Shown: positions 1 through 64,000 of the stretch, piece by piece | Position numbering within the stretch: the first letter of the stretch is position 1 | Layout: each line of letters opens with the position of its first letter | Source of the DNA: Azolla caroliniana | Taxonomy: Eukaryota > Plantae > Polypodiophyta | DNA length: 64,000 nt | Reading direction: 5' to 3' | NCBI GenBank assembly: GCA_043228905.1 | Contig: JBHGNT010000015.1 | Span: forward strand, 17,546,001-17,610,000 | The notes under the pieces: generated by a model | Databases searched by the model: none | Told to the model about the DNA's origin: nothing | What the model saw: only the letters and a program-made list of their open reading frames with translations | Translations under genes and position numbers: made by a program

Positions 1-863
1 CACACGCAACGCTCGCTGCGATGCCAGTTCCACACGGAGGGGAAGAGGGAGCCTGCACCCTAGGGCTGGTTGGGGAGCCCTCGGGCTCGTCAGTGCAATG
101 GGACCCTCGTGTAGAGCACGCCTCTTCCAGAACGGCCGCCTCTTGTGCCAAGCCACCTTCAGGGAGTGCACAAGCTCGCTGAACCGAGTGGGCTCTTGCG
201 CGCCAAGGAGGGAGACCTGCCAACGAACCACCTACCGTGCAAGCTCTGCATAAGCGACATGATCCAACACCTACACACACCCTCGTAGCCATGCCGGCTC
301 CCGGAGTGCTAAGAGCCAACAAGCAGGAACTCAAGGAAAGCACAGACAGTCCGCGCCACCTGCCACAACCGAACACACCACCTACGCACGCACACAGAAG
401 ACACCGAAACCCAAATAGAAAACAGAAACAACGCACCCCTACACCAAGACGAAGAAAAGGCAAAGTATATATATGTAAAGGGGAAAGATACAACCCTAAT
501 AGAGATTCGCCGCCATGGCCGCGGCGCCCCACTTCTCAAGGAGAAGAAGAAAGATTACCAAGAAGTTACTAACCCTAGAAAATTCCTAACCGCAATGACT
601 CCCGACCCAAAATGGTATACACTCATGACTCAAAATGGGCAACCCCTTTACAAAGGGCGCTCCCTTCCTTTTATAAAACAAGGAGAGGGATGCGTAACAA
701 TGTGGGATAATCCCATATTACATGGGATCCTCTGTCCCGAATTAAGTACTGTCCGGCGCCCCTATCATTTACACATTTTTACAAGGGTACGTGCACATGA
801 TGCACTCCGCCGATTCTTCCGATATTCCCCGGTTTCTCACCATGGCCCGGAATCTTCATGACA
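1..863 (-). repeat. 3' LTR of a non-autonomous Trp-family Gypsy-derived element (runs off window start)
   Basis: Minus strand begins TGTCATGAAG at 863, immediately after PPT GGTTTGGTGGGAGTGGA (864-880). Homologous to the LTRs at 14297-15136 and 39496-40229 (shared ATCCCACATTG...TATAAAAGGAAGGGA promoter block). Confidence 0.85.
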
Positions 864-1083
864 TCCACTCCCACCAAACCGCACGTCCACGGGTACGTGC
901 CAAGTTCGGAGAAGGGTAAGAGATTCCGGCCGGTGAGGAACCGGTCTTCCGTAATCCGCATTCCGGCTGCGAGTTGACCTTGCCAGTCCCAACCGTCGGC
1001 TCCGGTTCCTTCTCCGCGTTTGCCTCCCCGTAGGCTTGTTCGACCTGTCGATAGGCCATTCGCCAGGATCTCGTAGTGCGCGT

Positions 1084-1693
1084 TGCCGGGTTGTTTCTCT
1101 TTCGCGTATGAAATAAGGCGGGACCGCAGGGGCCCTGAACCGAGGAGTGTGAGAGACGAGAGGGAGAGAGAGTCGCGGAAAACACAGATGACAGAAACGA
1201 GACAATAACAATATAGATTACAGCTTGCGATGTTACAACCGGCAAGCCGATGACAAACTCTACACATACTCAACACGCATTGAAATACGTGTTGGAGCCT
1301 CTATCGGAAGCACGCGGCTTTCACACAGCAGAGGCAGCCCACTTAACCCAAATCCCTGCAACAATTGTGGTGGAGGAGAGAGCTCAGTTCCCAGTCCAAC
1401 AACACTTCGTCCTCTCTAAAAAAAACGCGCGATCCCCACTCATCCCTTTTTCTCTCCTTTTATAGCACAAGGAGAGAGAAACATTACAGACTGTTACATC
1501 ACTTTTATTCTCGGTACTAGAAAATAGAGATCCTCCTCGATTCCCTACCTAAATGCATTCATGCTACCTAGGATAATTATATCGCCTGCCTGTTCTTAAC
1601 TATGTGCATACATCAAAACAGGTGCCCGTTTGCAAGGGCCGGTTTACGCACACTATCCACTGATTCCACCTAGGGATGGTTTTCTCCGCGATA
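1084..1693 (-). repeat. Solo LTR (4-bp TSD family)
   Basis: Flanked by GCGT (1080-1083 and 1694-1697). Ends TATCGCGG (degenerate TGTCGCGG)...CCGGCA. The empty site is seen in the homologous arm near 14070 (GCACGCGTACT). U5 motif GGTTCAGGGCCCCTGCGGTCCCGCC. Confidence 0.75.
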
Positions 1694-2737
1694 GCGTGCT
1701 TCCCGTTTGCCCTTCTTTCGACCGCTTGCACACTTCTCATCCCTTCGGATACGCGGTGTCCTTCGTCCGAGGAGCACTCGTGATGGCCCGCTTGGCCTCC
1801 GTCGACCTTCGCGTCGTCCCGATTCTCGTTCCGCGCTGATCTCCACCGCCTTCGTCCCCTCGCCGCCACCTACCTTCTCCTTGGTCTTACGTTGCCACAA
1901 CAGCTGAACTACCAAGGTCTCCGGAACCAGTCTGAAGGATCCCTCTCCGGCCTTCTACGAGAGATAATCTAGACCGGCAACCCATCTTCGCGCCTGTATT
2001 CCTGCTCTGGCACCTCCGTGTGCCGCGCATCCCCTTCTCGTGTTGGCACCGCCTGTGCCGAACTCTAGTTACTTCCGATGCACGTGTTGTTGGCCCTCAC
2101 CTAGCCAGATCGTGCATCGCCGCTTCTCCGCATACCGGTGTCCTCCGTATACAAGGAACAGCCCGTAGTAGCCCGCTTGGCCACTTTCATCTTCCACTAC
2201 TGCCACCGGTTTGGAGCCTTCCACTTGGCGTCGTCCCCTCGCCCCCACCAGCTTGTTACCTCGGGTTTGGCCTGCCACACCAGTCATTGCCACTCCGACT
2301 GAGCCGCCCAGATCTCCGAAGCGGGTGTGGAGGATCCTTCTCTGGCCCTCGATCCTGTTTCTGGCTACCGACCCGTGCAGTCTATCCCGCACCCGATTTC
2401 CGACCCGGCACCATCATGTGTCGTCTTCCACTTTCCTTGTCCGGCAGCACCTGTGCCGAATGTCGTCTCGTACTCGTGCTTCTCTTTGGCCCTTGATGGC
2501 CACTCGCACGTCTCTTGCTCTGCTCCTTGCTTACCCCTCATCGGCTTCCCTCCGAAATCGTAACCGACTGGTAAGGGTTCGGCCTTTGTCAACTTTGGCC
2601 TCGCCGGCCCCCAATCCGCTCTTCCTGCATCACCAGTTCCATCTTTAGCCTTCTTCGTTCGGCACCATTTCTGCCGAACACCGTCCCGTACCCGTGCTTT
2701 TGCTTTGGCCCTCAATGGCCACGCGCACGTCTCCCAT

Positions 2738-3263
2738 TGTCGTGAAGATTTTTGTCCATAGGGGGAAACCGGGGTGGAAAGGGTAAGTCGGTGGTGTGCA
2801 ACATGTGCACACGTATACTAGGAAATGGTGTATAGAAATAAGAGGGGAAATTTTATCCCACATTGTAAGGTCCCTCCCTCCTTGGGCTATAAAAGGAAGG
2901 GATGGGTCACTTATGAAGGGGTTGCCTATTTTTGAGTGTGAGTGAGCTATACCACATAGTTCTAGAATTCCTCTTCTTCTCGTTTTAGGGTTAGGGTTTC
3001 TTATTCATCTTCTTCTTCTTAGTTGGTTAGGGTTTCCTTATATCGTTTGGTGTGGCCTATGCGGCCACCATTGTTGTAATCATTCACTTGTTTTTAATAT
3101 ATCTTGTTGTGGATCTTGCTTCCATCTATTTTGGTCTATGCTTATGTGCTACTCTCCATCTTCTCATCATGTGTTAAGCTTCCATTTCTCATCTCATTCT
3201 TCTTCCTCCACTCCCTCGTGGTCCCGCCTCGGATCCTACATGCGCTTGCGGAATATCGCGACA
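2738..3263 (+). repeat. 5' LTR
   Basis: TGTCGTGAAG...ATCGCGACA; near-identical to 8743-9281 apart from a few substitutions and a 13-bp deletion in U5. Confidence 0.92.
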
Positions 3264-3267
3264 TATT

Positions 3268-3285
3268 TGGTGAACCCGACGTGAA
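3268..3285 (+). promoter_or_regulatory. Primer binding site complementary to tRNA-Trp
   Basis: TGGTGAACCCGACGTGAA is the reverse complement of the plant cytosolic tRNA-Trp 3' end as I recall it (TTCACGTCGGGTTCACCA); 4 nt after the LTR. Confidence 0.85.
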
Positions 3286-4099
3286 GAGGCGGCAAGGGAG
3301 CATGGAGATGGAAGAAGACTTCGACTTCGAGGAGATGATGGCAAAGATCGTGATGGAAGCCGGACGGAAGATGGCGAAGCGAGATGCGACTCAACAAGCC
3401 GTCGAAAGGGTGGTCAATCGAGTCGGCCGGTTCAATGGGAATGAGGTCCCAAAATTTTTGGGAGCTTACAAGGCCGAGATGGCGAAAGGGGGCGTGGACG
3501 AGGTGATGCGACTAGGGTATTTTCCTCGAGTGGCGGCCGTATCGGTGCACAAGGAGGTCAAGGAGCTACGAGAAGCTCATGAGTCGTGGGTGTCCTTTGA
3601 GGGAGCCTTATTGGAAGCGTACGGGTATGCGAAACCGGACGAGCGAGGTCGGCATTGACGGGGACTGAACGCTCCTTATGCACAACGCTCGGCCACAACT
3701 GAGCTTAGAATGATACACTGAAAACGGGAAATAAAACGCGACACAAAGAAGAAGAATATACACAGGAGGTTTACGTGGAAAACCCCAAACTAGGGGAAAA
3801 ACCACGGCAGCCCAGAGGCTGCAAACTGTCACTATGTAAGAATGTACAACAGTGAGTTCACTGACGCAACGACCTCGTGCTCACAGATCTTCGCCACAAG
3901 CGGCGGTTACAACAAAGGCAACGACCTCTTTCTCTCTATCTCTCTCTGTACACAGTTACGCACTCTCTCTATTCTTTTTCAAACAAGAATTACAACACTC
4001 TAAAAGTTTGCCCAAAGTCATATTTATATTAAAATGACTTTTCGGCTATTTACAAATATATCCTCGATGGACTCTCAGAAACATATTTACCAATATGTC

Positions 4100-4484
4100 T
4101 CCTCATCCGGTTCATACCGGGTCTGCACCATCCGGCTCTCCGTAGCCGGGTACTCCTCATCCGGTTTATACCGGGTCTGCACCATCCAGCTCTCCGTAGC
4201 CGGGTACTCCTCATCCGGTTCATACCGGGTCTGCACCATCCGGCTCTCTGTAGCCAGGTACTCCACATCCGGTTCATACCGGGTCTGCACCATCCAGCTC
4301 TCCGTAGCCGGGTACTCCTCATCCGGTTCATACCGGATCTACACCATCCGGCTCTTCGTAGCCGGGTCCTCCTCATCCGGTTCATACCGGGTCTGTACCA
4401 TCCGGCTCTCGGTAGCCGGGTACTCCTCATCCGGTTCATACCGGGTCTGCACCATCCGGCTCTCGGTAGCTGGGTACTCCTCAT
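4100..4484. repeat. 54-bp CCGG-rich tandem repeat (7 full units) in LTR U3
   Basis: Unit TCCTCATCCGGTTCATACCGGGTCTGCACCATCCGGCTCTCCGTAGCCGGGTAC starts at 4100, 4154, 4208, 4262, 4316, 4370 and 4424. Confidence 0.95.
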
Positions 4485-4572
4485 ACAGTTTCGGCCTCGG
4501 CCGAGCTTGTTCATCAGCACTGTTCTTCTCCCTTTCCATCCGGAGGGACCTGTCTCCCAACAAACTCCCCCT

Positions 4573-5191
4573 TCACTCCGGCATGGGGTGTCTTACCAGT
4601 CCGATCCTCTTCCGGTACGCGCTCAGCTTGTCGGGTGTCAGCATTTTGGTCAGCATATCTGACCCGTTCCCGGCCGTGTGGATCTTCGTCAGTGCGAACT
4701 CTTGGTCATCTACTCTTTCCCGGATCCAGTGATACCTCCGTTGGATATGCTTCGTCCGGGAATGGTAGGCCGCATTCTTAGCAAGGTGGATGGCACTTTG
4801 ACTGTCGCAATAGAGTCGGTATTCCTCTTGCCGAATACCAAGCTCTCCGACGAAGTCTTTCATCCATAATATTTCCTTGCCGGCTTCCACAGCCGCCATG
4901 TACTCCGTCTCTGTGGTTGACAATGCAACCGTCTTCTGCAGCCTCGACTGCCACGAAACAGCGCCCCCTGCATATGTCATTACATACCCGGATGTAGACC
5001 GGCTGGTATCCACATCAGCCGACATGTCCGAATCGGTGAAACCGTCCAGTTGGGGTTTTCCGGAGCCGAATCGGAGACACATATTTGAAGTGCCCTTCAA
5101 ATACCGAAGTATCCATTTAACCGCGTTCCAGTGCTCCTTGCCAGGATTGCTCATGAACCGGCTCACCACTCCGACTGCGTATCTTATATCC
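4573..5191 (-). pseudogene. pol: Copia RT C-terminus and RNase H fragment
   Basis: DIRYAVGVVSRFMSNPGKEHWNAVKWILRYL, GFTDSD, YCDSQSAIHLAKN, RTKHIQRRYH motifs. Confidence 0.92.
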
Positions 5192-5889
5192 GCAATGTTC
5201 TTCTCCCTTTCCATCCGAAGGGACCTGTCTCCCAACAGGCATGAGTTGGACCGATGGGTGGCGTCGATGGAGCGCCATTGAAGCGCAATGGATGCATTCC
5301 GAGAGTTCGAGCGCCGTTTGTCTCAACTCTCGGAGCGAGATCGGAGATCGGTGGGGGCGGACAAAGTCCTCCTATTTTTGAAGACGATCCATCAAGAGGA
5401 GAGGATGGACATCTTATTCGAGCTTCAAGATGATTATGGAGCACATGGTCTCACCGAGGAGTGGTCCGAGGTGGAATGGGTGTGCCGGCAACATGATGCG
5501 AGGCGGTCGACCACAACACGACCCGCAAGTGGCGGAGAAGAGAGAGCGGCGAGTGATTACGCACTACCGCCGGAAGAGAGCTCAACGCAAAACAGTTCGG
5601 AGGAGCTCAACCTAGAAGTGCTAATACGGGAGGCATGCGAGCTTGTGAAGGCGAAAATCGAAGCCGAAGAAGGGCTTATTATGGAGTCGGGCCGGAGGAG
5701 ATTGGAGGATGCGGAGGAAGAAGCCTCCCTAAGCGTAGAAGACGGGGCGGGGCCTATACGGAGGCTAGGAGAGCGTACGATGGCGACATGGGAGAGGGTG
5801 TGGAGCAAGCGACCCTCTTGCCTTGTGGTGAAGGGATGGCCATGGAGGCCGGTAACTACGGATTCGGGACATGGCGGCCCAAAACATCG

Positions 5890-6700
5890 AGTGGCGAGGA
5901 GACAAGCGGCGGTGCCGTGACCTTACACACACCGGCCCTAGAGGCTCCGGCAGTCGGCCCGAGTGCCGGCATGAGACCTAGAGGGACGGGTGGTGGCGGC
6001 GGCAAGGTGGGCAACTAAGATGACGACATGGCAAAGACAACGACAAGCGTAATCGAGGCTTGCACGATCGGAGGTGGGGTAACCGCGGACAACGACGTCC
6101 GGACGGAAGCGGCTACGAACACAACGAGTGGGGGTGCCGGGTCCTTACCCACACCGGCCCTAGGGGCTCCGGCAGTCGGCCCGAGTGCCGGCGTGAGACC
6201 TAGAATGACGGGCGGTGGCGGCGGCAAGGCGGGCAACCGAGACGATGACATGGAAGAGACGGCGGCAAGCGTAATCGAGGCTTGCGCGATCGGAAGCGGG
6301 GTGGCCGCGGATAACGATGACCGGACGGAGGCGGCTACAGAGACAACGAGCGACAGTGCCGCGACCTTACACACACCAGCCCTTGAGGCTCCGACAGTCA
6401 GTCCAAGAGCCCACTTGAGACCTAGAGCGATGGGCGGTGGTGGTGTCAAGGCGGGCAACCGAGACGACGACGAGGACAAGGAGGTAGCAAGCATAACCGA
6501 GGCTTGTGTGACCGGGGATGAGATAGCCACGGACCACGACGTCCGAACAAAGGTGGCTACAAACATGACATCGTCGAGTGATGGTACTGAGACTTTTCCC
6601 ACACCTATTCTAGAGACTTCGGCGGTCGGCCCCGAGAGCCCACGTGAGACGAGAGACGGACGGTGGCGACGGCAAAGCGGACGATCGAAATGATGACGAG
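5890..6700 (+). repeat. ~222-bp tandem repeat (~3.5 units, 74-codon period) downstream of gag
   Basis: CCTTAC(A/C)CACACC core at 5920, 6142, 6364 and ~6592; translates to repeated L(H/P)TPALEAPAVGPSAG.RPR. Confidence 0.85.
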
Positions 6701-8742
6701 GAAGGTCATAGCGGGTGGAGGAGAGACCCCTCGACGCCGAGACCGGAGACTACGACGGTTGCGCCCGAGTGCGGACATAAGACCAAAGAGATGGGCGGTG
6801 GCCGTGAGGAGGCGTGGCCCGGAGCGGGCACATACGAAGAGGATGCGAGGCCCGGAACGGGCATACCGAAAGGCACCGAAGGAGAGGCCGGGAGCGGAAA
6901 CAAGGAGAGAGTCGGGAACCGACCCGAGCAGAGGACGAACCGGTCGGTAATCAGACACGACCGGAAGACGACGCGGAAGAAGATTGGAGCAAGGGCCGGT
7001 CAACCGGGCCCGAATGGAAGAAGAGCCGGCAAGGCCAGAATTGTTTTGCCGAACCCTTACCGGCCGGTTACGATCACGGAAGGGAGCCGATTGAACCGGA
7101 ACATGATCAATCGGGATCAAACCAAGCAAGGACCAAACCGGTATGATTGGAGATCGGGGAAGACGAGTCGCAACACATTGTGGGAGCCGGTGAGCGCGAG
7201 AAGGAGGCCAAGCGGGCATGATGACTACGGTTCCGTGGAAGACCGGAAATGAGCGGGACCCTCCCCACCTATTCTAGAGACTTTGACAGTTGCAGAGCAA
7301 CATAAGACCGGAGAGGCGGCGGGTGGCGGCGAGGAGTCGGAGACCGGAACGGACGAGGCTACCAGAACGGGTACCCGGTGCGTGAAGATGAACAAGCACG
7401 GCCAAGAGGGCCAAACGGAGACGGAAGGGTCTATGATGACTAAGGAAGAAGAGGCCGATGCGGAGGTCGGGACTACGGCCGGCGAAGGGCCAAGAAGCAA
7501 GCATGCAGCCGGAAGAGCGGCAACGAGTGACCGGCAACGGCAGACCGGTAGAGCCTCTGAGAGGCAAGCACGCTGCAAGAGACGGAGCGGTGAGTTGCCG
7601 AGATTGGCAGATGAACGACGAGAGCGGAGGATGGTGCGCGGAGAGAAAGAGCTATGCACCGGGGAGAGAAAAAGCGACGTCCCGGAGGACCTGTGGGGCC
7701 AAGTGGGCCAAGAGGATGGGAGTCGGGATGAAGCGGTAACGAGAGCCGCGAAGGACCCTGACACGAAGGTCGGGATGACGATACGCTCTACTACGAGAGA
7801 GCACAAAGAGCAAGGGAGAATCGAGGTGTGCGTAATGGGGTCACCTAAGGACCAAAGAATGAGTGTGCATTCGGAGGAGCTGCAACGAGTGATCAATGAT
7901 GACGGTCGGATGAAGCCTTCGAGAGGCAAGTGCGGGACGAAGGACGACGCAACGAGACACCAATATCGACGAAACGAGACGATCGCGGTCGGCATGAATG
8001 AAGGATTGTGTCTAGAGAAACGGAGGAGGTGCATGGAAAACAGAGGGTCACGCACCGTGAAGAGCAAACAAGGCATCCCAAAGGATGTGTGCGGCCGAGC
8101 GGGCCAGGCGGACCAAGAGGGTGTACCTTGGGGCGAAGCGGCAACTTCGGAGGTTGCGGGGGACACCGAAGATGAGAGCACCGACACGGATGTCGGGGAA
8201 GCAACGTACCTTTTCGAAAGGGTGTGCGGAGCGAAGCGGAATGCGAGACGTGTGATGTGGCCGTGTAAGGGCTGAGCGACAAGCACGAGGATGATTGACC
8301 ACGAAGTTTGGCGCGCGATAGTGCCGAGTCGAGGAAGCAGCCGAGGCAAGACAAGCGTGGATGAAGAGCAAATGGTGCGATATTCAGCAAACAATCGGGA
8401 AGAACGAGGATTCGTTCCAAGGTCGCACACGGAAAACGAACGAAGACAAAGAGAGGTTTGCGAAGACCGGGTTTGGCAGACCGGGCGGAGACAGTGGTTT
8501 GGCGAACTCTGTCGAGTATGGTGGATCGGATGGAGCCGACGGTTCGAGAGCATACGACAGATATGGCGGATCAGGAGGCTACGGTGGTCCATGTGGGACG
8601 GATGGGCTTGTTCGAAGTGGAAGACGAATGCGGGCAAAGCTAACAAAGACGCTAAGGACTCGGTTGACCGCCATGGCCAAAAATCTCACCTCTTTCCCCT
8701 TCTTGGCACATACCGGTGGATGTGCGGTTTGGTGGGGGCGGA

Positions 8743-9281
8743 TGTCGTGAAGATTTTCGTCCATAGGGGGAAACCGGGGTGAAAAGGGCAAGTCGGTGGC
8801 GTGCAACATGTGCACACGTATACTAGGAAATGGTGTATAGAAATAAGAGGGGAAATTTTATCCCACATTGTAAGGTCCCTCCCTCCTTGGGCTATAAAAG
8901 GAAGGGATGGGTCACTTATGAAGGGGTTGCCTATTTTTGAGTGTGAGTGATCTATACCACATAGTTCTAGAATTCCTATTCTTATCGTTTTAGGGTTAGG
9001 GTTTCTTATTCATCTTCTTCTTCTTAGTCGGTTAGGGTTTCCTTATATCGTTTGGTGTGGCCTATGCGGCCACCATTGTTGTAATCATTCGCTTGTTTTT
9101 AATATATCTTGTTGTGGATCTTGCTTCCATCTATTTTGGTCTATGCTTATGTGCTACTCTCCATCTTCTCATCATGTGTTAAGCTTCCATTTCTCATCTC
9201 ATTCTTCTTCCTCCACTCCCTAGTCCAAGACCCTTGTGGTCCTGCCTCGGATCCTACACGTGCTCGCGGAATATCGCTACA
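8743..9281 (+). repeat. 3' LTR
   Basis: Direct repeat of 2738-3263, preceded by a PPT. Confidence 0.92.
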
Positions 9282-10109
9282 CCGTCCTGCTTTCGGGTCT
9301 GCCCTTTCCGGCTCGGCATACTGCTTCTTGACCGGGTGTCCCCGGCAACTTACCGGAAGATCACCCTTGTCGTGTCCCGTCCCGCATGGCCTCTTTCGTT
9401 CACGTAACACCTTGGTTAGTCGGTGCCTCTGTTGTTGCCGCCTTCGTCCCCTTGCCGCCACCTTCGATTACCCTCGGTCTCATGTTGCCAAAACGACCGA
9501 ACTGCCGGGGTATCCAAACAGGTGTGAAGGATCCTTCTTGGGCCTCTGATTTGTTGGGTCACCGACTCATGTACTAAGCGCGTCTGATCTTTGTCTTGCC
9601 GACTCTGCCGGTCGGGTCCGTATATGGTTCGTGGCCGCCTCGCCGGCCTCATACCTCTCTTCGCTCTCCGTCACCCGATCACGTTCTCCTGCCGCCACCG
9701 TCCTTCACCTCTAGGTCTCACGCCGGCTCTCGTTGCCGGCTGCCGGAGTCTCTAGACTGGTGTGAGTGTCTTCGTGGGACCTTCCCTTTGCCGTCTTCGG
9801 TTGCTGGCCTTACCGCCGTCACAATTCGTCACTCTAGATCTCACGTCGGCCTCTTCTATTGGTCACGTTCACCTGCAGCCACCGTTCTCTCCTATAGGGC
9901 TCACGTCGGCTCTTGGGCTGACCGCCGGATTGGTGTGAGGATCTCCGGAGATCGCCCATCCGCAGTCCTTTGCCTTCGTCCCCTCGCCGCCACCGTTCGT
10001 CACTGTAGGTCTCATGCCAGCTCTCGGGCCGACCGCTGGAGTCTCTAGAACAGGTGTGAAGGATCCTCCTTGGGCTTGTCGTTTTTCAGACCCTTATGCT
10101 GGGTCTTCC

Positions 10110-10829
10110 CGATGAACAACGCTCGGCCACAACCGAGCTTAGGATCAAACACAGAAAACGGGGAATGAATGCACGACACAATGGAGAGAGGAGTACACAG
10201 GATGTTTACGTGGAAAACCCAAACACGGGAAAAACCACGACAGTCCACTGACTGCTAACTATCACTATGTAACAATGTACAATAGATGAACACAGAGGCA
10301 ACGACCTCTTGTTCACTGTCTTCGCCACAGGCAGCGGTTACAACAAAGATACGAACTCTTCGTCTCTTTCTCTCTCTCTCTCTCTCTCTCTGTACACTGT
10401 TGCGCTCTAATCTTTTTACACCAACAAGAATGACAACAACACAAACAAAACTGTTTGCCCTAAGTCATATTTATACTAATATGACTTTTCGGCTATTTAC
10501 AAATATAGCCCCGATGGACTCTCAACAAACATATTTATGAATATGTCCCTTCATCCGGTGAGCACTTCTCACCGGGCCTTCACCATCCGGCTCTTGCCGG
10601 GTACTCGTCATCCGGTTCTCACCGGGCCTTCACCATCCGGCTCTTGCCGGGGACTCGTCATCCGGTTCTCACCGGGTCTTCACCATCCGGCTCTTGCCAG
10701 GGACTCGTCATCTGGTTCTCACCGGGTCTTCCATTGCCGGGTACTCCACATCCGGTTTTGGCCTCGGCCGAGTTTGCTCATCAATACTGTTCTTCTCACT
10801 TCCTATCTGGAGGGACCTGTTTCCTAACA
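10110..10829 (-). repeat. Solo LTR of Tork-like Copia family, with 50-bp internal tandem repeats (10566-10750)
   Basis: TSD CTTCC (10105-10109, 10830-10834); homologous to LTRs 3656-4562 and 20156-20732. Confidence 0.85.
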
Positions 10830-11370
10830 CTTCCTTCTTCGCTCCACACCCTCTCCCGTGGTACCGACGTACCGTGTTCCCATCCTCTCCGTAGGCTTGC
10901 TCTCTCCTCCAGCCCAGATCGGCTATCCGGAAGTCCACTCTACCCGGTTCTCATCTAGGTCCATCTATCATTCTCTAGATTGTCGGGTCCCGTTGTCCTG
11001 CCGCCACCGTCAGCATCTTGCTCTCACGTCGGATCCGATGCCGATCGCCAAAGTCTCTAGATCCGATGTGAGGTGACCCGTAGGACCGGTCTTCGTTCTA
11101 CGCTTTGTCCCTTGTACTTCTCCCGGACTCGTCGTCGGTCTCCTTGTTGTGCTCCCGCCTCCATCTTCCATCTCTTTCTGTCTCACGTTGCCACACCAGC
11201 GGAACTGTCGAAGTCTCCGGTCAAGTTTTGGGGACCCCAATTTCGTAACGACTCATCCGGGGCCACCGACCCTTTTAGTGGTGTTGGTGGAAAGCATCCG
11301 CTCTATGATCGATCAAGCCCCGCCTGGGCTTGATTCTCCAATGTCCGGAGTTTCGGTTCCGATGCCGATC

Positions 11371-14300
11371 AGTAAGGAGTCGACCACCGACCACGGAGAG
11401 CAGGTGGCTATGGACAAGGGCGTAAAACAGATGGGCAATTCTTCGCGTCTTCCCACACTTGCTCCCGAAACGGTGGTAGTCGGGCCCGAGTGGCCACGTG
11501 AGTTCTTAGAAGAGGAAGGCGGCGGCGTGAGACCAAGATTCACCGGCGAGACGATACGGGGAAGGAGCGGACGAAAGCCCTCGAACCCTACTCCGGGGAA
11601 CTCGGCATTCGGGCCCTTATGCCCATGTGAGATCGAGGAGATGGATGACGGTATCGAGGAGTCCTGGCATGATGCCAGCGAAGAAGGATGGGAGTTGGCC
11701 CGCAAGAAGCTCAACGAAGAGACCAAGAAACGACCCGACCGGGGGCTGAACACGCGAAACTCCGATTCGGTTGGAGCGCGTTCCAGTCGTGGATTGTTCC
11801 ATTGGGGCCAGAATCGGCATGAGGGTGCCGATACGGAAGAGGGTGCGGAACGAGCCGCCCTCTTTTACATGGGGAGAAAGACCGATCGGGCGAAGGTTGG
11901 GAATTAGGAAGAAGATGATCAAGGGTATGGAACGAGTCCGGTAGGATCGGCATCGGAGCCAAAACTCTAGACATTGGAGAATCAGCCCAGGCGGGGCTTG
12001 ATTGATCACAGAGCAGATGCTATCCACCAATACCACTAAAAGGCGCGGTGGCCGGGACGAGTCGCCGAGAGACGTTGCGAAATCGGTTACCCACATCTTG
12101 TCCGGAGACTACGACAGTTCGGCCGTCGTTGCAACGTGAGACCGAAAGAGATGGAAGGTAGAGGCAAGAACGCCGAAAGGAGAGCAACGACGAGTACGGG
12201 AGAAGTACAGGGAATGAAGAGGAGAACGAAGACCGGTCCTACGGATATCCTCCCACTGATCCGGCTGTCGGCCCTAGTGCCGGCGTGAGTCCTATAGGAG
12301 ATTGTCGGTGACGACAAGAGAACAGGACTCGGCAATCCAGAGAATGACGGACGGACCCGGACGAGAACCGGGCGGAGCGGACTTCCGATTCGGAAGAGGG
12401 GAGAGAGCAGGCCTACGAAGAGGCCGGGAAGATCGGTACGTCGGTACCACATGGGAGGGTGTGGAGCGAGCCACCCTCTCGACTTGCGGACGAAGACGAC
12501 CCGGGATAAGGGTCTGGGATACAACGAGCCCAAGGAGGATCCTTCACACTGGTTCCAGAGACTCCGGCGGTCGGCCCGAGAGCCGGCGTGAGACCTAGAG
12601 TGACGATCGGTGGCGGCGAGGGGACGAAGGCAAAGAACTATGGACGGGCGGTCTACGGAGATCCTCACACCGATCCGGCTGTCGACCCGAGTGTCAGCGT
12701 GAGTCCTATAGGAGAGATTGGTGGCGGTAGGTGAACGTGATGAGACGCCGTGCGGTGCTACAACAACCTTACACACACCGGTTCTAGAGACTCCGGCAGC
12801 CGGCAACAAGAGCTGGCGTGAGACCTAGAGGGAAGAACGGTGGTGGTGGCAAGGCGGGCAAACCGAGGTCCCACGAAGATCCTCACACTGATCCGGCGGT
12901 CGGCCCGAGAGCCGATGTGAGTCCTATAGAAAAGGACGATGGTGGCAGGTGATAGTGATCAGATGACGGAAAGTAGAGCAGGAAGGTATGAGGCCGGCGA
13001 GGCGGCTATGAACCGAATCGGACCTACCGGCAAGATCATGACTATAAATAAGTCCAGTCCTACGAGATCCCCATACCAGACCGGAGACTCTAGCAGTTCG
13101 GCCAGCGTGGCAACGTGAGACCATGAGAGAAGGCTGGTGATGGCGGGAAGCGGGACCCGACTACACGGGAGACACGAGGGGAGTCTGGGTGGGACTCAAA
13201 CGAAAGACACCCGTATTTCGGCAAGCAACGAAACGAAGACCGGTCCTATGGGATCTTCACACCAATCCGGAGACTTCGGTTGCTCGGCCAACGTGGCAAT
13301 GTAAGACTGAGAGAGAAGGATGGTGGCGTCAAGGAACGGGACCCGACATCGACAATAGCCGGCAAGACCGAAGCTATCTAAGTGTAAAACCCTTACCAGC
13401 CGGTTACGGTTTCCGAGGGAGCCAGTAAGGGCAAGTACGGGCTGTGTGCCAAGCCGGGAAGGCCACACCCAGAGTTGAAGAAGAATCGTGCAAATGGCCA
13501 TCAAGGGCCGAATCGGAGCACGACTAAAGGACAGCACACATGCGGTGGTGCCGGGAACGCGGAAAGGGGTGCACGAAGAATTGCACAGGTCGGAGACCGA
13601 AAATGATATATGGGCCGGGGAAGGATCCTCCACACCCGCTTTCGAGATCTCGGAGGTTCGGTCAGAGTAGCAACGATTGGCGTGGCAAGCCGAGCCTGAG
13701 ATGACAAGCTGGTGGGGGCGAGGGGACGACGACGAGTGAAAGGCTTCAACCCGGCGGCAGCAACGCAAGACGGAAGAGGGCCAAGCAGGCTACTACGAGT
13801 ATTCCTCGGACGCTGAGGACACCCACGGGCGAAGGGGACGCGGTGGTGCCAGCACTTCGCATGCACCGACTCTAGTGACTCCGGCATCCGGCCCGAGAGC
13901 CGTGTGAGACCGTGAGTGACAGACGGTAGCAGCAACAAAGACGGCGACCAACACAAAGTGGCAACGAACTAAGGCCAAGCGGGCCATTACGGGTGCCCCT
14001 CGAGCGGAGGACCCCGGGCTTACGGCGGATAGCGGAGCGTGCATTCGGCCAAGTGGAGGGCCAGCAACGAAGCACGCGTACTATGGGACCGCGGTGGATG
14101 ACCTGTCGACGGGTCGAACAAGCCTACAAGGAGGCAAGCGCGAGGAAGAACCGGGGCCGACGGTTCAAACCCGGCCGCAATCGATGCCCGCAAGCCGAGA
14201 TGCGAACGCGAAAGACCGGTTTCTCATTGGCCGGAATCCTTCTCCCTTCTCCGGAATTGGCACGTACCGGTGGACGTGCGGTTTGGTGAGGGCGGATGTC

Positions 14301-14972
14301 GTGAAGTTTCCGGCACATAGTGAGAAACAGGGAGATATTGGAGGAATCGGCGAGGTGCAACGTGTGCACCCATCCTTGTAAATTTGTATTGGGAATAGGG
14401 GCGCCGAACGGCAATAATTACGGGACAAAGAATCCCATGTAAGTCGGGATTTATCCCACATTGTAATGCATCCCTCTCCTTGTTTTATAAAAGGAAGGGA
14501 TGGTCCCTTGTAGAAGGGTTGCCCATTTTGAGTCATAAGGGTATACCGTTTTGTGTTTCTTTCTAGGGTTAGCTACATTCTTTCTTTTCTTCTTCTTTTC
14601 TTTTCTGCTCCTTCTCGAGGAGTCGAGCAGTAGCTATGACAGCAAGCTGTTAGGTTAGTTTCTCTTCTTCTGTGCGTAGCCGGCTCGGGCCATGGTTGTA
14701 TCTCTCCCCCCTTTTCGGAGGTTTGCTTCTGCTCGGTTCTATACAAGACCCTGCTCGGCGCGACAACCCGTGAGCTCCCCGACCGGCGGCTTGGCAACCG
14801 ACTGTGGCTATAACCTACCTTGGTCCAGCTCGAAGCCGGATTTGTATTATTTCCCTTGTAATATACACATTTGCGTCTGTTTGTGCATATCGGTGTACTT
14901 GGTGGTGTCGGAAGCACAACCCCTTTGCTTCCTGTGCAGAGGAGTCAGTGTTGCGTGAACGCTCTCCCTCTC

Positions 14973-15018
<46 letters not shown>

Positions 15019-15136
15019 CTCTCGTTCGGTTGCTTCCAGAACTCGTCCGGAATCGTTTTCTCGGCTTCCATTCTTTTCTAGTCCGAGACCCCCGTGGTCC
15101 TGCCCCTTCCACACGCACGCGCATAATAACGCGACA
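11371..15136 (+). mobile_element. 5'-truncated LARD-like element of the Trp/4-bp-TSD family
   Basis: PPT GTTTGGTGAGGGCGGA then LTR 14297-15136. The internal region is the inverted homolog of 864-11370. Right flank TCGT. Confidence 0.75.
14297..15136 (+). repeat. 3' LTR
   Basis: TGTCGTGAAG...AACGCGACA; TATA block TTTTATAAAAGGAAGGGA at ~14483; (CT)n tract at ~14970-15020; U5 motif CTAGTCCGAGACCCCCGTGGTCCTGCC. Confidence 0.88.
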
Positions 15137-17217
15137 TCGTTATTCTTTCAGCCCGTTCTTCAGCTAGCGCTGTCTCGGCTCAATGAACTTCCTGTCGGAG
15201 CTCTGCCATCTTCTCCTGCTACTTCTTATGCTCCGTATACAGGTGCTTATAGTCCTGGTGCAGGTGCTCAAAATCATCAGTCTTCTGCTTCAGCTTCTGG
15301 TTGAGTTGCCGGCGAGTGCGGTCTTTCCGATCTTTCTGTTGACAGAGTTCTTCTTTATGTCTTTCAATCTTCGTTTCCGCCATCCTTTGCAGTTTATCAT
15401 TTTCTTGCAACACTTTCTCTTTCTCCTCCTTAAGCCGGTCATATGCCTAATGTCCTTTCTGCAGATTCTCTTCTGCCCGGTGGTGGTTCTCAGCAGTCTT
15501 TCTTTGTTCTTCTTATGCCGCTTTCTTCAAGTCCCTTTCTCGGGTGCGTAATGCTTCTTGTGCGGCCAGTTCATCTTTCAATTTGGCAAGCTCTTTTGCT
15601 TGCGCTGCCACTATCTCCGGGACTGGTTCCGTCTCTAGGGTCTTATTACTATGTACAGGTGCTAGTGTGTCTTTATTCTGTACATCTACCGGAGTCACCG
15701 GTGGTTGGAGCTGTGGTCCGGTTAAGGCCATTTTGGCCAATTCTTCTGTAGTCAGGTCCAAGTCTTGTTCTAGGCTCTGGATCCTCGATCGGGCCGTCTC
15801 TAGTTCTCCGGTTATGACTAGCAACCGGTCCGTCTGCGCTTTCTCTTCCGCCTCTATGTAGTGCACCACTCCGGCAATCTGTTCTCCAATCCACCGGAGC
15901 CATTGGCTGCCGATGCCCTGTTGTTGCGTCTGCCCGGAGGGTTGGCTGTTGGTTTCACTAGCCAGTGGTCGGTCTTGTCCGGTTGTGTCGAGCTACAACT
16001 CTATCTCTAGTTGGTGACCACTTTGTTGTTCTGGTTCCGGTTGCACCTCTGTTGGCCGCTCCGCCTCTGATTGCTCTTGACTTGCCGGTGAGGAAGGCAA
16101 CTGTACTACCGGCGCTTGCATTTCGGTTCTTGCCGTATCCTGACCCGCTGGTATAGCTTGTTGTGCATGGAGCTCTGTGATCGGTTCTGTCCGAACCGGT
16201 TCTGGTTCCACCCTTGGTGTTGGATGCTCAGTGCGGGGTAGAGGCGTTCCATCCCTCTTTGGGTCCGAACGCTCCCCGGCCTATTTTGCGGTGCTTGCCT
16301 TCTAGCACCGCTGGAGGTGCTCTAACGGTTCCTCCTCTGCTTCCTCCTCCTGAGTCCCGATGTTGACTTTCGCTGCCAAGGGGTCCGCCTCTTGTTGAAC
16401 CGGTCGGTGAAATATGATCTTGATTGGCCGTGCCGGTGTCTCCTCCTGTGTTTCCGCCTGCAGCTTCCTAGTGGAGCGCTCTTTTGCCGCCTTGTCCATG
16501 TCATTCGCCTTCCCTTTGGGTGCCTTAGAGGCCAACAACTGTTGTCGTTTCGAAGCCATTTTCGGGGTGCCTTCGGTTGTTCTCCCCTGCTTCGTGGTCT
16601 TGATGGGCTCGATAGGTAGCGCCAATAGGGTGAGCCATTGCGCTATTGCAGTCCATATTTTCCGACCCTCCTTGCCTCTTACAGAGTCGATGGCCGCACA
16701 GAGGCCGTCCGCAATCAGTATCGGCCAGTTCACCTTCAGGCCTTCATACGTTGCTATGACTAAGTCGGCTCGGTTCTGAGGCATGCACGGGGGTCGAGGG
16801 TATACATGTCCAAATTCATGGAGCACACGGGCAATCTCTCAAAATAATGTATCTTCGCCGCCTTGTGTCCTGTAGGCCTTGCTGGCCAGAGAGTATTCAC
16901 CAAAATATTTTCGGAGCTACTCCGGGGTAGGGTTGTTGATAGTGAAGATGCCCCCCTCTGGAAGGCCAATCAAAGCATGGATGGTCTCCTCCATGATCGG
17001 TTCTGTGTCGATTTCCTTTACTATCTTTTTCTGCATCCTGGTGCGGTGGCGCCTCCATGATCGTGAGGAAACCTTCTAACCTGTGTTGCCTTAGGCACTT
17101 CTTGGCTGCTTCAGAGAGTGCTTGGCAGTCCATGGCTTCTTCGAGGTCAGTGAGCGCTGGTGAGGGATGTGTGTGAGGAGGCTTTGTGTGTGTGGGCTCG
17201 CATCTAATGATCTTCAA
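15137..17217 (-). pseudogene. Degenerate extra ORF 3' of Gypsy pol (globular N-terminal part, P/E/Q-rich linker, coiled-coil C-terminal part)
   Basis: Collinear minus-strand fragments 16897-17217, 16302-16826, 15993-16211, 15513-15869 and 15219-15413; E/K/Q/L-rich heptad-like C-terminal fragments; lies downstream of the integrase tail at 17521-18003. Confidence 0.6.
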
Positions 17218-17520
17218 TCACCTGTGTTCGTTTGTGCTCCTCTGTTTGCGAAATGTGAAGACCTCCATGCGACGAGAGTTTTCTTGCTACATGTTGGCGC
17301 CTTTTTTTTCTTACCCGCGCGTGTGCATGTCGTGTACTAGAATAGAATGATGTGCCATGTGGCGGCGGTTTAATAGCCCACTACGTACCTTTTTAAAGTG
17401 CCTGTTCACTCCTTGTTCTTGCATGTGTCTGTTCAGACCTCGCCCTTGCATGATTTACTTTGATTTGATTTGATTTGATTTTTATTTGATTTTATTTTAT
17501 TTTTTATTAAAACTGTTTTG

Positions 17521-18003
17521 TTAATACGTATCCGGTCCCACCGAACCCCTATCCGAATTGTGGAACCTGCCGGCCGCTGGACTGCTTGCCATCGCGTCGT
17601 TCTTGCCGTTTGCCGACTCGTGCTCCCTCTTACCGGCTTCGCGTTTGCTGGTTGCTAAATGTGTTGCCGTTTCTTCCGACTTACCGGTGTCCGGTTCTGT
17701 GTCGGCCTTTACTTGTTCAAATGGGTTTCTTGGCATAGGTCCATTGTATGGTTTGAGTCGGAACCCATTGACCAATTTACCCAGAACCTCGCCGGCGAGT
17801 GTCCCTAACTGGTAAGAACTGTTGAACTCACGCGTGCTCCAGTATGGTCCAATCCACTGAAACCGTAGCTTCCTCGGCATCTTACCCATCTGGGTCTGGA
17901 ATACTAGTACCGACTTACCGATTCCGAACATCTTTTCGTTCCCTTTTCGGTGACGATCCACGAACGCTTTCCTTCGCCGCTGATCTAGTTCTAGGTGCAT
18001 GAT
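17521..18003 (-). pseudogene. pol: C-terminus of a non-chromovirus Gypsy integrase (GPY/SH3-like module)
   Basis: KSVLVFQTQMGKMPRKLRFQWIGPYW...YQLGTLAGEVLGKLVNGFRLKPY; similar to the integrase tail at 59383-59856. Confidence 0.8.
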
Positions 18004-18337
18004 GCCGGTGTCCAACTCCAGTGGGGGCGGTGGTGGTGTAACACGATCGGGAATGGTGTTTGCTTTATAAGGTTCAAGAAGAGAACAATGGAAAACCGGA
18101 TGTATCTGAAGCTGCGGAGGGAGATCAAGGCGGAATGTGACATCATTAACTTTACTTCGCCGCTGATCTAGTTCTAGGTGCATGATGCCAGTGTCCAACT
18201 CCAGCGGGGGCGGTGGTGGTGTAACACGATCGGGAATGGTGTTTGCTTTATAAGGTTCAAGAAGAGAACAATGGAAAACCGGATGTATCTGAAGCTGCGG
18301 AGGGAGATCAAGGCGGAAGGTGACATCATTAATCTTA
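17972..18337. repeat. 183-bp in-frame tandem duplication spanning a chimeric junction
   Basis: Units 17972-18154 and 18155-18337; peptide NDVTFRLDLPPQ...ELDTGIMHLELDQRR occurs twice in ORF 17521..18822. Confidence 0.92.
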
Positions 18338-20155
18338 CCCGTAATAAGGAAAGGACCGAGTCGTCGATAATCCAACTTGTCACACGGTCGAGTAGTCTTG
18401 ATGTGATGACGTAAGAGCCATACTCGATCTCCGATGGCAAAAGAGGAGGGAAGCCGATGACGATCCGCGTAAGTCTTTTGTGTCTGTTGAGCATGACAAA
18501 GATGAGTCGAGAGATCTGTCTGGATCTTGCGTAGTCTCTCCAAATGATCCCCGGCATGAGGATTGGTAGGTAGCTCCGGGGTGTCGATCACCGACCAGCG
18601 AGGATGAGAACCGGTATAAGCGTAGAATGGGGAGACTCGAGTCGAGGAGTGAACAACATTATTATACGCAAACTCCGCAAAGTGGAGAATCTCGGCCCAA
18701 TCGTCTTGTTGATAACTCAGGAAACACCGGAGATATTGCTCCAGCGTTTGGTTTGTTCGTTCTGCCTGCCCATCGGTCTGAGGATGGTAGCCAGAGGAGA
18801 GGTTGCAAGAGACCTTGAGCATCTTGAAGAGATGCTACCAAAATTTGGAGACAAATTGCGGTCCTCGGTCACTGAGGATACTGTCTGGGAGGCCATGATG
18901 CCGAAATACCTCACGCATGACTAGGGCGGCGGTTTCCTCGCTAGTGATGGCCTTAGTACACGGAACAAAATGTGCCATCTTCGTATATCGATCGATGACG
19001 GTTAAGATAGCATCGAACCCCTGCGAGACCGGCAGATCTGTGATAAAATCAAGACAAATAGATTGCCACGGCTTACTTGGAATCGGTAAGGGTTCCAACA
19101 AGCCATATGGATGGTGTCGTGGCATCTTTGCTCGGCCGCAAGCATCACAAGTCCGAACGTAGTCGTCGACAAAACGGCGCATGTGGGGCCACCAAAAAGA
19201 TCGTTGCACTAGCTCCAACATCTTAGTAGTACCGAAATGTCCCGCCGTATGGGTGTTGTGACAATGCTGGATGATTTGAAGGCGACAGGAGCAATCGGGG
19301 ACATATATGCGCTTTTTAAAGAATAACAAACCATCATGATATTCGAATTGTCGGTAGTCAATACGTGGTTGTTGAGACTGAGAACAGGATGCCCAAGAAG
19401 TATCAATGTGCGCCAAGATGTTTTGAGCAAAACTATCCGTCTTCAAGTTTGCACGTATGTCGTCGGTAATCCGTGAATCCATCGGGGTGTGAAAAATCCA
19501 CATCGTGTGCAATCGTGTTGGTCCCAAGATTACTTGCTTTTGATTATCAAATGTTGGATCACCAGGACGAGGTGCAAGATATGAACGCCGTGATAGTGCA
19601 TCTGCTTTTCCTTGCTGCTTCCCCGGTCGATATGTGATTTTGAAGTCGAAACGCGTGAGGAATTGCGCCCACTGAGCTTGCCGTCGATTTAGTACGTGAG
19701 CGTTCTGGAAATAAGCAAGATTTTTATGATCACTAAAGACAACGACCTGATGTGGAGAGCCCTCTAAGAAATGCCGCCATTGCACAAATGAATCCACGAT
19801 GGCTAATAACTCCTTGTCATGTATTTCGTAGTTGATTTCCGCAACATCGAATTTGCGCGAATGGAAAGCCACCGGATGCAACTCTTCTTTATCTCCTTGT
19901 TGAGAAAGGATGCCACCGAGGGCGAAATTTGAAGCATCGGCCTCCATGATGAATGGTTTGCTAGTATCCACATGAGCTAGAATCGGTGCTGATGTAAAGG
20001 CTTTCTTAAGATGCCGAAAAGCCATATTTGCTTCAATGGACCAAAGAAATGCTTGGCCCTTCTTCGTAAGTTGTGTGAGGGGTAAGATAATCTTCGAGTA
20101 ATCCTGTATAAACTTACGGTAGAAGTTAGCAAAACCTAGAAAACATTGTACATCT

Positions 20156-22584
20156 TGTTGGGGAATTCGGTCCCTCCGGATGGGATGTCTGGAGATGAAT
20201 GACGGCAAGCCCGGTTGCGGTTACGGAGCCGGATGATGAAGACCCCGGCTACGGAGCCGGATGACGGATGTACCCGGAGAGAGATCCGGATGCGGGGACA
20301 TATTTGTGAATATGTTTGCCAAGGGCCCTTGAGGCTATATTTGTAAATAGCCCGTAAGTCATATGTGTATAAATATGACTTAGGGCAAACAGTTTTATGT
20401 TGTTGCTTATTTTTCTGTTTTTCCACTTAGAGGGAGCGAGAGAGAGCAGCCGAGAGAGAGAGAGAGACGAAGAGGTCGTTGCCTCTGTGTATTACCGCCG
20501 CCTGTGGCGAAGACAGTGAGCTCAAGGTTGTTGCCTTGTAGCTTCACCATTGTACATCTCTGTTTATAGTGATAGTTGGAGTTTGAGGACTCCCGTGGTT
20601 TTTCCCATTTAGGGTTTTCCACGTAAAACATCCTGTGTACCTTTCTCTCTGTTGTCTTCGTGTATTTTGTATTTCCTGTTTTCTGTGAGTTGATCCTATT
20701 CCTCGGTGGTGGCCGAGCGCTGTTTTTCAACAAAGTGGTATCAGAGCGACGGTAACACAGAAAATGGAAGACGGCATTCCTTCACGGTGACCTCGAAGAA
20801 GAGATCTACATGCAGCAACCGGAAGGATTCGAGAAGAAAGGGAAGGAGCACCTGGTATGCCAGTTGAAGAAGAGCCTTTACGGACTGAAGCAGGCTCCCC
20901 GGCAATGGTACCGGAAGTTCGACTCTTTCATGACCGACGAAGGGTACCACAAAACGCAGTCTGATCACTGCGTGTTTGTGAAGAAGTTCGAAGGAGGAGA
21001 CTTTCTAATACTCTTCCTGTACGTGGACGACATGTTGATCGTCGGACGGGACCAGGTCAAGATACGGATGCTGAAGAAAGCGCTTCACCGAACTTTCTCA
21101 ATGAAGGACCTGGGTCCGGCGAGGCAAATACTAGGGATGCATGTCATCCGGGACCGGAAGAAGAAGCAGTTGTGGCTGTCACAGGAGAAGTACGTGACAA
21201 AGGTGCTTCACCGGTTCAACATGTCGGAAGCAAGATCGGTCGGGTCAACCCTCCCGGCAAACTGCAAGTTGTCCAGCAAGCAAAGCCCCAAGACAAAGGC
21301 TGAGAAGGAGGACATGATGAAAGTACCATATGCCTTTGCCGTCGGAAGCTTGATGTACGCAATGGTGTGTACAAGACCGGACATAGGATATGCAGTCGGA
21401 GTGGTGAGCCGGTACATGAGCAATCCCGGCAAAGAGCACTGGAACGCGGTCAAGTGGATACTTCGATACCTGAAGGGCACGGAAAACGTGTGCCTCCAAT
21501 TCGGCTCCGGTAAGCCCGAACTCGACAGCTTTACCGATTCGGATATGTCGGCTGATGCAGACACCAGCCGGTCCACATCAGGGTATGTGATGACGTATGC
21601 AGGGGGAGCTGTTTCGTGGCAGTCGAGGCTGCAGAAGACGGTTGCGTTGTCAACCACGGAGGTGGAGTACATGGCGGCTGTTGAAGCCGGCAAGGAAATA
21701 ATATGGATGAAGGACTTCATTAGAGAGCTCGGTATCCGGCAGGAGGAGTACCGACTCTACTGCGACAGTCAGAGTGCCATCCACCTTGCAAAGAACGCGG
21801 CCTATCACTCCCGGACGAAGCACATCCAGCGAAGATATCACTGGATCCGGGAAAGGATAGAAGACAAGGAGTTCGTGCTGACGAAGATCCACACGGACGA
21901 GAACGGGTCGGATATGCTGACCAAGGTGCTCACACCCGACAAGCTGGAAGCATGCCGGAAGAGGATCGGACTGGAAAGACATCCCATGCCGAAGTGAAGG
22001 GGGAGTTTGTTGGGGAATTCGGTCCCTCCGGATGGGATGTCTGGAGATGAATGACGGCAAGCCCGGTTGCGGTTACGGAGCCGGATGATGAAGACCCCGG
22101 CTACGGAGCCGGATGACGGATGTACCCGGAGAGAGATCCGGATGCGGGGACATATTTGTGAATATGTTTGCCAAGGGCCCTTGAGGCTATATTTGTAAAT
22201 AGCCCGTAAGTCATATGTGTATAAATATGACTTAGGGCAAACAGTTTTATGTTGTTGCTTATTTTTCTGTTTTTCCACTTAGAGGGAGCGAGAGAGAGCA
22301 GCCGAGAGAGAGAGAGAGACGAAGAGGTCGTTGCCTCTGTGTATTACCGCCGCCTGTGGCGAAGACAGTGAGCTCAAGGTTGTTGCCTTGTAGCTTCACC
22401 ATTGTACATCTCTGTTTATAGTGATAGTTGGAGTTTGAGGACTCCCGTGGTTTTTCCCATTTAGGGTTTTCCACGTAAAACATCCTGTGTACCTTTCTCT
22501 CTGTTGTCTTCGTGTATTTTGTATTTCCTGTTTTCTGTGAGTTGATCCTATTCCTCGGTGGTGGCCGAGCGCTGTTTTTCCACA
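20156..22584 (+). mobile_element. Young 2.4-kb deletion-derivative Tork/Tnt1-like Copia (LTR-PBS-partial RT/RH-PPT-LTR)
   Basis: 577-bp LTRs 20156-20732 and 22008-22584 appear to differ at one position; PBS-Met TGGTATCAGAGC 20736-20747; TSD CATCT/AATCT (empty site CATCT in paralog at ~37861). Confidence 0.92.
20810..21997 (+). CDS. pol: N-terminally truncated Copia RT-RNase H, uninterrupted 395 aa
   Basis: LKKSLYGLKQAPRQW, LYVDDML, FTDSD, YCDSQSAIHLAKN; no stops or frameshifts. Confidence 0.85.
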   Translation: MQQPEGFEKKGKEHLVCQLKKSLYGLKQAPRQWYRKFDSFMTDEGYHKTQSDHCVFVKKFEGGDFLILFLYVDDMLIVGRDQVKIRMLKKALHRTFSMKDLGPARQILGMHVIRDRKKKQLWLSQEKYVTKVLHRFNMSEARSVGSTLPANCKLSSKQSPKTKAEKEDMMKVPYAFAVGSLMYAMVCTRPDIGYAVGVVSRYMSNPGKEHWNAVKWILRYLKGTENVCLQFGSGKPELDSFTDSDMSADADTSRSTSGYVMTYAGGAVSWQSRLQKTVALSTTEVEYMAAVEAGKEIIWMKDFIRELGIRQEEYRLYCDSQSAIHLAKNAAYHSRTKHIQRRYHWIRERIEDKEFVLTKIHTDENGSDMLTKVLTPDKLEACRKRIGLERHPMPK

Positions 22585-23924
22585 AATCTCGTACCGACCG
22601 TGGAATTTGCCACTCTAGTACAGTTTGGACTTTAGCTGGATCCATGGCGATGCCCTTTGAGGAGATGACGTAGCCTAGAAATTCCACGCTACATTTTTCT
22701 AGCTTGGCATAAAGACCATTCTCGCGGAGTCACTTTAGTACTAATAGTACATGAGAATCATGCTCTTGCTGGGTCTTCAAATAAATCAATAGATCATCAA
22801 GATAGATGATCAAACAGATATCCCAGAGGTCTCTGAATATATCATTTGCCATGTGTTGGAAGACTGCGGGTGCATTGGTTAGGCCGAACGGCATAACAGT
22901 ATACTCGAAATACCCATGCCGCGTGCGAAAGGCGGTCTTCCATTCATCTCCCGGTCGGATCCGCATGAGGTTATACGCTCCTCATAGATCGATTTTGGTA
23001 AAAAACTTGGCACCATTAACTCGCTCCAAAAGACTTGATATAAGAGGAAGTGCATACCTATTCCGGATGGTGACCTTATTCAATCCGCGGTAATCAACGA
23101 CGAGACGAAGTGAGCCATCTTTCTTCTTGACAAAGAAGATGGGTGCACCGGCCGGAGATTTCGAATGACGGATGAACCCGCTTGCCAAGTTCTCCTCTAT
23201 GTAGGCTCGAAGGACTTCTAACTCGGTGGGTGACAAGTTGTAAATTGGTCCCCATGGTGGCTTGGTTCCTGGTTGTAAATCGATGGGACAATCGTAGGGA
23301 CGATGATGAGGAAGAGTACCAGCTTTTACCTTGTCAAATACGTCGGCATAAGGATGATATTTCACCACAAGTTGCACTAAGGATTCCTCCTTAATATCGC
23401 TGGAAGGATGTACTGATATGGCAAATAAGAACATTGCCTCCTTGTGTCCTTTTCGCGTAGTTGATGTAGTGAAATGGTCGAAACCTGATGAGTAAATTCT
23501 GGGGGTTGTTGATATCGAACTTCTCTTGTTCTCCAATCTATGTCTGGATTATGTAGTTCAAACCAAGGTAATCCCAAGACAATGGGATGCTCCGAACTAC
23601 TAATTATATTAAATGATACTGCACACACAAAACTACCTAGGACAACTTGAATGGGTTCTGATTCTTCTACAATATTCCCGGAAGCAATGGGACGACCATC
23701 AATGACTACTACAGATGCGGGACAAGGAAGTTTTCTTAGGGATATCTGAGAAGCTTGGGCAAAATTTCGATCCATGAAACAGGAATTAGCTCCAGAATCT
23801 AAGAGTGTTAGGACGGGTACTGGGGGAGTACTTTTAGTACTAACAATGACTTGGGCTAGGAACACATTGCTACCTTGCTTAGAAGGAATGGAACCACTAA
23901 TGGGATGTACAGATCTAGGGCTGC

Positions 23925-23970
23925 AGTCCAACCAAACGGCTCCTATTTTGGCTGGACTCAATCGTTTAAC
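23925..23970 (-). promoter_or_regulatory. Putative -1 ribosomal frameshift signal (G_UUA_AAC + hairpin) at gag/pol junction
   Basis: Heptamer 23964-23970; stem AGTCCAGCCAAA/TTTGGTTGGACT 23925-23958; pol lies in the -1 frame; conserved at 39214-39258. Confidence 0.7.
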
Positions 23971-25115
23971 TCTTCATCTAATTGACAAAGGATTTCAAAT
24001 TTGTTTGAGATACTTGGGCTATTAGTACTATGAATACTATCTGACACTCTATTAGTACTATTAATACTATCAGACACTCCTAAGGGAAGAATTGACTCGG
24101 GTTTAGTACAGGCAACGATTTGATTTACCTGTCTTCTTGGCCTATGGGGACAATTGATGGCGATATGCCCTGGTCCACCGCAATAAAGGCATAATCGATT
24201 GGCACGTCGTCGTTGCTTTTCTTCTTCCGATAACGGGCCGCGTTGACGCATGGTGTCGATCTCCATAGGTGTCGGAATATTGGCTTGAGGTACATCACGT
24301 GCAAACGGTTTAGCCGTGACTTAGGCGTATGTGGGTTCCGGCCGAGAGCATGGTATTTGTAACTGACGCTCCGAACGTCGTTCGAAAAGGCGGTTGTCGC
24401 ATCGGACCGCTCGACTAATTGCCTCCGTAAGAGACTTTGGTTCTTCGGGGAAGGTTAAAAGCAGATCTTTGACATCATTGTGCAAGCCGTAGCGAAACTA
24501 CTCCATGAGGGCCTGATCATCCCAGGGAATATCTGAGGCGAGTAGACGGAAATTCGCCGCGTAGGCAGAGGCTGGACGATCGCCTTAACGCAATCTTCGG
24601 ATCTTGTTGATCGCCGTCCTAATGCTGTCGGTATCTCCAAAGCAGGCTTTAAACTCAGCAATAAAATCTTCAAAGCTATTAAGCAAGGGGGATTGTTTTT
24701 CTAGAAGCGGAGCGAACCATGCCAAGGCTGAGCCGCTAAGTAACGTGCCTATTAGGCCGACTCGAGATGCATCAGTGGGATATCGGGAAGGATGCACCTG
24801 GATGACTAAGCGTACCTGATTAAGGAATCCCCGGAATTGCGATCGCGTTCCATCAAATTTCACAGGAAGTCCAATCTTGGGCTCTTTATGAAATCCTTGG
24901 GGACTTGATCCTTGTTGTTGCAACGCTGCTTCGAGTTGTTGTACCCGTAATGCTAACTCCCCATGTTGTTGTTGCGTTTGTTGTTTTTCGAGAGCGATTT
25001 GTTGCAGATCCCCTATCAACCGTTGGTTTTCTTGTTCCAGGGCAACAAACTTTTCTTTTAGGCACTGTAACTCGGAGAAAACAGATTGATATTCTTGGGC
25101 ACTAACAGTAGCCAT
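23958..25115 (-). pseudogene. gag: Tcn1-like gag (premature stops)
   Basis: EPKIGLPVKFDGTRSQFRGFL, PMEID, CLYCGGPGHIAINC. Confidence 0.88.
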
Positions 25116-25163
25116 AGTATAGGGAAAAGGGTAGGCTGGAGGAAAGGAAAAATTGGTTCAAAC

Positions 25164-25591
25164 TGTCAGGAATGGTACTAAAGCAGGGATGGAATTAGTA
25201 CTAAGAAGAGGACGGGACTGCGTAAGATTCCCGAGAGAGGAAGTGAGAAGAGGAGAGAGAGAGAGAGATAGCGAGGATGAGAGAGAGAGAAAGATGATGA
25301 CAGTAGCTAATATATTATGTGAAAAGATAAGTACAAAGCGGCTGAGAGGCTTAAGACTGGCGTTGAACCAATTTGGTTCAACATAATTCCTAGTGCCTTC
25401 TTTTATAGTGTTGTTAGGAGTAATCCTGAAACTTCTAGAATGTTCCAGAGAAATCTGGAATATACATTACTTTCTTATAATAAAACATAAATGAAAATAA
25501 TATCTTATGAATTACAATAGATGGTGTGATGGTTAAGGGCTCGACCCATATACCATAAGGTCATGGGTTCGAGTCTTACCATCTCATGACA
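25164..25591 (-). repeat. 5' LTR of Tcn1-like copy 1
   Basis: TGTCATGAG...CCTGACA; homologous to 35306-35708 and 41205-41614; TATA on minus strand at 25407. Confidence 0.9.
25515..25586 (+). promoter_or_regulatory. tRNA-like Pol III type-2 promoter (A box + B box) inside LTR U3, antisense to the element
   Basis: A-box-like TGGTGTGATGG at 25522, AGGTC variable-loop-like segment, B box GGTTCGAGTC with T54 at 25568 (46 nt from T8). Confidence 0.6.
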
Positions 25592-27437
25592 GATAGAGCC
25601 TCAAGAGTTCAGGACAGATGCGACCAAGAGGGCCCTCAAATCGACAAATGAGAAGTTACGTCGATCGACTCGACACAAGAACATGGTGATCCAGTATGGA
25701 TACAATGAGTACATGGGCAATCACTATGTGTACATGTCAAAAGTGGCAGAAATCCGTGAGTTGGAAAGCTATGCGAAGGCATCACAGGATGCCAAGTGGC
25801 GATAGGCCATGGAGGAGGAAATGAGGGCACTTGATGCCGACAAGACATGGGTCTTGGTTGACCCTCCTTGACATTGCAAACTGATCGGATGCAAGTGGGT
25901 GTACAATATAAAGCACAACGCCGATAGTTCGGTTAACGCCTGATTAGTGGCCAAGGGATATGCATAGACCCACAACATTGACTACAACGAGACCTTCACA
26001 CCGGTGGTGGCGAAGATGACAACAATCCGTGTGGTGTTGGCGGTTCTCGCGGCAAGGGGGTGGCATCTCCACCAGATGGACATCAAGAATGCGTTTCTTC
26101 AAGGCAACCTTGAAATTTTTTTATTTATGGTCAATTCATGCAGAATCCAATAGTCAAGCACCTTCAATGTGCACATCAAATATTGTGATATGTGACCGAC
26201 ATGCAAGATCAAGGATTGTTGTACTGGAAAGGTATACCCAAACTGTTGGTTGGCTACACCAATGCCGACTAGGCCGAAGACGCCACGAATCGACGGTCGA
26301 CATCCGGTTTTATCTTCTCTCTTGGGAGCACGGTTGTAACGTGCAAAAGCAAAAAACAGTCGATACTGGCCTTGTCGAGCACCGAAGATGAGTACTGAGG
26401 AGCCTCCGTCACTACGTGCGAGGCAATATGGCTCAAATGGTTGTTGCAAGACTTATGGGTCGAAGTTCCCACTTTGATCCCGATCTACTGGGACAACATC
26501 AATAACATGCAAATGACAAAGAACCATGTGTTCCATGCTCGCACCAAGCACATAGAAGTACACTATCACTTTGTGCATGAGTTGGTCCTAAGCGATGAAG
26601 TCGAACTTCGGTATATTTGAACCGATTGGCCAACAAGGCGCTCGTACTGGACAAGTTACAACACTTTTCAAAGATGCTTGGGCTACAACATCTCGACATG
26701 CAATACTTGAGGGGGAGAACACCTGGAACAAGTAGGACAACTGGAGAGAAGAACAAAGGTAAAGAACCAGAGAAAGAGCCAGAAGATGACAAGAGGAGGG
26801 CTGAAAAAGAAGCTGAATCAATTGAAGAACTCGATACGTCTAAAAGAGCTAGAGCAGGCGGTAGAGTCAAGAAGGACAGAACCGACTAAAAGAAACAGGC
26901 CAGGACCAGGACATGGTCGGATGTGGTCAAGGGCCTGAAGGAGGACGAAATGGAGATGACCAATTCAGAAAAGAGTAGGAACTAATCGGAGACAGTTGAT
27001 TCGGTCATATGGTTTTGTGAACAATTAGGTAATTAACTACGGGTTAATTAGTATCTAATTATGTGAGTAGTTAATCACGTATGTGATTGAGCAACGAAAG
27101 ATTACGTGATTGTGTATGTGTATGTGTGTGAGAGGAAGAGAGGGAGGAAGTGTAGCTCATGGGGGATGATTAACAAGTGTAGCTCATGGAACTCTTACTT
27201 ATATTAAAAAGACATCATCAAATACAAAAATACCCACAATGAGGTACATATATATAGATCTTATGTGCAAGGGTGGACATGTGTGAGGAGAATATAGGTA
27301 CAAAGGTGTAAGTCCTATATTAAATGTACTTGGGAGTGGAGGATCTGGAATGTATCCCACTTAAGTACAAGGTTCTATTTAAGGCTTTAAGCTCAACACA
27401 CTAACTAGATTCTATCTAGGTAACTACTAAGTTACGT

Positions 27438-28160
27438 TGTCGTAGTTTATTTCGTACACTACGTGAAAAAGTAAAAATAATATAACCGATTTAATTACAT
27501 ATAAATAAATAAAATAAGAATATCAAAATATTTATCACGTGCATAGGGCAAGATTTGAACCTTGTAACTTCACATAGCCAAACCTCAACTTTACCATTAT
27601 GCTACCTTATCTTTAGTGTTTTATAAATAGATTTAATAAGTATAAGTCTTTTATTTGCGCCTACCTTTATTAAAAGGTAAATCATGCATTTTTAGAGTGC
27701 GTGAATATTTTATAGAAAAACGCAAGCAACTAAAAAGTGACTCATGCACATCTAGCGTGCATGAGCACTATATTTAGCAAATAAAAGCAAGGATTAGAAA
27801 AGCATCACATGCACATTTAGTGTGCATGAACATATTAGAAAAAAAAGCATGTAGCTATGCTTAGTCTCTCCCATCACTATATAAGGATGGGGAGCACATT
27901 GTAGTTTGTTGATTATTTTTCTATAATGATCAATCAATCTAAAATATTCGTGGGATTCACGAATTTGCTAAAATAATTCTCTCTTACTACCTAAATATTG
28001 GCTAAATATACTAAACTCGTGGGATTCACAAGATTCTTATCTTATAACTCTTTATACCTATTCTTTACTAGCCTTATTTGTATTTTTCTTCCTCCTAGTC
28101 CAAAACCTCAGTGGTTCCCACCCGACTCACGCAAACGATCCGGAGCCGAAAGGCACGACA
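27438..28160 (+). repeat. Solo LTR (4-bp TSD family) inserted in Copia B 3' LTR
   Basis: TGTCGTAG...GGCACGACA; TSD ACGT (27434-27437, 28161-28164); empty site visible in the sister LTR at ~52775. Confidence 0.88.
27541..27610 (-). promoter_or_regulatory. tRNA-like A/B box module in solo LTR U3, antisense
   Basis: Minus strand TAGCATAATGGT ... GGTTCAAATC, T8-T54 distance 45 nt. Confidence 0.55.
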
Positions 28161-28828
28161 ACGTCGTTGACTAAATGGCTAAACTTAGTTGAGCTTGATA
28201 TCTCAACATGCCCCCTCAAGCTCAATTATGAGGCGTCCGACATCCGGTTCTGCTTTAGGTGTTGTCCGACTATTTGGCGTCGGTTTTTGTGCAGCTTTCA
28301 GCGTCGGCATTTCCGTGGCAGTTTGGGTTCCTCCCCCTCAAGCTTGTGACGAAGGCTTGTAATGTTAAATGGTTGAAGGCCAAGTGCTTGCATCTCGTCA
28401 TCCATAGTTTCCATCCTTCGGTGGTCATGAGCCGCTTTTGTAAAGCTTTCGGGCTCTGGTTCGGTGGCCCCCTTCATCACAAAGGCATAGTGATGGACCA
28501 TATACTCGTTGTAGTCGAACCGAGTGACCAAGTTCTTCTCTCTAAATGAACATCGAAGTTTTTCGTTTGCCAACGTGAGCGCCTTCTTTACTCCAAGTGT
28601 CCACATAATGGGTACACCAAATTCACTATCTAGTGAGCGAGCCGACACATTCGAATCACTTTCGTCGAGGTGGTCAACTTCATATTCACGCATCTTACCT
28701 TTCCCTTCATATTCACTCCAATCTGGCCCATAGCCAAGACGTGCTTGGAATTCTTGAAGGTTCATGTGGTCCACTTAGATCGGTAGATCTTGGATTGTCC
28801 ATTGGTAAAGGACTTTCCCAAATATCGT

Positions 28829-29939
28829 TGTCGTGAAGATCCGACACTATGTGCGGATCGTGAGGCGAATCCGCCGGGGTTCTGGACCGGAAGGACTCGA
28901 AGCACGCACTAGCTTTAGCGAGAAATGATTTAAGATGGATTGAGGGAGAGAGATTGAGATAAGACTAATATGGCGAGAGATAGAGAGTGAGAGAGATAAG
29001 ATCGAACTTTTAACTTTAGATTTGAGAGACAAGATATATAATCAAATGGAGAACGGATTTTTCTTCTTCTTAAATTCTTGAAAAAAAACATAACATAATT
29101 TTGATCTTTTTCATCCATCCTTTTATAGATACTCCCATGCATATGATGCATGCGGGTACAAGACATGCATGGAATGCATGTGATGCATGTGATGCATGTT
29201 TGCCATTTGGCGCTCATGCATCACATGTCACTCAATCAAGCTCTAATATGAGAATTTACATGTAAAAGTATAATGATAGGAAAAACATTTCTAAGGCAAA
29301 GTCATAGCCTAGTGGTAAGTCTATAGACTCTCAATGTGGAGGTATAAGGATCAAGTTTTCTCTTTCACTCTATTTTTGAATATACACGCACACACGCACA
29401 CACATATATATATGTTTTTTATTATTTATGTATTTTTACAAGGCATTCCTTCGTCCTGTCGTTGTCTTGTCGGCTCCATTGGTCGCGGTCGCCGGGTGAT
29501 GTCAGATGCCAAATCCCGTCGGTCGCCGTCGTCGTCAGATTCGTCCAAAACACATAGTTATATGCATTTGGCTACATCCATTCGTTAAGTCATACAACTT
29601 AACCTTCCTATGCTCCACACATAAACACAAAGATAATAGCTTTTGTTCTATCTTATATATGGTGGGTTCCTTATTTGTCCGTTCTATGTGGGATATCACA
29701 TATTTTTCTCTTCTTCTTTGCAAATTTCGTACCCACATAACTTGACACTTAGATGTCCGTTTCCTACATAGTAAAGCACATTCAGAAGCTCTTCAAGACC
29801 TCCATCTTTTTGTACCAAGATATTAAACTTATTTAAAATAGTATCTTTACTATTATTTTTTATATTTCGTGAGAGGAACCACGCTCGATTTCATATGTTT
29901 CTTACAAGTTTCACACTATCGCTAAAAATCTTCACGACA
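28829..29939 (-). repeat. 3' LTR
   Basis: Direct repeat of 42063-43172. Confidence 0.95.
29298..29370 (+). promoter_or_regulatory. Degenerate tRNA-like A/B box module in LTR U3, antisense (second copy 42532-42604)
   Basis: TAGCCTAGTGGT at 29305; GGATCAAGTT (degenerate B box) with the T54-equivalent 45 nt downstream. Confidence 0.45.
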
Positions 29940-30011
29940 TCCACCCCCACCAAACTACACGTCCTCCGGTATGTGCCAAGAAAAGAGAGTGCAAGATTTC
30001 AGTGACAGTAA

Positions 30012-33000
30012 TCAATCAAATTCTTCCACGTCTTCATTCGTATCCGTCGTAGTATCTTCATCGTCGAGGTCATCGAGGTTAGGATCCTTGTCTTGTCTTT
30101 TCTTGAAAATCTTTACTCTTTTCCCCGCAATGGGTATGGCCAGCCTTGATTCATCTAACTCCGCAAGGTGGTATGTTGCATTGTCGTTGGCACTTATCAC
30201 TATATATGGTCTGAACCATCTTCTTGCGAACTTCCTTGTTGTACTGTGTTGATTGTCAAGGCTGTTGTCGTAGACCAATACCCAATCTCCTTCTTCGATC
30301 TTCTTGGGACATAGTCGATGCGTCTTGTCGAACCAAATTTTGTTCTTCACTCGGGCTGCCTCCAACATTTTTCGCGCTTTTTCTAGATCTTCAGGTCTCC
30401 TTTCAAGTTGCCTTATCCGTGCTGCTAATAACTCTTCTTGGCTCATCTCGTTCTCCCATGGTATCGCTACCCATGAGGCGATCGTCCTTTCGATGGGCAT
30501 TACCGGCTTTTGTCCATACATAAGCTCTGTTGGCATATACCACGTCACTGAGTTGTGTGTTGTTCTGTCGGCCCACAAGGCATAGGGTAATAGTCGTGGC
30601 CAATTCCCTACTCGACTGTTGCATGCTCGTACGATGGCTTTGACGATAGGTCCATGCCCTCACTCGATCTTCCCATTCGCTTCTGGATTATAGGCAGTCG
30701 TGAGGGAGAGCTTCACACCCAGTCGTTCGAAGAGCTCCATTGCTTCGTGTGCATCCAACTCCCCTCGGTCGGCAACTATCTTTCCCACACATCCGTATCG
30801 ACAAACAACCTCTTCAAGTAGAAATTTGCAAATAGCCGACGTTGTTTTATTTGTCAAGGTCCGTTCTTCCACTTGATTTGTCAAGTCTTCTCTTTCCAGA
30901 GCTAAGAACTTCATTTGTCTCACTCCCATTGGCATTGAGACCAGATCCACCATCCATTTGAAGTGTATGGTGAGTGGGTATGTCGGTCGTAGCTCATCAT
31001 GATGACGGATATTCGAATGTACTTGGCATGTTTCGCATCTGGTCACGAAATGGAGTACATCTTTGTACATGCTTGGCCACCAGTACTTCTCCTTCAACTT
31101 CTCGAACGTCACCCATGTTCCTCTATGACCTGTCCAAGCACTCTCGTGGAATTCAGTCATTAGCATCACTTGCTCTTCTTTCTTCACCACCACTCGACGT
31201 GGTATTCCTGTCCTTCTTTTTGGGTGTCACTAAAGGAATCCTCCCTTCAAGAAGTATTGGTAGGCTTTCTTCCGGATTCGTAGGGCCTCCTCCTTCGTCA
31301 ACGAAGCATCCGTTGTCATCGTTCTTAGGAATCTGTCGATTAGTAACCACTCCCCTTTGTACTCGTCCTCGTTGAAGGCATGAGGGTTAGCATGCCCTTG
31401 TCTTCCGCCGATAGTGGAGCCATCTTAAAGAAGTCGAGGGTGACGTCTTCAACTTCCGAAACCATGTCACCTTCATTCTCAAATCTTGCCCTCGACAGCA
31501 TGTCAGCCATGGCGTTCTTCTTCCCTGCAATATGGCAGATCTCTGGGTTTAAAGACTTGATATAGGCGATCCACCTTAGCATAGCTAGATCTGGTGTCGC
31601 ACATCTTGAGATCATTCCGAGGATTGGGAGACAATCTGTCTCAATTATTACTTTCAATCTGATTAGGTAGTCTTTGTCTGTCTTCACTGCCGACACAATA
31701 CCCCAAAGTTCTCGCTTGACTTGGGCGTATCTTTGTTGTCGTTCGCTAAGAACCTTTGCTCCGAACTGGATGGATTACCGCACATTATCTTCTCCTTCTT
31801 GGTTGATGACCCACTCGATTCCGGTTGGGCTCGTATCGACAGTCACATAAATCAGCTTTTCTTCGGTATAGTCGGCTTTTCTTAGTGTTGGAGCTTCAAG
31901 AAGTAGTTTCTTCAATCTTCGCATCGTGTTCGTGTGCTCATCTCACCATTCGAACTTCATTCTTTTCTTTAACAACCCATATAAAGGCTCGGCGACATGA
32001 GCGTAGTGAGGAATCCAAATATAGTAAAATGTGCATGATCCAAGGAACCTTCGAACCTCCGTTTGGTTTATGCATTCTTCTTTCATGTCCTGGATCGTGT
32101 TCACCTTTGATGGCGAAGGCTTCCGGCTGTATGCTCCACATAAGTGACCTACCACCAAGATCTCTGGTTGCCCGAATGCGGATTTCTCTCCCGAAAATGT
32201 CAAATTCGCATCTTCAAGCCTTTGAAGCACCTTCTCGCAATCTTTCATATGATCTGCGACGAACTTTCTACACCCTTCCTTATCTTTAGATTCATCTTTC
32301 TCCTCATCCGAACATCCTTTTATCTGAATATCATCCAAGAATGGCATCGTGATGTCCGGGATGCAATCCTTCAAGACCTTGTTCATGGCATTCACTATAT
32401 GTGCCACCGAGTTCATTGCACCTTGAGGTAAGGTACACATCTGCACGAGCCCGATCGGAGTCCTCATGGTTGTAATGTCACGACTGTCGATCGTCAATTG
32501 GAATTGGTCGTATCCAAAGTAGAGATCGCCAATGGAGTAGATGGACCGCTCCGCAAACGCTACGGCAAATTCATCCACGCTCGGACCGATTCTAGCATTC
32601 CGAATTGTCACCTTATTGACGGGTTGAAAATCTTGGATGAATCGCAATGATCCATTCTTCTTCGGCACCGTGAACCACCTATTAGAGTCAGGAGCATTCG
32701 ACGGTTCTAGAATACCCATATTCACTTTCTCCTTTAAGAGCTCGATCAACTTCGAAAGGTGTGCTCTTGGAACTAGTATCGGTTTCAAATTCCAAGGCAC
32801 ATGCGGCACCGTGAAGATCACCATCGGCTCTATAATCTTTGGGTTGGCACATCCGATTTCGTGGGGAGAGAATGCAAAGGCTTTCCCATGCCTTTCAAGC
32901 ATTTCACGAAACTTTCGCTCCTCTTCAGGGAGGAGGAAATCCTCCTTTCCAACTCGTAGCTTTCCCTTCGTCTCTTCGGTGAAGACATGACCTATTGCCT

Positions 33001-33421
33001 TCGGATCCCTTAAGCTTGGATCATTCGTGACTTCCTTCATCTTTTGCCAGCTATCTTCCGGTAGCGGAACCACAACTGGCTTGATCTTCTTATCCACCTT
33101 TTTATATTTTGTGTTGACTTCAGCTTCCTCCATCAAGATGCCACAATAGTATTCATCGATGATAGCGTACATGTTGACGGAGTTAACCGAAATCACACGT
33201 TGGTCGTGAAGATAGCTCAAGTCCACGACGTCCTCGATTTCGCCGATGGTGTCGTTAAATGAGGCTTCTTCCATAATATGAGTCATGAACTCTTCTTCTT
33301 CTATTATGTTTTCTTCTTTCAGCATCTTCTCGAAATCTTGTATCCGACGCTTGTCCTTCTTGTCGGGTAGTACTAGTTTACATGCACCACTAGGTGTGAC
33401 ACATGTTGCTTCTCCTCGCAA
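30012..33421 (-). pseudogene. pol: Gypsy pol RT-RH-INT (frameshifted)
   Basis: PHVPWNLKP, NRWFTVPKKNG, PFLDD, IETDCLP, HRG...CETCQ, TTAYNPEANGKIE, KFARRWFRPY. Confidence 0.92.
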
Positions 33422-35394
33422 TCCACGTGCTCTATTTTCTTGTGGGGACTTGTGATTGCTCGGACTATTTGTCCCCCATGCTTCAATAGTCAGCTCTAAA
33501 AATCCTAGGATTCGCCTCCAAGACTATCACGATTCCTTTCATGATTGGCTCGCACCGTTAGGAATTGGACCGATCTTTGGTTGTCAAGACTCTTTATTCG
33601 TGCGAAGGCTGCTCCATTGTCGAACACTTTGGTTTCCATCCGAGATGATGTGATATACGGTTGTCCTAAGATGACAGGATGCGACGCCGATTCTTGCACG
33701 AAGAAGTGTTGATCCATCTCCACATCCCCGATCGTGACTTTAACATTGGGACAAGCTCCGTACAAGTCCTCCGTAGTCTTTGTTGCCACGCGAATCTTCC
33801 ATCGTTGATTTGTATTGATTGGCCATCTTCTTTTTTTGTAGAAGTCGGTTGACATGAGGTTGATCTCCGAATCGTGGTCGATCAAGGCTACCACGGTCTC
33901 TTTCTTCTCCCCGATCTTCACCGGTGTCTCCGTTGTCGCTCATGCCCAATGAGGTCGAGTATAGTGGCTATCGACCATTTTTTCATCAACTTCGTCTCTT
34001 TCCATCGTTATGGTATTTTCTTTCACTTTTAGTGACTTCTCTTCTTCTTCATCTGATTGTTGCCTTTTTCGCTTTACAAGGTCCACAATCGTGTCGTGGA
34101 ACTCCTTCATAATGCCGAGTAATTCCCTCAAGGACAAAGTCACGTGGTTGTCAAGAACGCGTTCCTCGACAATCTTCTTCAGGTCTTTTGTCTGCTCTAT
34201 GTCCAACCTTAGCTTATAGGTAGGCATAGTCCTTGTCTTTCGAGCAGGGTCTTTGACACCAATCTTCACGGCCGAACCGTTTCTTCGACTCGTTTGCTCG
34301 ACTCCGCTTTTTGGCTTGCGTCTCCTTCCTCCATTTGCAAGGGTCGACTCGTCTCTGCATCTTCTTTCTTTTTCGTGTTCCTTGTTTCATGTCTCTTTGA
34401 TGGGCCTTGCTCTTCTATTCTTTTTGTCTTTTCTTCGACGAACACCTCGTGGTTGTTGCATATCACTTCCACGAGTATGGTGTTGTCATCCACCGGATCC
34501 GACCACCCGGTTATGCTTTGCACGCTTCGGTCCGCAAGCTCTACCTCGTTCGATGTGACCTTCCCCATCTTCTCATACTCGAGAACGAAAGAACAAAACT
34601 TGCCTCCCACTTTCGTAGCTTCATTTCTCTCTTTCCCGACTCTTATTCCGGTCGTTGCAGAATAGTGCATCGCATCCAGATGAGTCGCCTCAACATCTCC
34701 CATAGATTTCTTCATTCCTCCTCTTCCGAAATTTACCCACAGGGGTCTTCGAGTTTCAGTCGAGTAGATCATGTTGTCGTCTATGTATACGATATTTTGT
34801 CGGATCGCCTCTCGAAGGATCGCGCAATCCCTTCTCATGTGGTCCATGCTATCGCACCACACGCATCTAAAGGGTTCTTTCCCTTTGGGGCCCCGATGAT
34901 TCGTGTTGGCTAGTGTGACCATCTCGAACTTCTTTGCCAGTTCTTCGATGATGTCATCACCAATCTTCTTTTCTTCCACGTTACTTTGGTTTGGCGGTTC
35001 AGCTACTTTCGGCGGTCTTGCTTTCTCCGTGACAATCGATCCCGTCAAGTCGGTGTCATCAACCCATTGGCGATGCTTGTCGAGCCTATTACACGCCCAC
35101 TTCACCGCGATCCAGTCCGCTACAAGCCCATTTGCTTGGGTATCGTCTTCAAGAAGAGTCCCCAATTCTCGTCTATCCTTCATGTCTACAGCTTTCAAGA
35201 AGTACAAAGTCTTGTCCTCTTCAAGCAGCACTTGGTCCGTGTTGGGGAGACGACGAAACATTTGGTCGAATTCGTCGTACACCCTCGAAGCGCTCATCTT
35301 CTTATTTTCAAGAACAGTACTAAAGTAGAGAGAGAATTAGTACTAAAGAAGAGAAGCACTATTAGTACTAAGAGGACGGGACTATGTAAGATTC

Positions 35395-35434
<40 letters not shown>

Positions 35435-35700
35435 GATGATAACAGCTATATATTATGTGAAGGATAAGTACAAAGTGGCTAAGAGGCTTAAGACTGGCGT
35501 TGAACCAATTTGGTTCAACATAATGCCTAGTGCCTTCTTTTATAGTGTTCTCAGGAGTAATCCTTAAGCTTCTAGAATGTTCTAGAGAAATCTGGAATAA
35601 AGGATAAATGAAAATAATATCCTATGAATTACAATAGATGGTGTGATGGTTAAGAGCTCGACCCATATACCATAAGGTCATGGGTTCAAGTCTTGCCATA

Positions 35701-38700
35701 TCATGACACTATCCCTCCCTTAAGAAGACGAGTGGAACGAGTCGACGCTGATTGAGGATCAGGTTTGTCGGGATATTGTCGGTGAAAATCAACAAGAAGA
35801 TCTTGAGCAGCATTGGCGACATACTCGACGGGCTCCCAAGTACGTTCGCTCGGACTATAGCTGAGCCAATAGACCAAATAATAAAGTTTGTTGTGAACAA
35901 ATTTGGAGTCAAGGATGGCAGCAACTTCATACTCCGGGCCGGTGTCAAACTCAAGGAGGGGCAGCGGTGGTGTAACACGATCGGGAATAGTGTTTGCTTG
36001 ATAAGGTTCAAGAAGAGAACTATGGAAGACCGGATGTATCCGAAGATGCAGAGGAAGATCAAGGTGAAACGTGACATCATTAACCTTACCGGTAATACGG
36101 AAAGGACCGAGTCGGCGATAATCCAACTTGTCGCACGGTCGAGTAGTCTTGATGTAAGAGCCAAACTCGATCTCCAATGGCAAAAGAGGAGGGCAGCCGA
36201 TGACGATCCGCGTAAGTCTTTTGTGTCTGTTGAGCATGACAAAGATGAATAGAGAGATCCGTCTGGATCTTGCGTAGTCTCTCCAAATGATCCTCGGCAC
36301 GAGGATTGGTAGGTAGCTCCAGGGTGTCAATCACCGACCAGCGAGGATGAGAACCGGTATAAGCGTAGAATGGGGAGACTCGAGTCGAGGAGTGAACAAC
36401 ATTATTATACGCAAACTCCACAAAGTGAAGAATCTCAGCCCAATCATCCTGTTTATAACTCAGGAAACACCAGAGATATTCCTCCAGCGTTTGGTTTGTT
36501 CGTTCCGCCTACCCATCGGTCTGAGGATGGTAGCCGGAGGAGAGGTTGCAAGAGACCTTGAGCATCTTGAAGAGATGCTGCCAAAATTTGGAGACGAATT
36601 GTGGTCCTCGATCACTAATGATACTGTCTGGGAGGCCATGATGCCGAAATACCTCACACATGACACGGGCGGCGGTTTCCTCGCTAGTGATGGCCTTAGT
36701 ACACGGCACAAAATGTGCCATCTTCAAACCCCTTCGAGACCGGCAGATCTATGATAAAGTCAAGACAAAAAGACTACCACGGATTACTTGGAATCGGTAA
36801 GGGTTCCAACAAGCCATATGGATGGTGTCGTAGCATCTTTGCTCAGCAACAAGCATCACAGGTCCGAACGTAGTCATAGACAAAACGTCGCATATGGGGC
36901 CACCAAAAGATCGTTGAACTATATCCAACGTCTTAGTGCTACCGAAATGTCCCGCCATATGGGTGTCATGACAATTTTGGACGATTTGAAGGCGACAGGA
37001 GCAATCGGGGACATATACAAGCTTTTTAAAGAATAGCAAACCATCATGATATTCGAATTGTCGGTAGTCCATACCTGGTTGTTGAGACTGGGAACAGGAT
37101 TCCCGAGAGGTATCAATATGCGCCAGAATGTCTTGAGCAAAATTGTTCGTCTTCAAGTTCGCACGTGTGGTGTCGGTAATCTGGGAATCCATTGGGGTGT
37201 GAAAAATCCATGTTGTGTGCAATCGTGTTGGTTCCAACATGACTTGCTTTTGATTATCGAATGTTGGATCACCAGAACGAGGTGCAAGATATGAACGCCG
37301 TGATAGTACATCTGCCTTTCCTTGCTGCTTCCTCGGTCGATATGCGATTTTGAAATCAAAACGTGTGAGGAATTGAGCCCACCTAGCTTGCCATCGATTT
37401 AGCACATGAGCATTCTAGAAATAAGAAAGATTCTTGTGATCATTGAAGACGATGACCTGATGTGGAGAGCCCTCCAAAAAATGCCACCATTGCACAAATG
37501 AATCCACGATGGCCAATAACTCCTTGTCATGTATTTCGTAGTTGATTTCCACAGCATCGAATTTGCGCGAATGGAAAGCCATAGGATGTAACTCTTCTTT
37601 ATCTCCTTGTTGAGAAAAGATGCTACCAAGGGCGAAATCTGATGCGTCGGCCTCCATGATGAATGGTTTGTTTGTATCCTCATGAGCTAGAATAGGTGAT
37701 GATGTAAAGGCTTTCTTAAGATGCCGAAAAGCCATGTCCGCTTCATTGGACCAAAGAAATGCTTGTCCCTTCTTCGTAAGTTGTGTGAGAGGTAAAATAA
37801 TCTTCGAGTAATCCTGTATAAACTTGCGGTAGAAGTTAGCAAAACCTAGAAAACATTGTACATCTCGTACTGACCGTGGAATTTGCCACTCTAGCACAGT
37901 TTGGACTTTAGTTACATCCATGGAGATGCCCTTTGATGAGATAATGTAGCCTAGAAATTCCACTTGCTTGCAGTCAAAGCTACATTTTTCTAGCTTGGCA
38001 TAAAGACCATTCTCACGAAGTCGGTTTAGTACTAATAGTACATGAGAATCATGCTCTTCCTGGGTCTTCGAATAAATCAAGAGATCATCCAAATAGATCA
38101 TCAAACAGATATCCAAGAGGTCTCTGAATATATCATTTGCCTTGTGTTGGAAGACTGTGGGTGCATTGGTTAAACCGAACGGCATAACCATATATTCGAA
38201 ATGCCCATACCGCGTGCGAAAGGCGGTCTTCCATTCATCTCCCAGTCGGATCCGCACGAGGTTATACTCTCCTCATAGATTGATTTTTGTAAAAAACTTG
38301 GCACCATTAACTCGCTCTAAAAGACTTGATATAAGAGGAAGTGCATACCTATTCCGGATGGTGACCTTATTTAAGCCGCGGTAATCAACGACGAGACGAA
38401 GTGAGCCATCTTTCTTCTTGACAAAGAAGATAGGTGCTCCGGCCGGAGATTTCGAATGACAAATAAACCCGCTTGCCAAGTTCTCCTCTATGTAGGCTCG
38501 AAGGACTTCTAACTCGGTGGGTGAAAAGTTGTAGATTGGTTCCCATGGTGGCTCTACTCTTGGTTGTAAATCGATGGGACAATCGTAGGGACGATGATGA
38601 GGAAGAGTACCAGCTTTTACCTTGTCAAATACGTCGGCATAAGGATGATATTTCACCACAAGTTGCACTAAGGATTCCTCCTTAATATCGCTGGAAGGAT

Positions 38701-39249
38701 GTACTGATATGGCGAATAAGAACATTGCCTCCTTGTGTCCTTTTCGCGTAGTTGATGTAGTGAAATGGTCGAAACTCGATGAGTAAATTCTGGGGGTTGT
38801 CGATATCGAACTTCTCTTGTTCTCCAATCTATGTCTGGATTATGTAGTTCAAACCAAGGTAATCCCAAGACAATGGGATGCTCCGAACTACTAATTATAT
38901 TAAATGATACTGCACACACAAAACTACCTAGGACAACTTGAATGGGTTCTGACTCTTCTACAATATTCCCGGAAGCAATGGGACGACCATCAATGACTAC
39001 TATAGATGCGGGGCAAGGAAGTTTTCTTAAGGATATCTGAGAAGCTTGGGCAAAATTTCGATCCATGAAACAGGAATTGGCTCCGGAATCTAAAAGTGCT
39101 AGGACTTGTATTAGGGGAGTACTTTTAGTACTAACCATGACTTGGGCTAGGAACACATTGCTAGCTTGCTTGGAGGGAATGGAACCACTAATGGGTTGTA
39201 CAGATCTAGGGTTGTCCAACCAAACGACTCCTATTTTGGCTGGACTCAA
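35701..39249 (-). pseudogene. pol: Tcn1-like pol with C-terminal chromodomain
   Basis: ALLDSGAN, IYLDD, EADASD, GYHPQTDG, EYEVAAILDS...YYLVYW...ERTWEP (~35760-35935). Confidence 0.92.
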
Positions 39250-39495
39250 TCGTTTAACTCTTCATCTAATTGACTAAGGATTTCAAATTTTTTTGAGATA
39301 CTTGGGCTATTAGTACTATTAAGACTATCAGACACTCTATTAGTACTATTAATACTATCATATACTCCTAAGGGAAGAATTGACTCGGGTTTAGTACAGG
39401 CTAAGATTTGATTTACCTATCTTCTTGGCCTATGAGGACAATTGATTGCAATATGCCCTGGTCCACCGCAATAAAGACATAATCGATTTGCACGT

Positions 39496-40229
39496 TGTCA
39501 TGAAGAATTTCGGCTAGAGGCGGAAATCGGGAAATGTTGGCTACATCGGTGGGGTGCAGCATGTGCGCTCGCCCTTGTACATTTAGTGTGAATAACGAGG
39601 GCGCCTTTATGGCGCCGAACAGTAGTTAAGTCGGGGTTATCCCACATTGTAACGCATCCCTCTCCTTGTTCTATAAAAGGAAGGGAGCGCCCCTTTACGA
39701 AGGGGTTGCCCATTTTGTATTAGTAGGGTATATCGTTAGATGAAGAGACGTTCTCTCTTCCTCTTTCTCTCTTGTTTTAGGGTTTCTTCTTCTCCTCCTC
39801 CTCCTCTGCTTCTTCTTCGTCACTCTATGAGTCTAGCTTGATACCTACAAGTTCTGTATCTGCCCTGTCTCCTGTGCAAGACCCCGCTCGGCGCGACGAG
39901 CCCGTGAGCTCCCCGACCGGCGGCGTGGCAGTAGAGGATTGTTGTATCTTGCTTCTTGTAAATATACCTATGGAAGATTCTGCGTTTTTGGTGTCTGTGT
40001 GGGTGTTTTAGTGTTTCCTTACTTCTGTTTCTGTACATAAGCGTGAGTGGGGTCGACACTGTGTGTGCGTGTGTCGGCCAGGGGTGCGCGCGTGTTCTTC
40101 TCTCCCTCCTTCTCGGTTGTTTCCGGCGTCCAGGAAATGGTGAATCACGACTTCCTACGCTCCGTCACTCCCTAGTCCAAGAACCCCGTGGTCCCGCCCT
40201 TCTACACGCACGCGCGAAACTTCACGACA
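39496..40229 (+). repeat. Solo LTR (4-bp TSD family) inserted in Tcn1-like gag
   Basis: TGTCATGAAG...CTTCACGACA; TSD ACGT (39492-39495, 40230-40233); empty site GGCACGTCGTCG at ~24201. Confidence 0.92.
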
Positions 40230-41293
40230 ACGTCGTCGTTGTTTTTCTTCTTCCGATAACGAGCCACGTCGACGCATGGTGTCGATCTCCATCGGTGTCA
40301 GAGTATTTTCTTGAGGTACGTCACGTGCAAACGGTTTAGCCGCGACTGAGGCATAACTGGGCTCCGGCCTAGAGCGTAGTATTTGTAATTGATGTTCCCA
40401 ACGCCGTTCAAAAAGGCGGTTGTCGCATCGGACCGCTCGACTAATTGCCTCCGTAAGAGACTTTGGTTCTTCGGGGAAGGTTAAAAGTAAATCTTTGACA
40501 TCGTTTCGCAGGCCGTAGCGAAACTGCTCCATGAGTGCCTGATCATCCCAGGGGATATCTGAGGCGAGTAGACGAAAATCTGCCGCGTAGGCAAAGGCTG
40601 GACGATCGCCTTGACGCAATCGTTGGATCTTGTTGATCGTTGTCCTGTCGGTGTCTCCAAAATAGTCTTTAAACTTACTAATAAAATCTTCAAAGTTATT
40701 AAGCAAGGGCGATTGTTTTTCTAGAAGCGAAGCGAACCATGCTAAGGCTAAGCCGCTAAGCAACGTGCCTATTAGGCCGACTCAGGATGCATCAGTGGGG
40801 TATCAGGAAGGATGCATTTGGATGACTAATTGTACCTAATTAAGGAATCCCCGGAATTGCGATTGCGTTCCATCAAATTTCACAGGAAGTCCAATCTTCG
40901 GCTCCTTATGAAATCCTTGGGGACTTGATCCCTGTTGTTGCAATGCTGCTTCGAGTTGTTGTGCCTGTAACGCTAACTCCCCATGTTGTTACTGCGTTTG
41001 TTGTTTTTCTAGAGCGATTTGTTGCAGATCCCCTATCAGTCGTTGGTTTTCTTGTTCCAAGGCAACAAATTTTTCTTTTAGGAACTGTAGCTCAGAGAAA
41101 ACGGATTGATATTCTTGGGCGCTAATAGTAGCCATAGTATAGGGAAAAGGGTAGGAGGATGAGGGAGAACGACAAGTAGGCTTGAGGAGAAAATTGGTTC
41201 CAACTCTCAAGAATAGTACTAAAGCAGAGAGAGAATTAGTACTAAAGAAGAGAAGTACTATTAGTACTAAGAGGACGGGACTGCGTAAGATTC

Positions 41294-41330
<37 letters not shown>

Positions 41331-42036
41331 GGAGGATGAGAGAGAGAGAAGGAGATGATGATAACAGTTATATATTATGTGAAGGATAAGTACAAAGTGG
41401 TTAAGAGGCTTAAGACTGGCGTTGAACCAATTTGGTTTAACATAATGCCTAGTGCCTTCTTTTATAATGTTCTCAGGAGTAATCCTTAAGCTTCTAGAAT
41501 GTTCTAGAGAAATCTGGAATATACATTAATTTCTTATAATAAAACATAAATTAAAATAATATTTTACAAATTACAATAGATGGTCATGGGTTCGAGTTTT
41601 GCCATATCATGACACTTATTCTTCTTTTCTATCCACTTCATCAAGGCATGTCGAGTCATCCTCGACAAATCTTCCGTCGCGAACTCCGCTAATATCGCTT
41701 TCTCGAAGTCCGACCACGTTGTCTTCCCTTCTTGAAGCTCGATGACACGCCTTTGGATGTTGTTGGTGACAACTCTCTTGAAGCTTGTGATTTGACGTGC
41801 TTCAAACACGTCCCGTTGATTCATCTCCCTTTTGTATGCATCAAGGAACTTCGTAATGTTCCTTCCGTCGAATTGACCCTCGAGCTCCACGACGGCCTTC
41901 TCCACGCTCACATCATTGTCTCGAGATCTCATCATTTGTTCAACGATCAGCATCATCCTTTCGAAGTCTCCCGCTTGATTGCTTGAGGACGGCATCTCCA
42001 AGTGTTGGTCTCGACTTGATCCTTCCTACCGCCTCG

Positions 42037-42054
42037 TTCACGTCGAGTTCACCA
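42037..42054 (-). promoter_or_regulatory. tRNA-Trp primer binding site
   Basis: TGGTGAACTCGACGTGAA, 8 nt from the LTR end. Confidence 0.8.
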
Positions 42055-42062
42055 CTTGATTA

Positions 42063-43172
42063 TGTCGTGAAGATCCGACACTATGTGCGGATCGTGAGGT
42101 GGAACCGCCGGGGTTCTGGACCGGAAGGACTCGAAGCACGCACTAGCTTTAGCGAGAAATGATTTAAGATGGATTGAGGGAGAGAGATTGAGATAAGACT
42201 AATATGGCGAGAGATAGAGAGTGAGAGAGATAAGATCGAACTTTTAACTTTAGATTTGAGAGACAAGATATATAATCAAATGGAGAACGGATTTTTCTTC
42301 TTCTTAAATTCTTGAAAAAAAACATAACATACTTTTGATCTTTTTCATCCATCCTTTTATAGATACTCCCATGCATATGATGCATGCGGGTACAAGACAT
42401 GCATGGAATGCATGTGATGCATGTGATGCATGTTTGCCATTTGGCACTCATGCATCACATGTCACTCAATCAAGCTCTAATATGAGAATTTACATGTAAA
42501 AGTATAATGATAGGAAAAACATTTCTAAGGCAAAGTCATAGCCTAGTGGTAAGTCTATAGACTCTCAATGTGGAGGTATAAGGATCAAGTTTTCTCCTTC
42601 ACTCTATTTTTGAATATACACGCACACACGCACACACATATATATATGTTTTTTATTATTTATGTATTTTTACAAGGCATTCCTCCGTCCTGTCGTTGTC
42701 TTGTCGGCTCCGTCGGTCGCGGTCGCCGGGTGATGTCGGATGCCGGATCCCGTCGGTCGCCGCCGTCGTCAGATTCGTCCAAAATACATAGTTATATGCA
42801 TTTGGCTACATCCATTCGTTAAGTCATACAACTTAACCTTCCTATGCTCCACACATAAACACAAAGATAATAGCTTTTGTTCTATCTTATATATGGTGGG
42901 TTCCTTATTTGTCCGTTCTATGTGGGATATCACATATTTTTCTCTTCTTCTTTGCAAACTTCGTACCCACATAACTTGACACTTAGATGTCTGTTTCTTA
43001 CATAGTAAAGCACATTCAGAACCTCTTCAAGACTCCATCTTTTTGTACCAAGATATTAAACTTATTTAAAATAGTATCTTTACTATTATTGTTTATATTT
43101 CGTGAGAAGAACCATGCTCGATTTCATATGTTTCTTACAAGTTTCACACTATCGCTGAAAATCTTCACGACA
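42063..43172 (-). repeat. 5' LTR
   Basis: Direct repeat of 28829-29939, followed by the PBS. Confidence 0.95.
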
Positions 43173-44774
43173 TCGTCATCCGACTTGACAACCAACTGCT
43201 CCTCGGTCGGTTCGAATGGAGCCGAATCGGACTCATACCATGATGCCGATTTGTCAAAAACTACGTCTCGACTCACCCGAACCACTCGGGTCAAAGAGTT
43301 GAAGCACTTGTATCCCTTTTTCTTAGATGAGTATCCTTCGAGGATACATTTCTCTAACTTCGCGTTGAGCTTTTGTCATTGTTCGTTCAAGATGAGCACA
43401 TTCGCAATGCTTCCGAACACTTTGAGGTGAGAAAGGATCGGCTTCCTTCCAACAAAGGTGTCGTATGGAGTTAGCTCATGTACTGCATTAGTGTGCACCG
43501 ATTCATGAGATAGACTATTGTGGATGCCGCTTCGGCCCAATAGAAGTTCGGCATGTGCTTCTCATGCATCATGGCACACGCTACCTCGAGTATGTTCCGA
43601 TTCTTCCTTTTGGCTACCCCATTTTGTTGGGGCGTGTGCCGGCACAAAAATTCTCTCCAAATGCCTTCACCTTGAAGGTAGGAGATGAATTCGTTGGAGA
43701 AGTACTCATTGCCTTCATCCAATCGTAGGCACTGAGTGTGCCAACTGGTTTCTTTTTCAACCTAGCTCTTGAGCTTTTGGAATTGTGAGAGCACTTCACT
43801 CTTCTACTTTATCGGGAAGATCCACGTGTAGCAGGAGTATTCGTTGATGAAGGTGACGTAGTACCGGCATCCTCCAATGGTCGGTCCCCATACATCCGAG
43901 TGGATTACGTCAAGGAGTCCTTTGCTTATGTAGCTCTCCTTTCGAAATGGGGGTCGGTGTTGTTTTCCGAGTTGGCATGCTTCGCATACTTGGTCAACTC
44001 GTTTCGACTCAAAATTTGGGAGTCTGATAGCTACTCCCTTTGACTGCATAGCTCGGAGCCATTGGAGGTTGATGTGGCCGATTCTCTTGTGCCACAACTC
44101 GATGTTCATCTCGGTTTTGAGACCTTTGGCATACATGGCCGATTTTACCTTGTCCCAATCGAGAATAAACATTCGGCCTTCTCTCCGTCGTCTAGCTATG
44201 AGTCGGCTATTCTTCTTTATAAAGCATCCTTCGTTGTTGAAACGAACTTGCATTCCTTGCTTCACGATTTGGCCTACTGAGACCAAATTCTTTGTTATTG
44301 TAGGACCTGCAAGACATTCTTGATGCAATTGTGTTTTCCATCGTTGCCGAATGGAACGTTGATGATGTGCCGAATGAGATGTGTGGTGTCATCTCCCGTC
44401 TCTATGTAGTCGGGTTTATCCGGCATTCTTAAGTCATGAAACCACTCTTGGTGTGGCATCATATGATGTGAGGCGCCGGAGTAAACGAACCACACGTCTT
44501 CCTAGTTGGAGGTGCTTGTGGAGTCGGAGGCCGTTATAGAGTTCACTCTATGTCTCATTACGAATAGACCACCGTAGTCTTCAAAGTCAAAGTTGGTAGC
44601 GTAGTTTGTGAGTTGCCGGCTTGTGGAAGCCGACTCTTGTCTTTTCTTTCAACACTCCTCTTCACGATGGCTGATCTTCCCACAATAGTTGCAACTAAGC
44701 GGCATCATTTGCCGACCTTGTTTGACATGGAAGCTCCCCCTTTTTTCGAAGGTTCCTAAATGGTTTCCGACCAT
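43173..44774 (-). pseudogene. pol: Copia B zinc knuckle, protease, GAG-pre-integrase and integrase core
   Basis: CNYCGK..H, WFVYSGASHHM, ELWHKRIGH, CEACQLGKQ, IHSDVWGP, TPQQNGVA. Confidence 0.88.
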
Positions 44775-44801
44775 GGTTGTTTACATACTCATATTTAACG
44801 T

Positions 44802-47800
44802 TGTTGAGAGACAAGCTCAACATCGGCCGGATCGGCTGAGGAAGCCGAGGACCGGATCAGCTGGGACCGATCGGTTAGGCCGTTAGGAAAGATATTCCGT
44901 GAGGAATATATTTGGGAGTTAGTGTAGGAGCTCTTGATGAGCATTGAAGTACTGTCAGTACTCCAGTCAGTCCTTCTAGGGCTTGTACAAAGTGTTCATT
45001 GAACACATATATGTATAGTTTTTTGTCTTTCAAATATATTCTCCTTTTTTGGTGTCTTCTCTCAATCTCTCTCGGTCTCTCCCGCATATACTGTGTAAGC
45101 TCAAGCTCTCCATCAAACCTGAGTGTTCTCCTTTCTATTCTGTCTTTATACTTGCTTCCGCACGGTACTTTTTACATGGTATCAGAGCGCGAGGGTTGAG
45201 AACCTCTCTGCAGCCGACACAACTTGACGAAGAAGAACAAGAAGAATGATGGATAGAGGCATGGCGAGCTCGCTTCCAACAGAGAAGCTCGACAGAACCA
45301 ACTACGCGTCTTGGTCCTACAAGATGCACCAGTACCTGCTCGGGCACGGCTACTGGAGTTATGTCGAAGGAGCTAATGACGCGGCACCCGAATCGACACA
45401 TAGAGACTTTCCGTCGTGGGAGAAATCGGCGAGCAGGGTATTATACTGCTTCACGTCGTGTGTGGGTGAACAGCTATTGAGCTATGTTCGGGATGCAAAG
45501 ACGCCGAAGGGTGCGTGGGAAAATCTGAAGAAGATTTTCGCTGCGAGCACCACAGCCAGGAAGCTTCAGCTCTGACAGGAGTTGAGCAACCTACGACAAC
45601 GCGACTTGTCGGTGGCGGACTATACCTCGAAGATCAAGGATATCTACGACTCCCTCGCCTCCATAGAGGTGAACATCGAGGAGAGCGAGATGGTCCAGAT
45701 CTGTCTCAGAGGTTTGGCGTCGAAGTTCGGAGCGTTTCGAACGGTTGTGTGTACCCGGGAGAATACGTCGTCCTTTTTTGACTTACAGTCGATGCTCCTG
45801 GTAGAGGAGAACCACGTGGGTGCGTCTACAAGCACGCACACCGACAGCAGAATGTCGTACACGGAGGGAGATAGGCCTCGTGGACGTGGAGGACGAGGCG
45901 AGTCGGCGTGCAATGGAGGCGGCCGACGAGATCAAGGAAGAAGGCATTGAAGTGATGCCGACAGCAACTCCAGACCCTCCGGAAACAGGGGGAGTCGAAG
46001 CGATGAGAACCGGCAAGGGAAGGCCATCGCGGAGTGCTGGTACTGTGGCAAGAAAGGCCATAGGGAAAGTGAGTGCTGGAAGAAGTGCGTCGATTCGGAG
46101 AGAACCGGTTCCGGAAACGGCTCCAGACATACCGACAAGGGAAATCGGCAGCAATCGCACTACGCCGAAGACTCCGGGAGAGCCGGAGAAGGGTCTGCCT
46201 TCGTGTCGAGACACGAAGCAAACTCAATGAAACAGAGCACCCCAAGATCGAACGAGGTGTGGTAAGTAGACTCTGGCGCGTCAAACCACATGACGAGCCA
46301 TAAGGAGTGGTTCTCGTACCTTGAAAAACCGATACAACCTGGAGTAGTCGCAACAGGAGACGACACTCTGCATCCGATCGCGAATGTCGGAGAAGTTCCC
46401 CTTAGCCATGTCGGGCAGAAAGGGAAACTCATGAACGTGTTGCACGTTCCGACAATCACGAAAAACTTGGTCTCGGTCGGACAGATCGTCGACCAAGGGA
46501 TGGAGGTTAGGTTTGCACACCTCGGGTGCTTCATTGAGGAAGAAGGCTGTGTGATTGCGCAAGGGCGCAGAGACGGGAGGATGTTCATCCTCGACTCCAC
46601 TGACGGCGGCACCGCAATGTTCGCGAAGGGACAAAAATCCGAGTCGGACATCGACTTGTGGCACAAGCGGATAGGCCACATCAACCACCAGCGGCTTCAA
46701 GATCTGCAATCGAAAAAGGTAGTGTTCGGATTGCCCAAATTTAGTTGCTGAAAGGCACAAATTTGTGAAGCCTGCCAGCTCAGGAAGCAACACCGACTTC
46801 CCTTCCCCAACGAGCGAAACCGGAGCCGGAACAAGCTCGACCTTATACACTCCAATGTATGGGGGCCAGCACAAAACGTTAGTCTTGGCGGGAGCCGATA
46901 TTTCGTCTCCTTCATCGATGACCACACGCGGCACACGTGAATCTACCTCATTGAGAGGAAGAGCGAAGTCTTCAACTATTTCCGGGACCTCAAAGGGTTC
47001 GTGGAAACAGAAACGGGACGAAAGATCAAGTGTCTGCGGTCGGATGGCGGGAAAGAGTACTTTTCCGGTCAATTCAATGGTTTCCTACAACAAATGGGAA
47101 TTCACCGCGAATTCAGTTGTAGATACACGCCGGAGCAGAACGGCGTGGCCGAGAGAAAGAATCGGTCAGTTGTGGAAGCGGCACGGGCAATGCTGGAGGA
47201 GAAGAGCTTGCCCAAGTTCTATTGGGCCGAGGCGGTAAGGACCGCGGTATACATCCAGAACCGAATCGGAGACAAAGTGTCGGCACACAAGCTATATTTC
47301 GGAACGAAGCCGAACTTACGACACTTGAGGGTGTTCGGTAGCATTGCGTATGTGCATATACCGAAGGAGAAAAGGAGGAAGCTGGACGCAAAGGCCGAGA
47401 AATGCATCTTGGTCGGTTACTCGGACGAACAGAAGGGTTATAAGTGCTATAACCCTCGCACCAAACAAGCGCGTGTCAGCCGCGACATTGTGTTTGACGA
47501 GTCTGCGTCCTGGTACCTGCCCCCGACTACGAACCTCGACTCCAATCCGAGCTCTGACAATGAGGTCAGCGAGGCCGAGATGCCTCCGGATGAGCCCGAA
47601 ATCGAGACCCGCGAAGAGAGTCCGATTTCACTCCGGTTAAGTGGACCGATTGAACGACTGAGTCGGTACGACCAATCCGATGAAGAGCCGGCGAGTAGTG
47701 GAGACTCGGCCGTGCATTCCCTGCGCAGGAAGCCGAGGAGACGGCTTACGCGCAAAGAGAAAGGGAAGAAGAAGGTGTCGGATTCCGGCACGGAAAGGAA

Positions 47801-50453
47801 CGAGTCAGACCGACGCGAGTCCGACTCCGAGGGAACCGGTGACAGGTCTTTAAAGATGAAGACCGCGTCGACCGAGAAGGCCTCGACATCGGCTAATGTG
47901 AGATTACGCCGATCTACCCGCCAGAAGAATCCTGTTTTGCGATTCGGATACAACGAGTACATGGCGCATCATTATGCATACATGACCCTTGTAGCGGAAG
48001 TGCGTGAGCCGGAGAGCCACGCAGAAGCGGCTAAAGACGCGAATTGGCGTGCCGCGATGGAGGAAGAGATGCACGTATTGGCGGAGAACGAGACCTGGGA
48101 CCTCGTTCACGCACCAAGAGGGGTAAAACCGATCGGGTGTAGGTGGGTGTACAAAGTCAAGTACAACACCGATGGCTCGGACAACCGGTACAAGGCTCAG
48201 CTAGTGGCAAAGGGCTATGCGCAGAAACACGGCATCGACTACGATGAGACATTTGCACCGGTCGCGAAAATGACGACCGTCTGTGTTTTGCTCGCAGTAG
48301 CCTCGGCCAAGGGGTGGCACCTACATCAAATGGATGTAAAGAATGTGTTCCTGCAAGGTGACCTTGAGGAACAAGTGTACATGGTACAGCCCCCCGGATT
48401 TCACTCCGGGACGAACTCCTCGGCAGTATGCCGACTGAAGAAGTCCCTTTACGGACTGAAGCAAGCCCCGCGTGTCTGGAACGTGAAGATCACGCAACAA
48501 CTGCGTCGGATGGGCTTTGTCACGTCAAAATCGGACTCTTCCCTGTTCATCCGGAAAGGTCGACTCGGACCGGTTAGTATTCTACTATATGTCGATGACT
48601 TGGTCATCACCGGCGCCGACCTAGGTGAAATCGACCGCGTGAAGCTCCAGCTTGCGGCATCGTTCGACATGAAGGATCTGGGGGACCTTCATTACTTCCT
48701 CGGGATCAAAGTGATCCGTACCCCCGAAGGCATATTGATCAACCAACGTCATTACGTGCTGAGTATGCTCTTCAAATTCGGGATGGCCGACTGTAAGTCC
48801 GTCTTGACTCCTCTGGACAAAACCGTCAAGCTTCATCCCGATACGGGAAAGGTATGCGACCCGACGAGGTTCCGACAAATTGTCGGAAGCCTCATATACT
48901 TGACCATCACCCGACCCGACCTCAGTTATCCGGTCGGGGTGATCAGTCAGTTCATGGCGCGACCTACCGAGGAGCACCTTCAGTGTGCGCAACGCATACT
49001 GCAGTACGTAAGTGGCACTAAGGACCGAGGACTGCTATATCGGACCGGTGCAGCCGCGCAGTTAGTCGGCTACACCAATGCTGATTGGGTTGGCAACACC
49101 GCCGATCGCCGGTCCACGTCCGGATACGCGTTCTCCCTCGGGAGTGTCGCGATCGCGTGGAGCAGTAAAAAGCAGCCGATAGTTGCACTGTCGAGCACCG
49201 AAGCTGAGTACCAAGGAGCGGCTGTCGCGACATGCAAAGCCATATGGTTGAAGCGGCTACTTAAGGACCTGCAAGCGGAGGAGTCAGATCCTACGACGAT
49301 CTACTGCGACAACCTCAGCAGCATCCAGCTCGCGAAGAACCCCGTTTTCCACGCACGGACCAAGCACATTGAGGTGCACTACCATTTCGTCCATGAGCGT
49401 GTCCTTTCCGGTGAAGTCAAACTTCAGTACGTGCCGACGGATCGGCAGACTGCCAACATCTTCACAAAGCCGCTTGGTCTGGACAAGTTGCAGCAATTCT
49501 CAGGTGCGCTCGGGTTGCATCACCTCGACGTGCCAAACTTGAGGGGGAGAATAGTCCCGAATGACCAAGCAAGGCAGCAGGAAAGGAGTGAAGACCGCGG
49601 CACCGAGTCTGAGTCGGTTGACTCGGTTGTCGCGTTCGAGTTCGGATCGGCTGAAGAAGCCGAGGGCGGATCCACGGAAAAGTCCGAAAGCGGACAGAAG
49701 GGGAGCAGCCGAAGGAGAGAGCCGAAGCCAACCACGCATGGGGGAGATGACGCAATCGACGGCGAGAAGACCGAAGACGAGTTGGAGACAGCCAACTCGG
49801 ACGAGAGCGAAAACCGATCGGAAGTAGCCGAGTCGGTTCGGATGTTTGATTCAGACATGTTAAATCAACCGAGGCCCAAGCGGAAGAAAAGGCAACAAAA
49901 GAAGTGTCGACACTACAACAGCAGAAGAGCTGATAAGGGTCACATGAGCAGACAAGCCGACCGTAAGGGTCGAAGCGCGCAGAGTCGAACAGGTCGAGGA
50001 GCGCGAGCGATGTGTGAAGCCAGGAAGAATCGGAGCTGTGAAGATCCCGAAGAGCCTCAAGTTGAGCTTGAGGGGGAGTGTTGAGAGACAAGCTCAACAT
50101 CGGCCGGATCGGCTGAGGAAGCCGAGGACCGGATCGGCTGGGACCGATCGGTTAGGCCGTTAGGAAAGATATTCCGTGAGGAATATATTTGGGAGTTAGT
50201 GTAGGAGCTCTTGATGAGCATTGAAGTACTGTCAGTACTCCAGTCAGTCCTTCTAGGGCTTGTACAAAGTGTTCATTGTACACATATATGTATAGTTTTT
50301 TGTCTTTCAAATATATTCTCCTTTTTTGGTGTCTTCTCTCAATCTCTCTCGGTCTCTCCCGCGTATACTATGTAAGCTCAAGCTCTCCATCAAACCTGAG
50401 TGTTCTCCCTTCTGTTCTGTCTTTATACTTGCTTCCGCACGCTACTTTTTACA
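44802..50453 (+). mobile_element. Copia C, full length
   Basis: 375-bp LTRs 44802-45176 and 50079-50453 (about 7 differences by eye); TSD AACGT; PBS-Met 45177-45188; PPT GAGCTTGAGGGGGAG. Confidence 0.95.
45246..50084 (+). pseudogene. pol: Copia gag-pol polyprotein in one frame with ~5 premature stops; INT-RT-RH part (47001-50084) open
   Basis: ORF pieces 45246, 45582, 46290 and 47001 share a frame; CWYCGKKGH, DSGASNHM, LRSDGGKEY, LYVDDL, YCDNLSSI. Confidence 0.92.
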
Positions 50454-51246
50454 AACGTTTAAATACGTATATTACCTCATAATTTGTATAGTACGAACTA
50501 TACCTCAATGTTGTTCAGTCAAATATCATGTACATTTGTCCAATACGGTATTTAACGTACATTTGAAAAAATAGGTATAATACGTATTTATAAAAAAATG
50601 TAAGTAAAACCCCAACAAAAAGCAAAAGAAAAAAAAAAGAATTTAGTGAAAATGAAGCAAAAAGAAGGAAGAAAGAAGAATAGAAGAGATGACGATGAAG
50701 AAGAAGAAGAAGAAGACAGAAACATATCCTAACTCTAACTGTGATAATCACAAAAGATAGAAGATGATGATGAAGAAGAGAGAAACCTATCCTGAGTGTG
50801 ATAATCGTAGACGATTCCTCAATCTATGAAGGCATAATCGTAAATAATTACAATTTGAAATAGAACATCATGATACACACTTACACTGATTTATAGAATA
50901 AGTGAATGTCAACATCCATATTATAAGTATTTTAGGATGTGAAATGTTCAAATGTCTTAATATATGCATTTTAGGATGTAGAACTATAATGTACATCACA
51001 AAATTGTGTAAACATAGATGCTTTTTACAATATTACAAATATTTTTTAGAAAGGTAAATAATTTTCAAATTCTAGAAGTATTTAACATATTAAAAAACAT
51101 ATTTAACGTATTTTTAAATTGGGAAGTACTATACGCGTATTAATACATTATATACATATGGTATCTGTACCATATCTAACGTACCTAACAACCTTGCTTC
51201 CGACTTTTTGTCGAAGGTTTGAGTTCCCTTCATGAGTTGGGTTGAA

Positions 51247-51906
51247 TCAACCTCTTCTACCACAACGGCCTCGTCCTCGATCACCATCCGAATTCGAGAA
51301 GAACATTTGTCCTTCCGACGTCTTGCTCTTAGTTCGGATGTGGTTCTCTTCAACCAATAACATTGATTGAAGTTCGAAGAACGAAGGAGGGTTTTCTCTC
51401 GCCAAGATTGTTGTCCTTATCGGATCGAACCATTGTGTGAGCTTGACCACACACACTTGCACCATTTTGTCCTCTTCAATGTTTATGTTGATGGAGCTAA
51501 GTGAGTTGCAAATGCTCTTCATCTTGTCGGTGTAGTCCGACACGGACATACCTTTTTGTTGAATGGTTTTCAACTCTTGTCGAAGTTGAAGCTTGCGGGC
51601 GGTCGTGTTGGCAACGAAGATTCTTCCCAAATTTAGCCATGCTTCTTTAGGCGTCTTGGCATCTCGAATGTGACAGAGCATGTGATCGTGGACACATGTT
51701 GCCAAACAGTACATCACCTGACTCGCCCTTTGCTCCCATGTTGGGTAGTTGGCGTTTGTGATGTTGGGTTTGTTTTTGAGGGTGTCGTCGATGTAGTTCC
51801 AATACCCTTGGCTGGCTAGGTATTGGCTCATCTTGTACTCCCAAGATGAGAAATTGCTCCAGTCTAGCTTTTCACTAGGGAGCGAGCTACCCATTTGTGT
51901 GTTCAT
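51247..51906 (-). pseudogene. gag: Copia B gag (UBN2-type)
   Basis: EKLDWSNFSSWEYKM...TTARKLQLRQEL; homologous to Copia C gag. Confidence 0.85.
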
Positions 51907-52315
51907 GTTGATTTAGTGTCTTCCTTTTTGGCTTTTCTTGATGTAGTGTCATGTACATCTGCTACATAGCAGCACTATGGTAGCGGATAGCCAGATTTTT
52001 CAATGGCGTCTCAAACACACAATCACTATGAGATGGGTGGGATTAGGAGGTGTCGTCGATGTAGTTCCAATACCCTTGGTTGGCTAGGTATTGGCTCATC
52101 TTGTACTCCCAAGATGAGAAATTGCTCCAGTCTAGCTTTTCACTAGGGAGCGAGCTACCCATTTGTGTGTTCATGCTGATTTAGTGTCTTCCTTTTTGGC
52201 TTTTCTTGATGTAGTGTCATGTACACCTGCTACATAGCGGCACTATGGTAGCGGATAGCTAGATTTTTCAATGGCGTCTCAAACACACAATCACTATGAG
52301 ATGGGTGGGATTAGG
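51781..52315. repeat. 268-bp tandem duplication of the Copia B 5' UTR/gag start
   Basis: 51781-52047 repeated at 52049-52315. Confidence 0.92.
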
Positions 52316-52345
52316 GGATATGCTAAACCACACGCTTTGATACCA

Positions 52346-52826
52346 TGTTAATAATTAGGTAATTAACTAAGGGCTAATTAGTATTTAATTATGCGAATAG
52401 TTAATCACGTATGTGATTAAGCAACGGACGATTACGTGATTGTGTGTGTGTGAGAGAGAGAGAGAGAGAGGAAGAGAGAGAGGAAGTTACACTTATGAAC
52501 AATAAATGGGGGATGATTAACAAGTGTAGCTCATGGAACTCTTACTTATATTAAAAAGACATCATCAAATACAAAAATACAGTCCACAATGAGGTATATA
52601 TAGATCTTATGTGCAAGGGTGCACATGTGTGAGGAGAATATAGTTACAAGGTGTAAATCCTATATTAAATGTACTTGGGAGTGGAGGATCTAGAATGTAT
52701 CCCACTTAAGTACAAGGTCCTATTTAAGGCTTTAAGGTCAACAAACTAACTAGATTCTATCTAGGTAACTTCTAAGTTATGTGGTTGACTAAATGACTAA
52801 ACTTAGTTGAGCTTGATATCTCAACA
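52346..52826 (-). repeat. Copia B 5' LTR
   Basis: Homologous to 27016-28208 minus the nested solo LTR; adjacent PBS-Met. Confidence 0.9.
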
Positions 52827-53489
52827 GGTTTGATTCGGACGAACCGAATTACACAAAGGCCAAGCGGAAGAGAGGGCCGCCAAAGTCGACACCAAAACAA
52901 AGAAGTAGACGGGCCAAGGAGCGCCAATGTCGTCACAACGAGGGAGCTGAGAAGGGTCTGACGAGCAGACAAACCAATCGAAGGGGTTGACCAAATGCGT
53001 GGAACCGGATGGGTCGAGGAGCGTTGGACCAAAGGGGTCGTGGAATTTGGGGCTGGACTAGACTAGGAGCACGAGCAAGGCATGAAGACGCTAGGATGAG
53101 CCAAAAGACTGAACCAGTAGAGTAGAAGGAACCTCAAGTTGAGCTTGAGGGGGAGTGTTGAAAAACAAGCTCAACATGGGCCGGATAGCCGATAGCCAGA
53201 TTGGATGAAGACCGATCGGTTAGGCCCGAATCGGATCGGAGAGCCGGATCCGCGGGGAGCCGATAGGCCGTTAGAGGCCTACACTTCTAGTTTAATAGAT
53301 AGTTATATTTTTGGGAGTTAGTATCAGAGGCTCTTTCATGAGCATTGAAGTACTTGTCAGTACTTCCATCAGTCCTTTTAAGGACTTGTATAAAAGTGCT
53401 CTATGAGCACATTTCTATGTACAGAGCGTATTATTATTTTGAATTGAGTCTTCTGCTCTCTCAGTCTCTCCCACATATTGTGTACCTCC

Positions 53490-55900
53490 ATTGTTTCTCT
53501 GTTAATGTCCAATTGAGCTAGTTGTGTTTTTCGACAAAGGTTTCTTCGACATTTCGATGGTTGTCTATTTAGTGGCTTGGTTGTCTTCTTCATGATAGGG
53601 AATGTTGTGTGTGATGGCGGTTCAGGTTAAGAAGGTTCTAACTCAGTGGCCGGTTGCAGAAGGCAGGTTGTAATTGCAATAGAGCTACCCCGATTTAATG
53701 CAATGTAGCCATCGAATGTAGTCGGGTTTGGAGCCCACTAGATTCGCCTTCACCGGATTATTTTCGCCCTTTGTGTTGTTTCATAGCCTTTTGTGATTAA
53801 TCATGTGATTCATTCTTGTAAAAACCATAGAAATTGTGGTATTAAGCCTAACCATTGTATAACCCTATTTTGTATCATAAGTTGACATGTATATTATTCA
53901 CGCATTAATCATTGTTCGGGTCGTTGCAATAATTGCATCTCGAACCCTAATTGTGTTCGACAAGTCAAAAGTTCGTCAGGAGGGAAAGGTTGTTGAGTCA
54001 AAAGCTCGATGAGAAAAGGAAGTCATGTGAAACTCGACGAAGAAAGGGGGCGGCAAGTGAGCACTCAATGAGCCCCCAAAGCTTTACGAGTGAATACTTG
54101 ACGAGTGAACACTCGACGAGGAGCCTTCTTAAAATGAGCGTGAATCTTCAACTTCCTCATGCCTTCTCACTCCCCTGTCCAAGATCCCCATTCTTCCTTA
54201 TTTCCGATCTTCATTTTTCTTAACATTAATTGAGATTCCAATAGTTGGTATTAGAACGAGATTAACATTTTCTTGTTTTGGCTTGTTGTTTTGGAGCAAT
54301 TAACAAAATGTGTTTTCGTGATCCAAGAACAAGCAATTGAGAATTTCAAGGTTCTCCATTTCTCTCTCTTTTTTCTCAATTATGTTAATTTTTCTTTTCT
54401 TTTCTCTCCTACGAACATTAGATGTTTAGTTTGTCAATATGTGTGATTTTATGTGTTGTTTTTGTCTCGTGTTTAATACTTGTTCAGGGTTTTGCCATTA
54501 TTGCAATAGTCATAACACAATGTTTTATTTATTCTTATTCAAAAAATAAATAAATGAATTTATTTGTGTTTTTCTTATATGTACATATATGCATATATTA
54601 TTATTATTGCACTCCAATAATAGCGGGATGTTGCCTACTTGGGGACGCCCGCACCAATGCTAGCCTTGTAGGGTCTACATTGTAGTAGCGTGACTTGTTG
54701 CAAAGCAACATATATCGTGTAGCAGGTCTATGTCACCAATGTAGCAACGTGACCTATTCCATTGTCGTGAGCAACCCATTAAGCTGTCTATTGATAGCGA
54801 CAAACCCGCCAAGTTGACTATTGATTGTCGTTGTGATGTAGGGAGCACAAAGAAGGAATTAAGCACGGTCCATATTAAGTTGTTGTGAGTTGGATCCCAA
54901 AATATGACAAAAAGGTTTAGTTCAATTGGTGAGATCTTGCGTTATGATTGGGAGATCAAGGGTTTGAGGTTTATTTTTGCTAGCTTTAGGTGCTAGAGAA
55001 AAAGTAGATCATGCAATTGGAAAAAAAAGAGCGAGGAGCATGCCAAATTAAAATAAAAAAGCACCCACTAATTTTATTGGTGAAAAAGAAAGAAAGAAAT
55101 ATTAACGTCTTCAAAAATCAAATTTGGCCAATGAATCCTATTAAAGGGTAAAGGGTGAGGAGAGCTCAAGGTTGTGAATCAAGAGGGCGTATAAGACAAA
55201 CAACGACAACAGGTGATGTGGTGGTTGTTCATTAGAACGTTGCACCAAAACTCAAGGATCTCATCTTGAAGCTCTACCTGTGATCTTTTCTTCTCCATTT
55301 ACTCCTATGTACTTACCTTTATTTTTGTCTTCTTTTCCACTCCATGTAATGGAGTCGAGAATTCACTCATTGTACTTGCTCATTTTTAAGACTTTAGTGT
55401 TGCTTATAGTTTTAATACAAATATATTCCAATATATTTTGCAAATCCATGTTTAAAATTTTCGTGGCCAAACAAGGTGTTGGATTTTTCAGCTTGGAGTT
55501 TTGAGTTCGAGAATCAAAGTTACAAAATTTTGACAAAATCGATGAATAATGGATCGCCGAACCATCTTTTCCAGAAGCTCATTTCATCAACACAAGGACT
55601 CCACCTTGAGCATCACAACCCTAAACCCTAAACCCTGTGGGAAAAATTGCATCGAGTCATAACTTTTCAAACAACCGGAGTCGAACTTGCTATTTTGGTT
55701 GAAGCCAACATCCTGTCCATCGAATGACAACCAAAAACGCAATTTTCTAATTACATTTGTACATCTCCCAAGGCTATATTCATAATTAAAGAAAAGGGGA
55801 GTTTTCGCCTCTAGTCAAAGGTCCCCTATTTGATAGAACATTCGTGTCCCGAATGCAAATGCTCCTCCTTACCCGTTGTTGACACTCCACCACCACATTC
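53490..55900. mobile_element. Old degenerate LTR-element remnants, unresolved
   Basis: CCAATA GT TGGTATTAGAAC resembles an LTR end plus degenerate PBS-Met at 54246; CATTCGGGACACGAATGTT...AGGGG on the minus strand at ~55820-55855 resembles a Gypsy pre-PPT region; no ORFs. Confidence 0.35.
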
Positions 55901-56960
55901 ACATTGCAACTAGCTTTATAGCTGCCATCTCCACTACGACACATAACCTCACCCGACACTTAAATAAATATTATAATAATAGTAATTAAACTTTAACAAA
56001 AAGATAATAACAACATTATAGAAAAATAAATTAAATAGATAAATAAATAAACAAACAAACAAAATATTCAGAGAATAATACTAAAAATTAATAAAATTAA
56101 GTAAATAAATAAAATATAGATAAAACATAAATGGGATAATATTAATAATAATAGCAACTATAATAACAATTAAGTAAATAAATAAATTATATTAGCAATT
56201 GAAACTCTTAAGGGATTTTCTTTCTTTTCTTTTGAGGGGAACCCGAGGGATAGGCCTCAACCAGATTTTTTGTTGGTTAGCTTTTTTATTTCCTTAATAT
56301 TGTAGCAATTTAATAATTTAGTTAATGTTTTATTATTGATTTAACTAATTTAACTTAGATACCTATTTAATTTATTTAAAAAATTTTAATTTGACTTAAA
56401 TGGTTAGATTTAAGTTTGTGATTATTTGGTTACATTCGGTTTTAACTTTTCCCTAAACAGTTCAGTTTTAACAATTTTTTTAGGTTTTATTTTCTATACA
56501 TGGTTCGGTTCAAATCCAAGGCAAAGAAACAACTGATTGACCGAGTTGGGCCCATAGCTAGTCTTTATGGTAAAACCAATATTTGGGTGCAAAATACTAA
56601 TTTGCATAATTCCAAATGACAATTGAGATTTGATTTTGTCATACAGAGTGACCATCATTACAGACCGGAATTGGCCACCTTAAACATTGAAAAACACAAT
56701 TATACAACAATATTTGATTAAAATTTGGAGAAATCTATAGGGGAGTCCAATTTATTCTAGAAATACACTATTTGGAAATGGTTTATCAGAAAACAAATAT
56801 TAGATAAGGGTAGTAAAGAAACTGAATGATATATAATGTGGGCATCTTCATCTCATCATCTATAAGACTGGGATGTATAAGAAAAAAATGAGACAAGATG
56901 GGGCCGTAGAGGTTCAATTAATCTACAAATAAAGCTTTCTATAGACAAGCAAAACCACTT

Positions 56961-57080
56961 CTACAACCTGACCCTCTTTAAAAGCACAGCCATTTCGGCT
57001 GATGATGGACTTAATGCTTCATTTGGATAACACTTCGCAAGAACAGCTTCCAACCCTTCATACTTATCTAGAAAATCTAC
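56961..57080 (-). CDS. SEC3: SEC3 terminal coding exon (VDFLDKYEG...LLKRVRL*)
   Basis: TAG acceptor; stop TAG at 56961-56963. Confidence 0.85.
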   Translation of the reverse strand, partial: VDFLDKYEGLEAVLAKCYPNEALSPSSAEMAVLLKRVRL

Positions 57081-58315
57081 CTACAAAAGCACTCACCCAA
57101 CAGCAAATATCACCAAAATAACACATATATTCAAATGTATTCAATGAAAATGTATGCTTCCAATATTATTACATACCTTGCACTTCTCCCACAAGGAGGG
57201 TAGCAATTCATCAGATGTTATTTGCCTTTGTATTTTTTTGTACATTGCAGACAACCTCTTTTCAACCTGGGGGGAAGAAATATATTCAAATTTAAAGCTA
57301 TATGCTATAGAACTGGAAACAGAATAAAAGATAAATGTTTGAAAAAAGAATAAAACATGATTCCATACCTCAGATTCCACCAATGTCGTCATGTCAAGTA
57401 TAGAGGATCCAGCATAGAGACACACCTAGAGAATCCCCCAATTAAACAGTGGAAGTGATGTTTAAAGTTTCAAATAGGCAATACAAAGGATGGACAGATA
57501 ACAGTGTTTGCAGGCATTATTTACTACCACTTCTTTTATGTTAATATTTGAAAAAATGATCTGCATGGGAAAATGCAAGGTTGGCAATCATAATCATATA
57601 TTCACGAAATGCTGAATACAAAGAATGGAGAGTGAACAGTGTTTGCAGCCATTATCTACTACCACTTCTGTTATGTTAAGATTTGAAAAAATGATCTGCA
57701 TGATATGCAATCACAAGCACATATTCATATCCAAATGCATAGCTTTCTTTCTGTCTGTAACATTAGAATGCGAGGATTGTTTTTATAAATAGTCAAAACT
57801 AAATAACATAATTTATCTGATTTTTGCGCATAAGGCATAAAACTAATCCCAATATCAAAAACCTCTTCTGGTTGTACTGTGTACAGAAGGCTTTCCAATT
57901 TCTGACCAAACTGGAAAAGCTTTTCGAATTGCTGTTGCAAACATGCCATTCAATGACACCAATGAGAAACAACGGAGACTCTGTAAAAGGTTATCGATTT
58001 TACAAATAAGACAGAATTACATCATTAATGATGGAATTTATGTATCTGGTTCCAGCTTGCACACGGTTATCACCCGCATTTTGATAGAATTCACCCAATA
58101 TAGGAACTACATTTGCTAGTCCATAGATACTGCAGAAGAACATATAATTGTTATTAATTAATATTACTCATTGAGAGCATGTCATGCATGACCTTATGTT
58201 CAGATAGCCACACCAACCTGGTCTGAAATGCTGCATAATTTTCTAGGAGTACAATATCTGAATGCTTCGGATCCATTTGAGCTACTTTTTCAAAAACACT
58301 AAACATGGTCCTCAC
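56961..58315 (-). CDS. SEC3: Exocyst complex component SEC3 (EXOC1), last six coding exons; 5' part lies beyond the intronic Gypsy
   Basis: GT-AG exons 58315-58218, 58129-58021, 57931-57863, 57425-57369, 57266-57177 and 57080-56961 splice in frame. They encode ...[28 protein letters not shown]...QFEKLFQF...PEE...SAMYKK...[11 protein letters not shown]...FLDKYE...YPNE, matching the plant SEC3 C-terminus as I recall it. Confidence 0.9.
57177..57266 (-). CDS. SEC3: SEC3 exon ([11 protein letters not shown]...[11 protein letters not shown])
   Basis: CAG/GT boundaries; 90 bp. Confidence 0.9.
57369..57425 (-). CDS. SEC3: SEC3 exon, divergent ([19 protein letters not shown])
   Basis: TAG/GT boundaries; 57 bp in frame; weak similarity to the expected exon. 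Confidence 0.6.
57500..57728. repeat. ~135-bp intronic tandem duplication
   Basis: AACAGTGTTTGCAG...TGAAAAAATGATCTGCATG at ~57500 and ~57635. Confidence 0.75.
57863..57931 (-). CDS. SEC3: SEC3 exon ([23 protein letters not shown])
   Basis: CAG/GT boundaries; 69 bp. Confidence 0.88.
58021..58129 (-). CDS. SEC3: SEC3 exon ([20 protein letters not shown]...IIND)
   Basis: CAG/GT boundaries; phase consistent. Confidence 0.88.
58218..58315 (-). CDS. SEC3: SEC3 exon ([32 protein letters not shown])
   Basis: CAG acceptor 58316-58318, GT donor 58216-58217. Confidence 0.88.
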
Positions 58316-58362
58316 CTGCACTTAACAAAACTACAGCAAATCAAATTGAGGTTGATGCAAAA

Positions 58363-58734
58363 TGATAACATTCTACTGTTACAGCCAATCCTTGTTTCAT
58401 TTGCCTTGACGTTAAATTTACTTTTAGTTCTTCTGGCAGCAAATCTATATTTTAGTCTCAATTACACTTAAGGTGCTGGCCAGATATAAATCAAAGCAGA
58501 GTGGAAGTAAATTCAGACCGTGGACAGTGGGAGTTAAGGAAATACAGTCAAGTATTTTGCTCAAATCTTGCAAACATTGAACTCTAAGAACTAATCTTTC
58601 AATTCACATTGTTATCCACCTAGGGACTGCAATGTCCAGTGCCAGATAACATGATCGCATTGCAACAGTAAATCACAAAACACAGACAATCTGCTTCAAT
58701 CATTCAGAAATAAAATACAGGTTCTCTGTTATCA
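58363..58734 (-). repeat. 3' LTR of the intronic Gypsy
   Basis: 8-bp terminal inverted repeat, adjacent to the polypurine tract. Confidence 0.75.
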
Positions 58735-60335
58735 TCCCCCCCCCCCTTTTTGGTTCTATTCGCCTAGAGACAGTTATAGAGACAACTGCTGTGTGAACAG
58801 TCACACCTGTTCGAAAGGCGGTTAGGAAAATATACTAATAATAGATGAAAATACAAAATAATACGTAAGGGTGTCTTAAGGCCTTAACACTTGGCACACT
58901 CGGTGGACAGATTTCCATGAAAGTGAGTGAACCCAATGTGCTAATCCTAGTGGAAGTTACGTCTATGCTTTGAAGGAACTAGCTGAGATCCAGCTTGGAA
59001 CCCACCCGCCAAGACTACCCGAGCCCGGACCCGATGGCAGCGGGTGAGCAGACAAACATATAAGCTGATGCTCCTTTCCCATAGAACGTGAAGCAGCTAG
59101 TAAGCTGTTGGATTCTCCTTGAATTTTACTGGAACAATGTTCGATGGAGTTAGAAAATTCTGTCTTGAACGGATCAGTCATTAGCTCTTGACATTTCTCC
59201 AAGTTTGGGACACCAATAGTCACGTAATCCACCATATCCTTCTCTTGATGCGTCGCCAGCTCTGCCTTTCTTTTGACTAACATTGCTTTTTGTCCTTGTC
59301 TCGGGTTATTTTCTTGAACTCGTGTTGAATTCGCCACACATGTGTTTTTTCGAAAACTAAATATTTTTTTCATGTTTTGAAATCAGAATTGCGAATGATG
59401 CATTGTGTTCTTAGATTCATGTTGTTTGAACATGCAAGAGCCCCTTGGGTCCAGAATAACTGAAACCACATATGACGGTGTGATAAGCTGGGATAAGACG
59501 CCCTCTTTGGGTAAAATATTTGGAATTTTGTTTTCTTTGATCAACATCTGGAATAGATTATCCGGCATAACTCCATGATACAGCTGGAGTCTGAATCCAT
59601 TCACTAGTTTGGGCACATATTGTCCTTGCAATGTACCTAAAGGAAACGTACCATCATTGTATACTTTGAGAATCCAGAATGGTCTGGTCCACCAAATATT
59701 TAATTTGCTGAGGAGTAATCCTGATCGTGATGGAAAAACCAATACTGCTGCTCCAGGAATGAGATCCTTTTCCCTCTTTTTCCGATGGTGATATACCCAT
59801 CCTGCCCTTCGTGCTTGTCGTACCTCACTTTGCAGCTCACTTAACTGTCGTAACACCGTTGCTCATCAAGCTGGAGGAGTATTTCTTTCCTCGCTCAAAA
59901 CGCTTTCATGTTCATCTAGCCGTTCTTTTACTGCAATGCGTAGGCTTGGTTCGATGAATTCCATAGGTACTACTGCTTTCTTTGTAATCTAGCGAGCTGC
60001 CCATAACGCCGATTGCAGTCACATGTGCCAATCCGTCCGATGCTCGTTCACAATTTTCTTCAGTATTCTCTGCAAGTTTTGTTTGTTGAATTTGCTAAAC
60101 CATTTGCCTGTGGACAATGCATTGTTCATTTCTTGTGAATGATCAGGTGTGTAGAGGTGAGATTTTGTATGACCTCATTGATGAACTGAGATCCTTGATC
60201 GCTGACCAACTCCACTGGACATCCAAATAGCGTCATAATATTCTCGTACAGGAAACAGGCTAAGCTTTTGACCTCTGTTGTCTTGTCAATCTTTTGCTTC
60301 AACCCATTCGTCACATTCTTTTGCCACCTTGGCTG

Positions 60336-60674
60336 TAGGGATAGGCAATGGCTCGGCTCAAGCCTAAACCGTTTGACTTAGCTGGCTTGAAAACGGCTTA
60401 GAGGCTCGGCTCGGCTCGGCTCGGCTTGGTTTAGGCTTGAACTTGCCTTAACGGTTTGATCTCGGCTCGGCTTGGCTTGAGCCTCGCCAAACCGGCTCAA
60501 CCGTTTAAGCCGTTTATAAACTTTAGAGAGAGGGGGAGAGAGACAACAGACAAGGGGAAAGAGAGAGAGAGAGAGCGAGCGAGGGAGACTAAACAGACGA
60601 TGGGAGAGAGAGAGTGAGGGAGGGAGACCTACACAGACGAGGAGAGAGAGACAGAGGGAGGGAGACAACATATA

Positions 60675-60716
<42 letters not shown>

Positions 60717-61079
60717 ACAGAGACGAGGAGAGAGAGAGAGAGGGAGGGAGACAACATATAAGGAGAGAGAGAGAGAGAGACTACACAGAGGGGAGAGAGA
60801 GAGAGAGGAGAGAGAGGAACTACATAGTCGAGACCACAGACGTGAGAGAGAGTGGGAGAGCTTGTAGAATGTATACTATAGTATATAGTATATAGTATAT
60901 AGTGGATCATCTGAGAGAGAGAGAGAGAGAGAGAGGGAGGTTTCTAAACCGGTTTAGCCTAAACCGGTTTGTGAACCGGTTTCGGCTTAGGTTTGAGATC
61001 CCGTAAACGGTTTAGGCTTAGCCGGTTTGAGATCCAAGCCAAACCGGCTAAGCCTAAACCGAACCGTTGCCGATCCCTA
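60336..61079. mobile_element. hAT-type MITE
   Basis: TIRs TAGGGAT(A/C)GGCAA(T/C)GG; 8-bp TSD CTTGGCTG (60328-60335, 61080-61087); subterminal AAACCG/GGCTC repeats; (GA)n core. Confidence 0.92.
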
Positions 61080-64000
61080 CTTGGCTGCATCCTTGCTGAC
61101 TGTGGGCCACCATAAATCAGTCTGCCATATTTTCCAGAAAAATGACCTCCCGATATGCCTTGATGGGCCTCCAATATGTAGTTCATTTGCTCAGAGTGTT
61201 GGAAGCAACGACAGAACATTCCATCCGTAACCAGCTGATATAGTGCGTCACCCATTACTCAGTTCAGCAATGCTAATCTTTTCTTTTGATCTTTACTCAG
61301 TTCAGCACAGAATGTGTTCATGGCACAAAACCGCACCATGTCAGCTAACCATTCATTGGGATTTGTTACGCACCTGTGGGATTTCGATGCATACTTTGAA
61401 TAGCATCTAGAAAGTCACCTACGACCCTGATTGGAGGTTAGCCATCTTCGATTCTGCCTAAATAATCAGCTACGGCGTGCTGGGGGCCAGGAGTGTGCAC
61501 TATGTCAGAGACAGATTCTTGGAGCAATAGCATCCATCGTGCTAGTCTCCCCGTCACTGATTGTTTCTTTACTAGGTAAAGTAGTGCCAAATGATCAACA
61601 TGAAAGGTGAACTTATTACCCAGTAAATAATGACGAACCTTCTACATCGAACAGATCATGCTAAGCAAGTGCTTCCCTTTTCGTGGTGTTGTAGTTACGT
61701 TCTGCTTTGGAAAGATGGCAGCTAGCGTAGTAAAGTGGGTGAAACTACCTCAGTCCATGTTCCTGCATGTGAATACTCCCGATGGCAATGTCTAATGCAT
61801 CAACAAAAATGTGAAAAGGTTTGGTCCAATTGGGAGGTTGTACTACTGGTGCTTTTGCCCAGATGATCTTAAGCTTGCGATATGCCAGGTCTTCAACTTT
61901 CGTCCAACTAAAGAGAGTGGCATGTACCGCAGCGTGCAATAGAGTAGCTAAATCCACAAGAAAGCATAACACCCGACTATGCCAAAGATTCTGTCTGAGG
62001 AACCTCATGAGTTCCTTTGTGTTTCTTGGGGCTTTCGCATCCATGATAGCTTGGACTTTGCTTGGGTTGATTGCGATACCTTCTTTGGAAACGACATACC
62101 CGAGTAGCATGCCGCTCTGTACTGCGAATGCGCATTTGGCCGGATTAAGGCTCAACCTTGTCGTGTGACACTTCTGTAAGCATTTTGTCAAATATTCGAT
62201 GTGTTCAAGGTGTGTGCTGAAGAGCACGAAGTCATCCAAGAACACTTGCATGAAATTCAGTATGAAGTTCTCAATGATTTCCATTACCATCCTTTGGAAA
62301 GTGGCTAGCGCGTTCTTCAATTCGAACATTCATGACAACTGCCACAAAACCCCCCCATTTTGTTACAAAAGCTGTCTTCTCTTGGTTCTCTGCCATCCTT
62401 ACTTGGTTGTAGCCGTCCCGCCACTGTATCCAAGATCATATCTGTGAAGGGTAATGGGAATGGATCACTGATTGTGGCTGCGTTGAGCCTGCGATAGTCC
62501 ACTCATATACGGAGTTTGCCATTTTTCTTTGGTACTACAATGATCATGGATAGCCAGGTAGCTTTGTCGATTGGTTTAATGAATCCCACTTTCAAATGTT
62601 TGTCGATTTCCTCTTTTATCTGCAGTGCATAGTTTGAGTTATCCTATATCATTGTTGTTTAACTGGCTTGGCATCTTCTTGGAGTTGGATGTGATGCTGG
62701 TAGAACTTTGGATCGATGCCCTTCATCTCATCGTAGCTCCAAGCAAATACATCCTTGTATTCTTGTAAGATTGCAGTCAGTTTCTCTTTGAATGCCACGG
62801 GTAATCCGGTACCAATTTTCATGATCTTGGGATCATCTGTTGTGCTCAAGATCAGATCCTCTAGGTCACCTTCCTGAGTGTTTAAGTTCCTTTTGGAAGT
62901 TGTCTTCGGCGCAGACAACCTCCTGAATGCTATCTGGGAGTGGATTGGACTTATAGTGTTCAGCCAGCCGCAAAATGTCCATTTCGAACAGGTTTACCAA
63001 GTTTGGGATTGAATTGAGAATGTCCTCCGCTTCATCATCCTCCAGACCGGAAGATGTGCAATCCTTCCGTGACTTGTGGCCTATGCTGCCTAGAGAGTTG
63101 GGTGCGATTAACTGGAATCTGGATCTTTTTAGTCCTTTGCCGAATTTTTAGATATGGCTGATCCCACTTTTGTTCTAATTTGACCTTCTTCATCCAAGGA
63201 TGAGTTCACATCATCCATGTGGACAACCAGTAAGGCGATGTTGATGAACACTCCACCGATGTATATTGGAACACATGGTAACATGCCGAGGGGGCGAACT
63301 AGTCTCTGGTCTGCCATACAGAGTAGTGGTGCGGGTTCCCAGCCAGATAACCCAAGTTTCTTGCATAAGTGCTCCATAATGATATTCACGCCTCAGCCGA
63401 TATCGGCCACAATACTGCTCACCAACTGTCCCTTGATATGAGCATCTATCTGTATGGTTTCGTCATCGTAACCTTCAGCGAGGTATCCGGATCTTGGTCA
63501 CTGGTGGAGACTGTCAAGCTTTGTGCTCTTTTGCTGTCGTTAGTGGAATAGAGGTACTAGGGCTACCAGCTCGTCCACACGAAATGTAATTTTCTTTTTT
63601 CATAATGCCTCCCATATGTTTGTTTCTCCAGTTGGACTTTTGGGTTCATGTGTGAGGGCTGGGGCGGTATGTTCAGGGGTTACCGTTTTATTGGTGATAT
63701 TCTCTTGCAATAGCAACCCTCTTACTTCCTCATGGACGTTCTTCTCTACTTCCCATTCATTGTGCTTGGTTTGACTATGGGTGGCGACAAACACCTCTAC
63801 AGTATCTTCACCTTCCATTAATTTGACTTGGACCATGTTTACTGCTGGTTGTGTGCTTTTTCCCTTCTCCTTCAGAATTTCTGCTCGGTATGGGCAATTG
63901 GTTTTCTTATGGCCTTTTTCGTCGCAAATGAAGCAGCGCTTATCCCCACCATCTTTGTAGTCTCTCCATGGCTTGCCGTCTGAATTTCCTCTTTGTTTGT

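What the first reader, a model, noticed from the sequence alone, without database searches (positions are those of the whole stretch)
1080..43176. Trp-primed Gypsy family inserts with 4-bp TSDs centred on a CG dinucleotide
Seen: GCGT (1084-1693), CCAT/CCGT (2738-9281), ACGT (27438-28160), TCGT (28829-43172), ACGT (39496-40229) and a one-sided TCGT flank (after 15136). In element orientation these read ACGC, CCGT, ACGT, ACGA, ACGT and TCGT, so all fit N-CG-N. The 4-bp length is supported by empty paralogous sites within the window (~24201, ~52775, ~14070). Copia and Tcn1-like elements here make ordinary 5-bp TSDs. Inference: this chromodomain-less integrase prefers CpG, possibly methylated CpG, which would steer it into TE nests.
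Basis: partly seen in the sequence, partly recalled or inferred. Interest (0 to 1): 0.75.

Follow-up and report, generated by a model that had tools for sequence, protein, structure and literature searches.

The report
Phygy-type retrotransposon inserting at CG sites
A very abundant jumping-gene family in this genome inserts almost only at four-base sites centred on CG (mostly ACGT), a habit already published for the moss 'Phygy' family to which it likely belongs; whether the CG must be methylated is untested.

Summary
All six window flanks are as described. In young copies 62 of 62 host junctions have CG at the centre of a 4-bp TSD, and 24 of 26 LTR pairs have an exact 4-bp duplication (none 5 or 6). 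Control Tcn1-like and Copia junctions show CG in 2 of 31 and 2 of 33. Genome-wide, 6,008 of about 8,246 non-PPT LTR starts follow CG-N. The PBS matches the genome's tRNA-Trp; Pol has no chromodomain and no extra RNase H. This set of traits (4-bp NCGN, tRNA-Trp, no extra domain) is the published description of the Phygy clade (REXdb 2019), so the core finding is known; membership by tree could not be tested. Additions here: the motif is VCGB, not NCGN (ACGT 1,781 versus TCGA 18). Gag-only non-autonomous partners share it. Gag-protease and Pol overlap at a conserved GGATTTT-TAG. The methyl-CpG idea is neither needed nor excluded: TE DNA is about 3-fold richer in CG, which explains most of the nesting.

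The parts
1084..1693 (-). Solo LTR, 610 bp, decayed ends; 4-bp TSD GCGT at 1080-1083 and 1694-1697 (ACGC in element sense)
   Evidence: family assignment by ends and TSD only
2738..9281 (+). Element A: non-autonomous Trp-primed element; LTRs 2738-3263 and 8743-9281 (94.8% alike); TSD CCAT/CCGT (one CG>CA decay)
   Evidence: no pol by tblastn
3268..3284 (+). Primer-binding site complementary to the 3' end of tRNA-Trp(CCA), 4 nt after the LTR
3302..3658 (+). Gag N-terminal piece of element A, 43% identical over 104 aa to the Gag of an autonomous copy
14297..15136 (+). 3' LTR preceded by the family PPT; right flank TCGT (15137-15140); 5' partner not found
27438..28160 (+). Solo LTR, 723 bp; TSD ACGT/ACGT; three other solos of this type have GCGT, ACGT, ACGT
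28829..43172 (-). Element B: autonomous-type element with premature stops; LTRs 28829-29939 and 42063-43172 (97.9%); TSD TCGT/TCGT (ACGA in element sense)
42038..42054 (-). tRNA-Trp PBS of element B, 8 nt from the LTR end
30012..33523 (-). RT-RNase H-integrase region of element B (broken by stops); SH3-like end, no chromodomain hit
33499..33505 (-). GGATTTT just before the Gag-protease stop: candidate -1 frameshift site into Pol (inferred)
35313..41616 (-). Tcn1-like element nested in B, 5-bp TSD CTTAT (control; left end approximate)
39496..40229 (+). Solo LTR, 734 bp, inside the Tcn1-like element; TSD ACGT/ACGT
24204..24207 (+). Empty paralogous site (single ACGT) for the 39496 insertion
52779..52782 (+). 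Empty paralogous site (single ATGT) for the 27438 insertion
14074..14077 (-). Empty paralogous site (single GCGT on the minus strand) for the 1084 insertion
44802..50453 (+). Copia element with 5-bp TSD AACGT (control)

Best explanation
These are copies of a tRNA-Trp-primed, chromodomain-less Ty3/Gypsy family, likely a member of the known Phygy clade, that insert with a 4-bp duplication centred on CG, which its integrase likely selects from the DNA sequence itself without needing methylation. Shown: 4-bp stagger, near-absolute central CG, V-CG-B spectrum led by ACGT, the same rule in pol-less Gag-only partners. Inferred: like foamy virus integrase (4-bp TSD, consensus VYRB), the enzyme would kink the target at the central pyrimidine-purine step; clade-specific residues (Arg-Gly-Glu after the second catalytic Asp, the Glu aligning to PFV Ala188, and a conserved loop in the SH3-like end) would narrow YR to CG. 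Because TE DNA here has about three times the CG density of CpG-poor DNA, a plain CG preference plus selection against genic hits would fill TE nests. Later C-to-T decay turns older TSDs into CA or TG.
For: TSD: 62 of 62; 24 of 26 exact 4 bp; 6,008 CG and 7,109 YR of about 8,246. Spectrum: ACGT 61 and TCGA 0 of 188; 1,781 versus 18 of 6,008 genome-wide, against 5.3% and 10.8% of CG sites in 40 evenly placed tiles. PBS: 6 of 6 loci with the complementary sequence are tRNA-Trp genes. Domains: one RNase H, no chromodomain. Published Phygy traits: 4 bp 100% (NCGN), tRNA-Trp 81%, no extra domain. Nearest solved integrases are PFV and Ty3; PFV consensus VYRB and role of Ala188/Arg329 (PMC4422553); Arg182 92% and Glu184 92% conserved in 62 homologues. 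Flank CG density equals that of random CG sites. Tiles range from about 1.1 to 7.9 CG per 100 bp.
Against: No labelled Phygy sequence was in hand, so clade membership rests on traits, not on a tree (name only Riccia, Calypogeia, Adiantum, Ceratopteris, Olpidium). Autonomous copies are 6.9-8.1 kb, at or below the published range 7.7-10.0 kb. Young insertions lie in repeats more often (28 of 31 left, 29 of 31 right flanks) than the CG-matched null (69-74%; P 0.001-0.02, tile clustering ignored). The two insertions I had scored as non-repeat turned out to sit in multi-copy DNA, so no insertion in single-copy, presumably unmethylated DNA is shown. The residue roles come from alignment only.
Confidence: 0.7

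Rival explanations
1. The integrase prefers 5-methyl-CG, so DNA methylation itself steers a chromodomain-less element into silent TE nests.
For: 57 of 62 young flanks are repeats, above the CG-matched null; mean flank CG density is slightly above the matched null (P=0.01); two apparent exceptions are multi-copy too. CG>CA/TG decay shows CG methylation acts at these sites, at least after insertion. A retroviral precedent exists (Kitamura 1992: title seen in the reference list of PMC5408687; content recalled, paper not held).
Against: Median flank CG density is not above the null (P=0.28). Tcn1-like (81%) and Copia (73%) flanks are also above random positions (53%); the family versus these controls gives P=0.29 and 0.05. 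Young TSDs show no tolerance of TG or CA (0 of 62), which a methyl-reading pocket might accept (inference). No methyl-binding domain in Pol.
Confidence: 0.18
2. CG is chosen only for bendability (a flexible YR step), with no base-specific reading.
For: Retroviral integrases with 4-bp TSDs favour a central YR and avoid T first and A last (PMC4422553), as seen here.
Against: TA, CA and TG are also YR steps and are together more common, yet 62 of 62 young junctions are CG.
Confidence: 0.07
3. The family is TatI or another Trp-primed 4-bp lineage rather than Phygy.
For: TatI also has 4-bp TSDs and tRNA-Trp; no tree against REXdb was possible.
Against: TatI is defined by an additional RNase H (100%), absent here; the NCGN preference is reported only for Phygy; Selgy uses tRNA-Ala.
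Confidence: 0.07

Closest known systems
Phygy clade, non-chromovirus Ty3/Gypsy of Physcomitrium patens (REXdb; PMC6317226)
   Same: 4-bp TSD with central CG, tRNA-Trp PBS, no chromodomain, no additional RNase H, coding region filling the internal part; often nested in Tcn1 (PMC6911290), as at 39496.
   Different: Somewhat shorter here (6.9-8.1 kb versus 7.7-10.0 kb). The motif resolves to VCGB with ACGT on top. ORF layout (listed as ND in REXdb) is Gag-PR then RT-RH-INT in the -1 frame. Gag-only non-autonomous partners are present.
Prototype foamy virus integrase (PDB 3OYM, 3L2Q, 4E7K)
   Same: Best sequence and fold match; 4-bp TSD; consensus VYRB with T/A avoided at the edges.
   Different: PFV preference is weak and accepts any YR; here CG is near-absolute, and the residue at PFV Ala188 is Glu.
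Drosophila ZAM-subgroup errantiviruses (PMC5408687)
   Same: Sequence-specific Gypsy integration at a palindromic CG-containing target (CGCG).
   Different: Animal lineage, different target; the review calls sequence specificity exclusive to errantiviruses and their derivatives.
TatI clade (REXdb)
   Same: 4-bp TSD, tRNA-Trp.
   Different: Carries an additional RNase H; no CG preference reported.

Membership tests
Phygy | 4-bp TSD | tested here: met
   24 of 26 young pairs exact 4 bp, none 5 or 6; three empty sites in the window and an empty copy in public contigs
Phygy | NCGN insertion preference | tested here: met
   62 of 62 young junctions; 188 of 230 overall; 6,008 genome-wide
Phygy | tRNA-Trp PBS | tested here: met
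Phygy | No chromodomain and no additional RNase H | tested here: met
   Pfam on an uninterrupted 1,167-aa Pol ORF at E up to 1 and on homologues; the model ends in an SH3-like sheet and a disordered tail
Phygy | Short element, polyprotein spanning the internal part, 7.7-10.0 kb | tested here: inconclusive
   Two ORFs fill the 5.7-kb internal part, but total size is 6.9-8.1 kb
Phygy | Monophyly with P. patens Phygy in an RT/RH/INT tree | not testable with these tools
   REXdb FASTA and element table too large to read; no named Physcomitrium hit. Own RT tree: one clade (100/100) with liverwort and fern homologues, apart from the Tcn1-like copies
TatI | Additional archaeal-type RNase H | tested here: not met
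Selgy | tRNA-Ala PBS, about 5 kb | tested here: not met
   PBS is tRNA-Trp
Tcn1 chromovirus | Chromodomain, 5-bp TSD, self-priming | tested here: not met
   RT only about 25% identical to the Tcn1-like copies

The most novel reading that the evidence does not exclude
The integrase of this clade reads 5-methyl-CG directly, giving plants a chromodomain-independent route by which an LTR retrotransposon homes to methylated, silent TE DNA and builds nests.
Probability: 0.18. Interest if true: 0.75.

Novelty: new member of a known kind. Interest (0 to 1): 0.25.

Why it matters
The CG rule is already in the REXdb paper, as one sentence and one table cell. This genome holds thousands of copies, many with identical LTRs, so the open follow-up becomes testable: is the strongest target-sequence preference among plant LTR retrotransposons due to base reading or to methyl-CG reading, and which integrase residues do it? 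A plain CG preference would itself keep a chromodomain-less element away from CpG-poor DNA.

Tried and rejected
Single-sequence fold of the integrase was useless (pLDDT 36); the 62-row fold worked (79.5). No named Physcomitrium homologue came from three protein searches or the cluster look-up. Earlier scan findings were not available. Laying public contigs on two full insertions gave no orthologous empty allele in single-copy DNA; both flanks were multi-copy. The count '10 of 173' came from too loose a pattern and is discarded. Recurrent target sites (five pairs at matching positions of host repeats; one pair checked has LTRs 70-75% alike and flanks 90% alike) were considered as hotspots; abundant host repeats with few ACGT sites can explain them, so no claim is made. 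A G-box (CACGTG) target was considered: C just outside the TSD is only 40% against 23%. Paper searches for a test of methylation dependence found none: 12 listed; 13 listed; 0; 0; one search was uninformative. The library lacks most subscription journals.

Full report
Observation. Three paralogous empty sites in the window each hold a single copy of the 4-mer. Window controls have 5-bp TSDs, and 14 of 15 hand-picked control pairs or solos from genome searches have exact 5-bp TSDs.

Scale. The window lies on contig C15 of a 523-Mb genome. The LTR start TGTCGTGAAGA occurs 11,809 times (reversed control 79). Of these, 3,563 follow the PPT-type GRA. Of the remaining 8,246 or so, 6,008 (73%) follow CG-N and 7,109 (86%) follow YR-N; the remainder includes decayed PPT ends and reverse-read LTR ends. 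CG occupies 3.6% of positions in 40 evenly placed 10-kb tiles. In 800 kb of fetched TE-dense blocks (chosen for pattern density, not for TSD), the window and 59 loci, 188 of 230 host junctions have central CG, 18 CA, 13 TG and 11 other. In the top hits of two young subfamilies, 62 of 62 junctions have CG; 24 of 26 LTR pairs (97.5-100% alike) have an exact 4-bp TSD and none 5 or 6; one has a single mismatch and one is a likely tandem mis-pair. Tcn1-like and Copia junctions have CG at that offset in 2 of 31 and 2 of 33. Public contigs from three runs read through a multi-copy empty site with one ACGG.

The motif is VCGB. Among 188 CG junctions, ACGT 61, ACGG/CCGT 43, ACGC/GCGT 31, CCGG 18, TCGA 0. 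Genome-wide ACGT 1,781 and TCGA 18 of 6,008, although TCGA is twice as common as ACGT among CG sites (10.8% versus 5.3%). Flanking bias is weak: C at -1 40% versus 23%, A at -2 and -3 36-38% versus 25%.

Anatomy. The PBS is complementary to genomic tRNA-Trp(CCA): 6 of 6 loci checked of 62 matches. Autonomous copies are 6.9-8.1 kb with a Gag-protease ORF of about 710 aa and an RT-RH-INT ORF of about 1,167 aa in the -1 frame. GGATTTTTAG sits at the overlap in 29 of 36 family junctions listed (the pattern required a near match), a candidate frameshift site (inferred). Pfam finds one RNase H, an SH3-like end and no chromodomain. Element A and relatives have no pol but a Gag N-terminus (39-43% identity) and share PBS, PPT and TSD rule, so they are likely mobilised in trans. 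Named homologues come from liverworts and ferns, plus one fungal-labelled record; the RT tree puts them in one clade apart from the Tcn1-like copies. The host is therefore likely a non-seed land plant (inference).

Comparison with what is known. [quoted passage not shown] PMC6911290 (passages) reports 4-bp TSDs and nesting of Phygy in Tcn1. PMC12885004 (passages) reports Phygy in a liverwort. PMC7466625 (passages) gave nothing on TSDs. TatI shares TSD length and primer but needs an extra RNase H, which is absent. Membership by phylogeny could not be tested.

Mechanism. The nearest solved integrases by sequence and fold are PFV and Ty3. PMC4422553 (passages) gives the PFV consensus as VYRB with a kinked central YR, T and A avoided at the edges, and base contacts by Ala188 and Arg329. 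The element's VCGB is that pattern with YR narrowed to CG. In the alignment, Glu184 faces PFV Ala188 (PFV numbering recalled); Arg182 and Glu184 are each 92% conserved in 62 homologues, and the SH3 loop has conserved Gln354, His355 and Lys360. That these residues read CG is inference. Drosophila ZAM-group elements give a Gypsy precedent for a CG-containing target (PMC5408687, passages).

Methylation. Tiles vary widely: CpG-poor ones have o/e 0.3-0.6, TE-like ones about 1.0, with CG counts of 105 to 789 per 10 kb. Young flanks have a median 5.33 CG per 100 bp, equal to random CG sites and above random positions (3.17). Against a 4-mer-matched tile bootstrap, P=0.28 for the median and 0.01 for the mean. 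Repeat flanks: family 92%, Tcn1-like 81%, Copia 73%, CG-matched null 69-74%, random positions 53%; family versus controls P=0.29 and 0.05. The repeat library was partial and biased to family-rich regions, and both 'non-repeat' insertions tested were multi-copy. CG density and selection thus explain most of the nesting; methyl-CG reading is neither needed nor excluded. CG>CA/TG changes appear only in older pairs, showing decay after insertion. Searches found no published test.

Verdict. A real and strong feature, but a likely new member of the described Phygy clade, with a sharper motif and an open, testable question about methylation. Interest 0.25.

Noticed in passing
window 33499-33505 (-); L102:3270: Conserved GGATTTT-TAG where Gag-protease ends and RT-RH-INT begins in the -1 frame, with a predicted stem downstream (-22.6 kcal/mol over 90 nt, no shuffle control). 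A frameshift after the protease would be unusual; REXdb lists Phygy ORF layout as ND.
   Followed up: partly
window 2738-9281; L137-L138 (C1 about 6,268,650-6,274,330); L064:2995-7529: Pol-less partner family with a Gag N-terminus fused to a long low-complexity ORF (up to 1,428 aa unbroken); some copies have 100% identical LTRs, so recently mobile. Resembles TR-GAG-type elements (name recalled).
   Followed up: partly
window 3264-3267 and 42055-42062: Long spacer between LTR end and PBS: 4 nt in 51 of 76, 3 nt in 11, 8 nt in 8 (the subfamily of element B), implying unusually long 3' processing or a shifted priming end.
   Followed up: partly
G000 C8:17,796,000-17,824,000; C16:4,989,000-5,106,000; C5:10,105,000-10,112,000: Clusters and tandem arrays (about 1.2-kb spacing on C8) of the tRNA-Trp 3' sequence; 62 matches genome-wide.
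   Followed up: no
L189/L190 versus L215/L216; four more pairs: Independent insertions at the same ACGT-type site of a host repeat on different chromosomes.
   Followed up: partly
window 28829-29939 and 42063-43172: The LTR of element B ends in a perfect 12-bp inverted repeat of its start.
   Followed up: no
L141-L180: CpG-poor tiles (o/e 0.3-0.6, GC 35-40%) alternate with TE-like tiles (o/e about 1.0, GC 45-55%): CpG depletion is in the non-TE part, opposite to many plants.
   Followed up: partly
P0121: An RT homologue labelled Olpidium bornovanus (fungus, MAG) falls in the clade at 41% identity: contamination or a plant-fungus link.
   Followed up: no
L017, L200, L237: Tandem elements sharing an internal LTR (PPT before, PBS or a second element after).
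   Followed up: no

What the first reader, a model, noticed from the sequence alone, without database searches (positions are those of the whole stretch)
25515..29370. Three unrelated LTR families each carry an antisense tRNA-like Pol III A/B-box module in U3: candidate TFIIIC insulator or antisense system
Seen: A-box and B-box motifs with T8-T54 spacing of 46, 45 and 45 nt (the spacing of a real tRNA) occur in the Tcn1-like LTR (25515-25586; also 35632-35703), the solo LTR 27438-28160 (27541-27610) and the Phygy-like LTR (29298-29370; also 42532-42604). The surrounding LTR sequences look unrelated. In all three the module is antisense to the element and upstream of the Pol II TATA box (at 25407, ~27878 and ~29127), pointing away from it. 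Known: tRNA genes and TFIIIC-bound B boxes act as heterochromatin barriers in yeasts, and Cassandra TRIMs carry 5S-derived Pol III promoters in their LTRs. Inference: convergent capture of tRNA-derived promoters, either to insulate LTR promoters inside methylated nests or to drive divergent Pol III transcripts. I know of no description of this pattern, but I could not search the literature.
Basis: partly seen in the sequence, partly recalled or inferred. Interest (0 to 1): 0.82.

Follow-up and report, generated by a model that had tools for sequence, protein, structure and literature searches.

The report
Backward tRNA promoters in retrotransposon LTRs
Two unrelated lineages of protein-coding plant jumping genes carry, in their end repeats, a worn copy of a tRNA gene's internal promoter that points backwards, away from their own promoter; it likely acts as a docking site for the tRNA-gene transcription factor TFIIIC and might help shield the element from silencing, but neither binding nor transcription has been shown.

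Summary
The A/B boxes are at the stated places and exceed chance (3 pairs with at most 1 mismatch vs 0.023 in shuffles). They are a fixed part of very high-copy LTR families, not stray SINE copies: 43 of 45 aligned copies of the chromovirus (Tcn1-type) LTR keep both boxes at 45-46 nt. The spacer is tRNA-like, the cloverleaf is lost. Corrections: the other two LTRs both show Phygy marks (NCGN target sites, related module), so there are likely two origins, not three; the third module has a damaged B box; one Tcn1 copy lacks the A box; a further Phygy-type family and four Copia-type LTRs lack the module. Selection on the boxes is only suggested (inherited changes 4 vs about 12, P 0.004-0.18 by test; raw conservation no higher than flanks). 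tRNA-derived promoters in LTRs are known (Helenus/TRIMp3), but there they are sense and in non-coding elements; antisense, in coding elements beside a Pol II TATA box, was not found in print. The scan noted tRNA-type boxes in chromovirus LTRs of another genome. Best reading: a retained TFIIIC site (0.45); neutral relic 0.3.

The parts
25164..25591 (-). 5' LTR of a Tcn1-type chromovirus (LTR1a)
   Evidence: TGTCA...TGACA ends; internal gag/RT/RH/IN homologous to the 35306-41614 element
25515..25586 (+). tRNA-derived module, antisense, at the very start of U3; A box 25522-25532, B box 25566-25575; folds as a rod hairpin
25399..25407 (-). TATA-like box of LTR1a (Pol II promoter, inferred), 115 nt from T8
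   Evidence: sequence
25428..25445 (.). heat-shock-element-like array (GAA/TTC units) between TATA and module
   Evidence: motif recalled
35306..41614 (-). full Tcn1-type element, TSD CTTAT, chromodomain at the ORF end, LTRs 94.8% identical over aligned columns
35632..35703 (+). module in the 3' LTR (A box 35639, B box 35683)
41589..41598 (+). B box left alone in the 5' LTR after a 36-nt deletion that removed the A box
27438..28160 (+). Phygy-type solo LTR (LTR2), TSD ACGT, inserted in a Copia-type LTR; orientation inferred from TATA and U5 likeness
27541..27611 (-). tRNA-derived module with consensus A box (27604-27594) and B box (27561-27552); T4 run at T8+76 and T-rich tail
28829..43172 (-). 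Phygy-type element, LTRs 28829-29939 and 42063-43172 (98.0%), TSD TCGT, tRNA-type PBS; hosts the Tcn1 insertion
29298..29368 (+). module with consensus A box (29305) and damaged B box (29348-29357, 2 mismatches, T4 run at its end); T5 at T8+68
42532..42602 (+). same module in the 5' LTR

Best explanation
The modules are tRNA-derived A/B-box promoters fixed in the U3 region of two lineages of coding LTR retrotransposons, antisense to the element, and they are likely kept as DNA sites for TFIIIC that would help hold the neighbouring Pol II promoter open in repeat-packed chromatin. Shown: position, orientation, family-wide presence, tRNA-like spacer, loss of the cloverleaf, 45-46 nt spacing. Inferred: two separate captures, probably as backward insertions of a tRNA-derived SINE or pseudogene into one LTR, copied to both LTRs by reverse transcription; weak purifying selection on the boxes. 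Predicted, untested: TFIIIC binding, barrier or nucleosome-excluding action, and some divergent Pol III transcription as a by-product. The backward orientation would be tolerated because Pol III then moves away from the TATA box rather than through it.
For: 43 of 45 Tcn1-type LTR copies fetched by an anchor outside the boxes have both boxes; 37 of those 43 have <=1 mismatch in total; spacing 46 (39) or 45 (4). The only inherited indel between the boxes is 1 nt. Inherited (internal-branch) changes at the 12 fixed box positions: 4 vs 12.5 expected after GC/AT matching, P 0.01; 25 bootstrap trees median P 0.021. Subfamily turnover falls on degenerate positions (R9, Y11, N12 with all four bases). 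28 of 45 B boxes are GGTTCGAGTC and their changes are nearly all single-copy, many at the CpG; the Tcn1 module matches the extended tRNA-internal B box GTCnnnnGTTCRAnYC given in PMC3159450. A diverged LTR in L173 and the Phygy-type LTRs share boxes and spacing but neither the hairpin nor flanks, so the boxes are the common feature. TFIIIC-only sites act as barriers in yeasts (PMC3159450 passage).
Against: Raw conservation of box positions is not higher than flanks (Mann-Whitney P 0.52, Fisher P 0.24); all changes 23 vs 32.8, P 0.12; the inherited-change test weakens to P 0.04-0.18 with other backgrounds or a tree built without the module. G10 to A is inherited in two subfamilies. The recently inserted Phygy-type element (LTRs 98% identical) has a B box with 2 mismatches in both LTRs, and contig depth over this module is about 5,000 against 98,000-146,000 next to it (X1), so few family copies match it at 80% (depth is a rough measure). 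Of 3 LTR2 relatives found by BLAST, 1 is near intact, 1 has 2 mismatches, 1 is broken. A further Phygy-type family with 95% identical LTRs and four Copia-type LTRs in the same nest lack the module. No binding, chromatin or RNA data.
Confidence: 0.45

Rival explanations
1. Neutral relic: an old tRNA-derived SINE or pseudogene fell backwards into U3, hitch-hiked with successful families and is slowly decaying without function.
For: Free-standing tRNA-like relics of the same grade occur at window 54911-54981 and in L132; the Phygy-type modules are followed by T-rich or simple-repeat tails like SINE ends; raw conservation equals flanks; a damaged B box sits in a young element and module-free families thrive.
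Against: Inherited changes are depleted at fixed box sites in most tests; boxes and spacing persist where the acceptor stem, anticodon stem and flanks have turned over.
Confidence: 0.3
2. The selected thing is a folded antisense strand: a Pol III hairpin RNA made from the LTR (as with SINE RNA or foamy-virus U3 miRNAs), or a hairpin in minus-strand cDNA next to the polypurine tract.
For: The Tcn1 module folds into a rod hairpin, z -4.4 for LTR1a, median -3.0 over 42 distinct copies. In Watson-Crick stem pairs, inherited changes are 8 G-U-making and 0 A-C-making on the tRNA-sense strand; all changes 29 of 40, P 0.011 against background rates. tRNA-derived SINE RNAs refold into stem-loops (PMC2408557 passages). 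Phygy-type modules have T runs just after the unit.
Against: Two-sided compensatory change appears in only one cell of the pair table; Fisher test of the asymmetry P 0.20; the other strand folds nearly as well (median -2.9) and a control U3 stretch also folds (-2.2); several stem G's are box positions; no hairpin in Phygy-type, L173 or free modules; the Tcn1 LTR holds no T4 terminator after the module.
Confidence: 0.2
3. Landing pad: the boxes attract Pol III-targeting elements, as tRNA genes do for Ty3 or TRE5-A.
For: Isolated B boxes suffice as TRE5-A targets (PMC3159450 passages); earlier unchecked scan notes report this in another genome.
Against: 0 of 45 aligned copies carry an insertion between the anchor and the A box, apart from a 1-nt one; no insertion upstream of the five window modules. 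Rare events would be missed.
Confidence: 0.05

Closest known systems
Helenus / TRIMp3 (Kojima 2024, PMC10886601; read parts 1-4 of 6 of the text, search passages, supplement part 1 of 11 and two supplement hits)
   Same: [quoted passage not shown]
   Different: Helenus are non-autonomous TRIMs of 311-1263 bp; in the consensus LTRs I saw (supplement part 1 and Helenus-1_SMo, read by eye) the tRNA part is in sense orientation in the 3' half before a T run, and is thought to be the element's own promoter. Here the hosts encode gag-pol, keep a TATA box, and carry the module antisense in U3. The paper notes that 'not a few LTRs' in Repbase hold tRNA-like parts but analysed only TRIMs, so unpublished Repbase entries may already include such cases.
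Cassandra TRIM (as summarised in PMC10886601)
   Same: Small-RNA-gene-derived Pol III promoter fixed in plant LTRs.
   Different: 5S type 1 promoter, sense, drives the element's own RNA, non-autonomous.
Simian foamy virus U3 miRNA cluster (PMC3993851, passages)
   Same: Pol III promoter elements and hairpin RNAs inside U3 of an autonomous retroelement that itself uses Pol II.
   Different: Not tRNA-derived units, expression shown, terminators defined; orientation not checked in the passages read.
ETC / TFIIIC-only sites and tRNA-gene barriers of yeasts (PMC3159450, passages citing the primary work)
   Same: B-box DNA elements acting on chromatin without a functional tRNA: the proposed mode of action.
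   Different: Host loci, not carried by transposons; function here is untested.
Tcn1 and Phygy lineages (PMC6317226 and PMC2864245, passages)
   Same: Chromodomain and predicted self-priming (Tcn1); NCGN target site (Phygy).
   Different: The passages read mention no tRNA-like part in the LTRs.

Membership tests
Helenus / TRIMp3 | tRNA-derived sequence with boxes A and B inside the LTR | tested here: met
Helenus / TRIMp3 | non-autonomous, short (about 0.3-1.3 kb), no coding capacity | tested here: not met
   hosts are 6.3 kb and about 8 kb elements with gag/RT/RH/IN or RT
Helenus / TRIMp3 | promoter in sense orientation, able to transcribe the element | tested here: not met
   antisense in all modules of the window and in the 45 aligned Tcn1 copies; Helenus sense by eye
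Functional tRNA gene | cloverleaf pairing and covariance-model score above threshold | tested here: not met
   acceptor 1-4 of 7 and anticodon stem 1-3 of 5 pairs in the LTR modules vs 6.8 and 4.4 in 76 real tRNAs; Rfam <=11.5 bits; ARAGORN 0
Individual SINE insertion | present in few copies, own TSD and tail | tested here: not met
   in 43 of 45 Tcn1 copies; even contig cover over the LTR2 module in 4 of 4 runs. A T-rich tail follows the Phygy-type modules, so an ancient SINE origin stays open
Type 2 Pol III promoter (active) | consensus A and B box at workable spacing | tested here: met
   met for Tcn1 (37 of 43 with <=1 mismatch) and LTR2; doubtful for LTR3 (2 B-box mismatches)
Type 2 Pol III promoter (active) | purifying selection on box positions | tested here: inconclusive
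   P 0.004-0.18 for inherited changes, P 0.12-0.52 for all changes
Type 2 Pol III promoter (active) | TFIIIC/Pol III occupancy or transcript | not testable with these tools
   no chromatin data; only contigs of DNA runs could be laid
Tcn1 chromovirus (LTR1 host) | chromodomain after integrase | tested here: met
   PF00385 E 1.3e-11
Tcn1 chromovirus (LTR1 host) | no tRNA PBS, self-priming | tested here: met
   the bases after the 5' LTR are complementary to a palindrome about 30 nt after the TATA box; mechanism inferred
Tcn1 chromovirus (LTR1 host) | RT/IN phylogeny within Tcn1 | not tested
   no reference set held; the name rests on the two features above
Phygy (LTR2, LTR3 hosts) | 4-bp NCGN target site duplication | tested here: met
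   ACGT and TCGT; rule from PMC6317226
Phygy (LTR2, LTR3 hosts) | RT phylogeny within Phygy | not tested
   only shown that the RT is 26% identical to the Tcn1-type RT; LTR2 is solo

The most novel reading that the evidence does not exclude
Autonomous LTR retrotransposons of two distant lineages in a non-seed plant each captured a tRNA promoter backwards in U3 and keep it under selection as a portable TFIIIC barrier (with, in the chromovirus, an antisense Pol III hairpin RNA), so that thousands of mobile Pol III-factor sites protect LTR promoters from silencing and shape the host's chromatin.
Probability: 0.3. Interest if true: 0.78.

Novelty: new variant of a known kind. Interest (0 to 1): 0.52.

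Why it matters
If the boxes bind TFIIIC, a very abundant plant retrotransposon family would carry its own chromatin boundary, a simple and testable way for an element to stay active inside methylated nests, and the host genome would hold thousands of extra TFIIIC sites. It would also extend the TRIMp3 idea from 'Pol III promoter for a short parasite' to 'Pol III factor site serving a Pol II element'. If neutral, it is still a caution for tRNA and SINE annotation in such genomes.

Tried and rejected
No whole genome is held, so the genome-wide family scan and orientation test could not be run. ARAGORN at lowered thresholds is noise (49 calls at ps80, only 1 of the 5 modules among those shown). 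Rfam over the whole window: 4 chance hits, no tRNA. Viral contigs: 0 matches to a Phygy U5 motif, no relatives of two proteins. Prokaryote genomes: 3 matches to the 21-nt motif, about the chance level, not followed. No RNA holder listed; this says nothing on expression. Protein atlas unavailable. My first alignment dropped 5 copies by a B-box filter, which was circular; it was redone without the filter. The per-LTR shuffle line for LTR1a shows 0 observed because the module lies at the edge of the segment; not used. A single shared origin of the Tcn1 and Phygy modules was considered because of a similar 3' tail (up to 8/11) but the spacers are no closer than random tRNA pairs (6-10/20 vs mean 9.0): not supported, not excluded. 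Stricter scoring does not detect LTR2-LTR3 homology. The isotype of the source tRNA could not be fixed (best viral tRNA matches 36-43 of 71-72, varied isotypes); the profile came from viral tRNAs picked by a box pattern, not from plant tRNAs. Sequence look-ups in earlier findings gave nothing.
Full report
Setting. The window is a nest of LTR retrotransposons from a land plant, likely a non-seed plant: Tcn1 elements are reported from mosses and club-mosses and Phygy from Physcomitrella (PMC6317226, passages); unchecked notes on the same genome say moss or fern. I did not determine the host. No whole genome was held. Self-alignment and Pfam define a full chromovirus at 35306-41614 (TSD CTTAT, chromodomain E 1.3e-11), a second, 3'-truncated copy with its 5' LTR at 25164-25591, a solo LTR at 27438-28160 and a non-chromovirus element at 28829-43172. 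Their RTs are 26% identical.

Observation. In 300 shuffles that keep local dinucleotide content, pairs at 45-46 nt with <=1 mismatch average 0.023 (observed 3) and with <=2 average 0.55 (observed 8, two of them in gag DNA and one free-standing at 54918). All are antisense and point away from the TATA-like box, 115, 274 and 178 nt from T8. The third Tcn1 LTR has lost the A box by a 36-nt deletion.

tRNA origin without tRNA structure. A position profile from 76 viral tRNAs, scored on the spacer only (boxes excluded), ranks 10 of 10 modules above their shuffles (P 0.0004-0.07) and not the gag control (P 0.68); scores stay far below real tRNAs (medians 21 and 26). The variable loop reads AGGT in 7 of 8 LTR modules. 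Acceptor and anticodon stems are lost, ARAGORN finds nothing and Rfam gives at most 11.5 bits.

Family-wide, not a stray SINE. Contigs of four DNA runs (three organism labels per call) cover the LTR2 module as deeply as its flanks and the Tcn1 module throughout; depth is only a rough guide, but is thousands of times that of single contigs. The LTR3 module is the exception: depth about 5,000 against 98,000-146,000 beside it in X1, and 3 against 5,600-28,000 in X13. A metagenome scan anchored 60-85 nt outside the boxes gave 51 loci. Dropped: 6 whose contig ends early, 2 truncated inside the module (L160, L167), 1 duplicate insertion (L163). The remaining 42 plus 3 window copies were aligned: 43 of 45 hold both boxes, 21 with no mismatch, 16 with one, 4 with two, 2 with three; spacing 46 in 39, 45 in 4; 2 lack the A box by deletion. 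The anchor selects for close relatives, so deeper diversity is under-sampled. One more distant LTR with the same ends, heat-shock repeats and a module of the same lineage (13/20), again antisense, sits in L173; it was found by a box scan, so its boxes are not independent evidence of conservation.

How many origins. LTR2 and LTR3 have NCGN target sites (ACGT, TCGT), a Phygy mark, TGTCG...CGACA ends and colinear parts. Their best local alignment begins at the module (score 48; shuffles 95% 39, max 51) but is not significant with stricter scoring. At tRNA positions 32-51 modules are 11-16/20 identical within the Phygy-type group, 12-20/20 within the Tcn1-type group and 6-10/20 between groups, against a mean of 9.0 for viral tRNA pairs; at two positions where nearly all family copies differ from the solo LTR (27567, 27570) they agree with LTR3, which raises that pair to 15/20. 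So two origins are likely. Two antisense draws do not show an orientation bias. A third Phygy-type family (2738-3269, 8743-9281) has no module (best 6 mismatches), nor have 4 of 4 Copia-type LTRs tested (best 4-5).

Selection. Against: fixed box columns are no more conserved than other U3 columns in raw terms (P 0.52 and 0.24), and all changes are 23 vs 32.8 expected (P 0.12). For: changes on internal branches, which passed through replication, are 4 vs 12.5 (P 0.01), median P 0.021 over 25 bootstrap trees (range 0.004-0.092), and P 0.04-0.18 with narrower backgrounds or a tree without the module. Turnover sits on R9, Y11 and N12; G10 to A and A14 to G are the exceptions. The only inherited indel between the boxes is 1 nt. 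The tree rests on 210 columns, so this is a hint.

Hairpin. The Tcn1 module pairs its spacer with the B-box arm (z -4.4; median -3.0 over 42 distinct copies), with a strand bias of changes towards G-U on the tRNA-sense strand (8 vs 0 inherited; 29 of 40 in all, P 0.011 by rate, P 0.20 by Fisher) but only one two-sided change in the pair table. Phygy-type, L173 and free modules do not fold beyond chance. Phygy-type modules have T runs after the unit; the Tcn1 LTR has none, and 3 of 6 3'-LTR copies in the loci have a T4 run 36-37 nt beyond the LTR. What all families share is boxes and spacing, not fold or terminator, which is why I rank a DNA site above an RNA product.

Mechanism. Likely: a tRNA-derived SINE or pseudogene entered U3 backwards, once per lineage, and was copied to both LTRs by normal replication (inferred; same route as proposed for Helenus, PMC10886601). 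TFIIIC would bind the boxes 100-270 nt upstream of the TATA box and could limit nucleosomes or silencing spread, as TFIIIC-only sites do in yeasts (PMC3159450 passage). Binding and effect are untested.

Literature. Ten searches found Helenus/Ajax as the closest description and no report of antisense tRNA-derived boxes in U3 of coding plant LTR elements; the library lacks most subscription papers and Repbase. Seen: PMC10886601 parts 1-4 of 6, passages, supplement part 1 of 11 and hits; passages only of PMC6317226, PMC2864245, PMC3993851, PMC3159450, PMC2408557 and bioRxiv 10.64898/2026.03.01.708851 (supplements not seen). The supplements of PMC6317226, which hold Tcn1 and Phygy elements, were not opened and may bear on how far the module extends.

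Verdict. Real feature; two likely origins; a new variant of tRNA-promoter-in-LTR; function open, with a TFIIIC site the best single bet (0.45). Interest 0.52.

Noticed in passing
window 25428-25445, 35570-35582, 41492-41504; L173 about 1320-1420: Heat-shock-element-like GAA/TTC arrays in the Tcn1-type U3: 4 of the 5 perfect three-unit matches in the window; tandem repeats of the motif in the diverged L173 LTR. Suggests a heat-inducible family (motif recalled).
   Followed up: partly
window 25150-25163 and 25358-25378: Bases after the 5' LTR are complementary to a palindrome about 30 nt after the TATA box: Tf1-type self-priming signature.
   Followed up: partly
window 35701-35703: The stop codon of the Tcn1 integrase-chromodomain frame lies inside the first 8 bases of the 3' LTR, so the module follows the stop directly in the element's RNA.
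   Followed up: no
window 29457-29498 (LTR3 positions 442-483): Inside LTR3 lies a stretch resembling the U5 end of LTR2, and LTR3 starts with the same 15 bases as the module-free family at 2738; LTR3 may be a composite of two Phygy-type LTRs.
   Followed up: no
window 54911-54981; L132 about 845-922: Free-standing decayed tRNA-like units with A/B boxes at 45-46 nt outside any recognised LTR; possible SINE relics.
   Followed up: partly
window 2738-3269 and 8743-9281: Third Phygy-type LTR pair (95% identical) with tRNA-type PBS and no module; contains short TTAGGGTT repeats.
   Followed up: partly
window about 55617-55637: Three telomere-like AACCCTA units in AT-rich DNA.
   Followed up: no
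window 25360-25369, 35497-35506, 41419-41428 (minus strand): A second, sense-oriented perfect B-box match (GGTTCAACGCC) overlaps the self-priming palindrome near the predicted Pol II start of each Tcn1 LTR; no matching A box; may be chance.
   Followed up: no
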